Below are positions 1 through 64,000 of a DNA stretch of 64,000 bases, one piece after another (position 1 is the first letter of the stretch; each line of letters begins with the position of its first letter). The position numbers and the translations under genes are program-made. The notes under the pieces are model-generated. The model was not told the DNA's origin and searched no databases. It saw only the letters and a program-made list of their open reading frames with translations. Source of the stretch: an uncultured Thermoplasmatales archaeon (GTDB lineage Archaea > Thermoplasmatota > E2 > DHVEG-1). The stretch is from NCBI GenBank assembly GCA_964410735.1, contig CAYPIF010000104.1, forward strand, positions 2,893 through 66,892, read 5' to 3'.

Positions 1-248
1 AACATTTGTTCTTAAGCGGTGGATCATACCAGGTCTCAGTTGAATTCGATACCATTTTTGGATTAAAGGCAGCTGGGAGAACAAGGGTCTTTATCATCTG
101 ATCAGAGGTATCAATGAACACAAAGGATTACTAATCAACTCCGATCCCATTCGATAGTAAGATATACAAGTTGGTCTTCATCACTACAGGGCAGGATTGA
201 GATCACGTATCATTTGTCTTCTCCTTTAATTGATCTAAGAGGATAGCA

Positions 249-764
249 TCATTCATGGGTGAGGGTCAATCTTGTTTTTCCTTTTATTATCTCAAGATTG
301 CCGTATCTATGCCATTGATCCTTATTGGTCTTGAAATAATCGATAACTGGTTCGCTGACCGAGGTGATCGTTGTCGTACTTTCCATAGCTCCTGATCCAT
401 GCTCCTCTGTAACGATCTCTTTTCTTTGTTTTTCCTTTTGTATCTCTTTCCCAGATGGATTTTCCCAGACCTCACCTTCAGGAGTTATCACAAATAATGA
501 TGGTTGTACTTGATCAATAGAATTAGTTACTATCGGTCTAAACGTGATGTAACCCTGGTATGGTTTACTGTCTTCATGAACCTCTGCTGAGAGTGGATCC
601 TCTGTTGTAATAACATATGTTCCCCAGTGAAACAGTACCTCATAGGTTGTTTTGCTTGTTGATGGATAATAGAATTCCATATATTTTCTTAGATCCTTAT
701 CAAGAGAATCTTTACCTGCGAACCGTTTTGAGAACCTATTAAACAGTGAATCTGTTTTACTCAT
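249..764 (-). CDS. hypothetical protein (171 aa)
   Basis: Only long ORF at this position. No motif I recognise. Confidence 0.45.
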   Translation of the reverse strand: MSKTDSLFNRFSKRFAGKDSLDKDLRKYMEFYYPSTSKTTYEVLFHWGTYVITTEDPLSAEVHEDSKPYQGYITFRPIVTNSIDQVQPSLFVITPEGEVWENPSGKEIQKEKQRKEIVTEEHGSGAMESTTTITSVSEPVIDYFKTNKDQWHRYGNLEIIKGKTRLTLTHE

Positions 765-920
765 AAGACCATTACTCCTTCTAGTTTAGTAGAATGTTAA
801 TGATAACCGAGTTATATAGTATAGTATTTTCAAATATACTGTATGTTCTTTATTCCACCTGTTAATTTCATCTTTACCAATTACGTTTCATTGTAAAACA
901 TACAGAAAAACATAATTTAA

Positions 921-1000
921 TTGCAGTTACAACAGCATTATAATAAAATATAATTGTAGTTACTACAATAAATAACAAATTATTAATATAGTTACTACAA
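921..1000 (+). promoter_or_regulatory. three phased palindromic operator-like repeats upstream of the ATPase gene
   Basis: TTGCAGTTACAACAG (921-935), TTGTAGTTACTACAA (954-968, perfect 7+1+7 palindrome), ATATAGTTACTACAA (986-1000). Spacing is 33 and 32 bp. The last copy ends 11 nt before the ATG at 1012. Confidence 0.5.
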
Positions 1001-1011
1001 TACATTAGTAT

Positions 1012-2280
1012 ATGGACAGACAAGACATCATAGAAGAGCTCAGACAACAGAACCCTTGGTGGAACACCAAGAACATCGACCTGCCAGAGGACATTATCAC
1101 TAGAGAACTAAAACAAAAGATCAGTACTGAACTACAAGATAAAAAAATAACCGGTATCGTTGGCCTGAGAAGAGTGGGAAAAACAACACTTCTGAAACTC
1201 ATCATCAACGATCTATTGAAACAACATGAACCAGAACGGATTTGCTATTTCTCATTCGATCTTGCTGAAGAGATACCGCCTAGAGACCTCATCAAAATAT
1301 ACTCAGAGGATATTTTAAAAGAACCCTATACCCAATACACAAACAAGGTCATATTCCTCTTTGATGAGATACAAAAGGTTAAGAACTGGGGCAATCACAT
1401 CAAATCATTCCAAGATAAGGATCTGAACATAAAAATCATTATTACCGGGTCATCCTCATTGAACATTACCAAAGGTGCAGGAGAAAGCCTTGCAGGTCGC
1501 ATCTATTTTCACAAACTAACGCCATTCTCCTACAAAGAATACCTCATGTATAAAGGGATAAACATTCCAACACTGTCATTGAATAACATATCATATATTG
1601 AAAACGCATCCATCCATCGCATCAATTTCAATGACTATATGCAAAGAGGCGGGTTACCTGAGCTCTATGACGAATTCTCAACGGAACATCTTAAACAGAT
1701 GCTTGATCTTGTTTTCTTCAGAGACATCGTTGATATGTTCGTTATAAAAAGAACAGATGTTTTGAAAGGACTTTTCCACCATATAACAGAGAACTCTGGC
1801 CAACTGATCAATTACTCAACTCTTGCAGATACCTTAAACACCCAATACAGAACCATCAAGGACTATGTACAATATCTTGAGGACTCATTTCTTACAATAA
1901 AAAGCATACCCTTTGAAACAAAATATTTAAAATCATTACGCAAGAATCCAAAGATGTATGTGGCCGATCATGCATATATGGGAATATGGACGGCAAAGGA
2001 AGGACTGAAGGCTCAGACCATAGCATTTAATCATTTGCATAGAATCGAAGAACCTTTATTTATCAAAGACCCAGAGGTAGATATCATCCTACCAAATAGT
2101 AAAATGGCTTTTGAGATAAAATATACTGATACCATCACAAAAAAAGACCTAGAGAACCTTACACACCTTGATAAGAAATATACATTGTTCCTTATCACTA
2201 AAGACACCTATGATACAATTGAGCATCATGGTAGAACAATACAGCTTATCCCCCTATGGTTACTAACGCTTGCAGTGTAA
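1012..2280 (+). CDS. AAA+ ATPase, AAA_14/DUF4143 family
   Basis: Walker A GLRRVGKTTLLK and Walker B-like IFLFDEIQ. The 422-aa length and C-terminal region are typical of archaeal AAA_14+DUF4143 ATPases. Confidence 0.85.
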   Translation: MDRQDIIEELRQQNPWWNTKNIDLPEDIITRELKQKISTELQDKKITGIVGLRRVGKTTLLKLIINDLLKQHEPERICYFSFDLAEEIPPRDLIKIYSEDILKEPYTQYTNKVIFLFDEIQKVKNWGNHIKSFQDKDLNIKIIITGSSSLNITKGAGESLAGRIYFHKLTPFSYKEYLMYKGINIPTLSLNNISYIENASIHRINFNDYMQRGGLPELYDEFSTEHLKQMLDLVFFRDIVDMFVIKRTDVLKGLFHHITENSGQLINYSTLADTLNTQYRTIKDYVQYLEDSFLTIKSIPFETKYLKSLRKNPKMYVADHAYMGIWTAKEGLKAQTIAFNHLHRIEEPLFIKDPEVDIILPNSKMAFEIKYTDTITKKDLENLTHLDKKYTLFLITKDTYDTIEHHGRTIQLIPLWLLTLAV

Positions 2281-2299
2281 AACATCAGACCATATATAC

Positions 2300-2599
2300 C
2301 TAGGCACCGTTGATCTCTCCAGCTAACTTTTTCAGTTTTTTGTCAAATCGTGGTAAACACCGTTCAAAGATATCTTCGATATCCTTCCCATTGGCTAATA
2401 ATAGTTCAAAGGAGAGGACGATGAGATCTGCGGTTTCAATGCTGTAATGATCATCATTGTCATGGTATCGTTGTGTTATCTCTTCCACATGGTCCTTCAT
2501 CATACGTAGGATCTTATCCATATCATTATCGTTGACCATCATTGATAACTCGGTGATCTCTTTGAGCTTTTGATAGAATTCATCTTGAAGTATTTCCAT
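2300..2599 (-). CDS. small MazG-like nucleotide pyrophosphohydrolase (tentative)
   Basis: 99-aa all-helical protein with acidic motifs (HVEEITQR, ETADLIVLSFELLL, DIEDIFERCLPRFDKK) resembling the MazG EExxE / ExxD pattern. Confidence 0.45.
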   Translation of the reverse strand: MEILQDEFYQKLKEITELSMMVNDNDMDKILRMMKDHVEEITQRYHDNDDHYSIETADLIVLSFELLLANGKDIEDIFERCLPRFDKKLKKLAGEINGA

Positions 2600-2695
2600 G
2601 AATATTCCTCTAGTTTAAGCATCCCTAGACAACATCTTGTGAATACCGGGCAATACAGATGCTATGATAGGTGAACACAAAGAGATATAAGAAAT

Positions 2696-2923
2696 CTAGT
2701 AAAATCTCTCCTCCAACCAACTATTGATACTAGGAAAGATAAGGTTGAGAGCACATTCTCCTAGTAAAAGGTCCATATGTGAATGATGAGGAAAATAGAG
2801 AGATGTTTTGTATGTGCTACTGACATTCTCATAGGCATTATAGATACCTAGCGCGGGATCTTGAGGATCTTTATCCCCTGCGATAAAACAGATAGGCACT
2901 GTGATATCCCTAAGATGGTCCGA
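2696..2923 (-). pseudogene. C-terminal remnant of an alpha/beta hydrolase
   Basis: The frame reads DHLRDITVPICFIAGDKDPQDP...HHSHMDLLL, the strand-Gly-Asp and catalytic-His region of alpha/beta hydrolases. It is preceded by a stop at 2924-2926. No nucleophile-elbow region lies upstream before the next gene. Confidence 0.5.
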
Positions 2924-3089
2924 TTAGTTGTACAGTTTTACAGCTGCGTATTTAAATTTTTTGTTTTAAAAAATACAATATCTGGTATAATCTAAAATGA
3001 TTACTTTAAATACAGACTGATTGGTATTTCCAAGATCGCGGTAAAAAAAGTTCCATGGCCCTAATTCATAAGGCCAGACCAAGTATATC

Positions 3090-4586
3090 TTAGCTTTTAG
3101 GTATCAACGATAGCAGATGTTTCCATGCATCAAGTGTTCTCTCAAGGGCGTAATCATCATGTTGCATACTGGTATACATCCGAGACCCTGCAAGCGTGTT
3201 AACACCCTGGTTCAGTATCGCAAGTTGATAGGTCTTAGAGACCTTCATCCGGTTCATGATCTGCTCGAATGCATCAGGTCGTTCGATATCAACACTGAAG
3301 AACGCAGTGGTATCATAGATGATGATAGATTTTTGATTATACGCAAAGAAGGGGAGATCCGGTCTTGTCTCAAATAACTGGTTCAATTCACGGGTGAGCT
3401 TATCAGCAAAAGACGCTGCCTTGTCATATGCCTTGTATTCCTCCACATATTTCAACGCATAATAGCTTGCCATCGCAGACATCGCATTTGCAGCTAGGGT
3501 CCCTGCAACAAACGCATGACCACCAAGCGCGCTTCCTTCACCACCAGCAAGGGCATCCATGATATCAGCTCGACCACCGATAGCACCACAGGAAGGATAC
3601 CCATGCATGAGGATCTTCCCCATGATCACCATATCTGGTTTCACACCATAATATCCCTGAGCACCACCTGGTCCAAATCGGAAACCTGTGATGACCTCAT
3701 CCATAATCATCAACGCACCGAACTCATCACAGAGCTCACGGACATATTTGTTCCACTCAGGATGCACAGGATGGGTCCCTGCCTCACCACCATTTGCTTC
3801 CACAAGACATGCAGCTACATTACCCTCTTTTTGCGCATCGATAAAGGTCTGACGAAGTCCATCGAAATCATTGGGCATCACCGTGAGCGTATTTGCAAGA
3901 CATTCAGTTGGAATACCTTCAGATAACATCATACCGGTCCCTGGTATATGAAGTCCTATCACGGTCTGATCGCCCCACCCATGATAGTTCCCATCGACCT
4001 TGATGATCTTCTCATTACCGGTCTTTGCCCGTGCGATACGAAGTGCGGCCATGATAGCCTCTGTTCCTGATTGAACGAACCGGACCCGTTCGATATTTGG
4101 CATTATCTTCTTTATCTGTTTTGCAGCTAGGATCTCATATTCACTTGTGAGACCCGTGGTAGGCCCCTTTGTTCGAATATGCTCTGCTATCTTTTCATCA
4201 AGAGGTTTGAAATGATGCCCGAGGATGATCGGTGCACCACACATAAGATAATCAATGTATTCATTCCCATCAACATCATAGAGCTTGTAACCATCCCCAT
4301 GGTCCATCGCAAGGGGAAACGGGAACGTAGGGCTGAGATTATGTTGTACGCCTTCAGTAAGACAGGTCTTTGCTTCCTCGTAGAGCTGTTTGGATCTCAT
4401 ATGGTTCTGAGTGAATTCCATCACGATCTTTTGCACTGCTTCCCCCGGGAGAGGATGAACAGGACTGTTGATAATCTTCTTCTTTCGTTCCATGATCTCT
4501 TCGTATTCCATGATGATCCCCTTTATCATATCAGTATTATTCTTCGACAGAGAAATAGTTCTATCCTTATAACTTCTTTCACCCAT
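3090..4586 (-). CDS. class-III (PLP) aminotransferase, glutamate-1-semialdehyde aminomutase-like
   Basis: Motifs SGTEAIMAALRIARAKTG, GNYHGW and MDEVITGFRFGPGGAQGYYGVKPDMVIMGKIL (PLP-lysine context). There is an N-terminal extension, so the true start may be an internal Met. Confidence 0.85.
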   Translation of the reverse strand: MGERSYKDRTISLSKNNTDMIKGIIMEYEEIMERKKKIINSPVHPLPGEAVQKIVMEFTQNHMRSKQLYEEAKTCLTEGVQHNLSPTFPFPLAMDHGDGYKLYDVDGNEYIDYLMCGAPIILGHHFKPLDEKIAEHIRTKGPTTGLTSEYEILAAKQIKKIMPNIERVRFVQSGTEAIMAALRIARAKTGNEKIIKVDGNYHGWGDQTVIGLHIPGTGMMLSEGIPTECLANTLTVMPNDFDGLRQTFIDAQKEGNVAACLVEANGGEAGTHPVHPEWNKYVRELCDEFGALMIMDEVITGFRFGPGGAQGYYGVKPDMVIMGKILMHGYPSCGAIGGRADIMDALAGGEGSALGGHAFVAGTLAANAMSAMASYYALKYVEEYKAYDKAASFADKLTRELNQLFETRPDLPFFAYNQKSIIIYDTTAFFSVDIERPDAFEQIMNRMKVSKTYQLAILNQGVNTLAGSRMYTSMQHDDYALERTLDAWKHLLSLIPKS

Positions 4587-4743
4587 TTTTTTAATTTAAA
4601 GGGAGAATAGTATGATATGGATCAGATGGATAGGTTCTATAAGAATGATGAACGATCTTCTAATAAACAGAGCTGAAAGGACTGTTGTCACAAAAAAATA
4701 GGCTAGAAAACGTGCTGTTGACCTTCGCACACCCCCTATAGTG

Positions 4744-5913
4744 TTACATCAAATGGTCTTCTAGGCCCAGGATGTCGGTGTAGATGATCTCACAGTCACC
4801 TATATTTGTTTTTCCATTCTTTCCTTTTAGTGTTACGATTATTGCTTTTTTAGGTTTGTACATATCGATGAACGATCGGAGGCTTTTTTCTATCTTGCCT
4901 ATCTCCGTTTGGATCTTTACCTCAACCGGGATGATCTTATTTTCTTTTTCAATGATGAAATCAACCTCGGTTTTTGTCTTTGTCCGCCAGTATCTAGGGG
5001 CATAACCCATTTTTAAGAGCTCTGAAAGTATATAGTTCTCAAATAATGATCCAGTAAGCGTGATATCATAACTTTGTGCGATAGCGTTTCTTAGGCCGGT
5101 ATCGACAAAATAGAGTTTAGGTTGCTTGACGATTTCTTTTTTCTTGTTGGAAAAATACGGATAGACCCGATAGATAAGATAGCTTTTTTCCATTGCATCC
5201 AGATATTTCTTAACGGTCTGAAATGACATGTTCAGATCATTGCCCACGCGGTCATATGATATGATGCCCCCTATTGAATGGGCAAGGTATTTGGAGAATT
5301 CTTCAAGTGATCTGATATCATCGATGGAAAAACTACGGGCAACATCCTTGAGAAGCACGGTATCATATAGGTCCTTTAATATCGTTTTTTTCATCTCGAT
5401 ATCTTCCGTTAGTACGACCTTTGGATATCCACCATATGTGGCATGTTCCCATATCATTCGTTCTAAGATATGATCAGTCAATTCCTTTTGATCTTTTGAT
5501 CGGATAAATTCATTATGTGAAAATGGGTATAACCTGATGATAGATACCCTACCTACAAGGAATGATAGAATGTCTTTAGAGAGTATGACCTCTGAGGAGG
5601 AGGTTACCCAGAGGCGATGGTCTGAATCAACAAGATATTTTAGTTTGCCACCGGCATCCTTGCAATATTGAACCTCATCAAGAACCGATATATCATAACT
5701 TGAAATGTATTGTGTCTCGAACTTTTTAATATCCGTTTCGAACAAGGAGCGGACATCAGGATCATCAAAGAGTATGTAGGAAGAGTCCTGTTTTTCAATA
5801 TGTTTTTTTAGGAACGTGGTTTTTCCGGCTTGTCTTGCTCCTACTAAGGCAATCATGTTATAACTTTTTGTTATTTTATCAAATTTCTCCCATACATCCC
5901 GTTCAACATACAT
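4744..5913 (-). CDS. AAA+ ATPase, AAA_14/DUF4143 family (paralog of 1012..2280)
   Basis: Walker A GARQAGKTTFLKK and Walker B-like VLDEVQ. Architecture matches the first copy. Confidence 0.85.
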   Translation of the reverse strand: MYVERDVWEKFDKITKSYNMIALVGARQAGKTTFLKKHIEKQDSSYILFDDPDVRSLFETDIKKFETQYISSYDISVLDEVQYCKDAGGKLKYLVDSDHRLWVTSSSEVILSKDILSFLVGRVSIIRLYPFSHNEFIRSKDQKELTDHILERMIWEHATYGGYPKVVLTEDIEMKKTILKDLYDTVLLKDVARSFSIDDIRSLEEFSKYLAHSIGGIISYDRVGNDLNMSFQTVKKYLDAMEKSYLIYRVYPYFSNKKKEIVKQPKLYFVDTGLRNAIAQSYDITLTGSLFENYILSELLKMGYAPRYWRTKTKTEVDFIIEKENKIIPVEVKIQTEIGKIEKSLRSFIDMYKPKKAIIVTLKGKNGKTNIGDCEIIYTDILGLEDHLM

Positions 5914-5954
5914 ACCTATTCATTATGTTCTCAAACTATATAATATTTACTAAA

Positions 5955-6005
5955 ATTAAACTACAGTTTAATAATAGTATAGCTAAAATTAAACTCAAGT
6001 TTAAT
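5955..6005 (-). promoter_or_regulatory. two 18-bp palindromes (ATTAAACTnnAGTTTAAT) 33 bp apart, upstream of the second ATPase gene
   Basis: ATTAAACTACAGTTTAAT (5955-5972) and ATTAAACTCAAGTTTAAT (5988-6005). Each is a perfect 8+2+8 inverted repeat embedded in a 25-bp direct repeat. The gene start codon is at 5913. Confidence 0.55.
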
Positions 6006-6068
6006 AAAAGTAAGAAAAAGAGATGCCAAAGAGAAAATCCCTGACATACATTATTCTCTTGATCCAAC

Positions 6069-7655
6069 CTATTTCTTCCCTTTCTCATCATCCGATGATC
6101 GTTTCTTCCACAACAGAACAATGAAGAAGACAACAACAAGACCAATACAGATAACAGCCCCGATCAGAAGAACATTTGAGGAACCATTGGACTGCACATA
6201 ACCCTCATAAGGTGTCAAACTCCCACTGATAGCATCATAGACATAATCAATTCTTCCATCATTATCCGCATCAAGATAATACGAGCCATCATCAGTTTTC
6301 ACTACCGAGGAGATCAAACCACTACTCGATGAATAATAGGTATCATACACACCATCACCATCTTTATCGATAAGAAAACTACCTAAAAGAACATCACCGA
6401 TATCCTTCACATCATCCTTATCCTTAGGATCTGAACCGATCTCATCCTCAACTGTATCATCGATACCATCATTATAATCATCAGGATCCCCTACACCATC
6501 ATCATCGGTTGGCTCATCAGGTAGTCCATCATCATCAGTATCCGTAGGCTCCGCCTCGGTTTCATTTTCTGGTGGAGTTGGATCATAGGTGCCACTACCA
6601 GATGTTGAACCACCACTACTTGCCTCAGTGGTCGCAGAGGCTGTCACATTGAACATACTATAACAGGCACCAGTATCATCCCAGGACCATGCGGTAAAAC
6701 TATAGGTAGTACTAGCTGAAAGACCTGTTGTACTGGTTGATGTCCCTGTTCCATTATATAAAAATGTTCCATCGATTCGAGATGATGGAGCAGATCATCC
6801 TTGTTGATATCGAATATACGTATTTGTTGCATAACTATCTTTTGTCCAACTAAGATCAATACCACTTGAACTAGTTGCTGAAGCAGTGAAATTTGTCGGG
6901 GAACTGAGATTAAGAATTGTAATCGTTCTTTGCATTGTTTGATTTGAGTTACCATAGCTATCATTGACAAACACTTGATAGTTATATGATCCATAGTCAA
7001 GATCAGCTGTTGCATTCTTTGATTGATTTATAGTAAGATACCATCTTGTCCGGCTGAATTTTTGAAGGTTTGAAACGTATTGTTGATACACTTCTGTTGC
7101 ATTTAGAACCCTATCCCATACTCGTATTTCATCAATCGTCCCATTAAACGGATAAAGATCAGTGTTCCTAAAACTTCCACCAATCACCAAATCATCATCA
7201 TCATTATCTCCCCCGCCAAATACAACATCCATCAAGGCGTGTTGGCTGTCAAACGCCCCATTTACATAATATTTTACATCATTTGGATTGGAAGTAACAA
7301 CCACATGATACCAGTTACCTGTCTGAAAAGTAGTATTTGTAACAAGTTCTCTACCTGAAGCACCTGAACCATAACAATAGATTCGAAGTTTGTTGTAAGA
7401 ACTAGCATCATCCCACTGCACCTGATACTCATAATTCTTAATATCTGAAACAATATTGTCCCATTCACCAGCGGTTAAACCATCAGGGACTTGATCTGAA
7501 ACGGTTAAGGAAGAGCTGATCAGAGTATCATCCATATCGGTCTGTTCTATAATATGAAAGATACCTGTTACTGACATCAAAAGAAGCATACCAGCAATTC
7601 CGACCGCTTAAAAACCTATCTTAGATATAACACTTACCCTCTTTAAAAAAACCAT
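6069..7655 (-). pseudogene. LamG / FN3 / Asp-rich-repeat surface protein with C-terminal TM anchor, interrupted by two in-frame stops
   Basis: Track ORFs 6795..7589 and 6069..6656 share one frame (7589-6656=933). Only TGA 6795-6797 separates them. The 46 codons between read SAPSSRIDGTFLYNGTGTSTSTTGLSASTTYSFTAWSWDD, completing the FN3-like domain begun at LSWTKDSYATNTYIRYQQG. A second in-frame TAA (7608-7610) splits MVFLKRVSVISKIGF*AVGIAGMLLLMSVTG. LamG-type motif NGTIDEIRVWDRVL, DxDxDG repeats, and a TM followed by KKRSSDDEKGKK. Confidence 0.7.
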
Positions 7656-7839
7656 GAATATCTCTCTCTGCTACACAATCCGTAGCAAAGAATGATAGAA
7701 AAAAAACACATTTAAGATTGTCGAAAATATTAAAGTTCACAATACTTTAAGAATATCACTTTTGTTCAAGAATAACCCATTCAAAGTATAATAAATGATT
7801 CGAATGGATAATATCTTGCTAAATCCTCATTTCCTCACG

Positions 7840-8337
7840 CTATATCTTCTTTATAAGACCTAGCAAAACATTTGCTCGTGGCACCTTTTTCATATACTGT
7901 TTATATCCTTCACCGAACTTTTTGATCCCTTGTCTATCGGCATTCATGAGATCGATATAGGTCAAGGGAAACACAGGAAGGCCAAGGATGATAACGGTCC
8001 AATGCTGGAACAAGAACATCGCTGCCACTGACCACCACATCCAGGTGATATATTGAGGATGACGAACAACTGAATAGATACCAGTATCAACTAGTTTTGC
8101 GGTATGAACATAGCTTGTTCTCTTTTTGACACCACCATTCCTGCGGAATTCAAAGATAGGGAGCATCCCAAAGATAAATCCAGAGAACATATACAATCCC
8201 ACCCCAACATATGCCAAAAGAGTGTTCTGCTCAATAGATGGGAGAAAAAAGATACCAAGAGTTATCTGCAAAAGTATCAGGATAAGAACGACCATCGCTG
8301 GCATGAACTCGATAAACAGCCCATGTTTTCTTTTCAT
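7840..8337 (-). CDS. isoprenylcysteine carboxyl / phospholipid methyltransferase family membrane protein
   Basis: LVDTGIYSVVRHPQYITWMWW (RHPxY motif) with several TM helices. Confidence 0.75.
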   Translation of the reverse strand: MKRKHGLFIEFMPAMVVLILILLQITLGIFFLPSIEQNTLLAYVGVGLYMFSGFIFGMLPIFEFRRNGGVKKRTSYVHTAKLVDTGIYSVVRHPQYITWMWWSVAAMFLFQHWTVIILGLPVFPLTYIDLMNADRQGIKKFGEGYKQYMKKVPRANVLLGLIKKI

Positions 8338-8394
8338 AACCCTTCCCTCGCACGGAATCGTTAGCCTACTGAAACGTTAGGACCGATACATCGA

Positions 8395-8610
8395 TTAGTC
8401 ATGCATAAGAAGAGAATCCTTTGGCATCCTATCCATAAGAAGCGAATCATTTGACATCTTATCCCTGAGAAGAGGACTATCTGAGAGTTTCTCCCAGTGT
8501 TTACTGGAACATTCAGGACAAACAAAATATGTTTCATCCAAAAGATCCGTGTACTCCCGAGGTATCAGAAATTGGGCCCCACATTCTGAACAAATATTTA
8601 TTGTTATCAT
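8395..8610 (-). CDS. zinc-ribbon protein with 10-aa tandem-repeat tail
   Basis: MITINICSECG...FVCPECS (CxxC...CxxC). The tail reads LSDSPLLRDK/MSNDSLLMDR/MPKDSLLMHD. I chose the internal Met because the longer track ORF overlaps the NUDIX gene. Confidence 0.5.
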   Translation of the reverse strand: MITINICSECGAQFLIPREYTDLLDETYFVCPECSSKHWEKLSDSPLLRDKMSNDSLLMDRMPKDSLLMHD

Positions 8611-8707
8611 ATTAACCCACTTCCACCATATATTATTTGTAGCTCCACCTATAAGTACCTTGCTCTTAAAACAAGGTTGGGGACCACCCTTTAAAAAAAT
8701 ATGAAAG

Positions 8708-9139
8708 CTAAATATGAACATCCATTAGTTTTTTGACGATGGGGATATCGGCCTCTGCAAATTCATAGTAAGAAATCTCATCGATTTCTATCCATCTTGA
8801 GTCCTGACAGTCGATATGAGATATCTTTCCTTCTTTAAGATCTGAAAGGTATGCAAATAAGGTTATGGGTATCTGTTTCCCATCTTTTTCATAAACATGA
8901 CTGGTCTTAAGGAACAAGGAATCAATGGTGATCACGATGCCAAGTTCTTCTTGTATCTCACGGACCAAACAATCCTCATAGGTCTCATTCTCTTCGACCT
9001 TGCCACCAGGGAATTCCCATTTATTTGGTTCAAGATAACTATCCTTTTTTCTTTGTGCAATAAGTATCTTATCATCTTTGCGGATGATGGCAGCGGTGAC
9101 AATGTTCTCCTTTGAGATCATAATATGACTCCCGTACAT
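8708..9139 (-). CDS. NUDIX hydrolase (MutT-like)
   Basis: Nudix box GGKVEENETYEDCLVREIQEELGI. Confidence 0.85.
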   Translation of the reverse strand: MYGSHIMISKENIVTAAIIRKDDKILIAQRKKDSYLEPNKWEFPGGKVEENETYEDCLVREIQEELGIVITIDSLFLKTSHVYEKDGKQIPITLFAYLSDLKEGKISHIDCQDSRWIEIDEISYYEFAEADIPIVKKLMDVHI

Positions 9140-9168
9140 GGTAAAAATGTTCTATGTCGGTAATATGT

Positions 9169-10434
9169 TTACTGGTTCATTTGTGTTTGGAAAAAGCTTG
9201 ATATGGAATAAAGTTCGACCGTTGGACAGTATTCATCAATGTAAACCGCTGCATCATGTGTATCAAAATATTGCTGAGTTTGATTCTCAGGAGATGGTGG
9301 TCTAGTGATGGATGGTATTTGTTTGATGTTACCTGAGAAAGAGGCGTTGGCTAGCATCTGTCGATAGATGAGTATTGGTTTGTAACAGATACCCCATTGT
9401 AACACATTATATCCTTGTGATTCAAGATGGTTTTTAAGGAAATTCGGGGCGATGAGAACGGTCACCGTCCCATCATCAGCTACCGTTGTTTCTTCATCAC
9501 AGATCGAATCTGGTGTTGAGGTCATCCCAAGACCGCCCACAGAGAGGGACCAGTATCGTACGTCAACATCCCCTATGAAAACCTCGCCATGAAAGGTATG
9601 TTCATAGCGTGGTGGTGTAAGGGTGATGACCGCTATCTTATCATGGTAGTTTTGGGTCAAGCTTGCAACGATGTATTCATTATCTGAGCTGGGGTAGAGT
9701 CCACTATCATTTATACGATAGAAACGGATTGAATCCTTCGAAAATTCTTTAGTGACATCCCAGGTGCTAACAAGATCCGGGTTGAACATGAGCTTTTGTA
9801 TCTTAGCAGCAAGACTTACAGGGGTCAATGAAGACTCGGGGAGAACTCCTGATGATAGATCCTGTTTATATGCCTCGATCGTCGGTAGCGGCACATTTCC
9901 TTTCAGGTCCGCACCTTGGTCCGGTCGATAGAGCCGGTAGAACAACCCGATCGTCTGCATCTCCTGTGGGAGGTACAATATGTTCTCGGCTCCTTTTGGA
10001 GGGGCTATACCTTCTTTGATGAGCCATATTGTATAGTTCCGTTTCTCAACAGATCGAGATGTATCTAAAAAGAAGGGATTATCATGATGCAGGTCTGGTT
10101 GGATCTTATTATCTGTCAGTGCAGCGATATCTGTTGACGTCTCTTCGTCATAAAGGGTGAAACTGAAATATCTCGCATAGGGGTATTGTCCAGTTATCTT
10201 GAGAGAGTCATAGTCGCCGGTGTGTTGTTTGAAGGTAAAGATATCGTATCGTGAATGTTCATCAGGAAAGGATGGTGTGAATCGGAAGGACCCAGGAAAC
10301 GAGGTCCAAAGGGTTTCATCAGTATCACTAGTTTTCATTGAAAGAGCGTTAGTTGAGATACTGAGAAGTACTATCAATGTAAAAATGAGAGCAAGGGAGC
10401 GGAAACGTTGTTGACTTTGAGCATTCATGGGCAT
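9169..10434 (-). CDS. secreted hypothetical protein (421 aa)
   Basis: N-terminal signal-like LALIFTLIVLLSISTNALS. No firm family. The RYFSFTLYD and RYWSLSVGG motifs only vaguely recall DUF1214-like proteins. Confidence 0.55.
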   Translation of the reverse strand: MPMNAQSQQRFRSLALIFTLIVLLSISTNALSMKTSDTDETLWTSFPGSFRFTPSFPDEHSRYDIFTFKQHTGDYDSLKITGQYPYARYFSFTLYDEETSTDIAALTDNKIQPDLHHDNPFFLDTSRSVEKRNYTIWLIKEGIAPPKGAENILYLPQEMQTIGLFYRLYRPDQGADLKGNVPLPTIEAYKQDLSSGVLPESSLTPVSLAAKIQKLMFNPDLVSTWDVTKEFSKDSIRFYRINDSGLYPSSDNEYIVASLTQNYHDKIAVITLTPPRYEHTFHGEVFIGDVDVRYWSLSVGGLGMTSTPDSICDEETTVADDGTVTVLIAPNFLKNHLESQGYNVLQWGICYKPILIYRQMLANASFSGNIKQIPSITRPPSPENQTQQYFDTHDAAVYIDEYCPTVELYSISSFFQTQMNQ

Positions 10435-10533
10435 ATCGACCTAGCATAGAACCAATGATAATAAAGCATTGATTAATATAAATATTTCTTTGATAAAAAT
10501 TAAGGAAATTTGCAGATTAATGCTGCCTTGGAT

Positions 10534-10692
10534 TTAATTTCCTTTAAATGATACAATTATCAGCATGATGAGAAAAATTACCAGTATTATCGCACCAATT
10601 ATCGTGATAACAGAACCAGATAGCTCGCTACCAAGAAGTAATCCAAGTCCAAGACCACCAAGTATCCCCAGAATTATTCCTATCTTATCCAT
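10534..10692 (-). CDS. micro-ORF: 52-aa Gly/Leu-rich two-TM peptide
   Basis: Hand translation gives MDKIGIILGILGGLGLGLLLGSELSGSVITIIGAIILVIFLIMLIIVSFKGN. Its ATG overlaps the stop of the upstream zinc-ribbon ORF (ATGGATAA). Below the ORF-track cutoff. Confidence 0.35.
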   Translation of the reverse strand: MDKIGIILGILGGLGLGLLLGSELSGSVITIIGAIILVIFLIMLIIVSFKGN

Positions 10693-10837
10693 ATTTACCC
10701 CTGCTAAATCCTATGACCATATCGCAATGCGGACAGCTGTACATGATCTCTTGTTTGAAGAATCCATTACCCTTGGTCTTCTCTCTTTTCACATCTGTCA
10801 GATGTATCTCTAGTTTACAATGAGGACATCTGGCCAT
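10685..10837 (-). CDS. micro-ORF: 50-aa zinc-ribbon protein
   Basis: Hand translation gives MARCPHCKLEIHLTDVKREKTKGNGFFKQEIMYSCPHCDMVIGFSRGKYG (CPHC...CPHC). Confidence 0.45.
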   Translation of the reverse strand: MARCPHCKLEIHLTDVKREKTKGNGFFKQEIMYSCPHCDMVIGFSRGKYG

Positions 10838-11238
10838 ATTCATTCACCTAGATTCCATTTATCCTTGTTCACCAGACTTGCGACAAGGAACGCTGCACCC
10901 ATTCCTGCAATTCCGATGAAACCAGGGTTATCCACTGCTATGCTCATTGTTATTCCCATCGGTAGGAATACTATCCCTAGGATGAAAAATGTCCGGTAAT
11001 TCTTTTCATCTCACATTCCGTTTTCGCTTGAACAGGAATAAAACTATGGCAAGTACCAAAGTCAAGACAAGACCTATCACAATCACTATCGGCATCAGGT
11101 CCATATGAGATAATATTTGGATTTGATATAATCAAATATTATTCATGATTTATTGAACAAATTAACATTATAGGGAAATGATATGTAAAAAATGTCAAAA
11201 TACGATGGGATAGATATCTTTCAAATAAGCATGCTATA

Positions 11239-11763
11239 TCATTTCATCTTATAGACACTATACTCCATATAGACACCAGGATTTGATGAAGGGTTCTCAA
11301 AATAGATGGTCCAGTTCCCCCGTTTACCTTCACGATTTATCTGGACCAAACAATCCCCATTACACGGTGAATGGGCAAAATCAAATGCACTATACCGGAA
11401 GTCTATCTCCGGAGTAGTAACATAGAGATAGATCCGCTGTTTCTCATCGGTTGTGAGGGACCGACCATCCTCTGTTCTATCCTCAACATGCCAACAGATC
11501 TTCAGATATTCACAACTGCAATTCACATTGAAACAGGTACAAAGCGGAGACTCATACGTCTCTCCAGACCCAAAGAGGAATCGATCAGCTGAATCCACGC
11601 AACATCGCTTATACAACGTGCGGTCATACGGGAAATCATCAACATCATCACAGTAACCATCATTATCAGAGTCCAAACGATCATCTGATATCACTAACGT
11701 AATTGCATAAAGAGCTAAAATGAACAGTATGATCACTACTGCAATTCCAACCTTTTTGCTCAT
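11239..11763 (-). CDS. membrane-anchored Cys-rich protein with one DxDxDG-type acidic repeat
   Basis: N-terminal TM (VGIAVVIILFILALYAITLV), then DSDNDGYCDDVDDFPYD, and multiple Cys residues. Confidence 0.55.
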   Translation of the reverse strand: MSKKVGIAVVIILFILALYAITLVISDDRLDSDNDGYCDDVDDFPYDRTLYKRCCVDSADRFLFGSGETYESPLCTCFNVNCSCEYLKICWHVEDRTEDGRSLTTDEKQRIYLYVTTPEIDFRYSAFDFAHSPCNGDCLVQINREGKRGNWTIYFENPSSNPGVYMEYSVYKMK

Positions 11764-11997
11764 AGATACTATTACCCGCCCATGCTGCCTCTTTATAAAA
11801 CAACACTTATCTAATATACTATATATGCCAAACTATTAAAATGTTTTTATGAAATTATAATTGAAACATTAGTAATTATTTTTAGCAATATTAATAAAAA
11901 TAATCAACATTAATATCTTAACAGATTTGTTTCTCATAACGGTTCTCTAAAAATAATATCAATAATAAAAAATCGTTGAATACACAACACAAGAACA

Positions 11998-12144
11998 AAT
12001 ACTTTCAATGAACCAGATCATCATTTAATAAGGATGATCGACCGATACTATGCCAATAAGACGACTCATCTGGGGGAATTGCCAGCACTGGGTGCAATCC
12101 CATCCACCATCCCTTCCTTCCGCTGGCTCTTCTGCCATGTTTTA
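11998..12144 (+). ncRNA. copy 1 of a 147-nt repeated intergenic module (candidate small RNA; strand uncertain)
   Basis: Aligns by hand with 21182-21328 (75/99 identical in the 5' part). Conserved blocks: AATACTTTCAAT, the AT-rich octamer TTTAATAA (12024-12031), GGGGGAAnTGCCAGC, a GGGTGCA(A)TCCC hairpin, the GCCAGC (12081-12086) / GCTGGC (12122-12127) stem, a CU-rich loop, and a terminal T-run. Confidence 0.45.
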
Positions 12145-12182
12145 TACTAACAACTCATATGATGAAATCAGTATTATCAATT

Positions 12183-13670
12183 TTATCCAGATATAACGCT
12201 ACCAACGGTTCGTCGTATTGCAGAGAAATCAGTATCATTGGCAGTATATTTAGCAAATTCCACGAGACTACAAAGATCAAAACATTGTTTTATTTCTGAA
12301 TAGGGATATTGTTTGGTTTTGAGAAAACGAACAACCTCGTCATTGGTCAGTTCTCTTTTTAGACCGTATTCATAGCTTAGATACAATCGTAATGCTTGTC
12401 CTGCTTTCCCATAAGCAGCCTTATAGAGTTTTTGCTTGTAAAGGTCCTCAGCCTCCAAAAGTAATCGACGTGCCTCACCCTTATAATCAAATGGTTTTTT
12501 AACAAGTGTTTGTGACAGCGGTTCTGCGGATGCTTTTTTTCTCTGATATCGAAGGTAGATATACAGGAACAGAAGAATGATACCAATAAGGAATGGTATG
12601 CTCCAAAAAAGCGGATCAATGTTCTCCTGTTTTGACAGTTGAACATCTTTAAGTTCTTTATCTTCAAATGTTGCAGTGATCGTCGCGGTCTCATTCTCCG
12701 TATTCTCATAGGTTAGTTCCATTGTTGTGGTGTTACCCTGTTGTTCATAGTTCACCGATGTTTGATTATACCCCTCATTTTGCAGTTCCTCAAGATATTT
12801 CTGGAATGTTTCGCTCTGATTGAGGGCATCCATCATCTCTTTTCTATCTTCCGCGGTCTGTTTTTGTACATCCTTAAGTTCACCATCCTCCATAGAACCT
12901 TGAAGCGTTGCGGTCTCACCCTGCTGATTCTCATAGGTGAGATTAAAACTACCGGTATCATTGCTCATTGAATCCAATTGTTTATCGGATAGATTGTATC
13001 CTTGTTCCTTTAGTTCCCGGCTGTAATTCTGAAAATCTTGATTGTTAAGTAGATTCTGTTCAAATTCCTGTCGCTGCTGCTGTTCCTCCTGAAGTTGCTG
13101 TTCGATCTGGTCCTTTAATGCAGAGCTATCCTGGTTCATTTGATTGTTCTGAAGTTTTTCCTGAGGGGTCTGCGGTTGCTGTTGCTGGCTTGGATCCGGT
13201 TGTGCATCCGTTATCTTCTCCGATGAACTTTGCTGTGGGTTCTGTTCATTGTTCATCTGTGACTGGTTACTGACAAAATAGATGTTTATACCATCTAGAG
13301 ATACCTCACGGGTATCAGAATCCTTTGTGTATGAAAATGTGAGAGATACCCGTAACGTCAGTGGGGTATTCGATGTGCCGAAATTCAAGCCAATCGTTTG
13401 ATTCCCTGTTGGGATGCTGTATGTTTGGGATTGTGAATTCGTCGATGAATGCGTGTACCCATTTTGATTGACCTCTTGCGTGATACTATACTGCATCATC
13501 CCATTGATATCATCCCCATATGTATTGTTCATCGTTAAGGGAACGACCGCATCTTGACCGGTTAAGAAATAATAGTCTTTTTGATCCGTCTGAAATGTGA
13601 TATCATCTGCAACAACAGTGGGTATAACAAAGATAACAAATAATATGATGAGAACAAGATATCTTCTCAT
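12183..13670 (-). CDS. secreted/membrane Gln-rich protein with internal duplication and DUF4129-like cytoplasmic tail
   Basis: Signal peptide MRRYLVLIILFVIFVIPTVVA and a Q-rich linker. Two homologous modules: FQNYSRELKEQGYN...LTYENQQGETATLQGSMEDGELKDVQ and FQKYLEELQNEGYN...LTYENTENETATITATFEDKELKDVQ. One TM helix follows, then a C-terminal helical domain. ATGA overlap with the VWA gene. Confidence 0.65.
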   Translation of the reverse strand: MRRYLVLIILFVIFVIPTVVADDITFQTDQKDYYFLTGQDAVVPLTMNNTYGDDINGMMQYSITQEVNQNGYTHSSTNSQSQTYSIPTGNQTIGLNFGTSNTPLTLRVSLTFSYTKDSDTREVSLDGINIYFVSNQSQMNNEQNPQQSSSEKITDAQPDPSQQQQPQTPQEKLQNNQMNQDSSALKDQIEQQLQEEQQQRQEFEQNLLNNQDFQNYSRELKEQGYNLSDKQLDSMSNDTGSFNLTYENQQGETATLQGSMEDGELKDVQKQTAEDRKEMMDALNQSETFQKYLEELQNEGYNQTSVNYEQQGNTTTMELTYENTENETATITATFEDKELKDVQLSKQENIDPLFWSIPFLIGIILLFLYIYLRYQRKKASAEPLSQTLVKKPFDYKGEARRLLLEAEDLYKQKLYKAAYGKAGQALRLYLSYEYGLKRELTNDEVVRFLKTKQYPYSEIKQCFDLCSLVEFAKYTANDTDFSAIRRTVGSVISG

Positions 13671-14617
13671 TGGATGATCCGCCCCTTACCATACCGGAGA
13701 TAGAATTCTGCAAGAAGGATACCGATTGCTGAGACAAAGAACCAATCTTTGATATTGGTCTCCTCTTGTTCTCGTTGGATGTTATCGGCGATATTCCCAT
13801 AGATGGTGTCAAGGGTCTGTTGGTCAACGGATTTAAAATAAGCACCACCAGTTTCACTGGCTATGGATCTCAATGTTGCTTCATCAAGCTCCGCATACAC
13901 CGGGTTACCCATCCAATCGTGACCTAGGACAACCTTTCCTTCTGACCCCATTCCGATAGTATAGACCTGGATATTGTTAAGCTTCGCAAATTCCACTGCC
14001 TCGGAAGGACTTATCACCCCTGCATTGTTCACCCCATCGCTAAGGAGTATCACAACCTTTTTCTTATTGGGAATAGATGATGCCATATCGATACCAAGCG
14101 CGAGACCATCCCCTATTGCAGTGCTGCCATCCTTTGCAGTGATACTTCTTAGTTTCTCAATGACATTCTCTTTGAAGGGACTGAGATATGCTGCTGTTGT
14201 CGCACCCTCCGCAAAAGTAACGATACCTGCGTAATCCTTTGATTTCAGTGATTCAAGAAGAATCTCCGCTGATTCCTTTGCAGCCTCTATCCGGGATGGT
14301 TGATAATCTGTTGCCTGCATGCTACCGGAGATATCGATGGCAAGGATCACGTTGACACCCTCCTTTTCTTGTTCAAGAGGGATGTGTGGGTTTGCAAGAC
14401 CAATGATCATCATAGATAACGCAAGAAGAGAAAGAGAAAAGAGTATCTCCCCACGTTTCGCCTTTTTCTTATCTCCTAGAGCACTTTTTATGAAACCGAT
14501 GTGGGAGAAGGTCATGGCTGCTTTCTTTCGTTTTGTGGTGATATGTCGATAGATCAGATAGATGATCGGGATAATGGAGAGAAAGATGAGTATGAGAGGA
14601 TCGTCGAAACCTGCCAT
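13667..14617 (-). CDS. VWA domain membrane protein (BatA-like)
   Basis: N-terminal TMs, MIDAS context VILAIDISGSMQATDYQPSRIEAAKE, and a C-terminal TM. Confidence 0.85.
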   Translation of the reverse strand: MAGFDDPLILIFLSIIPIIYLIYRHITTKRKKAAMTFSHIGFIKSALGDKKKAKRGEILFSLSLLALSMMIIGLANPHIPLEQEKEGVNVILAIDISGSMQATDYQPSRIEAAKESAEILLESLKSKDYAGIVTFAEGATTAAYLSPFKENVIEKLRSITAKDGSTAIGDGLALGIDMASSIPNKKKVVILLSDGVNNAGVISPSEAVEFAKLNNIQVYTIGMGSEGKVVLGHDWMGNPVYAELDEATLRSIASETGGAYFKSVDQQTLDTIYGNIADNIQREQEETNIKDWFFVSAIGILLAEFYLRYGKGRIIQ

Positions 14618-15498
14618 TAACGCATCACCCGTTGTAAACGAAGTTTAAAGAATTTCTTCAAGGGTATCTCAAATGCTTCATCAGTGAGGATGTTGACAAC
14701 ATCGATCTTGATCTTTCTTAATGAATGAAAAAGGGTTTCCTCATGCTGTTGTAGCTGTTCTCTGTATCGTTGTCTGAATTCCTCATCGGATGTGTCCACA
14801 AGAATTTGTTCCCCGGTCTCCTCATCCTCTAGTTCAATGAGACCGATATCCGGTATCTCTTGTTCTCGTTGATCGATTACCCGTAAAGCGATCACATCAT
14901 GCTTGTTCTTCAATATCTTTAATGGATGAAAGAAATCCTCATCGAAGAAATCAGAGATGACAAAGATAATGCTCCTTTTTTTAATGACCTTTGATATATA
15001 TTCAAGTGATGAAGCAAGGTTGGTCTTTGTTGACTGTGGTTGGAAACGAACAATGGTACTGATGGTCTTTAACATATGTTTCCGTCCTTTTCGAGCGGGG
15101 ATGAATTTCTCTATACCCTCTGTGAAAAGGAACACCCCAACATTGTCATTGTTCCGTGATGCAGCAAAGATAAGGCTTGCAACGATCTCCAGTGCCTTTC
15201 TTCTCTTAGAGATGTTGTTACCAAAACTACTGGACCCAGACATATCAAGGGCAAAATACACATGAAGGTCCCGTTCCTCAATGAATTCCTTGACATAAGG
15301 TTCATTGAACCGAGCAGTGATCTTCCAATCGATGGCACGGATATCATCACCTACTTGATACTCCCGGCTTTCTGAGAATTCGATACCCTGCCCTTTGAAG
15401 ATGGAATGATAGTTACCAGTGATAAGACCTTCGACCAATTGTTTGGTCGTTATTTCTAGTTTCTTGACCTTTTGAAGGATCTCTCTTGTTTGTTCCAT
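14617..15498 (-). CDS. DUF58 domain protein
   Basis: REYQVGDDIRAIDWKITAR motif. Sits between MoxR and VWA as in MoxR/Bat operons. TAATG overlap with the VWA start. Confidence 0.85.
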   Translation of the reverse strand: MEQTREILQKVKKLEITTKQLVEGLITGNYHSIFKGQGIEFSESREYQVGDDIRAIDWKITARFNEPYVKEFIEERDLHVYFALDMSGSSSFGNNISKRRKALEIVASLIFAASRNNDNVGVFLFTEGIEKFIPARKGRKHMLKTISTIVRFQPQSTKTNLASSLEYISKVIKKRSIIFVISDFFDEDFFHPLKILKNKHDVIALRVIDQREQEIPDIGLIELEDEETGEQILVDTSDEEFRQRYREQLQQHEETLFHSLRKIKIDVVNILTDEAFEIPLKKFFKLRLQRVMR

Positions 15499-15547
15499 GG
15501 TTTTTCACCTGTTTGACAAGAGTGGTTGTCAATAGAAAGATAGCTCT

Positions 15548-16534
15548 CTATGGGACCTTGACCGTATCAAGGATCTGTTTGATTATTTGATCACTTGTGA
15601 TGTCCTCAGCCTCTGCTTCATATGTCAAAAGGATCCGATGCCTCAATGTCTCATTGGCGATCGCCTTGATATCCTCAGGTATCACATAGCCTCTTCCATT
15701 GACCATCGCATGTGCTTTCCCTGCAAGTATCAACCAGAGGGATGCACGGGGTGACGCCCCATATTCAATATACCCATCAATATCCATACCATAGGCGCCT
15801 GGGTTCCTTGTCGCATCAACAAGTTCAGAGACATAATCCTTTATCTTTTCATCTGCATATATCTTTTGGTTGAAATCCTGTATCTCCAAGATCTTTTTTA
15901 TACTCATGATCTTTGAGACCGTTGGTGTTATCCCCTCAGTAAATCGATTGATGATCTCTATTTCCTCATGTTTTTGAGGATGATCAATAAGTACTTTGAA
16001 GACGAAACGGTCCACCTGTGCCTCAGGAAGCTTATAAGTCCCCTCCGATTCGATCGGGTTCTGTGTGGCCATAACAAGGAACGGACGCGGCAAGGTGAAG
16101 GTCTCACCTTGGATACTCACCTGTTTCTCCTGCATTGCTTCAAGTAAAGCAGATTGGACCTTAGGGGGTGCTCTGTTTATCTCATCAGCAAGAACGAAAT
16201 GAGCAAAAATTGGTCCTTTGAGAGTGGTAAAGGACATGTCCTGATGATTGTAGATCTTTGTACCGGTGATATCTGCTGGGAGAAGATCTGGGGTGAACTG
16301 CATACGGACAAAACTACAGTCGATACATTGGGACAGTGTTTGTATCATCAATGTTTTCGCAAGACCTGGAACACCTTCCAAGAGGACATGACCTTGAACG
16401 ATCAAGGAAAGGATGAGTTTTTCGATGATATCTTGTTGACCAACGATTATTTTCTCGATCTCACCCCGCAGGGTTTCCAGTTCTTTTGCGTAGGTTGCTG
16501 CTTTGGCATTGAGTTCTTCAATCTCTTTGTTCAT
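15548..16534 (-). CDS. MoxR-family AAA+ ATPase
   Basis: Walker A LLEGVPGLAKT and Walker B region FVLADEINRAPPKVQSALLEAMQE. Start placed at MNKEIEEL. Confidence 0.9.
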   Translation of the reverse strand: MNKEIEELNAKAATYAKELETLRGEIEKIIVGQQDIIEKLILSLIVQGHVLLEGVPGLAKTLMIQTLSQCIDCSFVRMQFTPDLLPADITGTKIYNHQDMSFTTLKGPIFAHFVLADEINRAPPKVQSALLEAMQEKQVSIQGETFTLPRPFLVMATQNPIESEGTYKLPEAQVDRFVFKVLIDHPQKHEEIEIINRFTEGITPTVSKIMSIKKILEIQDFNQKIYADEKIKDYVSELVDATRNPGAYGMDIDGYIEYGASPRASLWLILAGKAHAMVNGRGYVIPEDIKAIANETLRHRILLTYEAEAEDITSDQIIKQILDTVKVP

Positions 16535-16649
16535 ATGGACGCCTCGCAACTAAAAAAGCGTTGTATTTTTTTGTGGGCAGAATATGAGAAAAGGTCGATA
16601 TATAAATTTTACCCTTCAACAGAAGAAAAAAACAGATTGGTTATCTTTA

Positions 16650-17766
16650 TTAGTGATATGGTTCTGTTGCTGGAGCGGTATCTTTCCCCCAAGTTAGCGT
16701 CCCCTGATAGATACGTTTTGGGACAATGCCGATGAATACTGCTATTTCTGCAGGGATTGGATAGGGCGATGTTGTTCCCCGATAGTTCCTATGAAAAAGG
16801 GTTTTTCGTCCGGATAAGATGTTCCAGCCATCTGAAAGACCGTTCACGGTCAGATACATATACGCTTGTTGTTCATTTTGAAAGATATTGTTATATTGGA
16901 TAATGGTAGATGCTGTTGTTATCTTTCCTGTGAAAAGGGGATCCACAAAGCAACTGATGCCCGTATGCAGGTTCTGCAGGATCATATTGTTTTGTATGAT
17001 GATAGGGCGATACAATGCTGGTGAATAAAGGATGATGCCATTAGTATTCTCAAGTAATTCGTTCTTTTCGATGATGGCTGTTTCTCCAGTTGTGACGAAA
17101 AGCCCAAGCCCTACCTGATTATGCATGAAGATGTCACTACATATGTGATGTTTTTATCCAGTCTACAAGAAAGATGCCGTTTTCATTGTTTTGGATTGTG
17201 TTGTTCGATATGGTTAGATGGCTTGATACTTGTTCTGTTGACATAGTTACATGGATGGAGTAGAATTCGATGTCGTGTATCTTATTTTGATCGATGTGTA
17301 TGTTGGATGAGCCTTTTATCTCGATTCCAATATACTGGTTGTCGATGGCTGTTTCGTAGATATGTATACTATCACGGTTGGCAATATCCATTCCGATATA
17401 TCCTTTTGTGATCGTCATCTGTGTGATGTTGACGTCATTTGAATGGATGGATATGATCACTGTGTTGCCATCACCTGGAAGAAGGGTCGTATCCTTTTCT
17501 TGGCCCGTTAGCGAAAGTGGTTTGTTTATCTCTATAGGTCCAGTGTACAATCCATTTAAAATGATTATATGGTCATATGGTGCTGCGATATCGATGGCAT
17601 CTTGGATATTTTGAAAGAGATGCTGTAAACTACCATCCCAGGGTCCTTCGGTGTTGCCATCATCAACATAATATGTGGTCTTGATGTATTTTGTTGGAAG
17701 AACAGATGGATTTGTTGTTGGAACAATAAGAAGAAGACAGGTGATGATAAAAGTGCTCAGATCATA
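16650..17766 (-). pseudogene. secreted parallel beta-helix (NosD/PbH1-like) protein, frameshifted and lacking an ATG
   Basis: The continuous frame reads LSTFIITCLLLIVPTT...YYVDDGNTEGPWDGSLQHLFQNIQDAIDIAAPYDHIIILNGLYTGPIEINKPLSLTGQ, then beta-helix repeats. It begins directly after a TGA (17767-17769) with no ATG or GTG. The frame changes between about 17137 and 17153, where track ORFs 17137..17550 and 16650..17126 join. Confidence 0.6.
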
Positions 17767-17932
17767 TCACCTATGAGTTATTATCTTGAGAGGTTGTTAA
17801 TAAAGCCTTACTTGTTTATCCTATGTGAAAGTGATAGAAACAAGGCTAACATATGGATGATGGCAAGATCTCTTGTTTAGAGATGCTCATTCCATTCTGA
17901 ATGATTCAACCATTTCGCTTTCTGAAAGTATC

Positions 17933-18487
17933 TTAGGTATTCGCTCGATGTTTTGAACCTTGGACGAAAAAGGTGTAAGAATATGATTGCTGTTTTCTGT
18001 TCATTTCAATGTTCACGGTTTTATGTTTCTTTACACCTGAGGGGGAAAGGAGTTCGTATTTCTCCATTTCTTTGTTCAAGGTGCGGTGAAGTTTCTTTTG
18101 ATAGGAACCAATCCCTCTTCGTTCTAATATTTTATCAATGAAGATGACTGACCATAAGGAGATATAAATCAAGAATCCAATCTCGAATTTTCCTACACCC
18201 ATTACTGCTCATAGGATGGCAAATACCCATATACTTGCAGCTGCGGTGAAACCAAAGATATGATCCGTAGTTTCTATCAATGCACCGGATCCACGAAATC
18301 CAATACCAGTGACGATTGCACTGAACAAGGGAAGGGGAGTATCCGGGTTGAGAAGTATGGCGGTAATGGAAAGACCGCAGGAACCTATTGAGACGAATAT
18401 GAAGGTACCAACGCCTATTGGTTTGTGAGATCGTTATCTTTCAATCCCAAAGATAAATGCTAGGATGAAGACGATAAGGAATCTCAT
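17933..18487 (-). pseudogene. mgtC: MgtC/SapB-family membrane protein with two in-frame stops
   Basis: Hand translation in a single frame gives MRFLIVFILAFIFGIER*RSHKPIGVGTFIFVSIG...SAIVTGIGFRGSGALIE...FGFTAAASIWVFAIL*AVMGVGKFE... The stops are TAA 18434-18436 and TGA 18209-18211. The GxER..K.xG and GIGF.G.G motifs are characteristic of MgtC. Confidence 0.7.
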
Positions 18488-18587
18488 GATTATACTAGTT
18501 AGTTCCACCGTCCCCAAACATCAGATCTAGCACAATTTATTAATAAAACATAGTAAAGAACATCATACTCAACAAGGAAGCTAGGAT

Positions 18588-18872
18588 TCATTGATCGTTC
18601 TTTTTGATCCTTCGTATGATCTGATCGAATCCTCTGACGACTCGTTCAAAAGATGTATTCTGATCTGATATACCCATGGTTGCTAGTCCTTTCGACAGCT
18701 CAAAAACAGCTAATTTCTGATCGTCCTTTGACTTAAACACATGCTGTGGGCCTACACTGAGTAGCTCATAATCGATAAATGCCTGTGGTTCATCTTTCTC
18801 ATTTTTACTACCCATAAATGTCCGCACTTGCAATAAGAACGCATGAAGCTGGATCAATTCATCTTTCTGCAT
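18588..18872 (-). CDS. small conserved archaeal protein (UPF0058-like, tentative)
   Basis: 94 aa. MQKDELIQLHAFLLQVR...HVFKSKDDQKLAVFELSKGLA resembles the UPF0058 pattern as I remember it. Confidence 0.4.
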   Translation of the reverse strand: MQKDELIQLHAFLLQVRTFMGSKNEKDEPQAFIDYELLSVGPQHVFKSKDDQKLAVFELSKGLATMGISDQNTSFERVVRGFDQIIRRIKKNDQ

Positions 18873-19262
18873 CCAAAACCCAGTAATAGTATATATTTCA
18901 AGTATATAAAAATTGATGCCTTTGAACTGTATGAAACAGCATTGGGCGGGGCATTGTTTTACATTTTTTTCTGCATGTTTAATTAATTTTGAAGAAAAGT
19001 AGCAATCTTATATTATTCTCGATCATTCAAAATAATGGTTTTTTTTGATACAATTGTCCCGTTAGAAACAGTAAACATGACCATATAAAACAAGTGAAAT
19101 AATTTTTAAAAAATTATATTGATTCTATTGAAACTTTTGTTACATTTTAAAAATTAAAAACCCATAAATATCATATATATCATACTGCTTACTCGATAAA
19201 TAATTTATGAAAAACTCATTCAATAGGTTCAATTAATAGTAACACGAGTAGTTGCCGTAGGG

Positions 19263-21083
19263 ATGGTAGACATGGATCAATCCATTCAAAAAGATATGAT
19301 GGGGAACAATTTAGAACATATTCTAAATGATGTTGAAGCAATCATTTTTCTTTATGATCTAAATGACCATTTTATATTCGTCAATACCGCTTTTGCTGAA
19401 TCGATTGATAAGAAAGTGGGAGATATCATAGGCAAGTCCGTATTTGAATTATTTCCCCAGGACCATGCAGAAAAATACTCCAGGAACAATAGGATGGTTA
19501 TAGAAACAGGATCACCATCACTTGACATACAAGAGAAGATGTTTACAAAAAAAGGTATACGGTGGGTTAAAACAAATAAAAAACCGTTCTATGATGATAG
19601 AGGAACACTTCTAGGCATCCTAGGAGTTACAACAGATATAACCGATCAGAAAAAGGCAGAAGAAAAATTAGAGAAAAGTGAGAAACAACTGGAATTGAAG
19701 CTCAATAGCCTCCTTTCACCAGAATGCACCATCGACGAGGTAGATTTCAGCAATATCATCAACAGCAAGGAAATCCAATTGATGATGAATGATTTCTATC
19801 AACTGACAAATATCGGGATGGCCATCACCGATATGAAAGGAAATATCCTCGTGGCCACCGGATGGCAGGACATTTGTACAAAGTTCCATAGGATCCACCC
19901 TCAAACAAATAAAAACTGTATAGAAAGTGACATCTACCTTTCAGAACATGTAAAACCAGGTGAATACGTCGAATATAAATGTAAGAACAACCTATGGGAC
20001 ATCGCGACACCAATCATCATTTCTGGTAAACGGCTGGGAACCTTATTTCTTGGTCAATTTTTCTATACCGATGAGGAAGTGGACTATCAGTTTTTTGAGA
20101 GGCAAGCCGAGAAATATGGTTTTGATAAAAAGCAGTATCTTTCAGCGCTTGACCGTGTTCCACGATGGGATAGGGAAAGAGTAGCTTGTGTCATGGATTT
20201 CTATTCAAAACTTTCTGTGATGATCTCCCAGCTGAGCTATAGCAACCTGAAACTAGCTAAAATGGTCCAACAACAAAAGAAAACAGAGACCGAATTAAAC
20301 GAGGCGAATCATAAGTTAAAGAACATGAATGACATCCTTGAACGAACCGTTGAAGAAAGAACATCTGAGTTGACAAGAGCGTTAAAACATAAGGACGAGT
20401 TCATACATCAACTCGGTCATGATCTAAAAAATCCGTTAAGTCCCATTATCCATCTACTTCCAGTTTTGGAGAAAAAAATACCTGATGAGGATGTTAAAGA
20501 GATATATGAAGTGATATCAAGAAATGCTATTTACATGAAGAATCTCGTTAAAAAAACACTTAATCTAGCAAATCTGAACTCATCTCATACCATCTTTACT
20601 TTTGATACTATCACCTTACATGAATCTGTTGATGACGTGATTCAAAAAAATTCACTATCGTTCTCAGAGAAAAATCTCAACATAATCAACAATGTATCAA
20701 ATGATATCCTTGTCAATGCAGATAAACTTCTACTGGATGAACTCCTCACCAATCTCTTTGACAACGCAATAAAATATAGCGGTGAAGGATCAACGGTTAC
20801 AGTTCATGCGCTTCAAAAAGAAACATCAATTACTGTCTGCGTACAAGATAATGGGAAAGGAATATCCAAAGACCAGATCCCCCATCTTTTCGAAGAGTTC
20901 TACAAAGCAGATTTCTCAAGACATGATTTTGATAGCAACGGACTAGGCCTTCCTATTTGTAAAAGGATTGTTGAGAAACATGGTGGCCGTATATGGGCAG
21001 AAAGTGATGGCATAGGAAAAGGAACTCGCTTCTTCTTTACCCTTAAAAAGAGCGGTAACCACCATCAACAGGAAAAAATGTAA
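19263..21083 (+). CDS. sensor histidine kinase (PAS + PocR-like + HisKA + HATPase_c)
   Basis: PAS-like N-terminus, Cys/His-rich sensory segment ICTKFHRIHPQTNKNCIESD, H-box FIHQLGHDLKNPLSP, and G-boxes DNGKGI and GLGLPICKRIVEKHGGRIWAES. Confidence 0.85.
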   Translation: MVDMDQSIQKDMMGNNLEHILNDVEAIIFLYDLNDHFIFVNTAFAESIDKKVGDIIGKSVFELFPQDHAEKYSRNNRMVIETGSPSLDIQEKMFTKKGIRWVKTNKKPFYDDRGTLLGILGVTTDITDQKKAEEKLEKSEKQLELKLNSLLSPECTIDEVDFSNIINSKEIQLMMNDFYQLTNIGMAITDMKGNILVATGWQDICTKFHRIHPQTNKNCIESDIYLSEHVKPGEYVEYKCKNNLWDIATPIIISGKRLGTLFLGQFFYTDEEVDYQFFERQAEKYGFDKKQYLSALDRVPRWDRERVACVMDFYSKLSVMISQLSYSNLKLAKMVQQQKKTETELNEANHKLKNMNDILERTVEERTSELTRALKHKDEFIHQLGHDLKNPLSPIIHLLPVLEKKIPDEDVKEIYEVISRNAIYMKNLVKKTLNLANLNSSHTIFTFDTITLHESVDDVIQKNSLSFSEKNLNIINNVSNDILVNADKLLLDELLTNLFDNAIKYSGEGSTVTVHALQKETSITVCVQDNGKGISKDQIPHLFEEFYKADFSRHDFDSNGLGLPICKRIVEKHGGRIWAESDGIGKGTRFFFTLKKSGNHHQQEKM

Positions 21084-21181
21084 AACATTCTATCTTTTTT
21101 GCGATTAGTACAAGCATAGTTTATCCCTTTTAAAAATCTAGACGAAAGATAAAGAGTAATAGCTAAGATAAATCAAAGATG

Positions 21182-21328
21182 AATACTTTCAATCAACCCA
21201 ATTATCATTTATTAAGGATGAACGACAGATATACGATTAACAGGACGATAGATACGGGGGAACTGCCAGCAAAGGGTGCATCCCACTCTTTCCTCTTCCT
21301 CAAGCTGGCATTTCTGCCACATTTTTTA
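21182..21328 (+). ncRNA. copy 2 of the 147-nt repeated intergenic module (candidate small RNA; strand uncertain)
   Basis: Same conserved blocks as 11998-12144: the octamer TTTATTAA (21208-21215), the GCCAGC (21265-21270) / GCTGGC (21304-21309) stem, a GGGTGCATCCC hairpin, a CU-rich loop, and a T6 run. Lies 95 nt upstream of glpK. Confidence 0.45.
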
Positions 21329-21423
21329 AATGAACTATCCAACAAGTACAAGGAAAGATTATATTTGACGATAGGATTAAACATCAATTTAGTATAAGAT
21401 ACAACACAGAGGTTGCATAGTTG

Positions 21424-22953
21424 ATGGAAGGAAAGGATTCATTCATACTGTCCTTAGATGAGGGCACCTCAAGTGCAAAAGCATTTATCATTAACAAAAA
21501 AGGATCGATCATCTCCTCAGGCCACTGTCCATTCACCCAGTATTACCCAAGACCCGGTTGGGTTGAACATAACCCAAATGAAATATGGGCTGCACAGAAA
21601 AGAGCGATAAATACAGCGTTAGAAACCGCAAAGATCACGCCACCTCAAATCGAATCAATAGGAATCACCAATCAAAGAGAGACAACGATACTCTGGGAGA
21701 AAAAAACCGGAAGACCCATCTATAACGCCATTGTCTGGCAGGACCGGCGAACATCTGAGGTCATAGACTCATTTGACAGAGATACCAAAGATCTGATCAA
21801 AGAGCGAACAGGGTTGATACCTGATGCATATTTCTCAGCATCAAAGATACAATGGATTCTCAACCATGTTCCTAATGCAGAACAAAAGGCAAGAAAAGGA
21901 GAGATACTGTTCGGAACCATCGATTCATATTTACTTTACAAACTGACAAATGGGAGGATACATGCTACAGACCATAGCAATGCATCGCGAACAATGCTCT
22001 ACAACATTAACAAGGTAGAATGGGATACCGATCTGCTAGAATTGTTCAAGATCCCTAGGACCATGCTTCCGCAGATACAAGAATCTACCATGATTCTAGG
22101 GGAAACTACAGACACACTCTTTGCCCGGAACATCCCCATTTCAGGATTAATAGGTGATCAACAAGCCGCATTATTTGGCCAGAGATGTTTTCAAAAAGGA
22201 ATGGTGAAGAACACCTTTGGAACAGGTAACTTCCTACTAATGAACATAGGATCGGAACCGATCACATCAAAAAATCTCTTAACAACAATTGCATGGGTAC
22301 TGAACGGACAAGTAACCTATGCTCTTGAAGGAAGTGTGTTTATAACCGGGGCAGCGGTTCAATGGCTCAAAGAAATCGGCATCATCGATGACACAGAGAT
22401 GATTGGACAAATAGCAAAAAAGGCAATAGATAACCAGGGGGTATATTTCGTGCCTGCTTTTGCCGGTCTGGGCACCCCACATTGGGACCAATATGCACGA
22501 GGTACCATCATAGGACTTACCAGAGGGACAACTAAAGAGATCCTTATACGAGCAGGATTGGAATCAATATGCTATTCATCTCAGGATATTTTAGAACATA
22601 TGCAGAATGACTCATCGATGACTATAAAAAAGATACTTGTTGATGGAGGGGGCACCACAAATGAGTTCCTCTTACAGTTCCATGCGAACATTTCAAGGAT
22701 ACCGGTTATCAGACCAGTTCAAACAGAGACAACTGCCATGGGTGCAGCATTCATTGCAGGTCTTGCAGTTGATTACTGGCAAGATATAACTGAAATTGAA
22801 AATCTCACGATCCCCTCAGCATCATATCATCCAAGTATGGTAAAAGAACATAGTGATGCATTGTACCATGGCTGGAAAAAAGCAGTGTTACATTCAAAAG
22901 GATGGAAAAAAGAACTGGACCTATGTGGCCTGAACACAGATGACCAGTTATAA
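21424..22953 (+). CDS. glpK: glycerol kinase
   Basis: FGGY kinase signatures FILSLDEGTSSAKAFI, GITNQRETTILWEK, FGTIDSYLLYKLT and GDQQAALFGQ. Confidence 0.9.
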   Translation: MEGKDSFILSLDEGTSSAKAFIINKKGSIISSGHCPFTQYYPRPGWVEHNPNEIWAAQKRAINTALETAKITPPQIESIGITNQRETTILWEKKTGRPIYNAIVWQDRRTSEVIDSFDRDTKDLIKERTGLIPDAYFSASKIQWILNHVPNAEQKARKGEILFGTIDSYLLYKLTNGRIHATDHSNASRTMLYNINKVEWDTDLLELFKIPRTMLPQIQESTMILGETTDTLFARNIPISGLIGDQQAALFGQRCFQKGMVKNTFGTGNFLLMNIGSEPITSKNLLTTIAWVLNGQVTYALEGSVFITGAAVQWLKEIGIIDDTEMIGQIAKKAIDNQGVYFVPAFAGLGTPHWDQYARGTIIGLTRGTTKEILIRAGLESICYSSQDILEHMQNDSSMTIKKILVDGGGTTNEFLLQFHANISRIPVIRPVQTETTAMGAAFIAGLAVDYWQDITEIENLTIPSASYHPSMVKEHSDALYHGWKKAVLHSKGWKKELDLCGLNTDDQL

Positions 22954-22979
22954 TATCAAGTATATGTTGTGAAAAGACC

Positions 22980-24476
22980 ATGAAACAAAGGATCATTATC
23001 ATCGGTGGTGGTATCACAGGATGTGCCATTGCGCGAACACTAAGTCGATACCAAGATCTAGATATTCATCTTATGGAGAAAGAACCTGATGTCGGCTGGG
23101 GGGCAACAAAGGCAAACACTGGCATCCTTCATCCAGGTCATGAGGATGATCCACAGCGATTTCCACTCCGAGCTAAGCTCTGTGTACAAGGTAATGGATT
23201 ATGGAAAACATGGAGCAAAGACCTTGACATACCAACCACCTGGCCCGGGGAACTCATGATCGCTAAAAATGATCATGAAAAAGATCGTCTGAAGACATAC
23301 CTGGATATTGGAAAGAGAAATGGTGTTGAAGGGTTAAGGATAATCGAAGGAAAAGATATTTTCACTATCGAACCAAATTGCACACCAGACGCGATCGCTG
23401 CATTATGGGCTCCAACAGCTGGTCTGATAGAACCATGGGAGGCAACCATTGGGCTCATAGAGAACGCTGTTGAGAACAACGTTAAAATCCATTTGAATAC
23501 TAATGTCTCTGATATCATTGTCAAAAATGGTCAGATAGCAGGGCTGGAAACATCTCAAGGATTTTATCCTGCGGATATCGTGATAAATGCAGCAGGGCTT
23601 TTTGCAGATACTATTTCAAAAATGGCGGGAATCGATGAAGGACCTATCAGACCACGAAAGGGACAATATTATCTGTTCGATGATGATGCAACCCCAAAGG
23701 TCCAAAAGATCATCCATCAGGTCCCAACAGCAACAACAAAAGGCGTTTACGCGGTAACGACCGTTGAGGGTAATCTCATGCTCGGCCCAACAGCTGAGGA
23801 TCTCAATATGGATGAAAAGGATGAACGGAGCACAGATCAAATTGGTCTGGACTATGTATGGGGTCATGCAGCACAATTGGTCAAAGAACTCCCAGAACGA
23901 AAGGGTATCTGTAAGATGTTTGCAGGTTTACGACCAGAACCACCAGAGGGGCGATACATCATTAATAGCTATGATGATCCATGGGGTTTCATCAACGTCC
24001 TTGGCATCCGTTCACCAGGGCTTACTGCAGCACCAGCGATCGCGGAGCGTGTTGCAAAGGATCTTTTGAATGAGAGACTTGGTGTCTCTCTTGTGGAAAA
24101 GATGAACTGGAACCCACATCGAAAAAAGATCGTACGGTTCTCAAAATTATCATTAATAGAACAGATAGAGTACATCAAAAAAGATAGACGATATGGTAAT
24201 ATTGTTTGTATGTGCAAGGAGGTAACAGAGGCTGAGATAACTCAGGCCATCGATCGGATACAGCATATTGGGGGATCAGTGACCCTTGATGCAGTCAAAT
24301 TCCGCACCCTTGCCATGTTCGGGTTCTGTCAGGGATCGTTCTGCAGGTCAAATATAGCATCCATCATAGCAGATCATCTCCATATTCCGCTTCATACAGT
24401 CATTCAAAACCTGCCAAACACGGAATATGCCATCGGTGACATTAAGATCCTTCAGAGAAAAGGAGGGCAGGTTTAA
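22980..24476 (+). CDS. FAD-dependent glycerol-3-phosphate dehydrogenase, large subunit (GlpA-like with BFD-type Fe-S domain)
   Basis: IIIIGGGITGCA dinucleotide fold. C-terminal Cys cluster CMCKEVTEAEI...FCQGSFC. Sits directly after glpK. Confidence 0.8.
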   Translation: MKQRIIIIGGGITGCAIARTLSRYQDLDIHLMEKEPDVGWGATKANTGILHPGHEDDPQRFPLRAKLCVQGNGLWKTWSKDLDIPTTWPGELMIAKNDHEKDRLKTYLDIGKRNGVEGLRIIEGKDIFTIEPNCTPDAIAALWAPTAGLIEPWEATIGLIENAVENNVKIHLNTNVSDIIVKNGQIAGLETSQGFYPADIVINAAGLFADTISKMAGIDEGPIRPRKGQYYLFDDDATPKVQKIIHQVPTATTKGVYAVTTVEGNLMLGPTAEDLNMDEKDERSTDQIGLDYVWGHAAQLVKELPERKGICKMFAGLRPEPPEGRYIINSYDDPWGFINVLGIRSPGLTAAPAIAERVAKDLLNERLGVSLVEKMNWNPHRKKIVRFSKLSLIEQIEYIKKDRRYGNIVCMCKEVTEAEITQAIDRIQHIGGSVTLDAVKFRTLAMFGFCQGSFCRSNIASIIADHLHIPLHTVIQNLPNTEYAIGDIKILQRKGGQV

Positions 24477-25717
24477 TGGATACTGATTTTGACATTGTTG
24501 TCATTGGTGGTGGGGCAGCAGGTCTTGCAGGGGCAATAAAGGCCAACGAGCTTGGACTAAAAACATTGATCGTTGAGAACAATCAACGACTAGGAGGAAT
24601 CCCCTTTCAATGCGCGCATCCCGGGTTCGGTAATTTCTATTATCAAGAGAATCTCACTGGCGCAGAGTATGCAGAACGACTTATCAGCGCGACATCCTCG
24701 AAAAATATTCCCTTTCTCACCACTGCCCATGTGACAAGGATAGAGCATCTCTCACCATCAAAAAACATTATCACCGTGGTCACTAAGGAAGGAATAAAAA
24801 AGATCGAAACGACAACGATACTGTATGCAACAGGAGCACGGGAACGCCATCTGTATGAGACGGGGATAAAAGGGGACCGATTAAGCGGGGTCTACACTGC
24901 AGGAGAGGCACAGACCTTGATGGATATCCATGGTGTCATGCCTGGTAAGAACATTGTGATAATCGGCTCAGGGGATATCGGACTTATCATGGCACGACGA
25001 TTCGCACTTGAAGGAGCACATGTCATCTGCTGCATCGAACTGTTCCCGTATCCTGGTGGGCTCTCAAGAAACGTGGTTCAATGCCTCCATGATTTCAACA
25101 TACCACTACGCACCAGTAAAATGGTGACCGAACTGAAAGGAAAGGACCGTGTTGAGAAAGTGATAACGGTCAATGTTGATGAGAATCTACATCCTCTTTC
25201 AGGTACTGAACAAGAGATTACTTGTGATACTATTGCACTGGCTACAGGACTTATACCTTACACAAAGAAACTCGAGGAGATCAATGTTATATTAGACCCA
25301 GCAACAAAGGGACCAAAGATACATGAAACGTTTGAGACATCAATACCGGGCATCTTTGCCGCTGGAAATGTTGTAACAATAAATGATTATGTTGATTACG
25401 CATCTGATCAAGGGGAGATCGCCGCCAGGGGTGCAAAAGAGTTCATTGACAGAGCAGGTGAGGATCCAACGGTATGGAAACCTGTTGAGATGAAAGGGGA
25501 TCTCAGACTCATCGTGCCACAATACATTTCGGGAACAAGAGATGTGACCTTTTATTTAAGGGTAAAAAGACCAAGACCAAAAGCAAAGATCCATTTGGCA
25601 GAGATAGAAAAAACAGTTGATAAGAAAGGCGTCACGCCCAGCGAGATGATCAAAATAACATTGAAAAAGGAAGAACTTTTGGCATTGAAAGATAAACTTA
25701 CCGTGGAGATAGTGTAA
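24476..25717 (+). CDS. pyridine-nucleotide-disulfide-family FAD/NAD oxidoreductase (G3PDH partner subunit)
   Basis: Two GxGxxG folds (VIGGGAAGLAGA and IIGSGDIGLIMA). TAATG overlaps at both ends. Confidence 0.8.
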   Translation: MDTDFDIVVIGGGAAGLAGAIKANELGLKTLIVENNQRLGGIPFQCAHPGFGNFYYQENLTGAEYAERLISATSSKNIPFLTTAHVTRIEHLSPSKNIITVVTKEGIKKIETTTILYATGARERHLYETGIKGDRLSGVYTAGEAQTLMDIHGVMPGKNIVIIGSGDIGLIMARRFALEGAHVICCIELFPYPGGLSRNVVQCLHDFNIPLRTSKMVTELKGKDRVEKVITVNVDENLHPLSGTEQEITCDTIALATGLIPYTKKLEEINVILDPATKGPKIHETFETSIPGIFAAGNVVTINDYVDYASDQGEIAARGAKEFIDRAGEDPTVWKPVEMKGDLRLIVPQYISGTRDVTFYLRVKRPRPKAKIHLAEIEKTVDKKGVTPSEMIKITLKKEELLALKDKLTVEIV

Positions 25718-26085
25718 TGGCAGAGGAACGGACGATCACCTGCATCATGTGTCCCCTTGGTTGTAAGATACAGGTCTTACAAACCGGTGACACTGTTGAA
25801 ATAAAAGGAGCAGGGTGTGATAATGGAAGGGAATATGTATTACAGGAGATCAGTGAGCCATCCCGGATCGTTATGAGTGTTGTGCCCGTTAGCAATAGTG
25901 ATATTCCAACGGTAACGGTGAAAACAAATAAACCGATTCCAAAGGACAAGATCGGAAGAGTTATGGAACTAATATCAACAGTTGAGGTGACCGCCCCGAT
26001 CAAGGTCGGTGATATAATTTTAAAGAATATTGACAACATGCACGTTGACATCATCGCAACTCGAAATGCAAAAGAAAGGTCTTAA
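25717..26085 (+). CDS. DUF1667 small Cys-rich subunit
   Basis: ITCIMCPLGCKIQV...GAGCDNGREY Cys pattern. Confidence 0.8.
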   Translation: MAEERTITCIMCPLGCKIQVLQTGDTVEIKGAGCDNGREYVLQEISEPSRIVMSVVPVSNSDIPTVTVKTNKPIPKDKIGRVMELISTVEVTAPIKVGDIILKNIDNMHVDIIATRNAKERS

Positions 26086-26849
26086 TGGTCCTTTGTCCAG
26101 TCAACAATGGTCGTATGAAAGGACTCGGCCCATTCAGGGTCCTCAAATATCTCATGATACGGTCCATCGAACTCCTTGAGCTTTTTATCAGCGCTTGGCA
26201 CCATCTCAATGAACCGTTTTGCTCCTTGTATCGGAGTGACCTTATCTCCGGTTCCACCAAGGATAAGAAGAGGCATGGTTAGTGAATTTACTTCTTTGAA
26301 TACTGTTTTCATATTCGAAAAAAGGGTTTTGGAGAGAGCACCTGAGATACGGTCATGGATAAGAGGGTCCTCAATGTATCGTTGAACAGCCTCTTTGTCC
26401 CTTGAGAAATCATGAGGGTCCAATCGATTGTTGATGGTTACTTTGGGAAAGAGGGTTCCGACGATATTGGCAATAAGAATATGAAGTGAGTTAACATTCT
26501 CCGCCCGTTCCAGAGGTGGAGATGAAGCAATAACTCCCTTAATAGAATGAGGGTTCTGTTCAGCGTATCTGAGAACGGTTAACGCTCCAAGGCTGTGCCC
26601 AAAAAGAAATGGTTTTTCACCGATTTCATCTATCAATCCTTTGATAATGCTCATACCCTCGTTAACAGAGGAATGACCTCGTTTTCCGTCGCTTTTACCA
26701 TGTCCTGGCCAATCAAATGCGTACACTGCGTATCCTTCCTTAGTAAGCATGGAAATCATTTTGCTGTAACGGTGACTATGTTCCCCAAGACCATGGACGA
26801 GGATGACCCAGCCTTTGGAAGGGGTCCCAAATTTCTCTTTGTATATCAT
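26082..26849 (-). CDS. alpha/beta hydrolase, monoacylglycerol lipase / lysophospholipase-like
   Basis: HGLGEHSHRY, nucleophile elbow GHSLGA, and C-terminal GPYHEIF. Its 3' end overlaps the DUF1667 gene by 4 nt (convergent). Confidence 0.75.
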   Translation of the reverse strand: MIYKEKFGTPSKGWVILVHGLGEHSHRYSKMISMLTKEGYAVYAFDWPGHGKSDGKRGHSSVNEGMSIIKGLIDEIGEKPFLFGHSLGALTVLRYAEQNPHSIKGVIASSPPLERAENVNSLHILIANIVGTLFPKVTINNRLDPHDFSRDKEAVQRYIEDPLIHDRISGALSKTLFSNMKTVFKEVNSLTMPLLILGGTGDKVTPIQGAKRFIEMVPSADKKLKEFDGPYHEIFEDPEWAESFHTTIVDWTKDH

Positions 26850-26929
26850 AGTGAAAACTGATAGCGAAACATATGACCATCTATTAAGATTTATCTAAAA
26901 AGAGGGAAAAAGGCCGAATGTCGATGATA

Positions 26930-28759
26930 TTACGAGAAGATACATTCCAGCTTTTCAATGATATGTTCAGGTAGAGATCTTAGGATTTCCAATTGGAGAA
27001 ACGATGAATGTGGGAGGGAGGTCTTCATCGTGATACTCACATCGATGTAATCATCGGGGTCTTCCATATTTGTTATCCTAATAGTTCCATTGAACGCTTG
27101 GTTCTTCTCCCGCGGTACCTTTATGGTCACATCAACTATCTCAGGTCCACCTTCCGGTTTAACATCCTGCCCGGACATAGTGGAAAAACTCCAATCGCCC
27201 CAGTCAGGATATGAGGCGATCATCCAATCGAGACAAGATAACGATTCTCCACTGTTCTCGACCAAAAGCATTGCATCGATCTTTGAACCTGGTCGTAAAT
27301 CAGTGAATTCACCTTGAAGATTTGCTGAGATGGCAGGCACTGTAGGCGTCCATGAATTTGCTAACCCTTTTATACAAAAGTTTGCGGTCCCAATCCATTC
27401 AAGTTCATCGAAGATATAATAATAGAGATCCTTCCACTGACCATTCTTCAGATAATAGCTCTCGCCAGTGTCTGCTGTTGATTCCACCTCGTCACTAAGA
27501 GTTGAACAGGAAATGAGCAGAACAGGGACAACAGAGGTCCGATCAATGGGCTGCCCACCAGAACTAAGGGAAAGATACACATAGAAATCATCACCTTCTC
27601 GTAACCCAACCGGGTGTGTAAGATCAATCGTATGAAACCCACGGTAATCAAGAATACCAGAAGTTTCAGATAATTGGTATCTCAAAACACCATCTTCAAA
27701 TCGATCATAGATGATGATATCAAATGAAACATCATCAGTAGCTGTGTAGAAACTCACGGATTCCAAGAGTTCATCATTAGTTGATACAAAGGCGTTACAT
27801 GCTTCAGATACATCTTGCAGTGTATCTCGCCAACCATGGTAATCATGATAATAAATTGTGCTATATCTCAATGGTTCCACATCCTGGAAGGATACTGCAC
27901 CCATCTCGGGATGGTGCCCGCAGTGTTTATCATAATATGATATCCAAAAATATCCCTCATTCCCCCAACCTTCACCCCAACTGTTCTTCACAAGCCATGC
28001 ACCTGGGCCTTGTGGAGCCTGAGTTTCCTTCGTATCATCCCATCCAATAAGGGCAACAGCATGATTTGGTTCAGAGGGGTTATCTGGTGGCTGATAATGG
28101 ATAAAGTTCTTTATGAAACTACCACTATAACAAAGACAGGTCCCAACAACCCCTTCGGTCATGATAGCTTGTTTCACAAGATCGATATTTTCAAGGTCAT
28201 CTCCAACAGTGTACCATTCAATGTCCCGTGGGTAATAGAGATGATATGATGGATCATATCTCTCAGGTGGCGTGTCAAATGATTGTCCGTCCTGATCGCG
28301 AACGGCTCCTTCGCCTCGAGATAGATACGCTGACGCGACAAGATAATCACCTCCTTGGTGGACGGTAAGACCCCCACCGGTTGTTGGGCTGGTATCATCA
28401 TTATTGTACTGATTGAAACCATTCCACCAATCAAGATGATACTCAGCAAGATTTGGTTCATCCTGTTCTCCAACGTCAGACCATACATTGGTCATAAGCA
28501 GGTTGCCTTCCATTGATGCCATGACCCCATGGGTCCAGCAGGTTCCACCGGTCTGGCTTTTGACAGATGTAACATAATTTTGACCGTTGACATCACGAAG
28601 ATCAAATGATTCCGGTATATCATTGCTATATGTACACATCGATAGAGATTGGTAATCCATAGCCATGATAGCCGTGCTTGGAAAGGTTAAGACTATACAA
28701 GATATCAGTATGATAACAAAAAATGCGATTTTATCTTTCAATATCATATTTGACCCCAT
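26930..28759 (-). CDS. secreted papain-family (C1) cysteine peptidase with C-terminal extension
   Basis: N-terminal TM/signal. Catalytic contexts [10 protein letters not shown] (Cys), [11 protein letters not shown] (His) and [19 protein letters not shown]. Confidence 0.8.
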
Positions 28760-28895
28760 ATATTTTAATCATTATGAATATAAAAACCTTCTTGTAAATG
28801 GTAAGCGTGCATTTTGTTATGAGTAACATCATGTATTTTTTATTCGTAAATGATATAAACGATAATTGATATTATTCATCTGCTAGGAGGATGCT

Positions 28896-29951
28896 ATGAA
28901 GAACAATAGTGGTATAGGTGCCATTTTCTTTGCAATAATAATTTCAATGATGTTCATATTTTTACCATTGTCTGGTTGTATCGACCCTGTTGATGACCCT
29001 GTGCTCCCCGAGAGAGGGTTCTTTATGGGGCTTTTGCCTTCAACTGCAGAAGGCCAAGAGTTATCTGATGCATACGCACAATCAGCAGAATATGGCGAAT
29101 GTGTGCCCATCTGGTCCTCTGGGACTGGTGCCGCAGGTTTCTGGGAGTATGCTGATAAGCTCTCCGGATGGTGGGGAAAAACGTTCCTCGATGGGTATAT
29201 CCGTGGAAATGGTATGTTTCCGATCATCCATTTTTCGTTCATCGATATGAAGGATGGCAGTCTTGTTCTCAAGACCCCAGATACATTGCCCGATGCTACC
29301 CTAAGCACACCTGAATGGAGGACGCTTTACAAAGCATCTGTCCTTGATGTTGTTAACACAGTTCATCCTAAGTATCTCTCCTTGGGCAATGAAGTGAACA
29401 GGTGGTTTGAAGAATATGGTAATGAAGAAGGAAACCCAAACGGATTTCAACATTTTATCAGTCTCTACGAGGAGATCTACGATGCAGTGAAGATAGCGGC
29501 ACCGGATATCACTATCTTTTGTGTCTTTTCCCGGGAGATCGTTAGTGAGAACCGGGAGGCGGACATGTCCGTTATTTCCCTTTTTGATCAGTCTAAACTT
29601 GATATGCTTGTTCTTACAACGTACCCCTATGCACTTCCAAAGATAAGCCTGCCCTCAGATATACCTCTTGATTATTACTCATCTGTTTCGGATCTGATTC
29701 CTGGAAAATTATTTGGTTTTAGTGAGATAGGCTGGTCAACCCTTGAGTTCTTTGGAGGAGAACAGGGCCAATATGATTTCCTTATCGATCTTTCAACGGT
29801 TCTTACCCGTGATCAAGGGATCAATCTCCATCTTTTCATGTATATTTGGCTTCATGACCTTGATGGTGGTGATACGGTGGGGCTTATACATAGAGATGGA
29901 ACAGAGAAACTAGGGTATTCTGCTTGGAAAGAGATATCTAACGGTCTATAA
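28896..29951 (+). CDS. putative lipoprotein, clan GH-A-like TIM-barrel glycoside hydrolase (tentative)
   Basis: Signal peptide followed by LPLSGC. LGNEVN and FSEIGWS resemble the acid/base and nucleophile Glu motifs. Confidence 0.45.
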   Translation: MKNNSGIGAIFFAIIISMMFIFLPLSGCIDPVDDPVLPERGFFMGLLPSTAEGQELSDAYAQSAEYGECVPIWSSGTGAAGFWEYADKLSGWWGKTFLDGYIRGNGMFPIIHFSFIDMKDGSLVLKTPDTLPDATLSTPEWRTLYKASVLDVVNTVHPKYLSLGNEVNRWFEEYGNEEGNPNGFQHFISLYEEIYDAVKIAAPDITIFCVFSREIVSENREADMSVISLFDQSKLDMLVLTTYPYALPKISLPSDIPLDYYSSVSDLIPGKLFGFSEIGWSTLEFFGGEQGQYDFLIDLSTVLTRDQGINLHLFMYIWLHDLDGGDTVGLIHRDGTEKLGYSAWKEISNGL

Positions 29952-29981
29952 TCCTGCAGAGGCAAATCTCTTAGCTTTTTT

Positions 29982-30089
29982 CTAAAAAGTTGGTGGTATA
30001 TCATCATTATGTATTATTGAGAACTTACAATCATCACAGATCCCATCAGGGTTATCTGTCTCATTGATACCACATATCTTACAGATCAT
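29982..30089 (-). CDS. micro-ORF: 35-aa CxxC...CxxC peptide coupled to the PIN gene
   Basis: Hand translation gives MICKICGINETDNPDGICDDCKFSIIHNDDIPPTF. Its ATG overlaps the PIN gene stop (ATGA at 30086-30089). Confidence 0.35.
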   Translation of the reverse strand: MICKICGINETDNPDGICDDCKFSIIHNDDIPPTF

Positions 30090-30670
30090 TTTTTACCCCC
30101 TGGAAATGGTTGCTGCCTTTTGAGTTTTTGAACTTCATACTTTTTTAAAAATGTATTTGCATCCCCTAACCAGAATTTGCGAGAGGATCTTTTTTCAACC
30201 ATCCCTTGAGCTGCAACTCGTTCGAAATCCCGGTCATAAGTGATTATTCCTTTTATTTCAGGATGTTGAACTGCTGCTTGGATCATGGAAATATCTGCCT
30301 CTGATGGTTGTTTCAGGTAATTGGTACGAAGAGTTAGAAGGTGCGCGAGTAATGGACCTGCTTGGTACACGATCAATGATTCCGGTAACTCCTTTTTACC
30401 AATGCCTGTGACCTCATCAAGGACCCTTTTGGTTACACCAATCCTAATGTCCCCTGGTTTCAATCGTAGAATCTCTTTACACGCACGGCCTCTTTCATCA
30501 GATGAACCCAAGGCGTAGATAATGACATTTGCATCGATAAGGTATACATCATAATTATACATCTTCCGAAAGAATGATCGGTAGTTGAGGGTCTGTCCGC
30601 AGCTACAGGTTAGTGTTTCCCCTCGGCGAATACGCACCCGTCTTTTACATGATGGACATGTGACCTTCAT
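30086..30670 (-). CDS. zinc-ribbon + PIN-domain nuclease
   Basis: CPSCKRRVRIRRGETLTCSC ribbon. PIN-like acidic motifs VYLIDANVIIYAL and ITYDRDFERV. Confidence 0.75.
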   Translation of the reverse strand: MKVTCPSCKRRVRIRRGETLTCSCGQTLNYRSFFRKMYNYDVYLIDANVIIYALGSSDERGRACKEILRLKPGDIRIGVTKRVLDEVTGIGKKELPESLIVYQAGPLLAHLLTLRTNYLKQPSEADISMIQAAVQHPEIKGIITYDRDFERVAAQGMVEKRSSRKFWLGDANTFLKKYEVQKLKRQQPFPGGKK

Positions 30671-31099
30671 GGGCTAAGTTAGATCCTCCATGTGACCTAT
30701 ATAAAAATGAACATTACATATTTTTCCTTTTCTTTCAAAATCGTTTTGACATATTTTTTATAATTACCTGTCTTCGTGATTAGGATGACCACTCAGCTCG
30801 CCTATTTGTCTTCATTTTTCGTTATATAACGCAGCAGTCAGAAAGACATTTTCATCATTGTGGTCATGTTCTATCATGACTCGGGTTCTTTAAATCTTTT
30901 GGGAAAAAATCCTGTTAAACAATCTCAAAGTATTTATTGTTATGATGGTTTGGTTCTGCTGCATCTATTTTAGAGAGAAACAGTGAAAATGCATGATCTG
31001 GTTTCGACGACATAGAGGTACATTGTGGCCTCCTGCGAAGGGAGACTTGTTCTTATCTAACTTATTCTGCTATGATGTTGGATTGGAGAAAAAAAATGA

Positions 31100-32197
31100 T
31101 CATATGAATCTCATGTGTTCGATAATCTGTGTTTGAGTGTGTAGTTCATCGGTAATTCCATGATGGGATATTGTACCATTTACTGTGACAAAATACCTGT
31201 AGTAATGTAATGTGAGTATATCTGAGGGGCTTCGGTGAATTGATTGTGATTTCATTGTGACATTAATTTCTGTAAACCCCTGTTTAGTCTGGATGGTGGA
31301 CTTTTGTGGTATGAATCTTCTACCAATGAACTTGTAATCGCTTGAGGTAAAGGCGATGTTTTCTGGCGAAATCTGAACAAACCCCGTCTCATTCGCACTC
31401 AATACCCCCAGTTTTTCAACAAATGTTGGTTCACTTAATCCTGTTTCAATAATATTTGCCCAAATGAAACAAAAGTGGTTTGTTGTGATTTTACCCTAGT
31501 ACCATCCCCACGATCTCATTGGTGTCGAAAGGCTGAAGTTCCAGTTATGGTCATGATATCCTCGACCGTTCACTTCAATAGTTTCAGCATTATAATATAG
31601 TTATCCTTGCATTCTTGCTTTTGGTAGTGCAACGGTCCATCCTTCATGACTCGTGATATATTTCCATCCTACAGTTGTGCCTGTAAATACCAGATCTACT
31701 CCCACATCATCTATCAAATGGTTTATTGAATATGTCATTTGATGGTTTTGTTGCCAGTCTGTAACATTGAGCTTCATTACACTGGCATCTTTTATTTGTA
31801 AGCTAGGTATCTCTTGTGAGGTTTCAAAGTTATTTGGTAGAATCATTTCAGATGCATCTGCTATGATTTCATTGTCTTTATACAGAGTGATTGATGTTGT
31901 GAGATAAGTTATCTCTTGGACGGGGATTATTCTGAATCCTATGTGTGCACCGTATCCATTGATAAATATGCTATCGAAATACCACTATTCCATTGATGGA
32001 TGTATCGTTGGTCCATGATAAGCATCATCTCTCAGGGGTATATTATCAATTGAATCTATTCCGTATTCTATTGATGCGGCGAAATTATTTTCTGTAATGT
32101 CCTTTGTCATTCTTTGAAATGTATCGTTAGAAAAGGGTAATGTGACAACCATAAGGAAAATAAAAAGAACGAATAAGGTAGTATAAGTGTTCTACAT
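31100..32197 (-). pseudogene. AttH/CrtC (hydroxyneurosporene synthase)-like lipocalin-fold secreted protein with four in-frame stops
   Basis: One 366-codon frame with no frameshift. In-frame stops: TAG 32192-32194 (codon 2), TAG 31985-31987, TAA 31601-31603 and TAG 31496-31498; all offsets from the ATG at 32197 are multiples of 3. Motifs are HPSME*WYFDS (family consensus EWWY) and GRGYHDHNWNFS...WGWY*GKI. The signal-like h-region is TLFVLFIFLMVVTLPFS. Confidence 0.65.
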
Positions 32198-32842
32198 GAA
32201 AAATCATCTTATTAAATGTGATTTTTAATATATAAAAGATGCGGCAAACTGGTCTATTAACTCTTTTTCAACGTTTCAATAACATATTTTTGTAAAATAA
32301 TGATCTTCCTAATGATTGATTACCCGTCCACGTATGTTCTTGTATCTTTTGCCACATGCTGGACATATGGTAAATTTGAGAGGAAACTTTTTCTTGCATT
32401 TATTGCATTGTTGAATGATTTTTATTTCCATGATATTCCTTTTTTATATCTGTATAAGTTTTCCACCACAGTTTGGGCATTCTTTTTTGTCTGTACGGCA
32501 TATTTTTAAACATTTCATACATTCGAATAACATAATTAATCACTTATATTAGCATGTTATATTATAGCACTCTTCTTTTATTAATGTTTCGTGTAAAAGT
32601 AACATGAAACTAAATGCAATACAAAAAAAATGAAAACAAAAGATATGTCGTAAGTTATGATCTATGCTATTATACGATTATACTATCAAGAATAAAGCCT
32701 AGTAAAATAACAATTCTTAATAATGGTATACGTGTTGCTCACTGCGATACACACTAACACATATTCGTTGATAAACGAAAATATTAACGACATATTTAAA
32801 TAAATAATCTGGCAATTAAGAAAGTTCTAAGGAGACCACCCT

Positions 32843-34204
32843 ATGATTGAATATAATAACTATATGGAGAATCTCGATAAAAAAATCAAAAATTACATGC
32901 CACCTCAAAACACACCATTGTATGATGCGCTTGTTAAACCAAAAGACCTCTTTCGAATCCCTCTTGATGAAGCAGAAAAACTCCAATTTAGCTCTATAAA
33001 ACACGCCTTTATCCATCATTATAATAACAACCCGTTCTATCATAATTTCTGTCAGGAACATAAGATCACTCCAGATGATCTAAAAACAAATGATGATCTC
33101 GCAAAGATACCTCTTATCCCAGATAAATTCTTCAAGGATTATCCATCAGGAAAGGATTTTGCCACTTGGCTTGCCAATATCTATACAGGCGAACTGCCAA
33201 ACATTACTATTAAACAAAAAAAACCGCATTATGATGATGTCATCAAATCGTTCAATGATGCAGGTGTCATTGTCACATACAGCAGTGGTACCGGTGGCCG
33301 ACACACCTTCATCCCTCGCAATAAACAAACATTCCTTAACTCAGAATATGCCCTTGCGAAATCCTTAGTTGGGATGATCCATCCTTTATGGCAGCATGAC
33401 TCCTATGGGTATCTTATGATGCCAAACCCAAAAAAGAATTTTATCTATGCTGGAAAAGCTTTGGAGATATATTTTGACGCGGTAAAAGATGTGAGCGTTG
33501 CAATTGACCGCGAGGTCAACACTCAGCTCATCGAGATGACTATGGGTGGTAAAGGCGGTCTGAAAAGTAAGGTCGTGAGATATTTTTCTTATAAACAATA
33601 TGGTAAGATGGTAGATGATATGATCGCCTGGCTTGAGAAACATGATAAAGCGAAGGATGTCATCACCCTTGTCGGCGCACCATATATCCTCTATGCTGTT
33701 ATGGAAAAACTGAAAAAAGAAGGAAGAAGTTTTGATTTCGGTGAACGTGGTGGAGTAGCCACTGGAGGCGGGTGGAAGGTCCATGAACATAAACGTATGC
33801 CTGTTGACGAATTCAGAAAAGAAGTAAAGGATGTTTTGGGCATACCCGAAAAGTTCGTTCTTGATGTATATGGGATGGTTGAGGGAAACGGTTGGATGGT
33901 ACATTGCCCAGAGGGCCATTATCTCCATGCCCCTTACTCCTATTATAAACCACTTGTTTTAAATGAGGAGTTCAAACCTGTTGAGTATGGTGAATCGGGC
34001 CGGTTCGCATTTTTAGATGGCGCATCAACAAGTTATCCAGGTTTTATTGTCACAGGTGATCAAGTTAAACTTTTGGAACGTTGCCCGGTCTGTGATCGAC
34101 CTGGACCCGTTCTGGAACCAGAGATCAAACGAGCTAAAGGTGAAGATGTACGAGGTTGCGCAGAAGAAGTGCGACGTATGCTTTCTTCAGACCTTGGAAA
34201 ATAA
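32843..34204 (+). CDS. adenylate-forming enzyme, PaaK/LuxE/GH3-like (ANL superfamily)
   Basis: VTYSSGTGGRHTFIP resembles the SSGTTG adenylation motif. 453 aa, with a C-terminal CPVC. Confidence 0.5.
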   Translation: MIEYNNYMENLDKKIKNYMPPQNTPLYDALVKPKDLFRIPLDEAEKLQFSSIKHAFIHHYNNNPFYHNFCQEHKITPDDLKTNDDLAKIPLIPDKFFKDYPSGKDFATWLANIYTGELPNITIKQKKPHYDDVIKSFNDAGVIVTYSSGTGGRHTFIPRNKQTFLNSEYALAKSLVGMIHPLWQHDSYGYLMMPNPKKNFIYAGKALEIYFDAVKDVSVAIDREVNTQLIEMTMGGKGGLKSKVVRYFSYKQYGKMVDDMIAWLEKHDKAKDVITLVGAPYILYAVMEKLKKEGRSFDFGERGGVATGGGWKVHEHKRMPVDEFRKEVKDVLGIPEKFVLDVYGMVEGNGWMVHCPEGHYLHAPYSYYKPLVLNEEFKPVEYGESGRFAFLDGASTSYPGFIVTGDQVKLLERCPVCDRPGPVLEPEIKRAKGEDVRGCAEEVRRMLSSDLGK

Positions 34205-34358
34205 AGATATTAAAAAAGATATATTTTTATGTATCTTTTAATATATGGATAGATGCAAAAGATAGGTAAAAAGAACAATGAATCAAACAATAGAATCAAC
34301 CGTGTATAGCAGCATCTTGATATTATCCAAATCAATATTTTGATTGGTGAACACATCA

Positions 34359-35330
34359 ATGTCTACATTACGAGAAATAAGGGACAGAGGATATCTTCCC
34401 CCAAGAACAATGAGAAAACTTCTTTTCGTTGGTTTCCTAACAATGGGGAAGATTGTCATCACAAATCTTAGTGACATAAAAAAACTAAGCAAGATCAAGC
34501 CAGCAGAGACAGCATATAAACGACCAAAAAGACGATTCGACCTACAACCTTTTAAGGATGATATGAAGGTTTGCCACTCAGATGAAAAATACCTGCGTCC
34601 AACCTTATACTGTGACCATACAAGACCAGAGATCATTGCACTAGCCCATGAACTCGGCGCCTATAAACTGCCAGATAGAGAGTATGCAATTGCAGCCTTT
34701 GAATTCGCCAAAAGAAAATTAACCCTAGAAATGGTACCATTGGATGGTGTTGAGAAGACCCTAGAACGCGGTACAGGAACCTGTATTCACAAGATCTCTG
34801 TGTTCATCGCCCTCTGCAGGGCCGCGGGTTTAAAAGCACGGTACAAACTGTATTCTTTAACCATGATAGATGCCTGGTCCGATGCATTAATGGTCGACCC
34901 AATGATAAAAAAATACTCAGATGCAATGGGTTATTTCCTCATTCATGGAGAAGGAGAAGTATTCATTGACGGAAAATGGGAGGTCTGCGATGTCGGACCA
35001 ACACCCGAACGCCAAGCCGCAAGCAGTATCCCAATCACTAGATTTGGCGAGGACTCCATCGGCATCTGGTTCTCAGCAGTACCAGGAACCATTATGAGAC
35101 TTGAATCAATTCCATATGGCCTCAATCTCATGATGAGGATCGTTAAAAAAATGGCACCCATCACTGTAGATAAAGTGAATGCAAGTGTTCTTTCACAAAT
35201 TAACCATGGTAGAGAGATCCTTCAGCAAAAGGGAGAAGACGAATATGATGCTGAGATCCGGAGGACATACAAACCAAAGTTCCCCGAACCAGTTTTAAAG
35301 ACAAGAAAAGAGATAATATTCAAACGGTGA
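34359..35330 (+). CDS. transglutaminase-like cysteine peptidase superfamily protein
   Basis: Cys-His-Asp core GTGTCIHKISVFIALCRAAGLKARY ... LIHGEGEVFIDGKWEVCD. ATG at 34359 chosen over the TTG at 34344. Confidence 0.7.
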   Translation: MSTLREIRDRGYLPPRTMRKLLFVGFLTMGKIVITNLSDIKKLSKIKPAETAYKRPKRRFDLQPFKDDMKVCHSDEKYLRPTLYCDHTRPEIIALAHELGAYKLPDREYAIAAFEFAKRKLTLEMVPLDGVEKTLERGTGTCIHKISVFIALCRAAGLKARYKLYSLTMIDAWSDALMVDPMIKKYSDAMGYFLIHGEGEVFIDGKWEVCDVGPTPERQAASSIPITRFGEDSIGIWFSAVPGTIMRLESIPYGLNLMMRIVKKMAPITVDKVNASVLSQINHGREILQQKGEDEYDAEIRRTYKPKFPEPVLKTRKEIIFKR

Positions 35331-36784
35331 AAAAAAGAATGCCAACAGATATGAATATTTCATTTCCAGAGCCACCAGATGTGATAAAGCAGAAACCCTC
35401 GATAAAAAAATATCTTCGATATCTTTTGTTCTTTGGCCCCGGTGCTATCGTCGCATCGGTCACGATAGGCCAAGGGCAACTCATCCTGGGGCCTCAGATG
35501 GGAGCATGGGCAGGTTTCACTTTGCTCTGGTTAATAACAGTCAGCATTGGATCATTTATCATTGCCTATTACAGTTGTAGATTTACCATGATATCCGGCA
35601 TCGGGCTGATGGACCTTTTCGCCATAAAAACCAAGTTCAGCTGGTTGAACTGGATATTTATTTTCATTATGATCATATTCATACCCATCTTCACCGGAAC
35701 AATCATCACCTCACTTGGCCAAGCCCTTGCATGGATATTCGGAATCGGGCATTATCTGATATGGGGCATCTCGTTCTGTGTGTTCGCGGGGCTCCTCGTT
35801 GTCCTTGGCAGATACCGTGTCCTTGAGTATACACAGGCGTTCTTTGTCGCGGTTCTTGCCATCGGCGCAATAATCTCCGTTCTATCATTGAACCCAAATT
35901 GGCTTGATATTCTCCCTCATTATTTCCTCATTAGTGCACCTGCGCAATTTCCTGATTGGGTCGTTACTAATTACCCATCAGTTACCAACACATCAATCCC
36001 ATTATACATGCTAGGATATCTAGGAACATTGACCATCACCATCATCACAATTGTTGGATATCTTGGATGGATCAAGGTGAAGAAATGGGGCATATTCGAA
36101 CATCAACATGATCCCCTTGCTTTTTCACAACAATGCTTCAATTCATTTCAAAAGGAGGGAAAGATAACATATTTACCAACAAGTGCTGAGGAACAAAAAA
36201 AAGCGCGTCAATTGCTCATACCAATGAAGGTAGATCTCTCAATCGCATTCATCGTTATAGCAATCGTATCATCAGCATATATGATAGCCGGTACGTTACT
36301 ACTTGGACCAAACAAATTACTGCCTCAGGATGCAAAGCTTATCCAGGATCAGGTCATTATCTTTCAACATATGGCCAACTGGTTAAAACCCTTGTTCCAG
36401 ATAGGTGTGTTCTTTGCGTTATTCGGAACGGTCTATGCAGGGTTTGAAGCTGCATCAAGAATGCTCTTTGAAACAGGGAGAAATCTTATAAAACCGATTC
36501 GAACAATACCCTACAAGAAATTCACATTGGCCATCTTTATCTATCTATTGGCAACAGGTGTTCCCCTCTCCATCATAATGTCCATGGGTGTTTCCGTCCT
36601 GTTAATGCTAAGTCTCACCCTTATGTTCACTGGTGTTATTGGTGTCATCGCCTATGGGGCAGGTTCTTTGATATTGACACAGAAGGTTCTTCCAGATACA
36701 TATAAACTTGGCCCCGCGGGTATTTTGCTTGCCATCTTTGGCCTTGCCTGTCTTGCCATACCACTTGTCTTTTTTTTCATCTAG
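35327..36784 (+). CDS. polytopic transporter, distantly NRAMP-like
   Basis: About 11-12 hydrophobic helices. FGPGAIVASVTIGQGQLILGPQMGAWAGFTLLW resembles the NRAMP TM1 region, but the canonical DPGN is not conserved. GTGA overlap with the upstream gene. Confidence 0.5.
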   Translation: MKKRMPTDMNISFPEPPDVIKQKPSIKKYLRYLLFFGPGAIVASVTIGQGQLILGPQMGAWAGFTLLWLITVSIGSFIIAYYSCRFTMISGIGLMDLFAIKTKFSWLNWIFIFIMIIFIPIFTGTIITSLGQALAWIFGIGHYLIWGISFCVFAGLLVVLGRYRVLEYTQAFFVAVLAIGAIISVLSLNPNWLDILPHYFLISAPAQFPDWVVTNYPSVTNTSIPLYMLGYLGTLTITIITIVGYLGWIKVKKWGIFEHQHDPLAFSQQCFNSFQKEGKITYLPTSAEEQKKARQLLIPMKVDLSIAFIVIAIVSSAYMIAGTLLLGPNKLLPQDAKLIQDQVIIFQHMANWLKPLFQIGVFFALFGTVYAGFEAASRMLFETGRNLIKPIRTIPYKKFTLAIFIYLLATGVPLSIIMSMGVSVLLMLSLTLMFTGVIGVIAYGAGSLILTQKVLPDTYKLGPAGILLAIFGLACLAIPLVFFFI

Positions 36785-36814
36785 AGTTAAAAACTGAAGG
36801 AAAACCGAATGGTA

Positions 36815-37333
36815 TCACATTTTTTCCTTTTTTATCAATGGTTCCAGGACCTCAACGGTCCATTTGGCAACGTTTCCCGAGACCGAGAGGCATTTATCAT
36901 CATGAGCACCAGCGTTCTCAAACAATTCATACTCCTCAGCATCAGAGAGGCGATAGCTCCGGCCGAATAAAAAGGATTGTACACTCATACACAGTACGCT
37001 TTGGTATTCCTGATGGAACCTGTCATAGAGCTTTTTAGCATATGGGAACACACGTCGTTTCCATTCTCCATCAGACAACTCCTGATATGCCCATCCAATG
37101 ACAGCACCTATCACAAGGATTCCCCCTGAGAGAGCCCCGCAGGTTCCTTCGCTTGATAACGCAACTCCCCCAGCCAAACCATCAACAGCTTGTATCGTTT
37201 TAGGATCACCAACTACAAGGACTTCGTATATTGCCGAGAGAACTGCTTGAGGACAACTTCCCCTCCCTGCTTCATAGTTATATGCTAGATCATAGGCTTG
37301 TTGCCCAAGGGATCTTTGTTCTGATATCATCAA
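36815..37333 (-). CDS. C_GCAxxG_C_C family protein
   Basis: Cys pattern GSCPQAV ... GTCGALSGG ... LCMSV ... DKCLSV. Confidence 0.75.
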   Translation of the reverse strand: MMISEQRSLGQQAYDLAYNYEAGRGSCPQAVLSAIYEVLVVGDPKTIQAVDGLAGGVALSSEGTCGALSGGILVIGAVIGWAYQELSDGEWKRRVFPYAKKLYDRFHQEYQSVLCMSVQSFLFGRSYRLSDAEEYELFENAGAHDDKCLSVSGNVAKWTVEVLEPLIKKEKM

Positions 37334-37496
37334 TCATGCGATGGAAATCGTAAATTATGTACTATGCATTGATAAACGTATTTGTTTTTATAGATGCATC
37401 TAAATCATAAACATCAAAGAAAAGAAGGTGAAACGACACACTATTTTTATTAGTTCAAACAAAATATTTATAATATTATAATTACTTTTACATACT

Positions 37497-40400
37497 ATGA
37501 TTCTTACCAAAAAGATTTCCTTTTTCTTAGTATTGTTAAGTGTAATTCTATCAACAACACCACCAACAGCACTATCAGATGATCCAACATTTATACCCGC
37601 TGATATAAACACCCTCCCCTACAAACAAGAGATAACAATCCCGATCGATACAAGTCTCCCAGATGCAAAATACCAACCTATCGACATTCGCATACAATTC
37701 GATCAGACCTGCTGGGCAGTCAATGAAACAAAACATTGTGTTCGCGTAGCCTATGATGATGGATCGGACCTCAACGAACTCGAAAGCCAGATATATGACC
37801 TCTCACACACTGATGAGAACCATATCGATGCCTGTAGCATCGTTTTTCTTATACCTGAAACAGCAAACGGTAAGGAGACATACACGGTTCTTTACAGTGA
37901 CAGTGAAACCGAATCTCCAGCCTACACCGATCATCTTTCTATCATAGACACTCACTATTATTATGAACCAATAAGTGGACAAAAAATGGATTTTGATTAT
38001 TATCAAATAAACGAGGATGAGTTCATCATCTATGCACTCTGTCAAAAAGGAGAACTCCTTGGCAGTGGGATGAGCAATGCCATCATCAAGCTCAAACCTC
38101 AATCAACAGAATTTAAAACAACAAATGCTGAACAAATCGCATCATTCTATACCACTAGAAGTATTGATCCCGCTGGAGAGGACATGGGCACTCAATGGGC
38201 ATCAGATATCACGAAGAACATACTTGTGGACGGTAATCTCATGGTCCGAATACAAATAAAAGGATCATCACCTCAAGGAGAACTAAAAACAGATAACATC
38301 TATTCATATTATTATTGTCCAAATGAGACAAAAAAACTTAACGTCAATGTCAACCATGAAGCCCTCGAAGACATCCAGGTAAAGGGAGAACAGGAAAAGG
38401 AGATGACATTCTCATCCCTTTCAACGATCAAAGCACGAAGTGCAACGATTAATGACATGAACCTAGGTGAGATACTCCCAGAAGTACATTTCTATAGAGA
38501 GGATGACACCATCGTTGAATACGATATGCCCGTCGATCCTGATTCGGACCCTGCGGAATGGCTACTCTCATATAGTGATGATCAAGACCTGGGGTCAAAG
38601 GCATGGTTATGTATCGACGAACCATCAACAGGGATGGCCCATGGTTTGATATTTGATAAGAATACAGAATACATAGAAGGAGAAAACGACGGCATCCAAG
38701 TCAAAACAAGCGTCCATCAGCATGTGAAACTCCCAGGTTTAGAGGCAGACACAGGGGACATCTATGCAATGAGGAACGCCTATGAAAATGGGAATCATAA
38801 CACAGAGATACCCAAAGGAACAAATGTCACATTCAACGTGGAATATATCGCAGTACAAACCGGAGGATACGAATCAATCGATATTGAATCAGGTATCTAT
38901 CAAACCCTTATCAAAGAAAGGCCAATAAAACGAGGGAATGCCACAACCGATACACCCCCAGAAGAGGAGAAAGAACGATACACCCTCACCGCAAGTGTCC
39001 ACCTGGAACCATCCGCACCTTTGGGATCACTTCTCTCTGCAGGAACCGGGAGAAATATTTCTTATCTCTCAGCAGAATTATATAAGGGTAACTCTCTTGG
39101 ATCATCTGGGTCCGCAGGGAGACTAAAACTAGGGGATGTGAACATTGAGTTCGCGGACAATGCAACGATAGTGGAAAAGATAAAGACTGTTCTAGGTATA
39201 TTTGACATTCGGAACAGTACTTTTTTCAAGACGATACGATTCCCTGACCTCGAAGAAGGAACCTACCTCATTAAGATATTCAAGGAAAATCCTTTTAGAG
39301 GATCAGACCGAAAATACGTTGGCTTCTCCATCGTTGAGGTCACAAGTGATACGAAGACCCGTATCTTTTGTAAACCTGAAACAAATATCCAGGTATCGGT
39401 CAATGATCAAAATGATGACGCTGTAAAAGATTCGCATGTCATGGTCATTGTTGATGACACAATCATTGCAGAAGAAACAACGGATACAAATGGGACGATA
39501 ACACTCCCCATACCATTGTATACAAATAAGGCATATCAACTAAGAACAATGTATAATGGATTCGTTGTATCCGAATCCGACATAAACCTTGGTTTTCTCA
39601 ATCGATGGCGATCATGGACCGAATCAATTGATATGGACCTCTTTTCGCTACAAATACATGTGAAAGATACTTTAGGTCTGCCACCCGCAATAGAGACCAA
39701 CCCATCTTTAACAAGTAATGAAATGGTCGAGGCTCAGACGATAACCGCTTCAACGATTGAACCGGGTTCCCATCAATTCTCATTACTCTACCCTGCATCA
39801 TATAATCTAAAATTAAGCTATAAATCATTTGAATATCTTGATACCATTTCACTCTCAAAGGATAGTTCTTTGGATATCGTGTTCCCCGCAGAATTCCCGG
39901 TGAACCTTCATGTGTATAACACTGCGGGAGATCTGATAGACACTGCAACAATATCCTTAGAACGAGAGAATAAAGGACCATCTGATGAGCTAAAAAACGG
40001 TATATCTACACTAACCGTACCACCAGGTACGTATCTGATGAACGTTGAAACAGAGAATATCATCGCACAACAAAAAATAGATGTGAAAGGAGATCGAACC
40101 GTTGATATTGTTAGTTCTCAGGATTCCTCACTTCACTCTATGGCACCAATGGTCTTTATTGTTCTTGGGTCGTTGCTTTTAGTCTTTTTATGGTGGAAAA
40201 AACAATTGAAAATGGGCATTTACCTTTTCATAATCCTTCTTATCGCTGCATCTCTTCTGCAACCATGGTGGCAGCTCACAGGAGATAATGGAACGGTTTC
40301 AACCACAACGAACACGCGCCTTTATCCCGCTAGTATCATTACATTGACAAGTTCATCTGATACAATCGGTGGGGAGATAAGTGCGGTCCCCAAAGAATTC

Positions 40401-40769
40401 ACAATGGTCATTGAGATTATATCATATATCCTCCTTCTCTCAATTATTGTAATAGTTCTCAGCATTTTAATAAAAAGTAAATTGCCCAAGATATCCTCGA
40501 TCGTGAACATCCTTGCCATTGTGTTCCTATTGCTCAGCGTCATCCTCTTCTATGTTGCCATGTCTGAAGTGACAAAGGTCGGCGTGGGAGATTTCTTTGG
40601 TTCAGGCGACATACCAATCTCAATACCTGGTGAATCTGATCAAGTAACCCTCTCATGCTCATGGGGTGCAGGATTTGGGATGTATACCGCTCTCCTTGCA
40701 TTTCTAGTAGCTCTCTTTGTACCACTGACACCATTGCTTAAAAAAATGAAGACAAAGATACTAGGTTAA
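37497..40769 (+). CDS. 1090-aa surface protein with carboxypeptidase-regulatory-like domains and a polytopic C-terminus
   Basis: Signal peptide ISFFLVLLSVILSTTPPTALS. CarboxypepD_reg-like segment VSVNDQNDDAVKDSHVMVIVDD...TDTNGTITLPIPL. About five TM helices in the last roughly 230 aa. Confidence 0.7.
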   Translation: MILTKKISFFLVLLSVILSTTPPTALSDDPTFIPADINTLPYKQEITIPIDTSLPDAKYQPIDIRIQFDQTCWAVNETKHCVRVAYDDGSDLNELESQIYDLSHTDENHIDACSIVFLIPETANGKETYTVLYSDSETESPAYTDHLSIIDTHYYYEPISGQKMDFDYYQINEDEFIIYALCQKGELLGSGMSNAIIKLKPQSTEFKTTNAEQIASFYTTRSIDPAGEDMGTQWASDITKNILVDGNLMVRIQIKGSSPQGELKTDNIYSYYYCPNETKKLNVNVNHEALEDIQVKGEQEKEMTFSSLSTIKARSATINDMNLGEILPEVHFYREDDTIVEYDMPVDPDSDPAEWLLSYSDDQDLGSKAWLCIDEPSTGMAHGLIFDKNTEYIEGENDGIQVKTSVHQHVKLPGLEADTGDIYAMRNAYENGNHNTEIPKGTNVTFNVEYIAVQTGGYESIDIESGIYQTLIKERPIKRGNATTDTPPEEEKERYTLTASVHLEPSAPLGSLLSAGTGRNISYLSAELYKGNSLGSSGSAGRLKLGDVNIEFADNATIVEKIKTVLGIFDIRNSTFFKTIRFPDLEEGTYLIKIFKENPFRGSDRKYVGFSIVEVTSDTKTRIFCKPETNIQVSVNDQNDDAVKDSHVMVIVDDTIIAEETTDTNGTITLPIPLYTNKAYQLRTMYNGFVVSESDINLGFLNRWRSWTESIDMDLFSLQIHVKDTLGLPPAIETNPSLTSNEMVEAQTITASTIEPGSHQFSLLYPASYNLKLSYKSFEYLDTISLSKDSSLDIVFPAEFPVNLHVYNTAGDLIDTATISLERENKGPSDELKNGISTLTVPPGTYLMNVETENIIAQQKIDVKGDRTVDIVSSQDSSLHSMAPMVFIVLGSLLLVFLWWKKQLKMGIYLFIILLIAASLLQPWWQLTGDNGTVSTTTNTRLYPASIITLTSSSDTIGGEISAVPKEFTMVIEIISYILLLSIIVIVLSILIKSKLPKISSIVNILAIVFLLLSVILFYVAMSEVTKVGVGDFFGSGDIPISIPGESDQVTLSCSWGAGFGMYTALLAFLVALFVPLTPLLKKMKTKILG

Positions 40770-40864
40770 AAAGATATCTCATATCCTTTCCCCCTAATCC
40801 TCTTTTGAAATTAAAACAAGTGACTATAAGGTTAACCCCACAATCTTTTAATCAAACCTCTTTC

Positions 40865-41506
40865 ATGACATACCCAATGGACATCAATGAGATATTCTAT
40901 TCGATACAAGGTGAAGGGTCCCTTACTGGTCTTCCCACCATTTTCATTCGAACCGCTGGATGCAATCTTAGATGCGCCTATTGTGATTCAACCTATGCAT
41001 ACGATGAAAAAACAATCATGACCATTCATGAGATTCTCGATAACATAGAACAATATACTTGCAATGAAGTGTGTATCACTGGTGGGGAACCAATTCTACA
41101 ATCTGAAACAATGGTGTTGATAAAAAACCTCCAAACTAGAAGATATCATATAAGTATTGAGACGAATGGATCCCAGGATATCTCTCAGATCAAGGATAGA
41201 ACAAATGTCCTCATATCAATGGATATCAAGTGCCCCTCATCAGGCATGCAAGAACATATGAGATTTTCAAACATTGATGCTCTTAATTCAAGTGACCAGT
41301 TGAAGTTCATCATAGGAGATCAAAAGGATTACAACTATGCAAAGATGATCATCAACCAGTATCATATTCCCTGCCCCATCTTTTTCCAACCTATATGGGA
41401 TACGGACCCAGCAATACTTGCACAATGGATTCTAACTGATAATCTACCAGTCCACCTGGGGTTGCAGATCCATAAAATCCTCTGGGGCGATAAAAAGGGT
41501 GTATGA
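40865..41506 (+). CDS. queE: 7-carboxy-7-deazaguanine synthase (radical SAM)
   Basis: INEIFYSIQGEG and TAGCNLRCAYCDS motifs. ATG at 40865 preferred to the TTG at 40805. Confidence 0.85.
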   Translation: MTYPMDINEIFYSIQGEGSLTGLPTIFIRTAGCNLRCAYCDSTYAYDEKTIMTIHEILDNIEQYTCNEVCITGGEPILQSETMVLIKNLQTRRYHISIETNGSQDISQIKDRTNVLISMDIKCPSSGMQEHMRFSNIDALNSSDQLKFIIGDQKDYNYAKMIINQYHIPCPIFFQPIWDTDPAILAQWILTDNLPVHLGLQIHKILWGDKKGV

Positions 41507-41632
41507 GAACGATTTATGAGAGATATCACAAACTATTTAGCCCAAAAGTGTATTGTGAGGTGAAAAGCATAAGGAAGAAGATTAATACATCCTATAAGAA
41601 ATGTTAATGAAAATTTGAGGTGAAAAAGAAAG

Positions 41633-42355
41633 ATGCAACCAACTAATATGGCGTATGATAGAGCAATCACTGTTTTCTCCCCTGATGGTAGACTGTTTCA
41701 GGTCGAATATGCTCGAGAAGCGGTCAAAAGAGGGACAACAACTGTCGGCCTGAAATATAAAACAGGCGTTGTTCTCATCGTCGATAAAAGGATAACATCA
41801 CATTTAATCGAACCAGGTTCAATCGAAAAGATATTCAAAATAGATGACCACGTAGGTTGCGCCACGTCTGGTCTCGTCGCTGATGCTCGTGCATTGATAG
41901 ATAGAGCACGTGTTGATGCTCAGATCAATGAAATCACCTATAATGAGAAAATTCAAGTGAAAGCACTGGTGAAAAAGATCTGCGATTTCAAGCAAACTTA
42001 CACCCAATATGGTGGTGTCCGTCCCTTTGGAACTGCACTACTTGTTGCAGGGTATGATGAAACAGGTCCACGATTATTTGCAACAGATCCATCTGGTGCC
42101 CTTATGGAATATAAGGCAAGTAGTGAAGGATCAGGTAGAAATGGTGCTATGAGCTATTTCGAAGCACATTACAAAGAGAACTTGACAAAGGATGAAGCTA
42201 TCACGCTTGGAATAAAAGCTCTTCACCAAGCAACAGAGGAAAAACTCAACCCAGAAGCAACAGAGATAGGTGTCGTGGATAAAGACTTTGCATTTCACAT
42301 TCTTCCACAGGGAGAATCAAAGGACTATGTGGAAAAAGCGATTGGAGGAAATTAA
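41633..42355 (+). CDS. psmA: proteasome alpha subunit
   Basis: [29 protein letters not shown] alpha-subunit signature. Confidence 0.95.
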
Positions 42356-42357
42356 TT

Positions 42358-43053
42358 TTGGTAAGTCTTGATGATGCCGTTATCGCTCGAAAGAAACGAG
42401 GTGAACATCATTTTGAGATCCTCGTTGACCCCTATGGTGCCGCGGATATCCATGAAGGAAAAGAAATCGATATCTTGCAGATCCTTGCGATAGATGCGAT
42501 CTTTTCGGATGCGAAAAAGGGGACACATGCGCCTGATGAAGAACTCATGGAGGAGTTCGACTCAACAGATGTTGCAGAGATCGCAAAGGATATCATTCTC
42601 ACTGGTGAGATACAACTCACAACAGAGCAACGGCATAAGATGCAACAGAATAAAAAGAAACGTGTTATTGATACTATTGTTCGAAACGCGATGGATCCGC
42701 AAACAAAGACGCCTCATCCTCGACAACGGATCGAGTTAGCGATGGAGGAGGCAGGCATCCATATCGATCCTTTTAAACCTGTCAGTGAGCAAGTGAAGAC
42801 CACGGTAAACGCCATTCGAGCGTTCATTCCATTGTCATTGGAGAAGGTAAAGATATCTGTTAAGATACCTGCTCAGCATGTTGGAAAAGCCTATGGCGTC
42901 GTTCGGGGTCTTGGATCACTTGATCAAGAAGAATGGCAAAGTGATGGCTCATGGGTCGGGGTAATAAAGCTGCCCGCAGGCATGCAAAATGAATTATATG
43001 AGAAATTGAACGAAGCGACAAAAGGAAACGTTTCAGCAAAGATTCTGAAATAG
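42358..43053 (+). CDS. SBDS-family ribosome maturation protein
   Basis: VSLDDAVIARKKRGEHHFEILVDP, typical of archaeal SBDS. Position after psmA matches the archaeal exosome superoperon. Confidence 0.9.
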   Translation: MVSLDDAVIARKKRGEHHFEILVDPYGAADIHEGKEIDILQILAIDAIFSDAKKGTHAPDEELMEEFDSTDVAEIAKDIILTGEIQLTTEQRHKMQQNKKKRVIDTIVRNAMDPQTKTPHPRQRIELAMEEAGIHIDPFKPVSEQVKTTVNAIRAFIPLSLEKVKISVKIPAQHVGKAYGVVRGLGSLDQEEWQSDGSWVGVIKLPAGMQNELYEKLNEATKGNVSAKILK

Positions 43054-43081
43054 AACACGTACTACTAGTGAGGTAACATTC

Positions 43082-43756
43082 ATGTCAAAATCATCGAGAG
43101 AGATTGTTATACCAGGCCATTTACTCGGAGAACTTAAAGATTTCAAACCGGGCAGAGGAACCGTGGTAGAAAATGGGAAGATATATGCGGCCCTCTTAGG
43201 GATCATTCATGAGAGCCCACCGTACATTAACGTCGTCCCTATCAAAGGCAGATATGATGCATTTGTAGACGACCTGGTCATTGGAATTGTCGAGGAACCA
43301 TTGTCCTCCAGTTGGCTTGTGGATATCAACGCGCCATATCCAGCGTTGCTCCACGTCAATGAGGTCCCGTGGAATGTGGATTTTGGAGAGACCGAAAAAT
43401 TTTTAAACACTGGCGATTCCATCATGGCAAAGGTTCTTCAGGTAGATTTGGAGAAAAAGCTGCAGATCACATTGAAAGATAGGAACCTTTACAAGATACG
43501 AGGAGGCCACATTATCAATGTGGAACCTTCAAAAGTGCCACGTATCATAGGAAAAAAAGGTTCGATGATCAACATCTTGAAGAAACATACAAGATGTCGT
43601 ATCTTCGTCGGTCAGAATGGTAGGATATGGATCGACGGTGATGATAAGAACGTGGCATTGGCCCAGCAGGCCATCGAACTGATTGAAGACCAATCGATCT
43701 CATTTGGTTTGACGAATAAGATTGAAGAATTCCTTGCATCTCAAATGCAGCAATAG
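43082..43756 (+). CDS. rrp4: exosome complex RNA-binding protein Rrp4 (S1 + KH)
   Basis: S1-like segment [12 protein letters not shown] and KH segment [30 protein letters not shown]. Confidence 0.9.
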
Positions 43757-43770
43757 GAAGTGTAATAGTT

Positions 43771-44529
43771 ATGAAATCTGATAAAAAACTTATTGATGAG
43801 AATGGAAAACGCTTAGATGGACGGTTGCCCGATCAACTTAGGGACATCAAGATTGAGGCAGGTGTCCTTCATCGTGCTGATGGATCATGTTATCTTGAAT
43901 GGGGTGGTAATAAGGTTATCGCTGCGGTCTATGGACCTCGCGAGGCCATCCCAAAGCATACACAGAATCCATTGAAAGCCATTGTGAAGGCACGGTATAA
44001 TATGGCCGCGTTCAGTGTTGATGATCGGAAACGACCGGGCCCAGATAGAAGAAGTCAGGAAATATCAAAGGTTACCTCTGAGGCACTGGAGAAGGTTGTA
44101 CTGACAGATCAATTCCCACGAGCAGCAATAGAAGTGAACATTGAGATACTTGACGCGGAAGCGGGAACCCGTTGTGCTGGTCTGACCGCTGCAGGTGTCG
44201 CTTTGGCCGATGCAGGTATCCCAATGAAGGATATACCCGTAGCTTGCGCAGCAGGCAAGATCGGTGCTGAGGATAATGAAGGTAAGTTCTCAGGTGGTGT
44301 TGTCGTTTTGGATCTTGGCAAAGAGGAGGATAACTTTGGGAATGCTGATCTACCTATCGCGATCTCACCACGAACTAATGAGGTTATATTGTTGCAGATG
44401 GATGGTCATCTCACCTTCGATGAGTTTGAACATGCTCTTGATCTCGCAGTAAAAGGCTGCCATTATATATCAAAATTACAGAAGGATGCGTTATTGCGAA
44501 AATATACATCTGATCTGGAGGTCGAATAA
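43771..44529 (+). CDS. rrp41: exosome complex exonuclease Rrp41 (RNase PH)
   Basis: [45 protein letters not shown]. Confidence 0.9.
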
Positions 44530-44531
44530 GT

Positions 44532-45377
44532 ATGACGGTCAAACCTATCATCAAAAAGGAGCATCTGTATAAGCTTGCAGAACAGGGAAAGCGTGCTGAT
44601 GGTCGGCAGTTCAATCAATATCGTAATATTACCATTGAACCTGGTGTTATCAGCAAAGCTGAGGGTTCTGCACGTGTTAAGATCGGGAACACCCAGGTTG
44701 TCGCTGGTATAAAAATGGCAATTGGGGATCCTTATTCTGATACACCAAATTCCGGTGTTATTACAACAGCAGCTGAACTTATCCCTCTGGCATCACCTGA
44801 TTTTGAAGCGGGTCCACCGGATCAACAGACCATTGAACTTGCAAGGGTCGTTGACAGGGGTATCCGGGAATCAGAGGTCATTGATCTCGGAACGCTTTGT
44901 ATCGTACCTGGTGAGAAGATCTGGATGATCTTTATCGATATTCATATCATTGATTACGATGGGAACCTGTTTGATGCAGCATCATTGGCTGCACTAGCAG
45001 CGTTGTTCAATGCAAAGGTGCCGATAACCCAACCAAGGTTAAAACCAGATTTTGATAAAATGCTTGAGAAATTCCCTGATGTGAAACAGTATCTTGATAG
45101 TAACCCTGAGGATTTCCCATTACCGTTACGTGAGCCGCCAATTTCCTGTACTTCTGTGAAGTTCAACAATGCTATTGTTGTTGATCCGTCCATCGATGAG
45201 CAGGAGATCGCGGAGGCACGTATCACTGTTGCCACTGATATTGATGGTAATATTCGGGCCATGCAAAAGGGCTTAACCGGCAGTTTTACCGTTGATGAGA
45301 TAAAAAAGATTATTAAAGACTCCATTATTAACGGGAGTGAGCTTAGAACTAAGTTAAAAGAAAGCGTGGGTAAGTGA
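44532..45377 (+). CDS. rrp42: exosome complex protein Rrp42 (RNase PH-like)
   Basis: KRADGRQFNQYRNITIEPGVISKAEGSARVKIGNTQV. Position after rrp41. Confidence 0.9.
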   Translation: MTVKPIIKKEHLYKLAEQGKRADGRQFNQYRNITIEPGVISKAEGSARVKIGNTQVVAGIKMAIGDPYSDTPNSGVITTAAELIPLASPDFEAGPPDQQTIELARVVDRGIRESEVIDLGTLCIVPGEKIWMIFIDIHIIDYDGNLFDAASLAALAALFNAKVPITQPRLKPDFDKMLEKFPDVKQYLDSNPEDFPLPLREPPISCTSVKFNNAIVVDPSIDEQEIAEARITVATDIDGNIRAMQKGLTGSFTVDEIKKIIKDSIINGSELRTKLKESVGK

Positions 45378-45379
45378 TT

Positions 45380-45691
45380 ATGGCAAAAAGAACAAAGAAA
45401 GTCGGACCAGTGGGACGGTTTAGCGCCCGGTATGGTGTTCGGGCAAGATCCCGTGTACGAAACGTAGAAGTCATTCAGCGTAAGAAGCATACCTGCCCAA
45501 GCTGTGGACATGTTGCCGTGAAACGTGTTGGAACAGGTATATGGCAATGCCGTAAGTGTGGTGTCAAGTTTGCTGGTGGAAGTTATCTTCCAAAAACCGA
45601 GATCGGTCAGCAGGTTGATAAGATCATGCGTGGGGAGGCATTAGCTGCTGAGCAACGTTTGTTAGAGGAAAAAGAGAGTGAAGAAGCATGA
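45380..45691 (+). CDS. rpl37ae: 50S ribosomal protein L37Ae
   Basis: MAKRTKKVGPVGRFSARYG...CPSCG...WQCRKCG zinc ribbon. Confidence 0.9.
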   Translation: MAKRTKKVGPVGRFSARYGVRARSRVRNVEVIQRKKHTCPSCGHVAVKRVGTGIWQCRKCGVKFAGGSYLPKTEIGQQVDKIMRGEALAAEQRLLEEKESEEA

Positions 45692-45828
45692 CGGGATATC
45701 GGTGCGGTATCTGTAAGAAAACTGTGAAGTTCGATGTGAAGAACATTGGGATGCAGTGCCCGTATTGTGGAAGTAAGATTTTTTACAAGGAACGCCCGAC
45801 GCTTGCGAAGCGGACCAAATCGTTCTAG
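45688..45828 (+). CDS. rpoP: DNA-directed RNA polymerase subunit P (Rpo12)
   Basis: Hand translation gives MTGYRCGICKKTVKFDVKNIGMQCPYCGSKIFYKERPTLAKRTKSF. ATGA overlap with rpl37ae. Below the ORF-track cutoff. Confidence 0.8.
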   Translation: MTGYRCGICKKTVKFDVKNIGMQCPYCGSKIFYKERPTLAKRTKSF

Positions 45829-45906
45829 CGTGTGTTCGCGAACCATTTCGACCATTCTATCTTTTTCATACTATTCCAGTTTGTAATAGATTAAAAAAAG
45901 GAAAGA

Positions 45907-45927
45907 AAGGGCATCTTTTTTGCCCTT
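45907..45927. terminator. hairpin with T-run between convergent genes
   Basis: AAGGGCA-tcttttt-TGCCCTT, a 7-bp stem with a T-rich loop. Lies between the rpoP stop (45828) and the minus-strand small ORF stop (45942). Confidence 0.4.
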
Positions 45928-45941
45928 ACTACGACCAAATT

Positions 45942-46184
45942 TTATGGTAGTGATTCAAAGACCTTTCGTGCGATGTCCAATTCTTGTTGATAAGAGTCTA
46001 GTGACGGGTAGTTAACTTCTTGTCTCCGTCCAAATACCATCTGCCCACCTATTTTTTGTTTGAAAGATACTGTACGGAATGGTTAGATTGTTTCTTCAAA
46101 GAAGATCTTTGAAAGCGATGCTACGAATTTCTCGCTAAAGTCCATCTCTTCACGTTCCCTAGAGAAATTGATTTTCCCTTCCAT
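45942..46184 (-). pseudogene. 80-codon small ORF with one in-frame TAA (function unknown)
   Basis: GGAGAGAGG precedes the ATG at 46184. The frame reads MEGKINFSREREEMDFSEKFVASLSKIFFEETI*PFRTVSFKQKIGGQMVFGRRQEVNYPSLDSYQQELDIARKVFESLP. The TAA is at 46083-46085. Confidence 0.3.
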
Positions 46185-46473
46185 ACCTCTCTCCTCATAA
46201 GAAAAAAGATTACTGTGTATTTAAAGATTACTAAAAAAATCATAATTCATATTTCATAAATTTTTGTTTTGAAAACCATTTATGAAAATAAGTTAATCAA
46301 TTATAATTAATTATCTTAAAAATTTTAGATATATCTACTCTTTTTTAGAAATAATTGGAATTGTAAATTCGAAAGTATGCCGATTGTATTGTGGTCGATC
46401 TGTAATGTGAATTCAATAGACTACACCAACAATAATAATTTATAGATTAAAATCTATATTTTAATTTGATTAT

Positions 46474-49400
46474 ATGAAAACAAAATCATTGACGATCATC
46501 TCATTGGTCATTCTTCTTGTTTCAAACCCGGTCATCTTTGCCATCAGCTCATCAGATGATCAACCCTTAGACACAGGCCCATTATTTATGCCATTGAACA
46601 AAGATGAAGCCATTAATATACTCCATTTCAAAGAAGGGAACACCAGCTATACATCCCCTCTTTGCACATTGAACCAAACCTTTACGATCTCCCAAGAAGA
46701 GATACAGTTCATTCGGGGAAAGGACAAGATACAAATCGCTCTTGCAAATGCATCATTGCTCAATCAACCAGGACTTCCCCTTATCCCAATGAAAACACTA
46801 TCATTTACCCTGCCAAAAGACATAGTGGTCCATGATGTTGAAGTGAATGTGATCTCAGCACAAAAAAGTATACAATCAATCTCTTTTCAAAATGCACCCT
46901 ATCCACAGTTCTATAGTATCAATGAAACACCATTACATCAGCATACTGATGAGATCATAGAACAGTCCCTTGCTCTTGCACACGAGCAGAAAGTATACCC
47001 AAGCGCAACCCACTCATACACCATTGGCAAGAACAGCACCGCTACACAGGTCATCGTTCATCTTTTTCCCATCTGCTATCAATTTAACACAAAACAAACG
47101 TATATCATTGACAAAGGAACAATAACAATACGCTATGAACCAGAACAACAAGCATCCACACAAGCAACCTCGGATTCAGCTGAGAATATCATCATCACCC
47201 CGCCTAAATTTTACTTTCAAGCAAAGAAATTACAACAATTCCATACTGAACAAGGAGTTGAAACAGAAGTAGTCACTACCACATGGATACAATCAAACTA
47301 TGAACCCTCTGAATATCCACCAGTGATAGGCTACAGCGATTTCACATCCAAAGAGCTCATGAGAAAGTATGATGATGAACTGGCATGTAAAATCATATCA
47401 TATCTTCAAACACAATCCACCAACCCCAACCTACGATTTATTACAATCCTTGGAAACGCAATCCATGTCCCACCAAGTTACTATTTTGGTTACTCCTATT
47501 ACCCTGTTCCCACGGATTTCTATTATAGTTCGCCAGACCTGGACCTCATCCCGAACTATCGTATCGGAAGGATACCTGTTGACACCACTTTAGAGGCAAT
47601 AAGGACGGTCAATAAGATCATCAACTGGAACCCAACGGGGACTCAGATGGATAACGTCGCAATCGCAGGTGGCATACCTTTCAACTCACCATTTTTCATC
47701 GGGGAGCTGATCACCATTGACTCTGTGAACCAAGGGTTGCTTGATGGATTGAACGTGGATAAATACTATCGGACCAATGAACGATTTGAGAACACAGATA
47801 TTCTCTCTGCGTTACAAAACGAGTATGGTCTTCTATTTATGATCTGCCATGGGAACGCAAACGTAATCGTTGCCGAAGATGGAAGGATATCAGCAAGGGA
47901 CCTGTTGAACATGCCACGGAATGATAATGCACCAATATTCAGCTGCATCGCCTGCAGCAGCGGCTCCTATGATACTCATATCATCAAACAAGGGCATTCA
48001 TATGATAAGACCTCCTTTGGGGAAGGTATCGTTATCTCAAAAGGAGGAGGCATCGCATATATCGGTGGATCTCGGACCAATGACGGATATCCTCTTCTCG
48101 CCTTGAACAATGGTCGTGTTGAGGTCACAAAGGAGACCTATATGGCAGGTCTATTAACCTATGTGAACCAGGCATATGGCAACAACGTTGATCATCTTGG
48201 GGATCTCACCTTCTCTGCGTATGAAACATACCTTGAGAATAATGATCTTACTGATTTCTGGAACCAGTATCATTATTTTGATTTCATCCTGTTAGGTGAC
48301 CCTGCGTTACAACTCCCAGACCGATCGTTTCAACAACCCTCCTATGAACACCCAATTTCAAATGCAAAGGACGCTGTACGTACCATGTCATATGTATCAT
48401 CATTTTATGAGTATAATGGAACCATATGTCTCCAAGCAATTGACGAAGAGATAACCTATGAAAGTCATAGTGATTCACCGTTCATCAACCTTAAACAGAT
48501 TGAAACAGGGAACAATGACAACATGGCCATCGATCTCTCGACCCATCCAACCCAGAACAATAAAGCACTCATTGATATCACCTCAGATGCTGGTGGATTG
48601 TATCTACTCCGATTCGAAACAAAGGATGGGAAAGAGGACTGGTCATATTATCAAACCGCACGCCCAGTTGATGATGACTTTGATTCAACCACTAAAGGCT
48701 TTGGTTCAACCCGATGGGACAGTATACAAGAAGCGATAGATAACGCTCATGAGTATGATCCCATCTTTGTCTTTGATGGGATATATAACGAATCGATCAG
48801 TATCGATAAACCCTGCAGTCTTGAAGGAGAGACCAGGTCCTCCACCATTATTGATGGCGATGGAAATGATGATGTGCTCTATATCACATCTGAGGGAGTA
48901 ATGGTCAAAGGTTTCACCATCCAACATTGCGGGAAGAACCCCTGGAATGCAGGTGTTAGCATTCAACCAAAACGATCATTGAACCAAGCATCCATCATAA
49001 TCAAAGATAACAACATTATCAACAACAAGAACTGTGGTATCTATATCGAAACTGGTCTTCAACTATTGAGCCCGAGCATCTCGATCCTTCAAAACGCAAT
49101 CATGTATAACAATTATGGTGTGTATATCCAACAGGGACCAGAGAGTAAGGAATTTGTTTCTAATACCATCCAAGGGAACAATTATGGGTTCTACTTGGTC
49201 GGATCAAGTCATGATCTCATCGCAGCGAACACGATTGAGAATAACTATGTTGGTCTGTTCTTACAAGATGTGAAAAAAAGTGAGATCGATTCAAACAATT
49301 TCATTGAGAACACCCAGCATTGCCAGTTCACAGAAACACGGTCAACGACATTCAGTTATAATTTCTGGGACAACTGGTTCGGTCTTCGATTCAAGATTAA

Positions 49401-49512
49401 TCTTCCAATCCCTAAACTGATCAATGGGTTCCATGATAGTTCTGTACCCCTCAGAGATCAATTCAAACTTGACCTGCATCCGGTGAAAGAACCATATATC
49501 ATAAATGCATAG
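46474..49512 (+). CDS. secreted gingipain-like (C25, clan CD) cysteine peptidase fused to parallel beta-helix repeats
   Basis: Signal peptide. His/Cys dyad contexts LLFMICHGNAN and IFSCIACSSGSYD. The C-terminal region carries repeated NNxI/GIYI beta-helix units (IIKDNNIINNKNCGIYIE, NAIMYNNYGVYIQ, IQGNNYGFYLV, IENNYVGLFLQ). Confidence 0.75.
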   Translation: MKTKSLTIISLVILLVSNPVIFAISSSDDQPLDTGPLFMPLNKDEAINILHFKEGNTSYTSPLCTLNQTFTISQEEIQFIRGKDKIQIALANASLLNQPGLPLIPMKTLSFTLPKDIVVHDVEVNVISAQKSIQSISFQNAPYPQFYSINETPLHQHTDEIIEQSLALAHEQKVYPSATHSYTIGKNSTATQVIVHLFPICYQFNTKQTYIIDKGTITIRYEPEQQASTQATSDSAENIIITPPKFYFQAKKLQQFHTEQGVETEVVTTTWIQSNYEPSEYPPVIGYSDFTSKELMRKYDDELACKIISYLQTQSTNPNLRFITILGNAIHVPPSYYFGYSYYPVPTDFYYSSPDLDLIPNYRIGRIPVDTTLEAIRTVNKIINWNPTGTQMDNVAIAGGIPFNSPFFIGELITIDSVNQGLLDGLNVDKYYRTNERFENTDILSALQNEYGLLFMICHGNANVIVAEDGRISARDLLNMPRNDNAPIFSCIACSSGSYDTHIIKQGHSYDKTSFGEGIVISKGGGIAYIGGSRTNDGYPLLALNNGRVEVTKETYMAGLLTYVNQAYGNNVDHLGDLTFSAYETYLENNDLTDFWNQYHYFDFILLGDPALQLPDRSFQQPSYEHPISNAKDAVRTMSYVSSFYEYNGTICLQAIDEEITYESHSDSPFINLKQIETGNNDNMAIDLSTHPTQNNKALIDITSDAGGLYLLRFETKDGKEDWSYYQTARPVDDDFDSTTKGFGSTRWDSIQEAIDNAHEYDPIFVFDGIYNESISIDKPCSLEGETRSSTIIDGDGNDDVLYITSEGVMVKGFTIQHCGKNPWNAGVSIQPKRSLNQASIIIKDNNIINNKNCGIYIETGLQLLSPSISILQNAIMYNNYGVYIQQGPESKEFVSNTIQGNNYGFYLVGSSHDLIAANTIENNYVGLFLQDVKKSEIDSNNFIENTQHCQFTETRSTTFSYNFWDNWFGLRFKINLPIPKLINGFHDSSVPLRDQFKLDLHPVKEPYIINA

Positions 49513-49657
49513 CACTCACATTTTGACATATCTTTCATTGAACTTTCTGATTCGTCAATGTTAACCTGTATCGTTAAATCCTATCTCTATTGATTAATCA
49601 CAGAAGAAATCAGCAGAAACAATACATTTTTAAATCATGTTCAATTCGATTGATACC

Positions 49658-50114
49658 ATGATAGGGAAAAAAACGGTTTTTGTTCTGATCGTTTCTTGTT
49701 TGTTTTCTCCCTTTGGTCTCTGAAACACCAACAGAATGGCATAATATGCCTGCATCCAGAAAGGAAATTGGCGATATCTTTCAATTACGTTTCGAAATAA
49801 AATCAGATGTGACAACCAATTATACGATCACCATTAATCCAGGAGATGATTTCGAATCGGTCAATGGGAACAATAGTATGACAAAGGAGATACCTGTTGA
49901 TGCTACTCGAACATTTATCTTTGATATGAAACTCACTAACAATATTGAAGATGGAAAACACCCTATTCCATTCATAGCCTACAAGAACGGCACCCAATTT
50001 AAAACAGGGAACATCTATGTAAGAGCAGGAACCCAGACCCCTGGATTCGAGATTTCCATACGTCTCGTATCTGTTGCCATTATACTTTTCATTACGAAAA
50101 GACGAATGAGATAA
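49658..50114 (+). pseudogene. PGF-CTERM-type surface protein; signal peptide and mature domain in different frames
   Basis: The ATG at 49658 gives MIGKKTVFVLIVSCLFSPFGL, then a stop at 49721. The mature domain (track ORF 49713..50114, TTG start) is offset by +1 (49713-49658=55). The C-terminus TQTPGFEISIRLVSVAIILFITKRRMR matches the PGF + TM + basic-tail sorting signal. Confidence 0.5.
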
Positions 50115-50445
50115 AAAAAAACCCATAACCATCAATAAATCCCAATGACCATCTGTTCTCTTGATATCCCTTTATCTTTGAATTACTAACATTTAATTTT
50201 TTTGTTGACTTTATGATACAGAAAGGTATAATGACGAGAAGAAATCCATTACGGAAATCCCCTCGTCCCTCACTACCATCACCACTTCCCCATTCTCGGT
50301 ACTTTATTCTCGCACCATAGACCGTTATGTTTCACTATTTTTTATAATTTTTTAAATTTTTAAAATTGTGAATAATTATCATTATCTAGCCAAAAGCTTA
50401 TAGCTATTACTGTTACTTACATGATATCAAAAAGGCGTAGGGAAT

Positions 50446-50682
50446 ATGCGACAAATCGAAATGGTTTTTAAACTTGATTCTGAGGAACAAGCATCAATAA
50501 TTGATAGATCCTTACAGCCAGAGATGAAAAAAGATATCCCTAACACTACGATCAATCTCATTCGCGATAAAAACACACTCACACTTTCGATCAGCGCAAA
50601 GAACACAAGCGCATTACGAGCAGCATCAAACTCGTATATCAGATGGATACACACCGCTCTTACTGTAACTAATAGTGTTTAA
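50446..50682 (+). CDS. pcc1: KEOPS complex subunit Pcc1
   Basis: SLQPEMKKDIP...LTLSISAKNTSALRAASNSYIRWIHTAL matches the Pcc1/CTAG pattern. Confidence 0.7.
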   Translation: MRQIEMVFKLDSEEQASIIDRSLQPEMKKDIPNTTINLIRDKNTLTLSISAKNTSALRAASNSYIRWIHTALTVTNSV

Positions 50683-51941
50683 AGCATCAATGTTTCATTC
50701 CGCTCTGGACCAGTTGACACAACCCCAATTTTAACGTTAAGGTAGGATTCAATGAATTTTAGATACTCTTGCGCTTGTTTAGGAATATCATCAAATGTTT
50801 TTGGAACCGGAAACTCTGCCCATCCTTTGAATTCTCTGTATACTGGTTCACATTCAGAGACATCATCTATAGATGAAGGAAAATGATCGATGACCTTCCC
50901 GTTCAATCGATACCCCGTACATACCTTCACTGTTTCCAACCCATTAAGAACATCAAGTTTTGTGACTGCAAGTTTCGTGATACCTGAAAGAATTGCCGAA
51001 TGTTTAACAACCACAAGATCCAACCAACCACATCTCCGTGGCCGACTTGTTGTCGTACCAAACTCATGGCCCTTCGCCTGGAGATGATGCCCAATGTCAT
51101 CGAAGAGTTCAGATGGCATGGGCCCTTCACCGACTCTAGTGGTATATGCTTTCATGATACCAATGATTTCAGTGAGACGTCCTGGTGGAAACCCGGCACC
51201 AATAGCCACCCCTCCAGCGATAACATGTGACGAGGTCGTATATGGATACGTCCCATAATCAACATCAAGCATTGTTCCCTGCGCACCCTCAAATAAAATA
51301 TTCTTACCTTCTGTATATGCATCATGGAGGATCAGTTGGGTATCAGTGATATACTCCTTGAACTGTTTACCATACAAAATATATCGATGAAGAATCTCTT
51401 TTTTATCAAGTGTCTCATCAAAACCATACGCCTGTAAAATGCGTTGTTTGATCGGTAATATCTGATCAAGTCGTTTTGAAAGATTCTGTTTGTTTAAGAT
51501 ATCGCCCATCCGTATTCCATTACGACTTATCTTATCACTATAACATGGACCGATGCCTCTTTTTGTTGTGCCTATCTTCTTATCACCAAGATACCGCTCC
51601 TCAGCACCATCTAATAATTGATGATAGGGCATTATCAAATGAGCTCTATTGCTTATCAATAACTTTGGAACGATCCCTCTATCGGTCAGACCTTTGATCT
51701 CTTCGGAGAGGACCGCTGGGTCGATGACACAGCCATTCCCAATAATACCAATCTTCCCGGAGATAACACCAGATGGTATGATATGAAGTTTATACACCTC
51801 ATCCCCTATTTTAATGGTATGACCTGCGTTGTTCCCACCTTGAAAACGGACAACATACTCAGCATCCTTTGAAAAATAATCAACAATTTTACCTTTTCCT
51901 TCATCGCCCCATTGTGTACCGATAACAACCTTCACAGACAT
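50679..51941 (-). CDS. purA: adenylosuccinate synthetase
   Basis: MSVKVVIGTQWGDEGKGKIVD P-loop, GTTKRGIGP, GTTTSRPRRCGWLD. Start placed at Met23 of the track ORF. Confidence 0.92.
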   Translation of the reverse strand: MSVKVVIGTQWGDEGKGKIVDYFSKDAEYVVRFQGGNNAGHTIKIGDEVYKLHIIPSGVISGKIGIIGNGCVIDPAVLSEEIKGLTDRGIVPKLLISNRAHLIMPYHQLLDGAEERYLGDKKIGTTKRGIGPCYSDKISRNGIRMGDILNKQNLSKRLDQILPIKQRILQAYGFDETLDKKEILHRYILYGKQFKEYITDTQLILHDAYTEGKNILFEGAQGTMLDVDYGTYPYTTSSHVIAGGVAIGAGFPPGRLTEIIGIMKAYTTRVGEGPMPSELFDDIGHHLQAKGHEFGTTTSRPRRCGWLDLVVVKHSAILSGITKLAVTKLDVLNGLETVKVCTGYRLNGKVIDHFPSSIDDVSECEPVYREFKGWAEFPVPKTFDDIPKQAQEYLKFIESYLNVKIGVVSTGPERNETLML

Positions 51942-51990
51942 GGTGTACTCACGATTCAGGCAATGGAGAACCTGTAAATAAAGATGTTTA

Positions 51991-52410
51991 TCAGGGGCTC
52001 CTTTCAAATGATATCTCTATTTTAGGGGGTTCATCTAAATGCCGTTTGACCGTACAAAGACTCGCTGCCTTTAGCACAGCACCCTCGTATTTCTTAGGAA
52101 AATCTTTGGGGGCCTTTATGACAATCGCAATTGATTCAATAAGCCCCCCATCATTCCATTCTGGCCTCAATGTCAACGTCAATCCTTCAGTTGGGATCTT
52201 CCGTTGTTCACAGAACCTGAGGACATAGATGCCCGTGCATGTTCCTATTGATGATAAAAACAAAGCGAAAGGCTCGGGGGCACTACCAGTACCACCATCA
52301 TTGACCGGTTGGTCCGTTTGTACGACAAAACCATCAAAACTTGCATTTACTTTTTTTCCACCGGGAAACGAGATTGTCATATCCATAGTATTTCTCATGT
52401 TTCGCAACAT
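51991..52410 (-). CDS. OsmC-family protein
   Basis: TDQPVNDGGTGSAPEPFALFLSSIGTCTG and ASLCTV Cys motifs. The start is uncertain (several Met between 52380 and 52410). Confidence 0.75.
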   Translation of the reverse strand: MLRNMRNTMDMTISFPGGKKVNASFDGFVVQTDQPVNDGGTGSAPEPFALFLSSIGTCTGIYVLRFCEQRKIPTEGLTLTLRPEWNDGGLIESIAIVIKAPKDFPKKYEGAVLKAASLCTVKRHLDEPPKIEISFERSP

Positions 52411-52476
52411 ATTTTCTCTTATTAACCATTTTGCAGAAAAGGTTAATAATGACTGTAGATGTATCCATTTTAAATC

Positions 52477-53637
52477 ATGGTTAACCCTTTTACGAGAAAA
52501 AAAGAGCCCTATGAGATACAATTAACTTCTGAGGATATTGAGCTTGTAAAAGGAGAGGTTGGTAAACATTTTCCCTTTTATGATTTCCGAATACAGAATA
52601 TCGCCATGGTCTTTTTTTGTTCGATTGACCCAGTAGCCTTGGAGACTGAATTCGAATCGCTTCGGCAAATCCTTTCAGAAAAAGGGTTTATCCCATTTCT
52701 CCGCAAGGAACATGGTGAATATCTTTTATATGTGACAAAAAAACCACAGCATAAGGAAAAATCAGTCTGGGTTAACATAGCTTTGCTCATTGCAACAATC
52801 ATAACCACGGTCCTAACAGGTGCCTTATTGGATATCAGTATGGGTTCCTCAATAACATATCAAGATATTCAATCCCTTCCTACCATTCTCATGCTTTTTG
52901 AACCAAGTCATCTCATCAACGGCGCAGTGTTCTTCTCTTTTCCCTTGATGAGCATCCTGTTTATCCATGAAATGGGCCATTACTATATCTCAAAAAGACA
53001 TCATCTTAAGACATCTTTACCTTTCTTTATTCCTATCCCACCGATACTCCCTGGTTTCAACATTGGGACATTTGGAGCATTGATCTCAAGCCATGACCCG
53101 ATGCCTGATAAGAAAGCATTGTTTGATGTTGGTATCGCAGGACCACTTGCAGGTTTCATCGTTGCAATACCTGTAACCATACTCGGACTCATCACATCTA
53201 ATACCATACCCATTGAAAGTCTTGGCACCGGGGATACTGTTCTTGGTAGTTCATTATTATTTGTTCTTTTATCAAATATTTTTGTCCCTGTTCAACAAGG
53301 TTTTGCCCTTGATCTGAACCCTATTGCTTTTGCAGGATGGATCGGACTTCTCATCACCTCGATTAATCTTTTACCTGCAGGTCAACTTGATGGAGGTCAC
53401 ATCTTCAGGGCAGTGCTTGGTGATAAACAAAAATATGCCGCTTGGATCGCGGTTTTCGTCATGATATTCACCGGCTGGATCTTTTTTGCTCTCCTTGTCA
53501 TGTTCCTTATTGGTACCATGCATCCACCACCATTGAATGATAACACAGAGATTGATCTAGGCCGTAAGCTTTTGTTTCTTGTTGCCGTTACTATCCTAAT
53601 CCTCTGTTTTATCCCTGATCCCATATATATCCTTTAA
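52477..53637 (+). CDS. site-2 protease family (M50) intramembrane metalloprotease
   Basis: HEMGHYY (HExxH) and NLLPAGQLDGGH motifs. Polytopic. Confidence 0.85.
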   Translation: MVNPFTRKKEPYEIQLTSEDIELVKGEVGKHFPFYDFRIQNIAMVFFCSIDPVALETEFESLRQILSEKGFIPFLRKEHGEYLLYVTKKPQHKEKSVWVNIALLIATIITTVLTGALLDISMGSSITYQDIQSLPTILMLFEPSHLINGAVFFSFPLMSILFIHEMGHYYISKRHHLKTSLPFFIPIPPILPGFNIGTFGALISSHDPMPDKKALFDVGIAGPLAGFIVAIPVTILGLITSNTIPIESLGTGDTVLGSSLLFVLLSNIFVPVQQGFALDLNPIAFAGWIGLLITSINLLPAGQLDGGHIFRAVLGDKQKYAAWIAVFVMIFTGWIFFALLVMFLIGTMHPPPLNDNTEIDLGRKLLFLVAVTILILCFIPDPIYIL

Positions 53638-53704
53638 AAAAAATTGGTCAACGTATCGCAATGTTTAAGAAATATGATTCATTCACCATGATTACGTGAC
53701 AACT

Positions 53705-53929
53705 ATGAAAACATATCTTAAAATCCTCTTCAGCAGTGAAGGTGACTCGCCCTCCGAAGTTAAAGACCTGCTACTTAACATGGGGTTCATGGCAACAAAG
53801 GGTAACTATGATTTCGTTTATGAATGGGCTGAGGAATCAGCTGAAGTTGATGAACTTGTATGGTTTGCAGATAAGGTCCATTCAGCACTTCGAAAGAGTC
53901 ATGTTCTCTTTGAAATAGAAACTATCTAA
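53705..53929 (+). CDS. small hypothetical protein (74 aa)
   Basis: ORF with an ATG at 53705. No recognised motif. Confidence 0.35.
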   Translation: MKTYLKILFSSEGDSPSEVKDLLLNMGFMATKGNYDFVYEWAEESAEVDELVWFADKVHSALRKSHVLFEIETI

Positions 53930-53949
53930 AAAAAGAGAATACCGCTCGA

Positions 53950-54648
53950 TCACTTTTCTTTTTTTTGCTCTAATCTTTGAGCAGCGGTTCGTATCACACC
54001 CATAAGGGTATGATACTCCCATTTTGATGGCAAGGAACGGCTGATCATCCGTCTGAACATGACCTTGGTCTTTTCTTTTTTATGTTCAGGATAGTTTATG
54101 ACATCTAGTAATTTTTTAAATGCATCAAATAAGTGTTCTTTTTCAACATGGCCAAGATTCCGTCTTTTCACCGGCAGTTCCGTACGTTCTAGATATAACT
54201 GGTATAAAACAACCCCTACTGCATGTGATAGATTCATTGAATGGTATCGGTCACTTGCTGGTATCTTTACCATAAGGTCAGAGACTGCTATTTCCTCATT
54301 GAACAAACCATAATCTTCACGACCGAAAAGCAATCCGACCTTGCCCTCAATGGAATGTATCTGTTTTGAGAATTCAGGAAGAAAAACAGGGTTTCTCAAA
54401 TGTTTCTTTTCAGATTCCGTGTCAATGGAGGATGTTGCGACCAAGAAATCAAGGTCTTTTGTTGCATCTTTAAATGAAGAGAAGATCCTCGCGTTATCAA
54501 GGAGAGATGATGCATGCATGGAACGTGCGTAACATTCATCATCGAGTGGACAGGGGTTCACAAGATAAAGGATCTCAACATCAAAATTCATCATGACACG
54601 AGCGACCGCACCGACGTTTCCACCATATTTCGGTTCAACAAGGACCAC
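53950..54648 (-). CDS. SpoU/TrmH-family (SPOUT) RNA 2'-O-methyltransferase, TrmJ-like
   Basis: LVEPKYGGNVGAVARVMMNFD, LLFGREDYGL, IPASDRYHSMNLSHAVGVVLY. Confidence 0.8.
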   Translation of the reverse strand: MVLVEPKYGGNVGAVARVMMNFDVEILYLVNPCPLDDECYARSMHASSLLDNARIFSSFKDATKDLDFLVATSSIDTESEKKHLRNPVFLPEFSKQIHSIEGKVGLLFGREDYGLFNEEIAVSDLMVKIPASDRYHSMNLSHAVGVVLYQLYLERTELPVKRRNLGHVEKEHLFDAFKKLLDVINYPEHKKEKTKVMFRRMISRSLPSKWEYHTLMGVIRTAAQRLEQKKEK

Positions 54649-54714
54649 GACAAATTCTGGGATACCTTAACACCATCCATGAAAAATTCATTAAGATTGA
54701 TACCTATAGTACGT

Positions 54715-55095
54715 TTATTTTATCTTAAGGTTCTTCTCTTTCTCCGAGAGCATATCTCGATATTTGGATGGTAGGTGACGTGCAGCATCCTGCAGTTCCC
54801 CATGGCGTTTCATGAACTCCGATCGTTTGTTTGTCTCGATCTCAGTTAAGAGAAACTTCTTGTTCTTAAGGAATGTATACAGATACCAGACACCTGTAAG
54901 CAGCACTATAAATCCTACAACGAGAACATAAAGGCCCCAATCTAATAGTGTGGAGAGCCTAAGAGCATCTGTTAAGAATTCGATGTTAAATGTCATTGCC
55001 AATCCCGGTACTAATACTATGAGACCAACAATCGTAGTTAGGATGCTCAAAATAAAAATATTTTCTCGTATCATGTTTCCTATTTTTCCGCTCAT
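54715..55095 (-). CDS. two/three-TM membrane protein, unknown function
   Basis: Hydrophobic segments IFILSILTTIVGLIVLVPGLA and LYVLVVGFIVLLTGVWYLY, plus a charged C-terminal tail. Confidence 0.5.
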   Translation of the reverse strand: MSGKIGNMIRENIFILSILTTIVGLIVLVPGLAMTFNIEFLTDALRLSTLLDWGLYVLVVGFIVLLTGVWYLYTFLKNKKFLLTEIETNKRSEFMKRHGELQDAARHLPSKYRDMLSEKEKNLKIK

Positions 55096-55115
55096 ATGTA
55101 TTTCTCCATATTCAT

Positions 55116-56540
55116 TTAATATGATCTAGCAAATCTCATCCATTGGACCGCAGGTGAACCGCAGATAGGACAGGTATGTTGTTTCACGGTCTCATCAAAT
55201 TCCAATGGTTCTCCTAATGTATTTCCTTCAAGTATCTTTTCAACTTCAAGAGCACAATCATCTCTTCCACACCATGGTAACATGATAACGCCTTTCAATG
55301 TCTTTGCCGTTTCGATATCGGTCACTCGATGGGTGTTCTCAGTAAGAATCTTTTGTGCTTTGTCATATAACCTATCAGCTAGGTCATCTAATGCTTTTGT
55401 TACCTGAACCTCGATATCTGAGAGTGAAATGGTCATTTTATCACCGGTGTCTCTTGGGACAACAACGATCTGATTGTTCTGAACATCCCGTGGGCCTATT
55501 TCAACGCGTAATGGGATACCTTTTAGTTCCCATTCATAGTATTTGTTCCCTGGTGTGATGTCTCTTTTATCAACCATGACCCTGAGATTATGACTTCTGA
55601 GTATCTCTGCAACGGTCTCAGATGTTTGAAGTACCATCTCTTCTTTTCCTTTAAAGATGATGGGTATGATAACGATTTGAGTAGGAGAAACTGCTGGAGG
55701 GAGCACAAGTCCTTTGTTGTCTCCATGAACACCGACAACTGCACCAAGTAATCGTTCACTCATCCCATAGGTTGTCTGATGACAATATTTATGACCACCA
55801 TCCTCAGCCTCATACGTTATCTCATAAGGTTTTGCAAAATTATCCTTGTATTGGTGGATAGAGCCAAGTTGAAGTGTTCTATTTGATGGCATGAGCACAT
55901 CGATGCTAATAGTATAGAAAGCACCAGCAAATTTATCCCATTCAGGTCGTTTGTTGAAGATATATGGTAAGCAGAGCTGTTTGAGAAGAGTGTCTGCGAT
56001 CTCCTTATCTTCTTTTACCTGACGTTCTGCATCGTTAAAATCAACATGGCAGGTATGGGCCTCAAAGAAATGGATTTCTCGTACACGAATGAATGCACGG
56101 GTCTGTTTTGTTTCATATCGGAATGTGTTGACGATTTGAAATGTTTTCAATGGGAGGTCAGCATGTGATCGTATCCAAAGAGAAAAAATTGGGTACATCG
56201 CCGTTTCAGAGGTAGGTCTTAGGAGCCAGCGTTCCTCGAGTTGATTATGTCCTGCGTGGGTGATCCAATATACCTCACTACCGAATCCTTCGATGTGGTC
56301 TGCCTCCTTTTGAAAGAGTGTTTCTGGAATGCAAAGAGGAAAACAGACCTCTTGGTGATCTGATCGTTCCATCTCTTTTCGTATGAGATTATCCACATGT
56401 CTCATTAGTTTCCAGCCATATGGACGCCAGACATTCATACCTTTGATGGGGTAGCGTTTATCACAAAGATCAGCGAGTTCCACGATCTCATTGTACCATT
56501 CATTGAAATCTTCGTCTTTTTTAACCTTAGTCTCCGGCAT
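55116..56540 (-). CDS. proS: prolyl-tRNA synthetase (archaeal/eukaryal type)
   Basis: Class II aaRS motifs (FRYETKQTRAFIRVREIHFFEAH, GMSERLLGAVV). Anticodon-binding and C-terminal Cys domain (CPICG), ending in Tyr. Confidence 0.92.
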   Translation of the reverse strand: MPETKVKKDEDFNEWYNEIVELADLCDKRYPIKGMNVWRPYGWKLMRHVDNLIRKEMERSDHQEVCFPLCIPETLFQKEADHIEGFGSEVYWITHAGHNQLEERWLLRPTSETAMYPIFSLWIRSHADLPLKTFQIVNTFRYETKQTRAFIRVREIHFFEAHTCHVDFNDAERQVKEDKEIADTLLKQLCLPYIFNKRPEWDKFAGAFYTISIDVLMPSNRTLQLGSIHQYKDNFAKPYEITYEAEDGGHKYCHQTTYGMSERLLGAVVGVHGDNKGLVLPPAVSPTQIVIIPIIFKGKEEMVLQTSETVAEILRSHNLRVMVDKRDITPGNKYYEWELKGIPLRVEIGPRDVQNNQIVVVPRDTGDKMTISLSDIEVQVTKALDDLADRLYDKAQKILTENTHRVTDIETAKTLKGVIMLPWCGRDDCALEVEKILEGNTLGEPLEFDETVKQHTCPICGSPAVQWMRFARSY

Positions 56541-56615
56541 ACTGATTCAACCTAGAAAACGGAAAAGTAAATGTCCTCTTAAATATGACGGTTTAAAACA
56601 CAAAAAAATTGGCGA

Positions 56616-56765
56616 TTAGACGCCTCGCCCTTCCTTAGCCTTTGGTCTAAGCTCGGTTGATCTACAGTGTCGACATCGTTTTGCTCGTATTGGGTTTGTA
56701 GCACCGCATTTCATGCAAATCTTTTTACTTAACAGACGTTGTTCAGCTTCTGGGAATTTTGCCAT
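56616..56765 (-). CDS. rpl40e: 50S ribosomal protein L40e
   Basis: Hand translation gives [49 protein letters not shown]. Below the ORF-track cutoff. Confidence 0.85.
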
Positions 56766-57161
56766 ATGACTACCGCCTTGTTGCTGTATCGGTATAAACC
56801 GTCTCTATATAAATGTAATTATCTGTTGGTCTTCTAAGCAAATCGTATTTGAACTAAACCAACTTCTTTGATTTTGCCAGCTCACTAAACATTTCTTTTG
56901 AACAAATCATCGTTATTAAATAATATGAAATAATATTGCCAATCATGGATCCAACGTATCTTCTTGGTGGCATTCTATTGATTATTGTAATCGCAGCTGG
57001 CATGGGTGCAGCATTATGGTATCTTTTTAAAAGACCAAAGATATAGTGCTCATTTACGCCTGTGCCATACTAGTTATTTGACTTTTGGAAAATGAATTTG
57101 TGAAAAGAATAGAAATCTTCATAATACATGAAATTGTTGCAACCCACCTGTGAATACAACA

Positions 57162-58022
57162 ATGAAGGGGAGGATACAATGTCCTCACTGTGGAAAGGAT
57201 TTTATCGCCATTGAAAAAGATGGCCATATAAAAGAAATCCAAAAATGTCCCAATTGCGGTAAGAAGATATCACTAAAGAGAAAAAATAAAAATGATGAGA
57301 ATTGTGAGAAAACATCATCTGATAACTACGAGGAATGTAACTGGGAGGAACATGGTGAGCCCCGTAAAACCATCCTTTCATCATTTAAACCAAGGACCGA
57401 CAAACCAATGCTCGCATCCCTTCTTCTATTAACCGTTGTTATAATAGGAATATCATCTGCTATTTTTCCTGAGGCCTATCTCCAAACACCTCTTGATGTT
57501 CTCTCTGCTACAGGATCAACTGGAGCAATAACACTCTTTGTGCAAGATCAAGATGGAACAAATATGGATAATATTCTTGTATGGGTTGATCCATTATTCA
57601 AAAATTCGACCAATACTTCAGGATTCGTAACCTTGGAAAACCTATCACTAGGAAAGCAACATCTGTTTATATCAATTAATGGAACAGTAACCTCTGAAGC
57701 CAAAGAGATATTTATCTTACCATTTCATACAGAGACAACCATAACCGTTATGCAAGATTCGACCTCATTAAAGATACAGGAACAATTAACAGACCTTGTT
57801 TGGTGTTCCAGCATCGTCATCATTCTCTCAATAGCAACAATATTCGGTTTCATCGCATCATGGAAACGACAGCATTTCGACGCAGCGGTCATTGGTAGTA
57901 TCGTTGGCATCTTCACCATTGGTTTCTATTTCATAGGATCTATTCTTAGCATTATTGCAATAATACTCCTATTACTATCAAAAGAAGAGTTTGACGATGG
58001 AAAAAAAGGAAAAAGCTTCTAG
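57162..58022 (+). CDS. zinc-ribbon membrane protein with extracytoplasmic beta-sandwich-like domain
   Basis: CPHCG...CPNCG ribbon, a TM helix, a GAITLFVQDQDGTNMDNILVWVD...NTSGFVTLENL segment (carboxypeptidase-regulatory-like), then two TM helices. Confidence 0.6.
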   Translation: MKGRIQCPHCGKDFIAIEKDGHIKEIQKCPNCGKKISLKRKNKNDENCEKTSSDNYEECNWEEHGEPRKTILSSFKPRTDKPMLASLLLLTVVIIGISSAIFPEAYLQTPLDVLSATGSTGAITLFVQDQDGTNMDNILVWVDPLFKNSTNTSGFVTLENLSLGKQHLFISINGTVTSEAKEIFILPFHTETTITVMQDSTSLKIQEQLTDLVWCSSIVIILSIATIFGFIASWKRQHFDAAVIGSIVGIFTIGFYFIGSILSIIAIILLLLSKEEFDDGKKGKSF

Positions 58023-58563
58023 GTTCATCTTATTCGTATTCTCTCTCTCTTTCCTCTGGAGTATGTTATTGATACTCTCACCGTTGGCACTTCCCACCAA
58101 CACTGTCCAAGATCTTTCAGGTCAGACCGCGGTAATCGATAACAAATACATAACCGATACGCTGCCTTTTCCGATAAATGGCGTATACGCAATAGGTGAT
58201 AGACTCTGTCATCAACGAGCGGATAGATCTTTTTTCATCAATGAGAATCAAACGCCATTCTGTAGCCGTTGTATCGCCATATTTTTTGGGATTTCGATCG
58301 GACTTCTCATCATTTCTCTCCTAAAGATACCGCTTGATGAACGGTTTATCTTTATCATAATTCTAAGCATGGTACCCATTGGAATCGATGGGCTTGGACA
58401 ACTATTCGGTTTTTGGGAGAGTACAAACCTCATCAGAGTAATAACAGGGTTAATTATTGGTATAACCTCCGGATTCGCTGTTGGCGTCATTATTGACGAA
58501 GCAGTAAGCTGGTTAAAAACGAAAAAGGTTAATAAAAGAATATATTTACCGTATAAACGGTGA
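57997..58563 (+). CDS. DUF2085 membrane protein
   Basis: GDRLCHQRADRSF...PFCSRC motif with four TM helices. Overlaps the upstream gene by 26 nt. Confidence 0.7.
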   Translation: MEKKEKASRFILFVFSLSFLWSMLLILSPLALPTNTVQDLSGQTAVIDNKYITDTLPFPINGVYAIGDRLCHQRADRSFFINENQTPFCSRCIAIFFGISIGLLIISLLKIPLDERFIFIIILSMVPIGIDGLGQLFGFWESTNLIRVITGLIIGITSGFAVGVIIDEAVSWLKTKKVNKRIYLPYKR

Positions 58564-58569
58564 TATTTG

Positions 58570-59013
58570 GTGAAGAATGAAAAAACTATCTTATTGACCC
58601 TTGTTGCATTAATGATTATATCGATCGCAACAATATCAGTAACTGCCCAGGATGAATGGGATTATGATTACGCCTGGGATGAGGATGCAGCAGCCGGATG
58701 GGCATTATTTGGGCTTGGAGCGTTTTGCATACTGCCACTGATATGGTTCATCATTGCGATTGTCATTGCAATTTGGGTATATCGTGATGCAGAAAAACGA
58801 GGGAGTAGCGGAGCATTATGGCTCATCATTGTCATTTTCACAGGCTTGATTGGGCTTATCATTTGGCTTATCGTTCGACCGCCAATTGGTGGAAAAACCG
58901 CTGGTTCAACAGCCGCTACAGGCACCAATGATAGACGTTGTCCGAATTGTGGTAGAGTAATACCCATGGATGCAAACGTGTGTCCCTATTGTGGAAAGGA
59001 TTTTGGTAACTAA
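58570..59013 (+). CDS. membrane protein with acidic ectodomain, YRDAEKRG two-TM hairpin and C-terminal zinc ribbon
   Basis: Signal-like N-terminus, then DEWDYDYAWDEDAAAGW, then IWVYRDAEKRGSSGALWLIIVIF, then CPNCG...CPYCG. Confidence 0.6.
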   Translation: MKNEKTILLTLVALMIISIATISVTAQDEWDYDYAWDEDAAAGWALFGLGAFCILPLIWFIIAIVIAIWVYRDAEKRGSSGALWLIIVIFTGLIGLIIWLIVRPPIGGKTAGSTAATGTNDRRCPNCGRVIPMDANVCPYCGKDFGN

Positions 59014-59045
59014 AATCTTCCACTTTTCTCTCTTTTTTGATTAAT

Positions 59046-59297
59046 ATGTTTGGCCAAGAATGTGATCAATGTCATGAGAAGGTTTTCATTCGAAAACAAT
59101 ACAATGGGTCATATATCTGTTTAGATTGTTTAGATGCTGTACGATTTGGCCATGTGCAACTTGAACAAAGACAGGTCCCGTCCAACCCGATAATTAAAAA
59201 AATTGATTATATTAGCAATCGTAGATGTAGCAGTTGCGGCAGGATAATCCCTGAAGATGCTCGTATCTGCCCATACTGCAGAAGACATTTTTGGTAA
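59046..59297 (+). CDS. double zinc-ribbon protein
   Basis: CDQCH...CLDC and CSSCG...CPYC. Confidence 0.55.
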   Translation: MFGQECDQCHEKVFIRKQYNGSYICLDCLDAVRFGHVQLEQRQVPSNPIIKKIDYISNRRCSSCGRIIPEDARICPYCRRHFW

Positions 59298-59328
59298 AAC
59301 ATAATCATTTTAGTATTATAATAACAAC

Positions 59329-59997
59329 TTACTGTACTGGGGATTGGTTCGATCGTTTACGTTTTTCAAGCTGATTACTTAATGTATCAAGATACGTTCT
59401 TTTGATCACAAAATAAAATATGATACCAATAACAAAAACTGACAGTTGTATATATTGTATTTTCATCAAAAGATTTGCGCCAATAAGTATGAGAACTCCA
59501 TAGATGTAATACTGTATAAGTCTCCCTTTGTATATCCCATATCCTATTAAAAGCCCGGTTAAACCATGCAGGATTATCAGACCTATGGACCCAATGAGAA
59601 TAGTGATATATACATTGATCTCAAGCTCTGATGATAACGAGAGCATTAGGAAAAGAGGGTAGATGGATCCAAAGCCAAGACCAAGGGAAAAACCATAGAA
59701 TATGGTCGATGGTTTCTCATGGTACCTTTTCAGATTCAAAACCGCCGTTTTGATTATTTGTTCGAGAAACGAGAAGATTATTACAAAAAGAACAATTGAA
59801 AACAAATCATTTGGTAACTCGGTCCGTCCTTCAAGCACCACCGTGAGGAAGCCAGCAATGATTCCAATAACAAACATTATGAACATCGTTTTTTCTAAGA
59901 AATATCCCTCAAATCGCTTCAAACCAAAATAAAGAATGATGAGAGCAGGGATGATCCCTATAAATAAACTTGATTGTGGAAGAATTGATGCTGACAT
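59329..59997 (-). CDS. polytopic membrane protein, PrsW-like intramembrane protease (tentative)
   Basis: About seven TM helices. The LEQIIK, LGLGFGS and ILHGLTG motifs loosely match the PrsW EExxK / GFG / H motifs. Confidence 0.4.
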   Translation of the reverse strand: MSASILPQSSLFIGIIPALIILYFGLKRFEGYFLEKTMFIMFVIGIIAGFLTVVLEGRTELPNDLFSIVLFVIIFSFLEQIIKTAVLNLKRYHEKPSTIFYGFSLGLGFGSIYPLFLMLSLSSELEINVYITILIGSIGLIILHGLTGLLIGYGIYKGRLIQYYIYGVLILIGANLLMKIQYIQLSVFVIGIIFYFVIKRTYLDTLSNQLEKRKRSNQSPVQ

Positions 59998-60082
59998 TAT
60001 TTCAGAGGATAGGAAAGACTATATTAAAGCTCATCGATTACCTTTTCTTGTATAGATTAAGTACGGTGAGGTTGTGAAAATT

Positions 60083-60754
60083 ATGTTAAAGACACCAGTG
60101 ATCGTTTTGAATGTTAAGACGTATAGTGAAGCTGTTGGAACAAACGCTGTTTCCCTTGCACAAGCAATGGAGAAAGTTTCTCAGGAAACCGGTGTATCAA
60201 TGGCGATAGCCGTCCAGGCTTCAGATATTTATCTTTGCAGTCAGTCCGTGAAGATACCTGTGTATGCGGAACATATCGACCCGGTAAAGCCCGGGAGTCA
60301 TACCGGTTGGACATTACCTGAAGCGGTGAAGGCAGCTGGTGCTGTTGGTACCTTGATCAATCATAGCGAACATCGGTTGAAGCTCTCTGATATCGATGCT
60401 TGTTTGACACGTGCTAAAGAGGTCTCTCTTGACCAGATCGTTTGTACGAATAATATCATGACCTCAAAGGTCGCTGCGGTACTTAACCCACAGTTCATCG
60501 CTGTTGAACCCCCGGAGCTCATTGGTGGTGATATCTCAGTGACCACTGCTGATCCGGGTATTGTGAGTGGAACGGTTGAAGAAGTCAAAAAGATCAACAA
60601 AAATGCGAAGGTTCTCTGTGGAGCTGGTGTGAAGAACGGAGTGGATGTTAAAAAGGCCCTTGAGCTTGGCGCTGAAGGAGTGCTTCTTGCTAGTGGTGTT
60701 GTCAAAGCAAAGGATAAGATCGAAGTACTTAGGGATCTTGCATCAGGTTGTTAG
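60083..60754 (+). CDS. tpiA: triosephosphate isomerase (archaeal short type)
   Basis: VLNVKTY, INHSEHR, EPPELIGG, and a length of about 223 aa. Confidence 0.9.
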   Translation: MLKTPVIVLNVKTYSEAVGTNAVSLAQAMEKVSQETGVSMAIAVQASDIYLCSQSVKIPVYAEHIDPVKPGSHTGWTLPEAVKAAGAVGTLINHSEHRLKLSDIDACLTRAKEVSLDQIVCTNNIMTSKVAAVLNPQFIAVEPPELIGGDISVTTADPGIVSGTVEEVKKINKNAKVLCGAGVKNGVDVKKALELGAEGVLLASGVVKAKDKIEVLRDLASGC

Positions 60755-60774
60755 ACCCTACTTTTCTCTTTTTT

Positions 60775-61419
60775 TTATTTTCGTAATGAAGTAATTGCTT
60801 TTTGGTAATCAGATTGTTTAAAGATATAACTTCCAGCAACGAGGACATTTGCACCATACCCTGTTAAGATAGCTGCGTTCTTGTCACTGATACCCCCATC
60901 AACCTCGATGAAAATGGACTTACCTGTTCCTTGTACGATATCTGCAGTCTCTTTTATCTTAGGAAGGACCGTTTCGATGAATTTCTGACCACCAAATCCT
61001 GGGAACACGGACATAATCAGTACAAGATCCACTGATGGTATGATGTGTTTTATTGCTTCAACAGGTGTGTCTGGATTAATGGAGACACCTGCTTTGCAAC
61101 CATGTTTCTTGATGAGCGAGATGACTGCTGGAAGATCTTCACAGGTCTCCGCATGAACCGTGATGAGATCAGATCCTGCTTTTGCAAATGCTTCAATGTA
61201 CAGTTCGGGATTCTCGATCATGAGGTGAACATCAAAGAATAATGCGGTAACTGGACGGATATGTTTTACGACAACGGGTCCAATGGTGATATTTGGCACG
61301 AAATGGCCATCCATGACATCAATATGGACCCAGTCGGCACCAGCTTTTTCTATTGCTTTTATCTCTTCACCTAGTTTTGAAAAATCTGCTGAGAGAATGG
61401 AGGGTGCAATTAGGATCAT
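60775..61419 (-). CDS. rpe: ribulose-phosphate 3-epimerase
   Basis: APSILSADF, HIDVMDGHFVPN, GFGGQKF, VDGGI. Confidence 0.92.
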   Translation of the reverse strand: MILIAPSILSADFSKLGEEIKAIEKAGADWVHIDVMDGHFVPNITIGPVVVKHIRPVTALFFDVHLMIENPELYIEAFAKAGSDLITVHAETCEDLPAVISLIKKHGCKAGVSINPDTPVEAIKHIIPSVDLVLIMSVFPGFGGQKFIETVLPKIKETADIVQGTGKSIFIEVDGGISDKNAAILTGYGANVLVAGSYIFKQSDYQKAITSLRK

Positions 61420-61496
61420 ATAGTATCTCTTTTCCGAAATAGTGTTTTTGTTTATAAAAGATGAGGATTTAAAAGGGTGGAGCAGAGGGGGAGGAA

Positions 61497-61652
61497 TTAT
61501 TTTTTGACTTTGCGAATCTTGAACTCCCCATAGTCAACTGGTATAATCTCAATCTTATCACCATCATTGATATCAAACGCTTTCGCGATTTGACTGGGAA
61601 TGGTAACCACGAGGCTGCTTCCCACCACACGGGCTTTTCTTGTTAGAGGCAT
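61497..61652 (-). CDS. AbrB/SpoVT/MazE-family DNA-binding protein (51 aa)
   Basis: Hand translation gives MPLTRKARVVGSSLVVTIPSQIAKAFDINDGDKIEIIPVDYGEFKIRKVKK. Below the ORF-track cutoff. Confidence 0.7.
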   Translation of the reverse strand: MPLTRKARVVGSSLVVTIPSQIAKAFDINDGDKIEIIPVDYGEFKIRKVKK

Positions 61653-61828
61653 GTCCCTCTCCTAGCAAAAGGGTAATGGACTTATGAATATATATATTTT
61701 TCCATTCTTTTAAGAATATACGCTAAAATATTCTAAACCATATCCATATATATCTGATAAAACCAAAGGATACAATAAAAAAAATTATCAATAAAAACCA
61801 TATACCCTAACAGTAAAGTGAGGCTTTT

Positions 61829-62488
61829 ATGAAAATATTCATCGACACAGCAGACCTAAAAGAAATTGAAGAGATCGCAAGCTGGGGCATCCTTGATGGA
61901 GTCACCACAAACCCCACACTTGTAGCAAAAACAGGGCTTAGTTTTGATGAGATCATAGAAAAGATATTCAAACTAGTGGACGGCCCGATAAGCTTAGAAG
62001 TTGTCAGCGAAGACGCAGAAGGAATGGTCAAAGAAGCAAAAGGACTTGTAAAAAAAGTAAAACCAGAATACCAAAAGAACGTTGCGATAAAGATACCAAT
62101 GACCACCGAGGGGCTAAAGGCAGTGAAAATACTTTCAAATGAGAACATCCAGACGAATGTGACCCTTGTCTTTTCCGCCAATCAAGCACTTCTTGCCGCA
62201 AAGGCAGGCGCAAGCTTTGTCAGCCCATTCATCGGAAGGCTCGATGACATCGGTCAAGAAGGAATGCAGATAATAGAAGAAATAATGGAAATCTTTACCA
62301 ACTATGACATACCAACAGAGGTCATTGTCGCAAGCATACGACATCCCATACATGTCATTGAGGCCGCACGGATAGGAGCGGACATCGCAACCATACCACC
62401 AGGGATAATTAGGAAAATGGCAAACCATTCTCTCACCGATGCTGGCATTCAACAATTCCTGAAAGACTGGGAAAAAGTAAAAAAATAG
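61829..62488 (+). CDS. tal: transaldolase (short, fructose-6-phosphate aldolase type)
   Basis: [13 protein letters not shown]...GVTTNPTL and active-site Lys context VAIKIPMT. Confidence 0.92.
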
Positions 62489-62491
62489 AGT

Positions 62492-62776
62492 TTATTTGAC
62501 CTTCCCAAACTCTTTCTTTCTTTCCTTAGTTGTTTTACCAGTTGCATCAAAAAGAAAGTCATTCCATTTCTTTATGATGTTATAATCACCACTTACTTTC
62601 TTTGGTGGAGTGGTATCAATAAACAGCGATGATTTCTCCTGCCGAATCGATATCTTACCAACGGAAGGAACCTCAAAATCCACGCCTTTTGACACGTTAC
62701 CCTCTACACCAAAATAATCGGAAAGAAGCGCGTTAATATCTGGATTATGTCCTCGTTTTATTTTATATTCTCTCAT
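62492..62776 (-). CDS. small conserved hypothetical protein
   Basis: ORF from MREYKIKRG. No family recognised with confidence. Confidence 0.4.
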   Translation of the reverse strand: MREYKIKRGHNPDINALLSDYFGVEGNVSKGVDFEVPSVGKISIRQEKSSLFIDTTPPKKVSGDYNIIKKWNDFLFDATGKTTKERKKEFGKVK

Positions 62777-62814
62777 ATTGACACCCCACAAGCAACAAAT
62801 AAGAACCAATCATA

Positions 62815-63339
62815 TTAATGTTTTGATATGTTTTGTTCTGATGCAAAAAGAACAGCCGCTTCAACAGCATCCTTTGGATTTATCGATACAACATAGGGAC
62901 TTTGTATCATGTTTTGAAACCCGGCATCAAGAAATTTGTCAACAAAACCATCCCCGCCTCTCAGGAACACGATTGGTTTCCCCTGGATCACCGCATTGGT
63001 GATCTCATTGAGCGTTCCCCAACACCCAGACAAGGTGATTACACAGTCTGCAATGGATACAACAAGACTATTCCTCCGTTCACCCATCATAGTCGAAAGA
63101 GGAATATCAACATACGGATTGGCCTCAGACTTACCACCAGGCAAAACACCTATGGTCATCCCACCATTCTCCTTAGCACCCTTACATGCTGCCTCCATCA
63201 CCCCGCCACGACCACCTGTGACAAGGATACAACCATTCAAAGCAACATATCTACCAACAAGTTCCGCTTGTGATAAAACCTTTTTAGATTCAGCTAAAGA
63301 AACATCCCCACTACCACAAACAGCGATACAAAACGTCAT
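62815..63339 (-). CDS. TIGR00725 / LOG-like Rossmann-fold protein
   Basis: VCGSGD...VTGGRGGVMEAACKGAKENGGMTIGVLPG pattern. Confidence 0.8.
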   Translation of the reverse strand: MTFCIAVCGSGDVSLAESKKVLSQAELVGRYVALNGCILVTGGRGGVMEAACKGAKENGGMTIGVLPGGKSEANPYVDIPLSTMMGERRNSLVVSIADCVITLSGCWGTLNEITNAVIQGKPIVFLRGGDGFVDKFLDAGFQNMIQSPYVVSINPKDAVEAAVLFASEQNISKH

Positions 63340-63437
63340 CGAAGGATTTATCTACCAGTTCGTTTTTAACATTTTCTCCCGCAAATCTTATAAATAAAAC
63401 GTGCTTTCACTACTTTCCTATCTCTGGAGTCAAGAGT

Positions 63438-63803
63438 ATGCCGCAGAAGATGAAAAAGACGAATCCAGTCCTCATTCAGCTTATTTCCGAGTTGAAAAAG
63501 CAATCCAATGAACACGATGCACCTATCTGGAAGGACATTGCAAAACGTTTGGAAAAACCTTCAAAGAATTGGGCAGAGGTAAACTTGGATAGAATCAGTA
63601 AATATGTGTTAGATTCAGAAACCGCATTAATCCCTGGAAAAGTTCTCTCAACCGGAGATCTTACCAAAAAGATACCTATCGCTGCCTGGTCTTTCACAGA
63701 AAAGGCACAGGATAAAATAAAGAAAGCAGGTGGAAAGACACTCAGCATTGAAGAACTATTGAAAAAGAATCCCGATGGGAAAAACATACGGATAGTGGGA
63801 TAG
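63438..63803 (+). CDS. rpl18e: 50S ribosomal protein L18e
   Basis: KKTNPVLIQLISELKK...APIWKDIAKRLEKPS. Followed by L13, as in the archaeal rpl18e-rpl13-rps9 cluster. Confidence 0.9.
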   Translation: MPQKMKKTNPVLIQLISELKKQSNEHDAPIWKDIAKRLEKPSKNWAEVNLDRISKYVLDSETALIPGKVLSTGDLTKKIPIAAWSFTEKAQDKIKKAGGKTLSIEELLKKNPDGKNIRIVG

Positions 63804-63807
63804 ACAA

Positions 63808-64000
63808 ATGAAACGAATAATCGATGCGCAAGGCGCAACACTAGGACGATTATGCACCACAGTCGCAAAAAGCCTGTTAAATGGCGATGAGATAGCGATA
63901 GTCAACTCTGAAAAAGCATTGATATCCGGTAAGAAACAACGGACCAAAGAGAACTTCAAACAAAAAAGAGAAATGGGAACATACCGAAAAGGTCCCTTTG
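63808..64000 (+). CDS. rpl13: 50S ribosomal protein L13 (5' part; runs off the window)
   Basis: MKRIIDAQGATLGRLCTTVAKSLLNGDEIAIVNSEKALISG. Confidence 0.85.
   Translation, partial: MKRIIDAQGATLGRLCTTVAKSLLNGDEIAIVNSEKALISGKKQRTKENFKQKREMGTYRKGPF

Follow-up and report, generated by a model that had tools for sequence, protein, structure and literature searches.

Unitary pseudogenes of prokaryotes, annotated by NCBI PGAP as 'internal stop' or 'frameshifted', are non-essential genes that carry disabling stop codons and small indels, have lost purifying selection, and have intact orthologues in a close relative. Flexible genomic islands with genes for cell-surface proteins differ from one strain to another within closely related groups. 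In-frame stops within homologous reading frames are also found in recoding systems, and TAG is read as pyrrolysine in some Thermoplasmata (Methanomassiliicoccales). In the Mycobacterium tuberculosis complex, 66.5% of the pseudogenes contain frameshifts and 16% contain internal stops, which the authors attributed to the high GC content (PMC9676053). Poor assemblies are, furthermore, known for inflated numbers of pseudogenes with internal stops (Cooley and Wright 2024, PMC11017572). In metagenome-derived genomes, in-frame stops are often put down to assembly errors or taken too readily for a change of the genetic code.

Here, we analyzed a stretch of 64,000 nucleotides (the window) of an uncultured Thermoplasmatota archaeon that is present in metagenomes including Mahoney Lake sediment and whose lineage probably belongs to Marine Benthic Group D. 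About six of 60 genes within the window are broken, a comparatively high number for a free-living archaeon, and all six encode membrane or secreted proteins. We assign a probability of about 0.8 to the interpretation that these are genuine unitary pseudogenes, which arose by ordinary lineage-specific decay after constraint had been lost. The features of described unitary pseudogenes recur at this locus. Internal stops make up a larger share than in the GC-rich M. tuberculosis complex; at the approximately 40% GC of this genome, stops arise more easily. As in flexible islands, the differences from the closest relative are concentrated in surface proteins; unlike in flexible islands, much of the turnover is decay by point mutations in place and not cassette replacement.

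Interrupted genes and their orthologues in a sister lineage

A sister lineage with about 94% nucleotide identity to the window lineage was used for comparison of the orthologous loci, a check that had been proposed together with the first-pass annotation. For five of the six broken genes, intact orthologues were found at the sister loci L089, L122, L126, and L128, all of them syntenic, and none of the genes compared was broken in the sister. The sixth gene, LamG/FN3, lacks such a syntenic orthologue, as its cassette is absent from the sister. A search of genome contigs with the MoxR protein did not retrieve a close genome (best match 81% at the amino acid level, an uncultured Thermoplasmatales MAG), and the loci found with this query did not contain orthologues of the pseudogenes.

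The gene for an AttH/CrtC-like predicted secreted hydrolase, putatively of the PF07143 family (31100..32197, minus strand), is interrupted by four nonsense codons and contains no indel. Comparison with uninterrupted homologues of 365 aa revealed the changes Q2 CAG>TAG (32192), W71 TGG>TAG (31985), Y199 TAC>TAA (31601), and W234 TGG>TAG (31496). The sister orthologue (P0361, locus L128) is an intact gene for 365 aa, with 94.3% nucleotide identity and zero indels. Family motifs, e.g. EWWYFD and GYHDHNWNF, are conserved, and PF07143 is precomputed on several full-length homologues (P0002, P0003, P0022, and P0025). The window translation itself had no Pfam match at E values up to 0.01, and when the stops were replaced by the ancestral residues, the closest match in the metagenome contigs reached only 63%.

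The gene for an MgtC-family membrane protein (17887..18523, minus strand; Pfam match 3.4e-18) contains the two nonsense codons Q30 CAA>TAA (18434-18436) and G105 GGA>TGA (18209-18211). Near 17956, moreover, 5 bp are deleted, so that the final approximately 22 codons are out of frame. The sister orthologue (P0041, L089) is syntenic and encodes an intact protein of 213 aa. The frame of the NosD/beta-helix protein gene (16650..17667, minus strand) is shifted by a 1-bp insertion at 17161; in addition, the gene has the nonsense codon Q171 CAA>TAA (17154-17156) and lacks 3 bp near 16777, a deletion that preserves the frame. Its intact sister orthologue (L089, 10524-11543) encodes 339 aa.

The gene at 49658..50114 on the plus strand encodes a small surface protein that has a signal peptide and, at its C-terminus, a putative PGF-type anchor. 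A 1-bp insertion (C) at 49695 uncouples the signal peptide from the mature region, and the sister gene (L122, 18027-18482) is intact and encodes 151 aa. At the C-terminus, TPGFE, a hydrophobic helix, and KRRMR are visible; a comparison with NCBIfam did not yield a match to a PGF-CTERM model, and a Heimdall-CTERM match stayed below threshold (18.5 bits versus a cutoff of 24). A further broken gene had escaped the first-pass annotation. It encodes an 88-aa membrane protein with three helices (10840..11104, minus strand), and a 2-bp deletion near 11009 divides it into a reading frame of 32 codons and an out-of-frame remainder of 55 codons. The break was seen both by DNA alignment and by two-frame tblastn, and the sister gene (L126, 7214-7480), also for 88 aa, is intact.

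The sixth gene encodes a surface protein with LamG and FN3 domains and a C-terminal membrane anchor (6069..7655, minus strand; Pfam Laminin_G_3, 1.6e-20). Its FN3 domain is interrupted by a TGA at 6795-6797, after which 242 codons remain open. The homologue P0181, with 67% identity over 144 aa spanning the TGA, has a Ser at this position. The gene is split identically in five assemblies, and this single stop suggests that it, too, is decaying. A TAA at 7608-7610 in the presumed signal anchor is a candidate lesion at a site for which there is no orthologue to compare. A representative search with the LamG protein retrieved exclusively giant multi-domain proteins and no one-to-one orthologue; the matches of the full-length query were dominated by its acidic low-complexity tail.

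Nine premature stops had been claimed for the window. All nine triplets are present on the minus strand (6795 TGA, 7608 TAA, 18209 TGA, 18434 TAA, 31496 TAG, 31601 TAA, 31985 TAG, 32192 TAG, and 46083 TAA), and seven of them are premature in comparison with intact homologues (four in AttH, two in MgtC, one in LamG/FN3), whereas the triplet at 46083 is a natural stop. The damage was underestimated in other respects: instead of only two frameshifts there are four, because the MgtC and 88-aa gene deletions have to be added, and the beta-helix gene has, besides its frameshift, a premature stop and a loss of 3 bp. When the genes were mapped codon by codon against the orthologues, seven nonsense codons, four indels that shift the frame, and one deletion that preserves it were found; the LamG stop was mapped separately, against P0181. 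The corrected tally is thus eight nonsense codons (nine if 7608 is counted) versus four frameshifts and one in-frame deletion. The interrupted frames are much more open than expected by chance, because shuffling produced many more stops (LamG 37, MgtC 11, AttH 26) than are present (2, 2, and 4, respectively). The claim that the housekeeping genes are intact holds.

Fixation of the lesions, loss of constraint, and rival explanations

We retrieved 13 near-identical contigs with 99.95-100% identity to the window, originating from eight assemblies (one Logan, seven JGI). The same lesions are shared by as many as nine near-identical metagenome contigs, part of which could be traced to Mahoney Lake, with 3-5 contigs per lesion; some of the assemblies may share reads or a site. 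Judged from the assembled contigs, the lesions appear to be fixed in a near-clonal population, in which minor intact alleles may still occur. The first-pass annotation had considered consensus calling over a polymorphic population, and the stops might generally be errors or chimeric calls. The origin of the window from metagenome data and the known inflation of internal-stop counts in poor assemblies would fit such an artefact. However, the lesions are reproduced in several near-identical contigs and are therefore not assembly errors: they recur exactly across assemblers (Logan and JGI) and several sample records, in contrast to spurious pseudogenes, and the 13 positions at which the contigs differ from one another all lie outside the lesions. 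In addition, the stops are accompanied by extra amino acid changes on the window branch, which sequencing errors would not be expected to produce. An artefact is thus hardly credible, and of all explanations we regard it as the least probable.

The substitution patterns revealed that loss of constraint on the window branch is gene-specific for MgtC and AttH. The dN/dS values of these two genes were 0.37-0.42 (MgtC 0.42), while nearly all neighbors were in the range of 0.01-0.22 (0.03-0.22 for the neighbors of MgtC). For MgtC, 17 amino acid changes were unique to the window and none was unique to the sister (p=1.5e-5). For AttH, the ratio of polarized non-synonymous or stop changes to synonymous changes was 24:8 on the window branch and 5:12 on the sister branch (Fisher p=0.005). 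As a control, the changes in 14 intact genes were distributed 56:43 between the window and sister branches (p=0.23). The dN/dS value of the beta-helix gene (0.27) was only mildly raised, and that of the PGF protein gene was 0.16; both values are unpolarized, as no outgroup was available.

These patterns bear on whether the genes are still functional via read-through, suppression, or recoding, with pyrrolysine inserted at TAG or selenocysteine at TGA; tolerated read-through had been put forward earlier. Long open frames do continue past the stops, the AttH gene combines four stops with no indel, and in the more distant relative L130 a LuxE gene has one in-frame stop and is otherwise 88% identical. 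Yet the premature stops include TAA, TAG, and TGA alike, and each of these codons also serves as a normal terminator (54 intact genes end with 29 TAA, 13 TGA, and 12 TAG). The residues aligned with one and the same stop differ, i.e., Q, W, and W for TAG, Y, Q, and Q for TAA, and G and S for TGA. On the window branch, the evolution of the MgtC and AttH genes is unconstrained, and the MgtC and beta-helix genes are also frameshifted. A search of the window for recoding signals detected neither a SECIS nor another Rfam match at the gathering threshold, nor a tRNA. We therefore consider continued function very improbable.

Point-mutational decay of dispensable envelope or accessory genes, as proposed earlier, is supported: the codons predicted from family consensus as ancestral, namely TGG in EWWY as well as CAA and GGA in MgtC, are precisely the ones present in the uninterrupted genes of the sister. 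Of the eight verified changes that created a stop, seven affected a G or C, and five of these are GC>AT transitions, where the ancestral LamG codon was deduced only from the Ser in the homologue. The nonsense share of random substitutions is 3.5-6.5%, which predicts about 4-10 nonsense codons for the approximately 110-160 substitutions on the window branch, and seven were observed. The intergenic ratio of indels to substitutions was 14:149. The excess of substitutions over indels (8-9 nonsense codons versus four frameshifts) had been called unusual, but after correction it is not clearly so, and the number of nonsense codons fits this expectation. Two observations still speak against plain decay, namely the 8:4 preponderance of nonsense codons over frameshifts and the four stops without an indel in AttH. 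For AttH, the probability of finding no indel is 0.03 if the intergenic indel rate applies and 0.17-0.36 if the rate is lower, and the probability of at least four stops is 0.07-0.21.

Under ordinary decay, the six genes, for the AttH-like hydrolase, MgtC, the beta-helix protein, the PGF-anchored protein, the 88-aa membrane protein, and LamG/FN3, would have lost selective constraint after the split from the sister lineage, and ordinary spontaneous mutations would have piled up in them afterwards. In these genes of about 40% GC, approximately 5% of random substitutions create a stop codon and small indels are several times to more than 10-fold rarer than substitutions, so that a few percent of neutral divergence gives several nonsense codons and a few frameshifts per kb, in agreement with the observed lesions. 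By a rough estimate, the neutral divergence since inactivation is about 3% each for at least MgtC, the beta-helix gene, and AttH. The most likely cause is that these envelope genes became dispensable, i.e., relaxed selection.

Alternatively, inactivation itself may have been favored, e.g. by shedding virus receptors or costly surface proteins, with later lesions being neutral. The exclusive damage to membrane or secreted proteins, the intactness of the genes compared in the sister, and the presence/absence variation of further surface genes (the PKD/NosD giant, the LamG cassette, and the C25 peptidase with the PGF gene) are in line with adaptive loss. On the other hand, nothing distinguishes selection for loss from simple dispensability, the numbers of lesions are as in neutral decay, and the intact genes did not exhibit a lineage-wide shift. 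Adaptive loss is thus unlikely, although it is the strongest competitor of ordinary decay. More improbable still is a version in which the Mahoney Lake lineage sheds envelope genes in a selected, lineage-specific episode and the mutation spectrum or tolerance favors nonsense over frameshift; if true, this population would provide a natural case of directional remodeling of the cell surface that is still under way in an uncultured sediment archaeon. With ordinary decay as the preferred interpretation, the value of the analysis would lie mainly in a clean negative, namely that the in-frame stops of this window belong to real, fixed, and ordinary pseudogenes.

Gain and loss of surface genes

Envelope genes in this clade may also turn over by gain and loss of whole genes. 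The LamG/FN3 gene resides in a cassette of 1.83 kb (6023..7854) in the window lineage, in place of which the sister has 55 bp; the right boundary of the cassette is located within the final codons of the ICMT gene. Conversely, a PKD/NosD protein of 5590 aa occurs in the sister only, and a search of the window with its first 1253 aa did not uncover a remnant. L129 and L130 lack the genes for the C25 peptidase and the PGF protein. Mobile-element genes were not seen at the junctions. A probable C-terminal remnant of an alpha/beta-hydrolase gene is located at 2696..2923 on the minus strand (weak NCBIfam matches, E about 0.003-0.005), in a region that does not align with the sister beyond 3059; a sister gene of 501 aa was considered as its counterpart and turned out to be unrelated. 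In this archaeal clade, surface genes thus appear to turn over quickly, by decay, gain, and loss, while housekeeping genes are constrained.

A conserved pair of small genes

In addition to the extra lesions in MgtC and the beta-helix gene and the broken 88-aa gene, the annotation had to be corrected for a small ORF at 45942-46184 that had been regarded as interrupted. It consists of two intact, conserved cistrons on the minus strand: ORF-A encodes 33 aa (46083..46184), with the TAA at 46083-46085 as its natural stop, and ORF-B encodes 32 aa (45942..46040) and has its own Shine-Dalgarno-like motif, GGTGG. The frame offset of ORF-B relative to ORF-A varies among three lineages (0 in the window, 1 in the sister, and 2 in L129). 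A chance origin of the ORF, as suggested by 425 of 2000 shuffles, was ruled out by these comparative data. A structured non-coding RNA was also considered for the highly conserved stretch 45938-46187 and rejected, as its folding was no better than that of shuffled sequences (z +0.83 and -0.69 for the two strands); an Rfam search of the stretch yielded noise only. A TATA-like box, CTTTAAAT, a Shine-Dalgarno-like motif, GAGGAGAGAGG, and the ATG of ORF-A are common to four lineages, and the ORF-A peptide is kept, with synonymous changes. A terminator-like hairpin follows ORF-B at 45907-45927.

Damaged envelope genes and their orthologues

Stop codons were present on the minus strand at all nine triplets (9 of 9) that the first-pass annotation had read as premature stops. 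The LamG/FN3, MgtC and AttH frames contained 2, 2 and 4 stops, respectively, versus means of 37, 11 and 26 in shuffled sequence. Pfam recognized Laminin_G_3 at 6069-7655 (1.6e-20) and MgtC at 17933-18487 (3.4e-18). It gave no direct match to the AttH frame at 31100-32197, yet this frame had strong matches to 40 full-length homologues (about 365 aa), some with PF07143; relative to these, the stops correspond to Q2, W71 (EWWYFD), residue 199 and W234 (WYWGK).

A syntenic sister lineage from Logan assemblies SRR28370465 and SRR28370467 (loci L089, L122 and L126-L128) was compared with window 3059-52356. The nucleotide identity was 92.5-98%, and about 93.6-94.2% in long blocks. Five broken genes were intact in the sister, namely those for AttH (365 aa), MgtC (213 aa), a beta-helix protein (339 aa), a PGF-type protein (151 aa) and an 88-aa membrane protein, and the window lesions were mapped codon by codon. 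The attH gene contained CAG>TAG, TGG>TAG, TAC>TAA and TGG>TAG without any indel in 1098 bp. For mgtC, CAA>TAA, GGA>TGA and a 5-bp deletion near 17956 were found, and for the beta-helix gene (16650-17667) a 1-bp insertion at 17161, CAA>TAA at 17154-17156 and a 3-bp deletion near 16777. The PGF-type gene (49658-50114) was disrupted by a 1-bp insertion (C) at 49695, and the 88-aa gene (10840-11104) by a 2-bp deletion near 11009. Among the genes compared, none was intact in the window and broken in the sister.

The sixth broken gene, LamG/FN3, lies on a 1.83-kb cassette (6023-7854) that is absent from the sister. Its TGA at 6795 aligned to Ser in a homologue with 67% identity over the stretch spanning that stop; its TAA at 7608 was not polarisable and stands outside the eight verified nonsense codons. 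The cassette boundary (7831-7855) falls in the last codons of an ICMT-family gene (7840-8337), and therefore the C-terminal residues of that protein differ between the two lineages.

The corrected tally comprises 8 verified nonsense codons (9 including 7608), 4 frameshifts and 1 in-frame deletion. Only two frameshifts had been noted before; one lesion of mgtC (the 5-bp deletion), two of the beta-helix gene (the nonsense codon and the 3-bp deletion) and the 88-aa gene as a whole had been overlooked. In line with the earlier remark that every affected gene is envelope, secreted or accessory, each of the six broken genes codes for a membrane or secreted protein.

Origin of the lesions

Internal-stop pseudogenes are often a sign of poor assemblies (Cooley and Wright 2024, PMC11017572), and an assembly or consensus artefact had been proposed. 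However, one Logan and seven JGI assemblies contained 13 near-identical contigs that spanned window 1-52355 with 99.95-100% identity, and the same lesions were found in all contigs covering them. The 13 variable sites (among them 2975, an indel; 3972; 7114; 7569; 17222; 20731; five in 28616-28706; 37598) included no lesion site. This invariance answers the poor-assembly concern, and at the level of assembled contigs the lesions are not an assembly artefact. The five clustered SNPs, within 91 bp at the 5’ end of a C1-peptidase gene, occurred in one 12.7-kb contig alone (L082, JGI 3300077563), the remainder of which had just one further difference from the window.

Tolerated read-through had also been suggested. 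All three stop codons are normal terminators of intact window genes (TAA 29, TGA 13, TAG 12), TAG aligned with both W and Q in homologues, three damaged genes carried both premature stops and frameshifts or a frameshift alone, and an Rfam search of the window matched no SECIS-like or other RNA family. Within the limits of the window, recoding is thus excluded.

The excess of substitutions over indels, previously called unusual, shrank to 8 (or 9) to 4. In intact orthologues, 3.5-6.5% of random substitutions would create a stop. The four pseudogenes with a codon-level comparison differ from the sister at about 234 sites, which translates into roughly 110-160 changes on the window branch; 4-10 nonsense codons were predicted and 7 were observed, within the neutral prediction. 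Intergenic DNA had 14 indels per 149 substitutions. Binomial tests of 8 nonsense codons in 11 lesions, the tally before the 88-aa frameshift, gave p values between 0.015 and 0.30, according to the indel rate assumed for coding DNA; at 8 of 12, with this fourth frameshift included, the excess is weaker still. AttH by itself (4 stops, no indel) was marginal, and this gene was picked after the fact. Seven of the 8 verified stop-creating changes were at G or C and five were GC>AT transitions, in agreement with the common mutational bias. In a GC-rich comparison the skew was opposite, which its authors attributed to GC content (PMC9676053).

Outgroup polarisation of MgtC yielded 17 window-unique versus 0 sister-unique amino-acid changes (p=1.5e-5). 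For AttH, the ratio of non-synonymous or stop to synonymous changes was 24:8 on the window branch versus 5:12 on the sister branch (Fisher p=0.005). The dN/dS values were 0.42 for MgtC and 0.37 for AttH, and 0.01-0.22 for nearly all intact neighbours. As a control, 14 intact genes polarised with L130, a more distant relative, had 56 window-unique versus 43 sister-unique changes (p=0.23), and thus there was no acceleration across the window lineage. Loss of constraint is confined to the broken genes, as shown for MgtC and AttH.

The intact sister orthologues, the lost constraint and the neutral-like lesion counts uphold the proposed point-mutational decay, which is best explained by relaxed selection on envelope genes that the window lineage can dispense with; loss of these genes under selection for loss is a less favoured possibility. 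Gene decay of this kind is well known, and the window is therefore an ordinary, well-documented case.

On the window branch, the C_GCAxxG_C_C gene (36815-37333) appears to be relaxed or to evolve fast although its frame is intact; it has 11 window-unique versus 2 sister-unique amino-acid changes, a dN/dS of 0.35 and a 3-bp deletion. At 34344-36784, the transglutaminase-like and Nramp genes had a dS to the sister of 0.49-0.56 versus 0.12-0.22 in neighbours, which suggests a recombined or exchanged tract.

A small-protein operon at 45907-46230

The ninth stop (TAA at 46083) had been taken for a lesion in one small ORF; the region 45942-46184 instead contains two minus-strand cistrons. ORF-A (46184..46083, 33 aa) is preceded by a conserved TATA-like box and the Shine-Dalgarno-like GAGGAGAGAGG; ORF-B (46040..45942, 32 aa) has a GGTGG of its own, and a terminator-like hairpin lies downstream of it. 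Conservation extends to L129, another more distant relative, for both peptides and to L130 for ORF-A. The frame offset of ORF-B to ORF-A is 0 in the window, 1 in the sister and 2 in L129, and thus the TAA is the natural stop of ORF-A. No family match was found for the operon, which adjoins the exosome/L37ae/RpoP cluster. Over 250 bp of it (45938-46187), only 2 positions are different in the sister versus a mean of 15, a conservation above that of the neighbours’ synonymous sites.

Surface-gene turnover and source of the window

The larger differences between the lineages likewise fall on surface proteins. A 5590-aa PKD/NosD/beta-helix protein (about 17.4 kb) is encoded only in the sister, between genes for 495 aa and 174 aa (L089 from 16542 onward, L127 1-6146). 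Its window counterpart is 148 bp at 11850-11998, and no remnant of its first 1253 aa was found in the window. A 1012-aa C25-peptidase/beta-helix gene and the PGF-type gene (window 46474-50114) form an insertion common to window and sister. It is absent from L129 (5014-5957) and L130 (14062-14931), where Pcc1 directly follows the small-ORF region.

An element of roughly 150 nt (11998-12146 and 21180-21326) occurs twice per genome in window and sister, with about 75% mutual identity, and one copy lies exactly at the junction of the sister’s giant gene. It has conserved blocks and a putative long conserved hairpin (GGCAGAA..GCCAGC / GCTGGC..TTC..CC), and did not match Rfam.

The window has a GC content of about 40%, 78% of it consists of intact genes, and no tRNA gene was found. 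Its gene set is archaeal and includes proteasome alpha, SBDS, Rrp4, Rrp41, Rrp42, L37ae, RpoP, ProRS, PurA, GlpK, TIM, transaldolase, L18e and C1 and C25 peptidases. Exact-protein look-ups traced its proteins to metagenomes, including the Mahoney Lake sediment run SRR2989655 (Hamilton et al. 2016, PMC4846661); JGI 3300001533 contig MLSed_10000174 and five newer JGI samples likewise carry window sequence. [quoted passage not shown] Among reference genomes, an uncultured Thermoplasmatales MAG is the nearest (81% amino-acid identity), and one cluster member is named Candidatus Thermoplasmatota. We infer that the window lineage belongs to MBG-D.

In L130 (1071-2432, JGI 3300005077), a LuxE-like acyl-protein synthetase contains one in-frame stop (ANIYTG*LPK, E in the window) but apart from this shares 88% identity along its whole length; the stop reflects a nonsense mutation of very recent date or else an error in that assembly. 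Within an apparent 610-bp gap of the window, an intact 49-aa zinc-ribbon ORF (56616-56765, minus strand) resembles ribosomal protein L40e on visual inspection.

Follow-up and report, generated by a model that had tools for sequence, protein, structure and literature searches.

Two intergenic stretches of the window (the whole 64-kb stretch of DNA that was analysed), located on the plus strand at positions 11998-12144 (copy A) and 21182-21328 (copy B), raise the question of what kind of module they represent: a novel family of small RNA genes, as suggested by the original prediction, or a DNA repeat, a leader of an adjacent gene, or a short protein-coding region. The coordinates proposed for both copies proved to be right. 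In a blastn search of one copy against the whole window, the other copy was the sole match (76% identity over ~142 nt, E 1e-14), and a covariance model of the family likewise found copies A and B only in the 64 kb. The A/B similarity is far above chance. The earlier description of the module as present in two copies holds within the window by both searches but fails beyond it, where many further family members were found.

The window belongs to JGI metagenome contig 3300001533 MLSed_10000174. Proteins named 'Candidatus Thermoplasmatota archaeon' share 87% identity with the prolyl-tRNA synthetase encoded in the window. We take the peptidase-rich gene content of the window to suggest kinship with protein-degrading benthic groups. 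RNA-based regulation in the uncultured Thermoplasmatota of sediments is, to our knowledge, almost unexplored. Copy A is flanked on one side by a divergent gene for a 174-aa protein (11239-11763, minus strand) and on the other by a convergent gene for a 495-aa protein (12183-13670, minus strand), whose 3' end faces the copy and which is the last gene of a MoxR / DUF58 / BatA-vWA operon. Copy B is preceded by a gene for a PAS-PocR histidine kinase (19263-21083, plus strand) and followed by glpK-glpA-glpB (21424 onward, plus strand).

All conserved blocks named by the original prediction were found in both copies, together with two blocks absent from it, namely the AATACTTTCA box at the 5' edge and GACGA ~12 nt before the G-run. 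In copy A, where all features are on the plus strand, the AATACTTTCA box occupies 11998-12007 and marks the 5' limit of conservation; a TATA-like octamer, TTTAATAA (12024-12031), begins 26 nt downstream of the first base of the box. The predicted RNA of ~89 nt (12055-12143), both ends of which are putative, the T-run being taken as the 3' end, would begin with a single-stranded 5' tail containing GACGA (12060-12064), of which GACG is conserved in the box-bearing copies. It is followed by the 5' strand of a stem, P1 (GGGGGAATTGCCAGC, 12072-12086, including the block GGGGGAAYTGCCAGC), a small GGG...CCC hairpin, GGGTGCAATCCC (12090-12101; GGGUGCAUCCC in most copies), which formed a local hairpin in folding, and a G-less C/U-rich loop, ATCCACCATCCCTTCCTTCC (12102-12121), kept in the orthologs from two related contigs, L066 and L073. 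The 3' strand of P1, GCTGGCTCTTCTGCC (12122-12136, GCTGGC..TTCTGCC), pairs with the 5' strand, and the T-run TTTT (12140-12143) is a candidate archaeal terminator.

Copy B has the same parts, also on the plus strand. The AATACTTTCA box is found at 21182-21191, and the TATA-like octamer TTTATTAA at 21208-21215, in accordance with the family geometry. The predicted RNA (~87 nt, 21240-21327), the exact ends of which are putative, is supported by the covariance model hit and the fold, and GACGA of the 5' tail (21245-21249) was placed by alignment. Folding and pairing across the family define the two strands of P1, GGGGGAACTGCCAGC (21256-21270, including the block GGGGGAAYTGCCAGC) and GCTGGCATTTCTGCC (21304-21318, GCTGGC..TTCTGCC). 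Between them are the GGG...CCC hairpin GGGTGCATCCC (21274-21284, from alignment and folding) and the G-less C/U-rich loop ACTCTTTCCTCTTCCTCAA (21285-21303). The sequence GGGTGCATCCC is identical in most copies of alignment A2, while copy A has one extra A. The T-run TTTTTT (21322-21327) was assigned from the T-run count across the family. The G+C content of the predicted RNA parts is ~50%, compared with 40% for the window.

The search for further copies, proposed with the original prediction, was carried out by pattern scans and by synteny and yielded 21 full and two truncated distinct copies (the truncated ones are L029 and L040), all of them in low-GC archaeal contigs. The search pattern consisted of exactly 19 bases from the 5' stem strand and the hairpin. 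Among 185,579 species genomes, it gave one low-GC match, L005, in a Thermoplasmata archaeon metagenome-assembled genome from Guaymas; the other matches in these genomes were an unrelated GC-rich bacterial coding stretch (Burkholderiales and similar taxa) and were discarded. In the JGI metagenomes, the same pattern found 16 further low-GC loci, a 17th locus (L028) being the same contig as L005. The synteny-derived copies were reached through orthologs of the 495-aa gene adjacent to copy A, or through gene order, and are free of pattern bias. No family member was found in viral contigs with two relaxed patterns and a covariance model search, and 56 kb of glpK neighbourhoods in distant relatives (L069-L071) contained no copy. 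The covariance model R1 scored copy A at 79 bits (E 1.7e-20) and copy B at 98 bits. The family thus delimited appears to be confined to one clade of uncultured Thermoplasmatota, with copies A and B as apparently paralogous ("sibling") members.

The layout of the module is nearly constant. With the AATACTTTCA box at offset 0 (21 of the 23 copies), the A/T-rich octamer is found at ~26 (nearly all copies), GACG at 61-66 and the G-run at 73-79, this whole arrangement being shared by 21 of the 23 copies. In order, the box is followed by a 16-17-nt spacer, the octamer (TTTAATAA, TTTATATA, ATATATAA and similar), ~27 nt, GACGA, ~8 nt, GGGGGAAYTGCCAGC, 3 nt, GGGTGCATCCC, a C/T-rich stretch of 10-30 nt, GCTGGCATTTCTGCCA and, usually, a T-run. 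At least four T within 14 nt past the stem were found in 16 of 21 copies, the remaining five lacking such a run. One copy (L037) has no box and contains GGCG in place of GACG. The archaeal TATA consensus is TTTAWATA, and the octamer is a putative TATA box; transcription would start ~30 nt after its first base, near A12055 in copy A and A21240 in copy B, both of which are purines preceded by a pyrimidine. The T-run could serve as an archaeal terminator. The AATACTTTCA box lies ~55 nt before the predicted start and probably binds a dedicated regulator shared by the copies. Within the window, the box is not enriched (15 matches with at most one mismatch versus 9.7 expected); a third AATACTTTCA occurrence, at 62128, is considered to be due to chance, since it is located inside a transaldolase-like coding region. 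The constant box/TATA geometry, the frequent T-run and the neighbouring genes, which differ from copy to copy in identity and orientation, are sequence evidence that the module is an independent transcription unit.

In folding, all copies formed one long imperfect stem, in which GGGGGAAYUGCCAGC is paired with GCUGGCAUUUCUGCC. Inside this stem are the small hairpin and the pyrimidine stretch, which is unpaired. The folding energy is -24.9 kcal/mol for copy A with the terminal stem and -27.3 kcal/mol (z-score -2.27) for copy B. Standard pairs occupy 98% of the cells in an alignment of 17 copies and 96% in that of 20 copies, compared with 35-63% after the partners have been shifted against each other. 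Since the stem sequence is almost constant, there is little covariation: no pair is changed on both sides in the 17 copies, and two such pairs are found in alignment A6. Two compensatory pairs occur in one lineage (L075/L077), where the top of the stem is changed from AGC/GCU to AAG/CUU; its helix continues into GGG/CCC, the hairpin being altered in L075. In L021 and L038, one G-C pair is replaced by G.U, and in L078 the promoter, tail and stem are kept, with the hairpin and pyrimidine loop replaced by 7 nt. Support for the stem comes from the compatibility with pairing, the two compensatory pairs of one lineage and the minimal hairpin of L078. The invariance of the stem could reflect a sequence-specific constraint at the protein or DNA level instead of pairing.

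Several features differ between the strands. First, the stem contains one invariant G.U pair, which would be A.C on the minus strand. Second, folding z-scores range from -1.2 to -2.6 for the plus strand and from -0.2 to -0.4 for the minus strand. Third, the clearest TATA octamers (of the TTTAWAWA type) are oriented for the plus strand, and, finally, the T-run is located at the 3' end of this strand. By these four features, the plus strand is favoured as the one carrying the predicted RNA.

Comparison with related species provides a measure of constraint. The contig L066 comes from a related species, shares the gene order of the window (66-93% identity of proteins and 70-85% of genes at the DNA level) and holds both copies A and B at the matching positions. 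The predicted RNA of copy A is identical to its L066 ortholog at 85 of 89 positions (95.5%) and to that in L073 at 94.4%, while the DNA of the adjacent 495-aa gene is identical at 77% and 69%, respectively; the same A-type copy beside the gene of 69% identity is seen in L073/L074. Its loop differs by one substitution in L066 and is identical in L073. For copy B, 81 of 88 positions are identical in L066, including the entire segment from the G-run through the end of the loop. Homology to L066 starts at the box in both cases (at 11998 for copy A and 21181 for copy B), and the intergenic DNA flanking the module does not align with L066. More diverged copies were found at or near the copy A site in L072 and L075-L077, and a copy at a different place on the contig in L078/L079. 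In L064/L065, only a decayed relic remains upstream of glpK, which indicates that individual copies are dispensable or can be lost. The predicted RNA parts (92-96%) are conserved well above the neighbouring genes (69-85%), and the family is under strong purifying selection and older than several speciations.

Such conservation bears on the possibility that the module is a repeat at the level of DNA. It could then be either a dispersed cassette, acting as a promoter or bound by proteins, or a miniature mobile element. In one metagenome, three contigs (L024, L031 and L041) end inside identical copies, the kind of break that assemblers make at repeats, L037 contains a decayed tandem duplicate, and L029 and L040 are truncated, all of which may be regarded as signs of duplication; moreover, the stem is a near-perfect inverted repeat at the DNA level too. 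However, neither target duplications nor terminal inverted repeats were found, the ends AATACTTTCA and TTCTGCCA being unlike, and none of 20 flanks contained a transposase or integrase, nor were copies found in the viral contigs searched. The sites of both A and B are kept in L066, at the protein identities given above, and that of copy A also in L073 and L072, as expected of old and fixed loci. The conservation of paralog-specific loops across species, as well as the G.U pairs and the T-run favouring one strand, also argue against a DNA repeat, which we consider improbable.

The strict nucleotide-level conservation is equally relevant to a protein-coding reading, in which a 37-aa open reading frame on the minus strand over copy A and one of 59-72 aa on the plus strand over copy B would encode a small protein. 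Open frames exist on both strands in copies A and B and are annotated by public gene callers, and several of the A/B differences in the 5' part are conservative or synonymous in the plus-strand frame. However, the spacing of the two conserved blocks equals 0, 1 and 2 modulo 3 across the copies, so that no frame links the blocks, and the plus-strand frame shared by A and B is lost in other copies, where this stretch is a diverged promoter spacer. The 92-96% conservation shows no third-position pattern, no Pfam hit was obtained, and open frames are to be expected in stop-poor C/U-rich sequence. The frames NTFN.P..HL.RM.DRY...GELPA.GA (plus strand) and C.T.CWQFP (minus strand) were rejected because they are broken in other copies. 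A small protein is thus an extremely improbable product of the module.

The position of copy B, 92 nt upstream of glpK and on the same strand, suggests another reading, in which the module would act in cis on the downstream gene as its leader or attenuator; copy B would then be a glycerol-responsive glpK leader, in which GCUGGCA pairs alternatively with the upstream UGCCAGC or the downstream UGCCA. UGGCA-UUUC-UGCCA could indeed form an alternative small hairpin, and a downstream gene on the same strand is present at a few other copies. At the same time, the gene downstream of many copies (A and L005 among them) is convergent, with its 3' end towards the copy, and the downstream genes are unrelated to one another. 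Products encoded next to the various copies include peptidases, oxidoreductases, a nitroreductase, a methyltransferase and an HD hydrolase. Furthermore, a conserved block outside the predicted RNA, CAAGGAAAGATTATATTTGA (21349-21368, plus strand), is located between copy B and glpK; this probable glpK promoter is kept in the window, L066, L064 and L065, persisting in the last two despite the decay of the element. As this block has a conservation of its own, copy B would be a separate unit, and the leader reading is very improbable. Histidine kinases are encoded upstream of both copy B and L005; they are only 33% identical, and the link is therefore probably coincidental.

None of the described RNA families examined accounts for the module. 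A search of the window with Rfam 15 (4227 models) at the gathering threshold gave no hits; at E <=10, the element in L005 gave no match, and the region 11900-12250 of the window gave only two, both below threshold and due to chance, to models of animal lncRNAs (E 1.7 and 4). ARAGORN predicted no tRNA or tmRNA genes in the window. With regard to C/D box sRNAs, the C box (RUGAUGA) and the D box (CUGA in the last 35 nt) were each found in 0 of 21 copies; as to H/ACA sRNAs, ACA directly follows the stem in only two of 21 copies, which does not agree with this class. The idea of a mimic of the 3' end of 16S rRNA, which we take to be GGGGAACCUGCGGCUGGAUCACCUCC, found no match to SSU rRNA models at E <=10. 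No description of this RNA was found in Rfam or the searchable literature.

The original prediction of a new family of structured, independently transcribed RNAs of about 85 nt with a TATA box and an oligo-T end is supported by comparative evidence: 23 copies with one promoter-to-stem geometry, orthologs that are 92-96% identical next to genes with 69-85%, no match in Rfam 15, reading frames that are not kept, and no mobile-element genes nearby. On this evidence, the module very probably constitutes a genuine family of non-coding RNA genes. The analysis establishes the family itself with its geometry, its very high conservation at orthologous sites, its compatibility with the stem, its strand and the lack of a conserved reading frame. 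From the sequences, we infer transcription of the predicted RNA, its ends, the role of the box and a possible action in trans by base pairing.

The mechanism that we prefer is the following. Each copy would be a gene for a small non-coding RNA and have a promoter of its own, producing an RNA of ~61-98 nt. This RNA would begin with a ~17-nt single-stranded 5' tail with GACGA, followed by the stem formed by GGGGGAAYUGCCAGC and GCUGGCAUUUCUGCC; the stem would close the GGGUGCAUCCC hairpin and the G-less C/U-rich unpaired stretch of 10-30 nt, with oligo-T after it. As a constant scaffold, the stem and tail would plausibly serve a protein as a handle; the paralog-specific working part would be the pyrimidine loop. 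By pairing in trans with purine-rich stretches of mRNAs, such as Shine-Dalgarno-like GGAGG or GGAAGG, the loop would lower the translation or stability of the target, and different siblings would have different targets. The loops, 10-30 nt long, contain three G in 323 nt across the family and are predicted by folding to be unpaired; several genes of the window have GGAGG or GGTGA upstream of the start. In the one 64-kb window, where the power of the test is low, the complementarity of the A and B loops to 53 translation-initiation regions was no greater than that to coding-internal controls (Mann-Whitney p 0.5-0.9), and it did not exceed that of shuffled loops. Hence the anti-Shine-Dalgarno role suggested originally is compatible with the data but received no support from this small target test, nor from L078, which has no C/U loop. 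Since L078 keeps the promoter and the stem, the loop cannot be the only functional part of the family. The base-pairing mechanism is accordingly a tentative proposal, a little less probable than its negation, while sibling non-coding RNA genes acting by pairing in trans, taken as the best explanation as a whole, stand in our estimate at about an even chance.

The same observations bear on a different role for the non-coding RNA, that of a component of a protein-bound particle. The invariant stem would then act as the handle, and the loop would bind further proteins or tether substrates, in the manner of Y RNAs with Ro60 or of RNA sponges or scaffolds. Both stem strands and the two mismatches are invariant in 20 copies while the loop changes freely, a pattern typical of sites recognised by proteins; the architecture is reminiscent of a Y RNA, the stem is retained in the loop-less L078, and the target test of the loops was negative. 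On the other hand, neither the Rfam Y_RNA models nor others matched at E <=10, and the RNA would have a 17-nt 5' tail, which is absent from Y RNAs. The vWA protein encoded beside copy A matches vWA_Ro60 only weakly (E 4e-4, below the cut-off), as any vWA protein might. A protein-bound particle is the main alternative to siblings acting by base pairing, but a rather unlikely one.

A bolder proposal, which we regard as unlikely, is that the family represents a modular class of ribonucleoproteins new for archaea, Y-RNA-like or guide-like, and not ordinary antisense regulators. The invariant handle would consist of the GACGA tail and the GGGGGAAYUGCC/UUUCUGCC stem, bound by a putative lineage-specific protein; an exchangeable G-less pyrimidine cassette would give paralog specificity, and all paralogs would be switched on together via the shared AATACTTTCA box.

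Whether its members act by trans pairing or as particles, the family is unusually tractable, having a sharp predicted promoter with a shared box, a scaffold with 92-96% identity and a loop conserved between species. The covariance model is ready for annotating genomes of this clade, and its use would remove a recurrent mis-annotation, as public gene calls place open reading frames of 37-72 aa over the element. The family is also a concrete system in which to ask how regulons of sibling sRNAs are built in archaea that have no Hfq-type systems, and which protein reads the stem.

Four groups of known RNAs can be compared with the new family. First, HgcC, HgcE, HgcF and HgcG, reportedly described by Klein et al. 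in 2002, are non-coding RNA genes said to form G+C islands in AT-rich archaeal genomes. The module similarly is a G+C-rich structured island (~50%) within AT-rich intergenic DNA; however, the Hgc families are in Rfam and do not match it. Second, Y RNAs of Ro60 particles are ~80-110 nt long, with a long stem from near both ends and a 3' oligo-U. The predicted RNA shares with them the size, end-to-end stem, paralog-specific pyrimidine-rich internal loop, oligo-U end and presence of several paralogs per genome, but, given the absence of a Y_RNA model match and the presence of the 17-nt 5' tail, the resemblance is architectural only. Third, LhrC1-5 of Listeria, RoxS/RsaE and the streptococcal csRNAs are bacterial sibling sRNAs with C/U-rich seeds. 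Like the new family, they have paralogs in one genome and a conserved scaffold with unpaired C/U-rich motifs complementary to Shine-Dalgarno sequences, and their promoters share a regulator site, as is predicted for the AATACTTTCA box. In contrast, they end in Rho-independent terminators, are unrelated to it in sequence (no Rfam hit), and have seeds that consist of UCCC/CCCC motifs, short and repeated, within hairpin loops, while the new family has a G-less internal stretch of 10-30 nt. Finally, in Methanosarcina mazei, sRNA41 and sRNA154 are trans-acting and mask ribosome-binding sites (PMC5867862), and are an archaeal precedent for the proposed pairing mechanism. They resemble the predicted RNA in being intergenic and structured, with their own promoters and loops able to pair with purine-rich ribosome-binding sites, but show no sequence or model similarity to it, and belong to Methanosarcinales and not to Thermoplasmatota. 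The new family differs from them further in being multi-copy, in sharing an upstream box and in having the pyrimidine stretch inside one long terminal stem. The new family is of a known kind, that of archaeal sRNAs which are structured and bear a promoter, and may be one of siblings; as a family it is new, and is distinguished by its conservation, fixed promoter geometry and modular loop.

Within this clade, the RNA gene of the copy A type (11998-12144, plus strand) is a conserved convergent neighbour of a 495-aa gene (12183-13670, minus strand), the last in a MoxR/DUF58/vWA operon and without a Pfam domain. Orthologs of this gene at 42-45% identity occur in Thermoplasmatota, ANME-2, Woesearchaeota and others, some of them labelled by their sources as HEPN domain or DUF4175 proteins. 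On one of the ortholog contigs, L075, precomputed Pfam hits place an intein inside the SRP54 gene (17536-20655), together with its LAGLIDADG homing endonuclease domain.

Public gene calls annotate ORFs of 37, 59, 72, 56 and 51 aa within or next to the module: in the window at 12028-12138 (minus strand; copy A) and 21179-21397 (plus strand; copy B), and elsewhere in L060 (602-715 and 9795-9974), L062 (448-666), L074 (5731-5901) and L075 (11515-11670). The RNA itself is overlapped by such calls at both window copies and in L074; in L075-L077 the 51-aa call lies about 400 nt away from the match to the family covariance model. As the frames of the small ORFs are not conserved across the RNA family, those calls that overlap the RNA are most likely annotation errors.

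A second, decayed copy of the element was found in contig L037 (4660-4739, minus strand), in tandem with the intact copy and about 140 nt upstream of it, and it takes in approximately 45 nt of the flank downstream. With the stem changed to UGUCAGC / GUUGGCA, pairing is maintained through G.U solely on the strand of the element.

The block CAAGGAAAGATTATATTTGA (21349-21368), which lies some 55 nt upstream of glpK, is kept in the related-species contig L066 and in L064 and L065, and is probably the glpK promoter. In L064 and L065, where copy B has been lost, toxin-antitoxin genes (PemK; ParE with RHH) upstream of glpK (186-694 and 2399-2884, respectively) occupy the place of the PAS-PocR histidine kinase gene of the window.

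The RNA gene lies directly 3' of a same-strand histidine kinase gene both in the window (19263-21083, followed by copy B) and in the Guaymas Thermoplasmata contig L005 (7440-8000). In the ATPase part the two kinases share only 33% identity, and therefore the shared adjacency is probably a coincidence.

The NosD/beta-helix gene of the window is divided into two ORFs in different frames (16650-17126 and 17137-17550, both on the minus strand); its L066 counterpart is a single 294-aa gene (5013-5897). Since the same split is present in other assemblies (L060/L061), this is probably a real frameshifted pseudogene.

Finally, L005 carries a tRNA (5431-5571, minus strand; 42.5 bits) whose long insert scores as the C/D box sRNA sR3 at 27.7 bits, below the threshold. 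The insert looks like an intron-encoded C/D guide of the kind known for archaeal tRNA-Trp.
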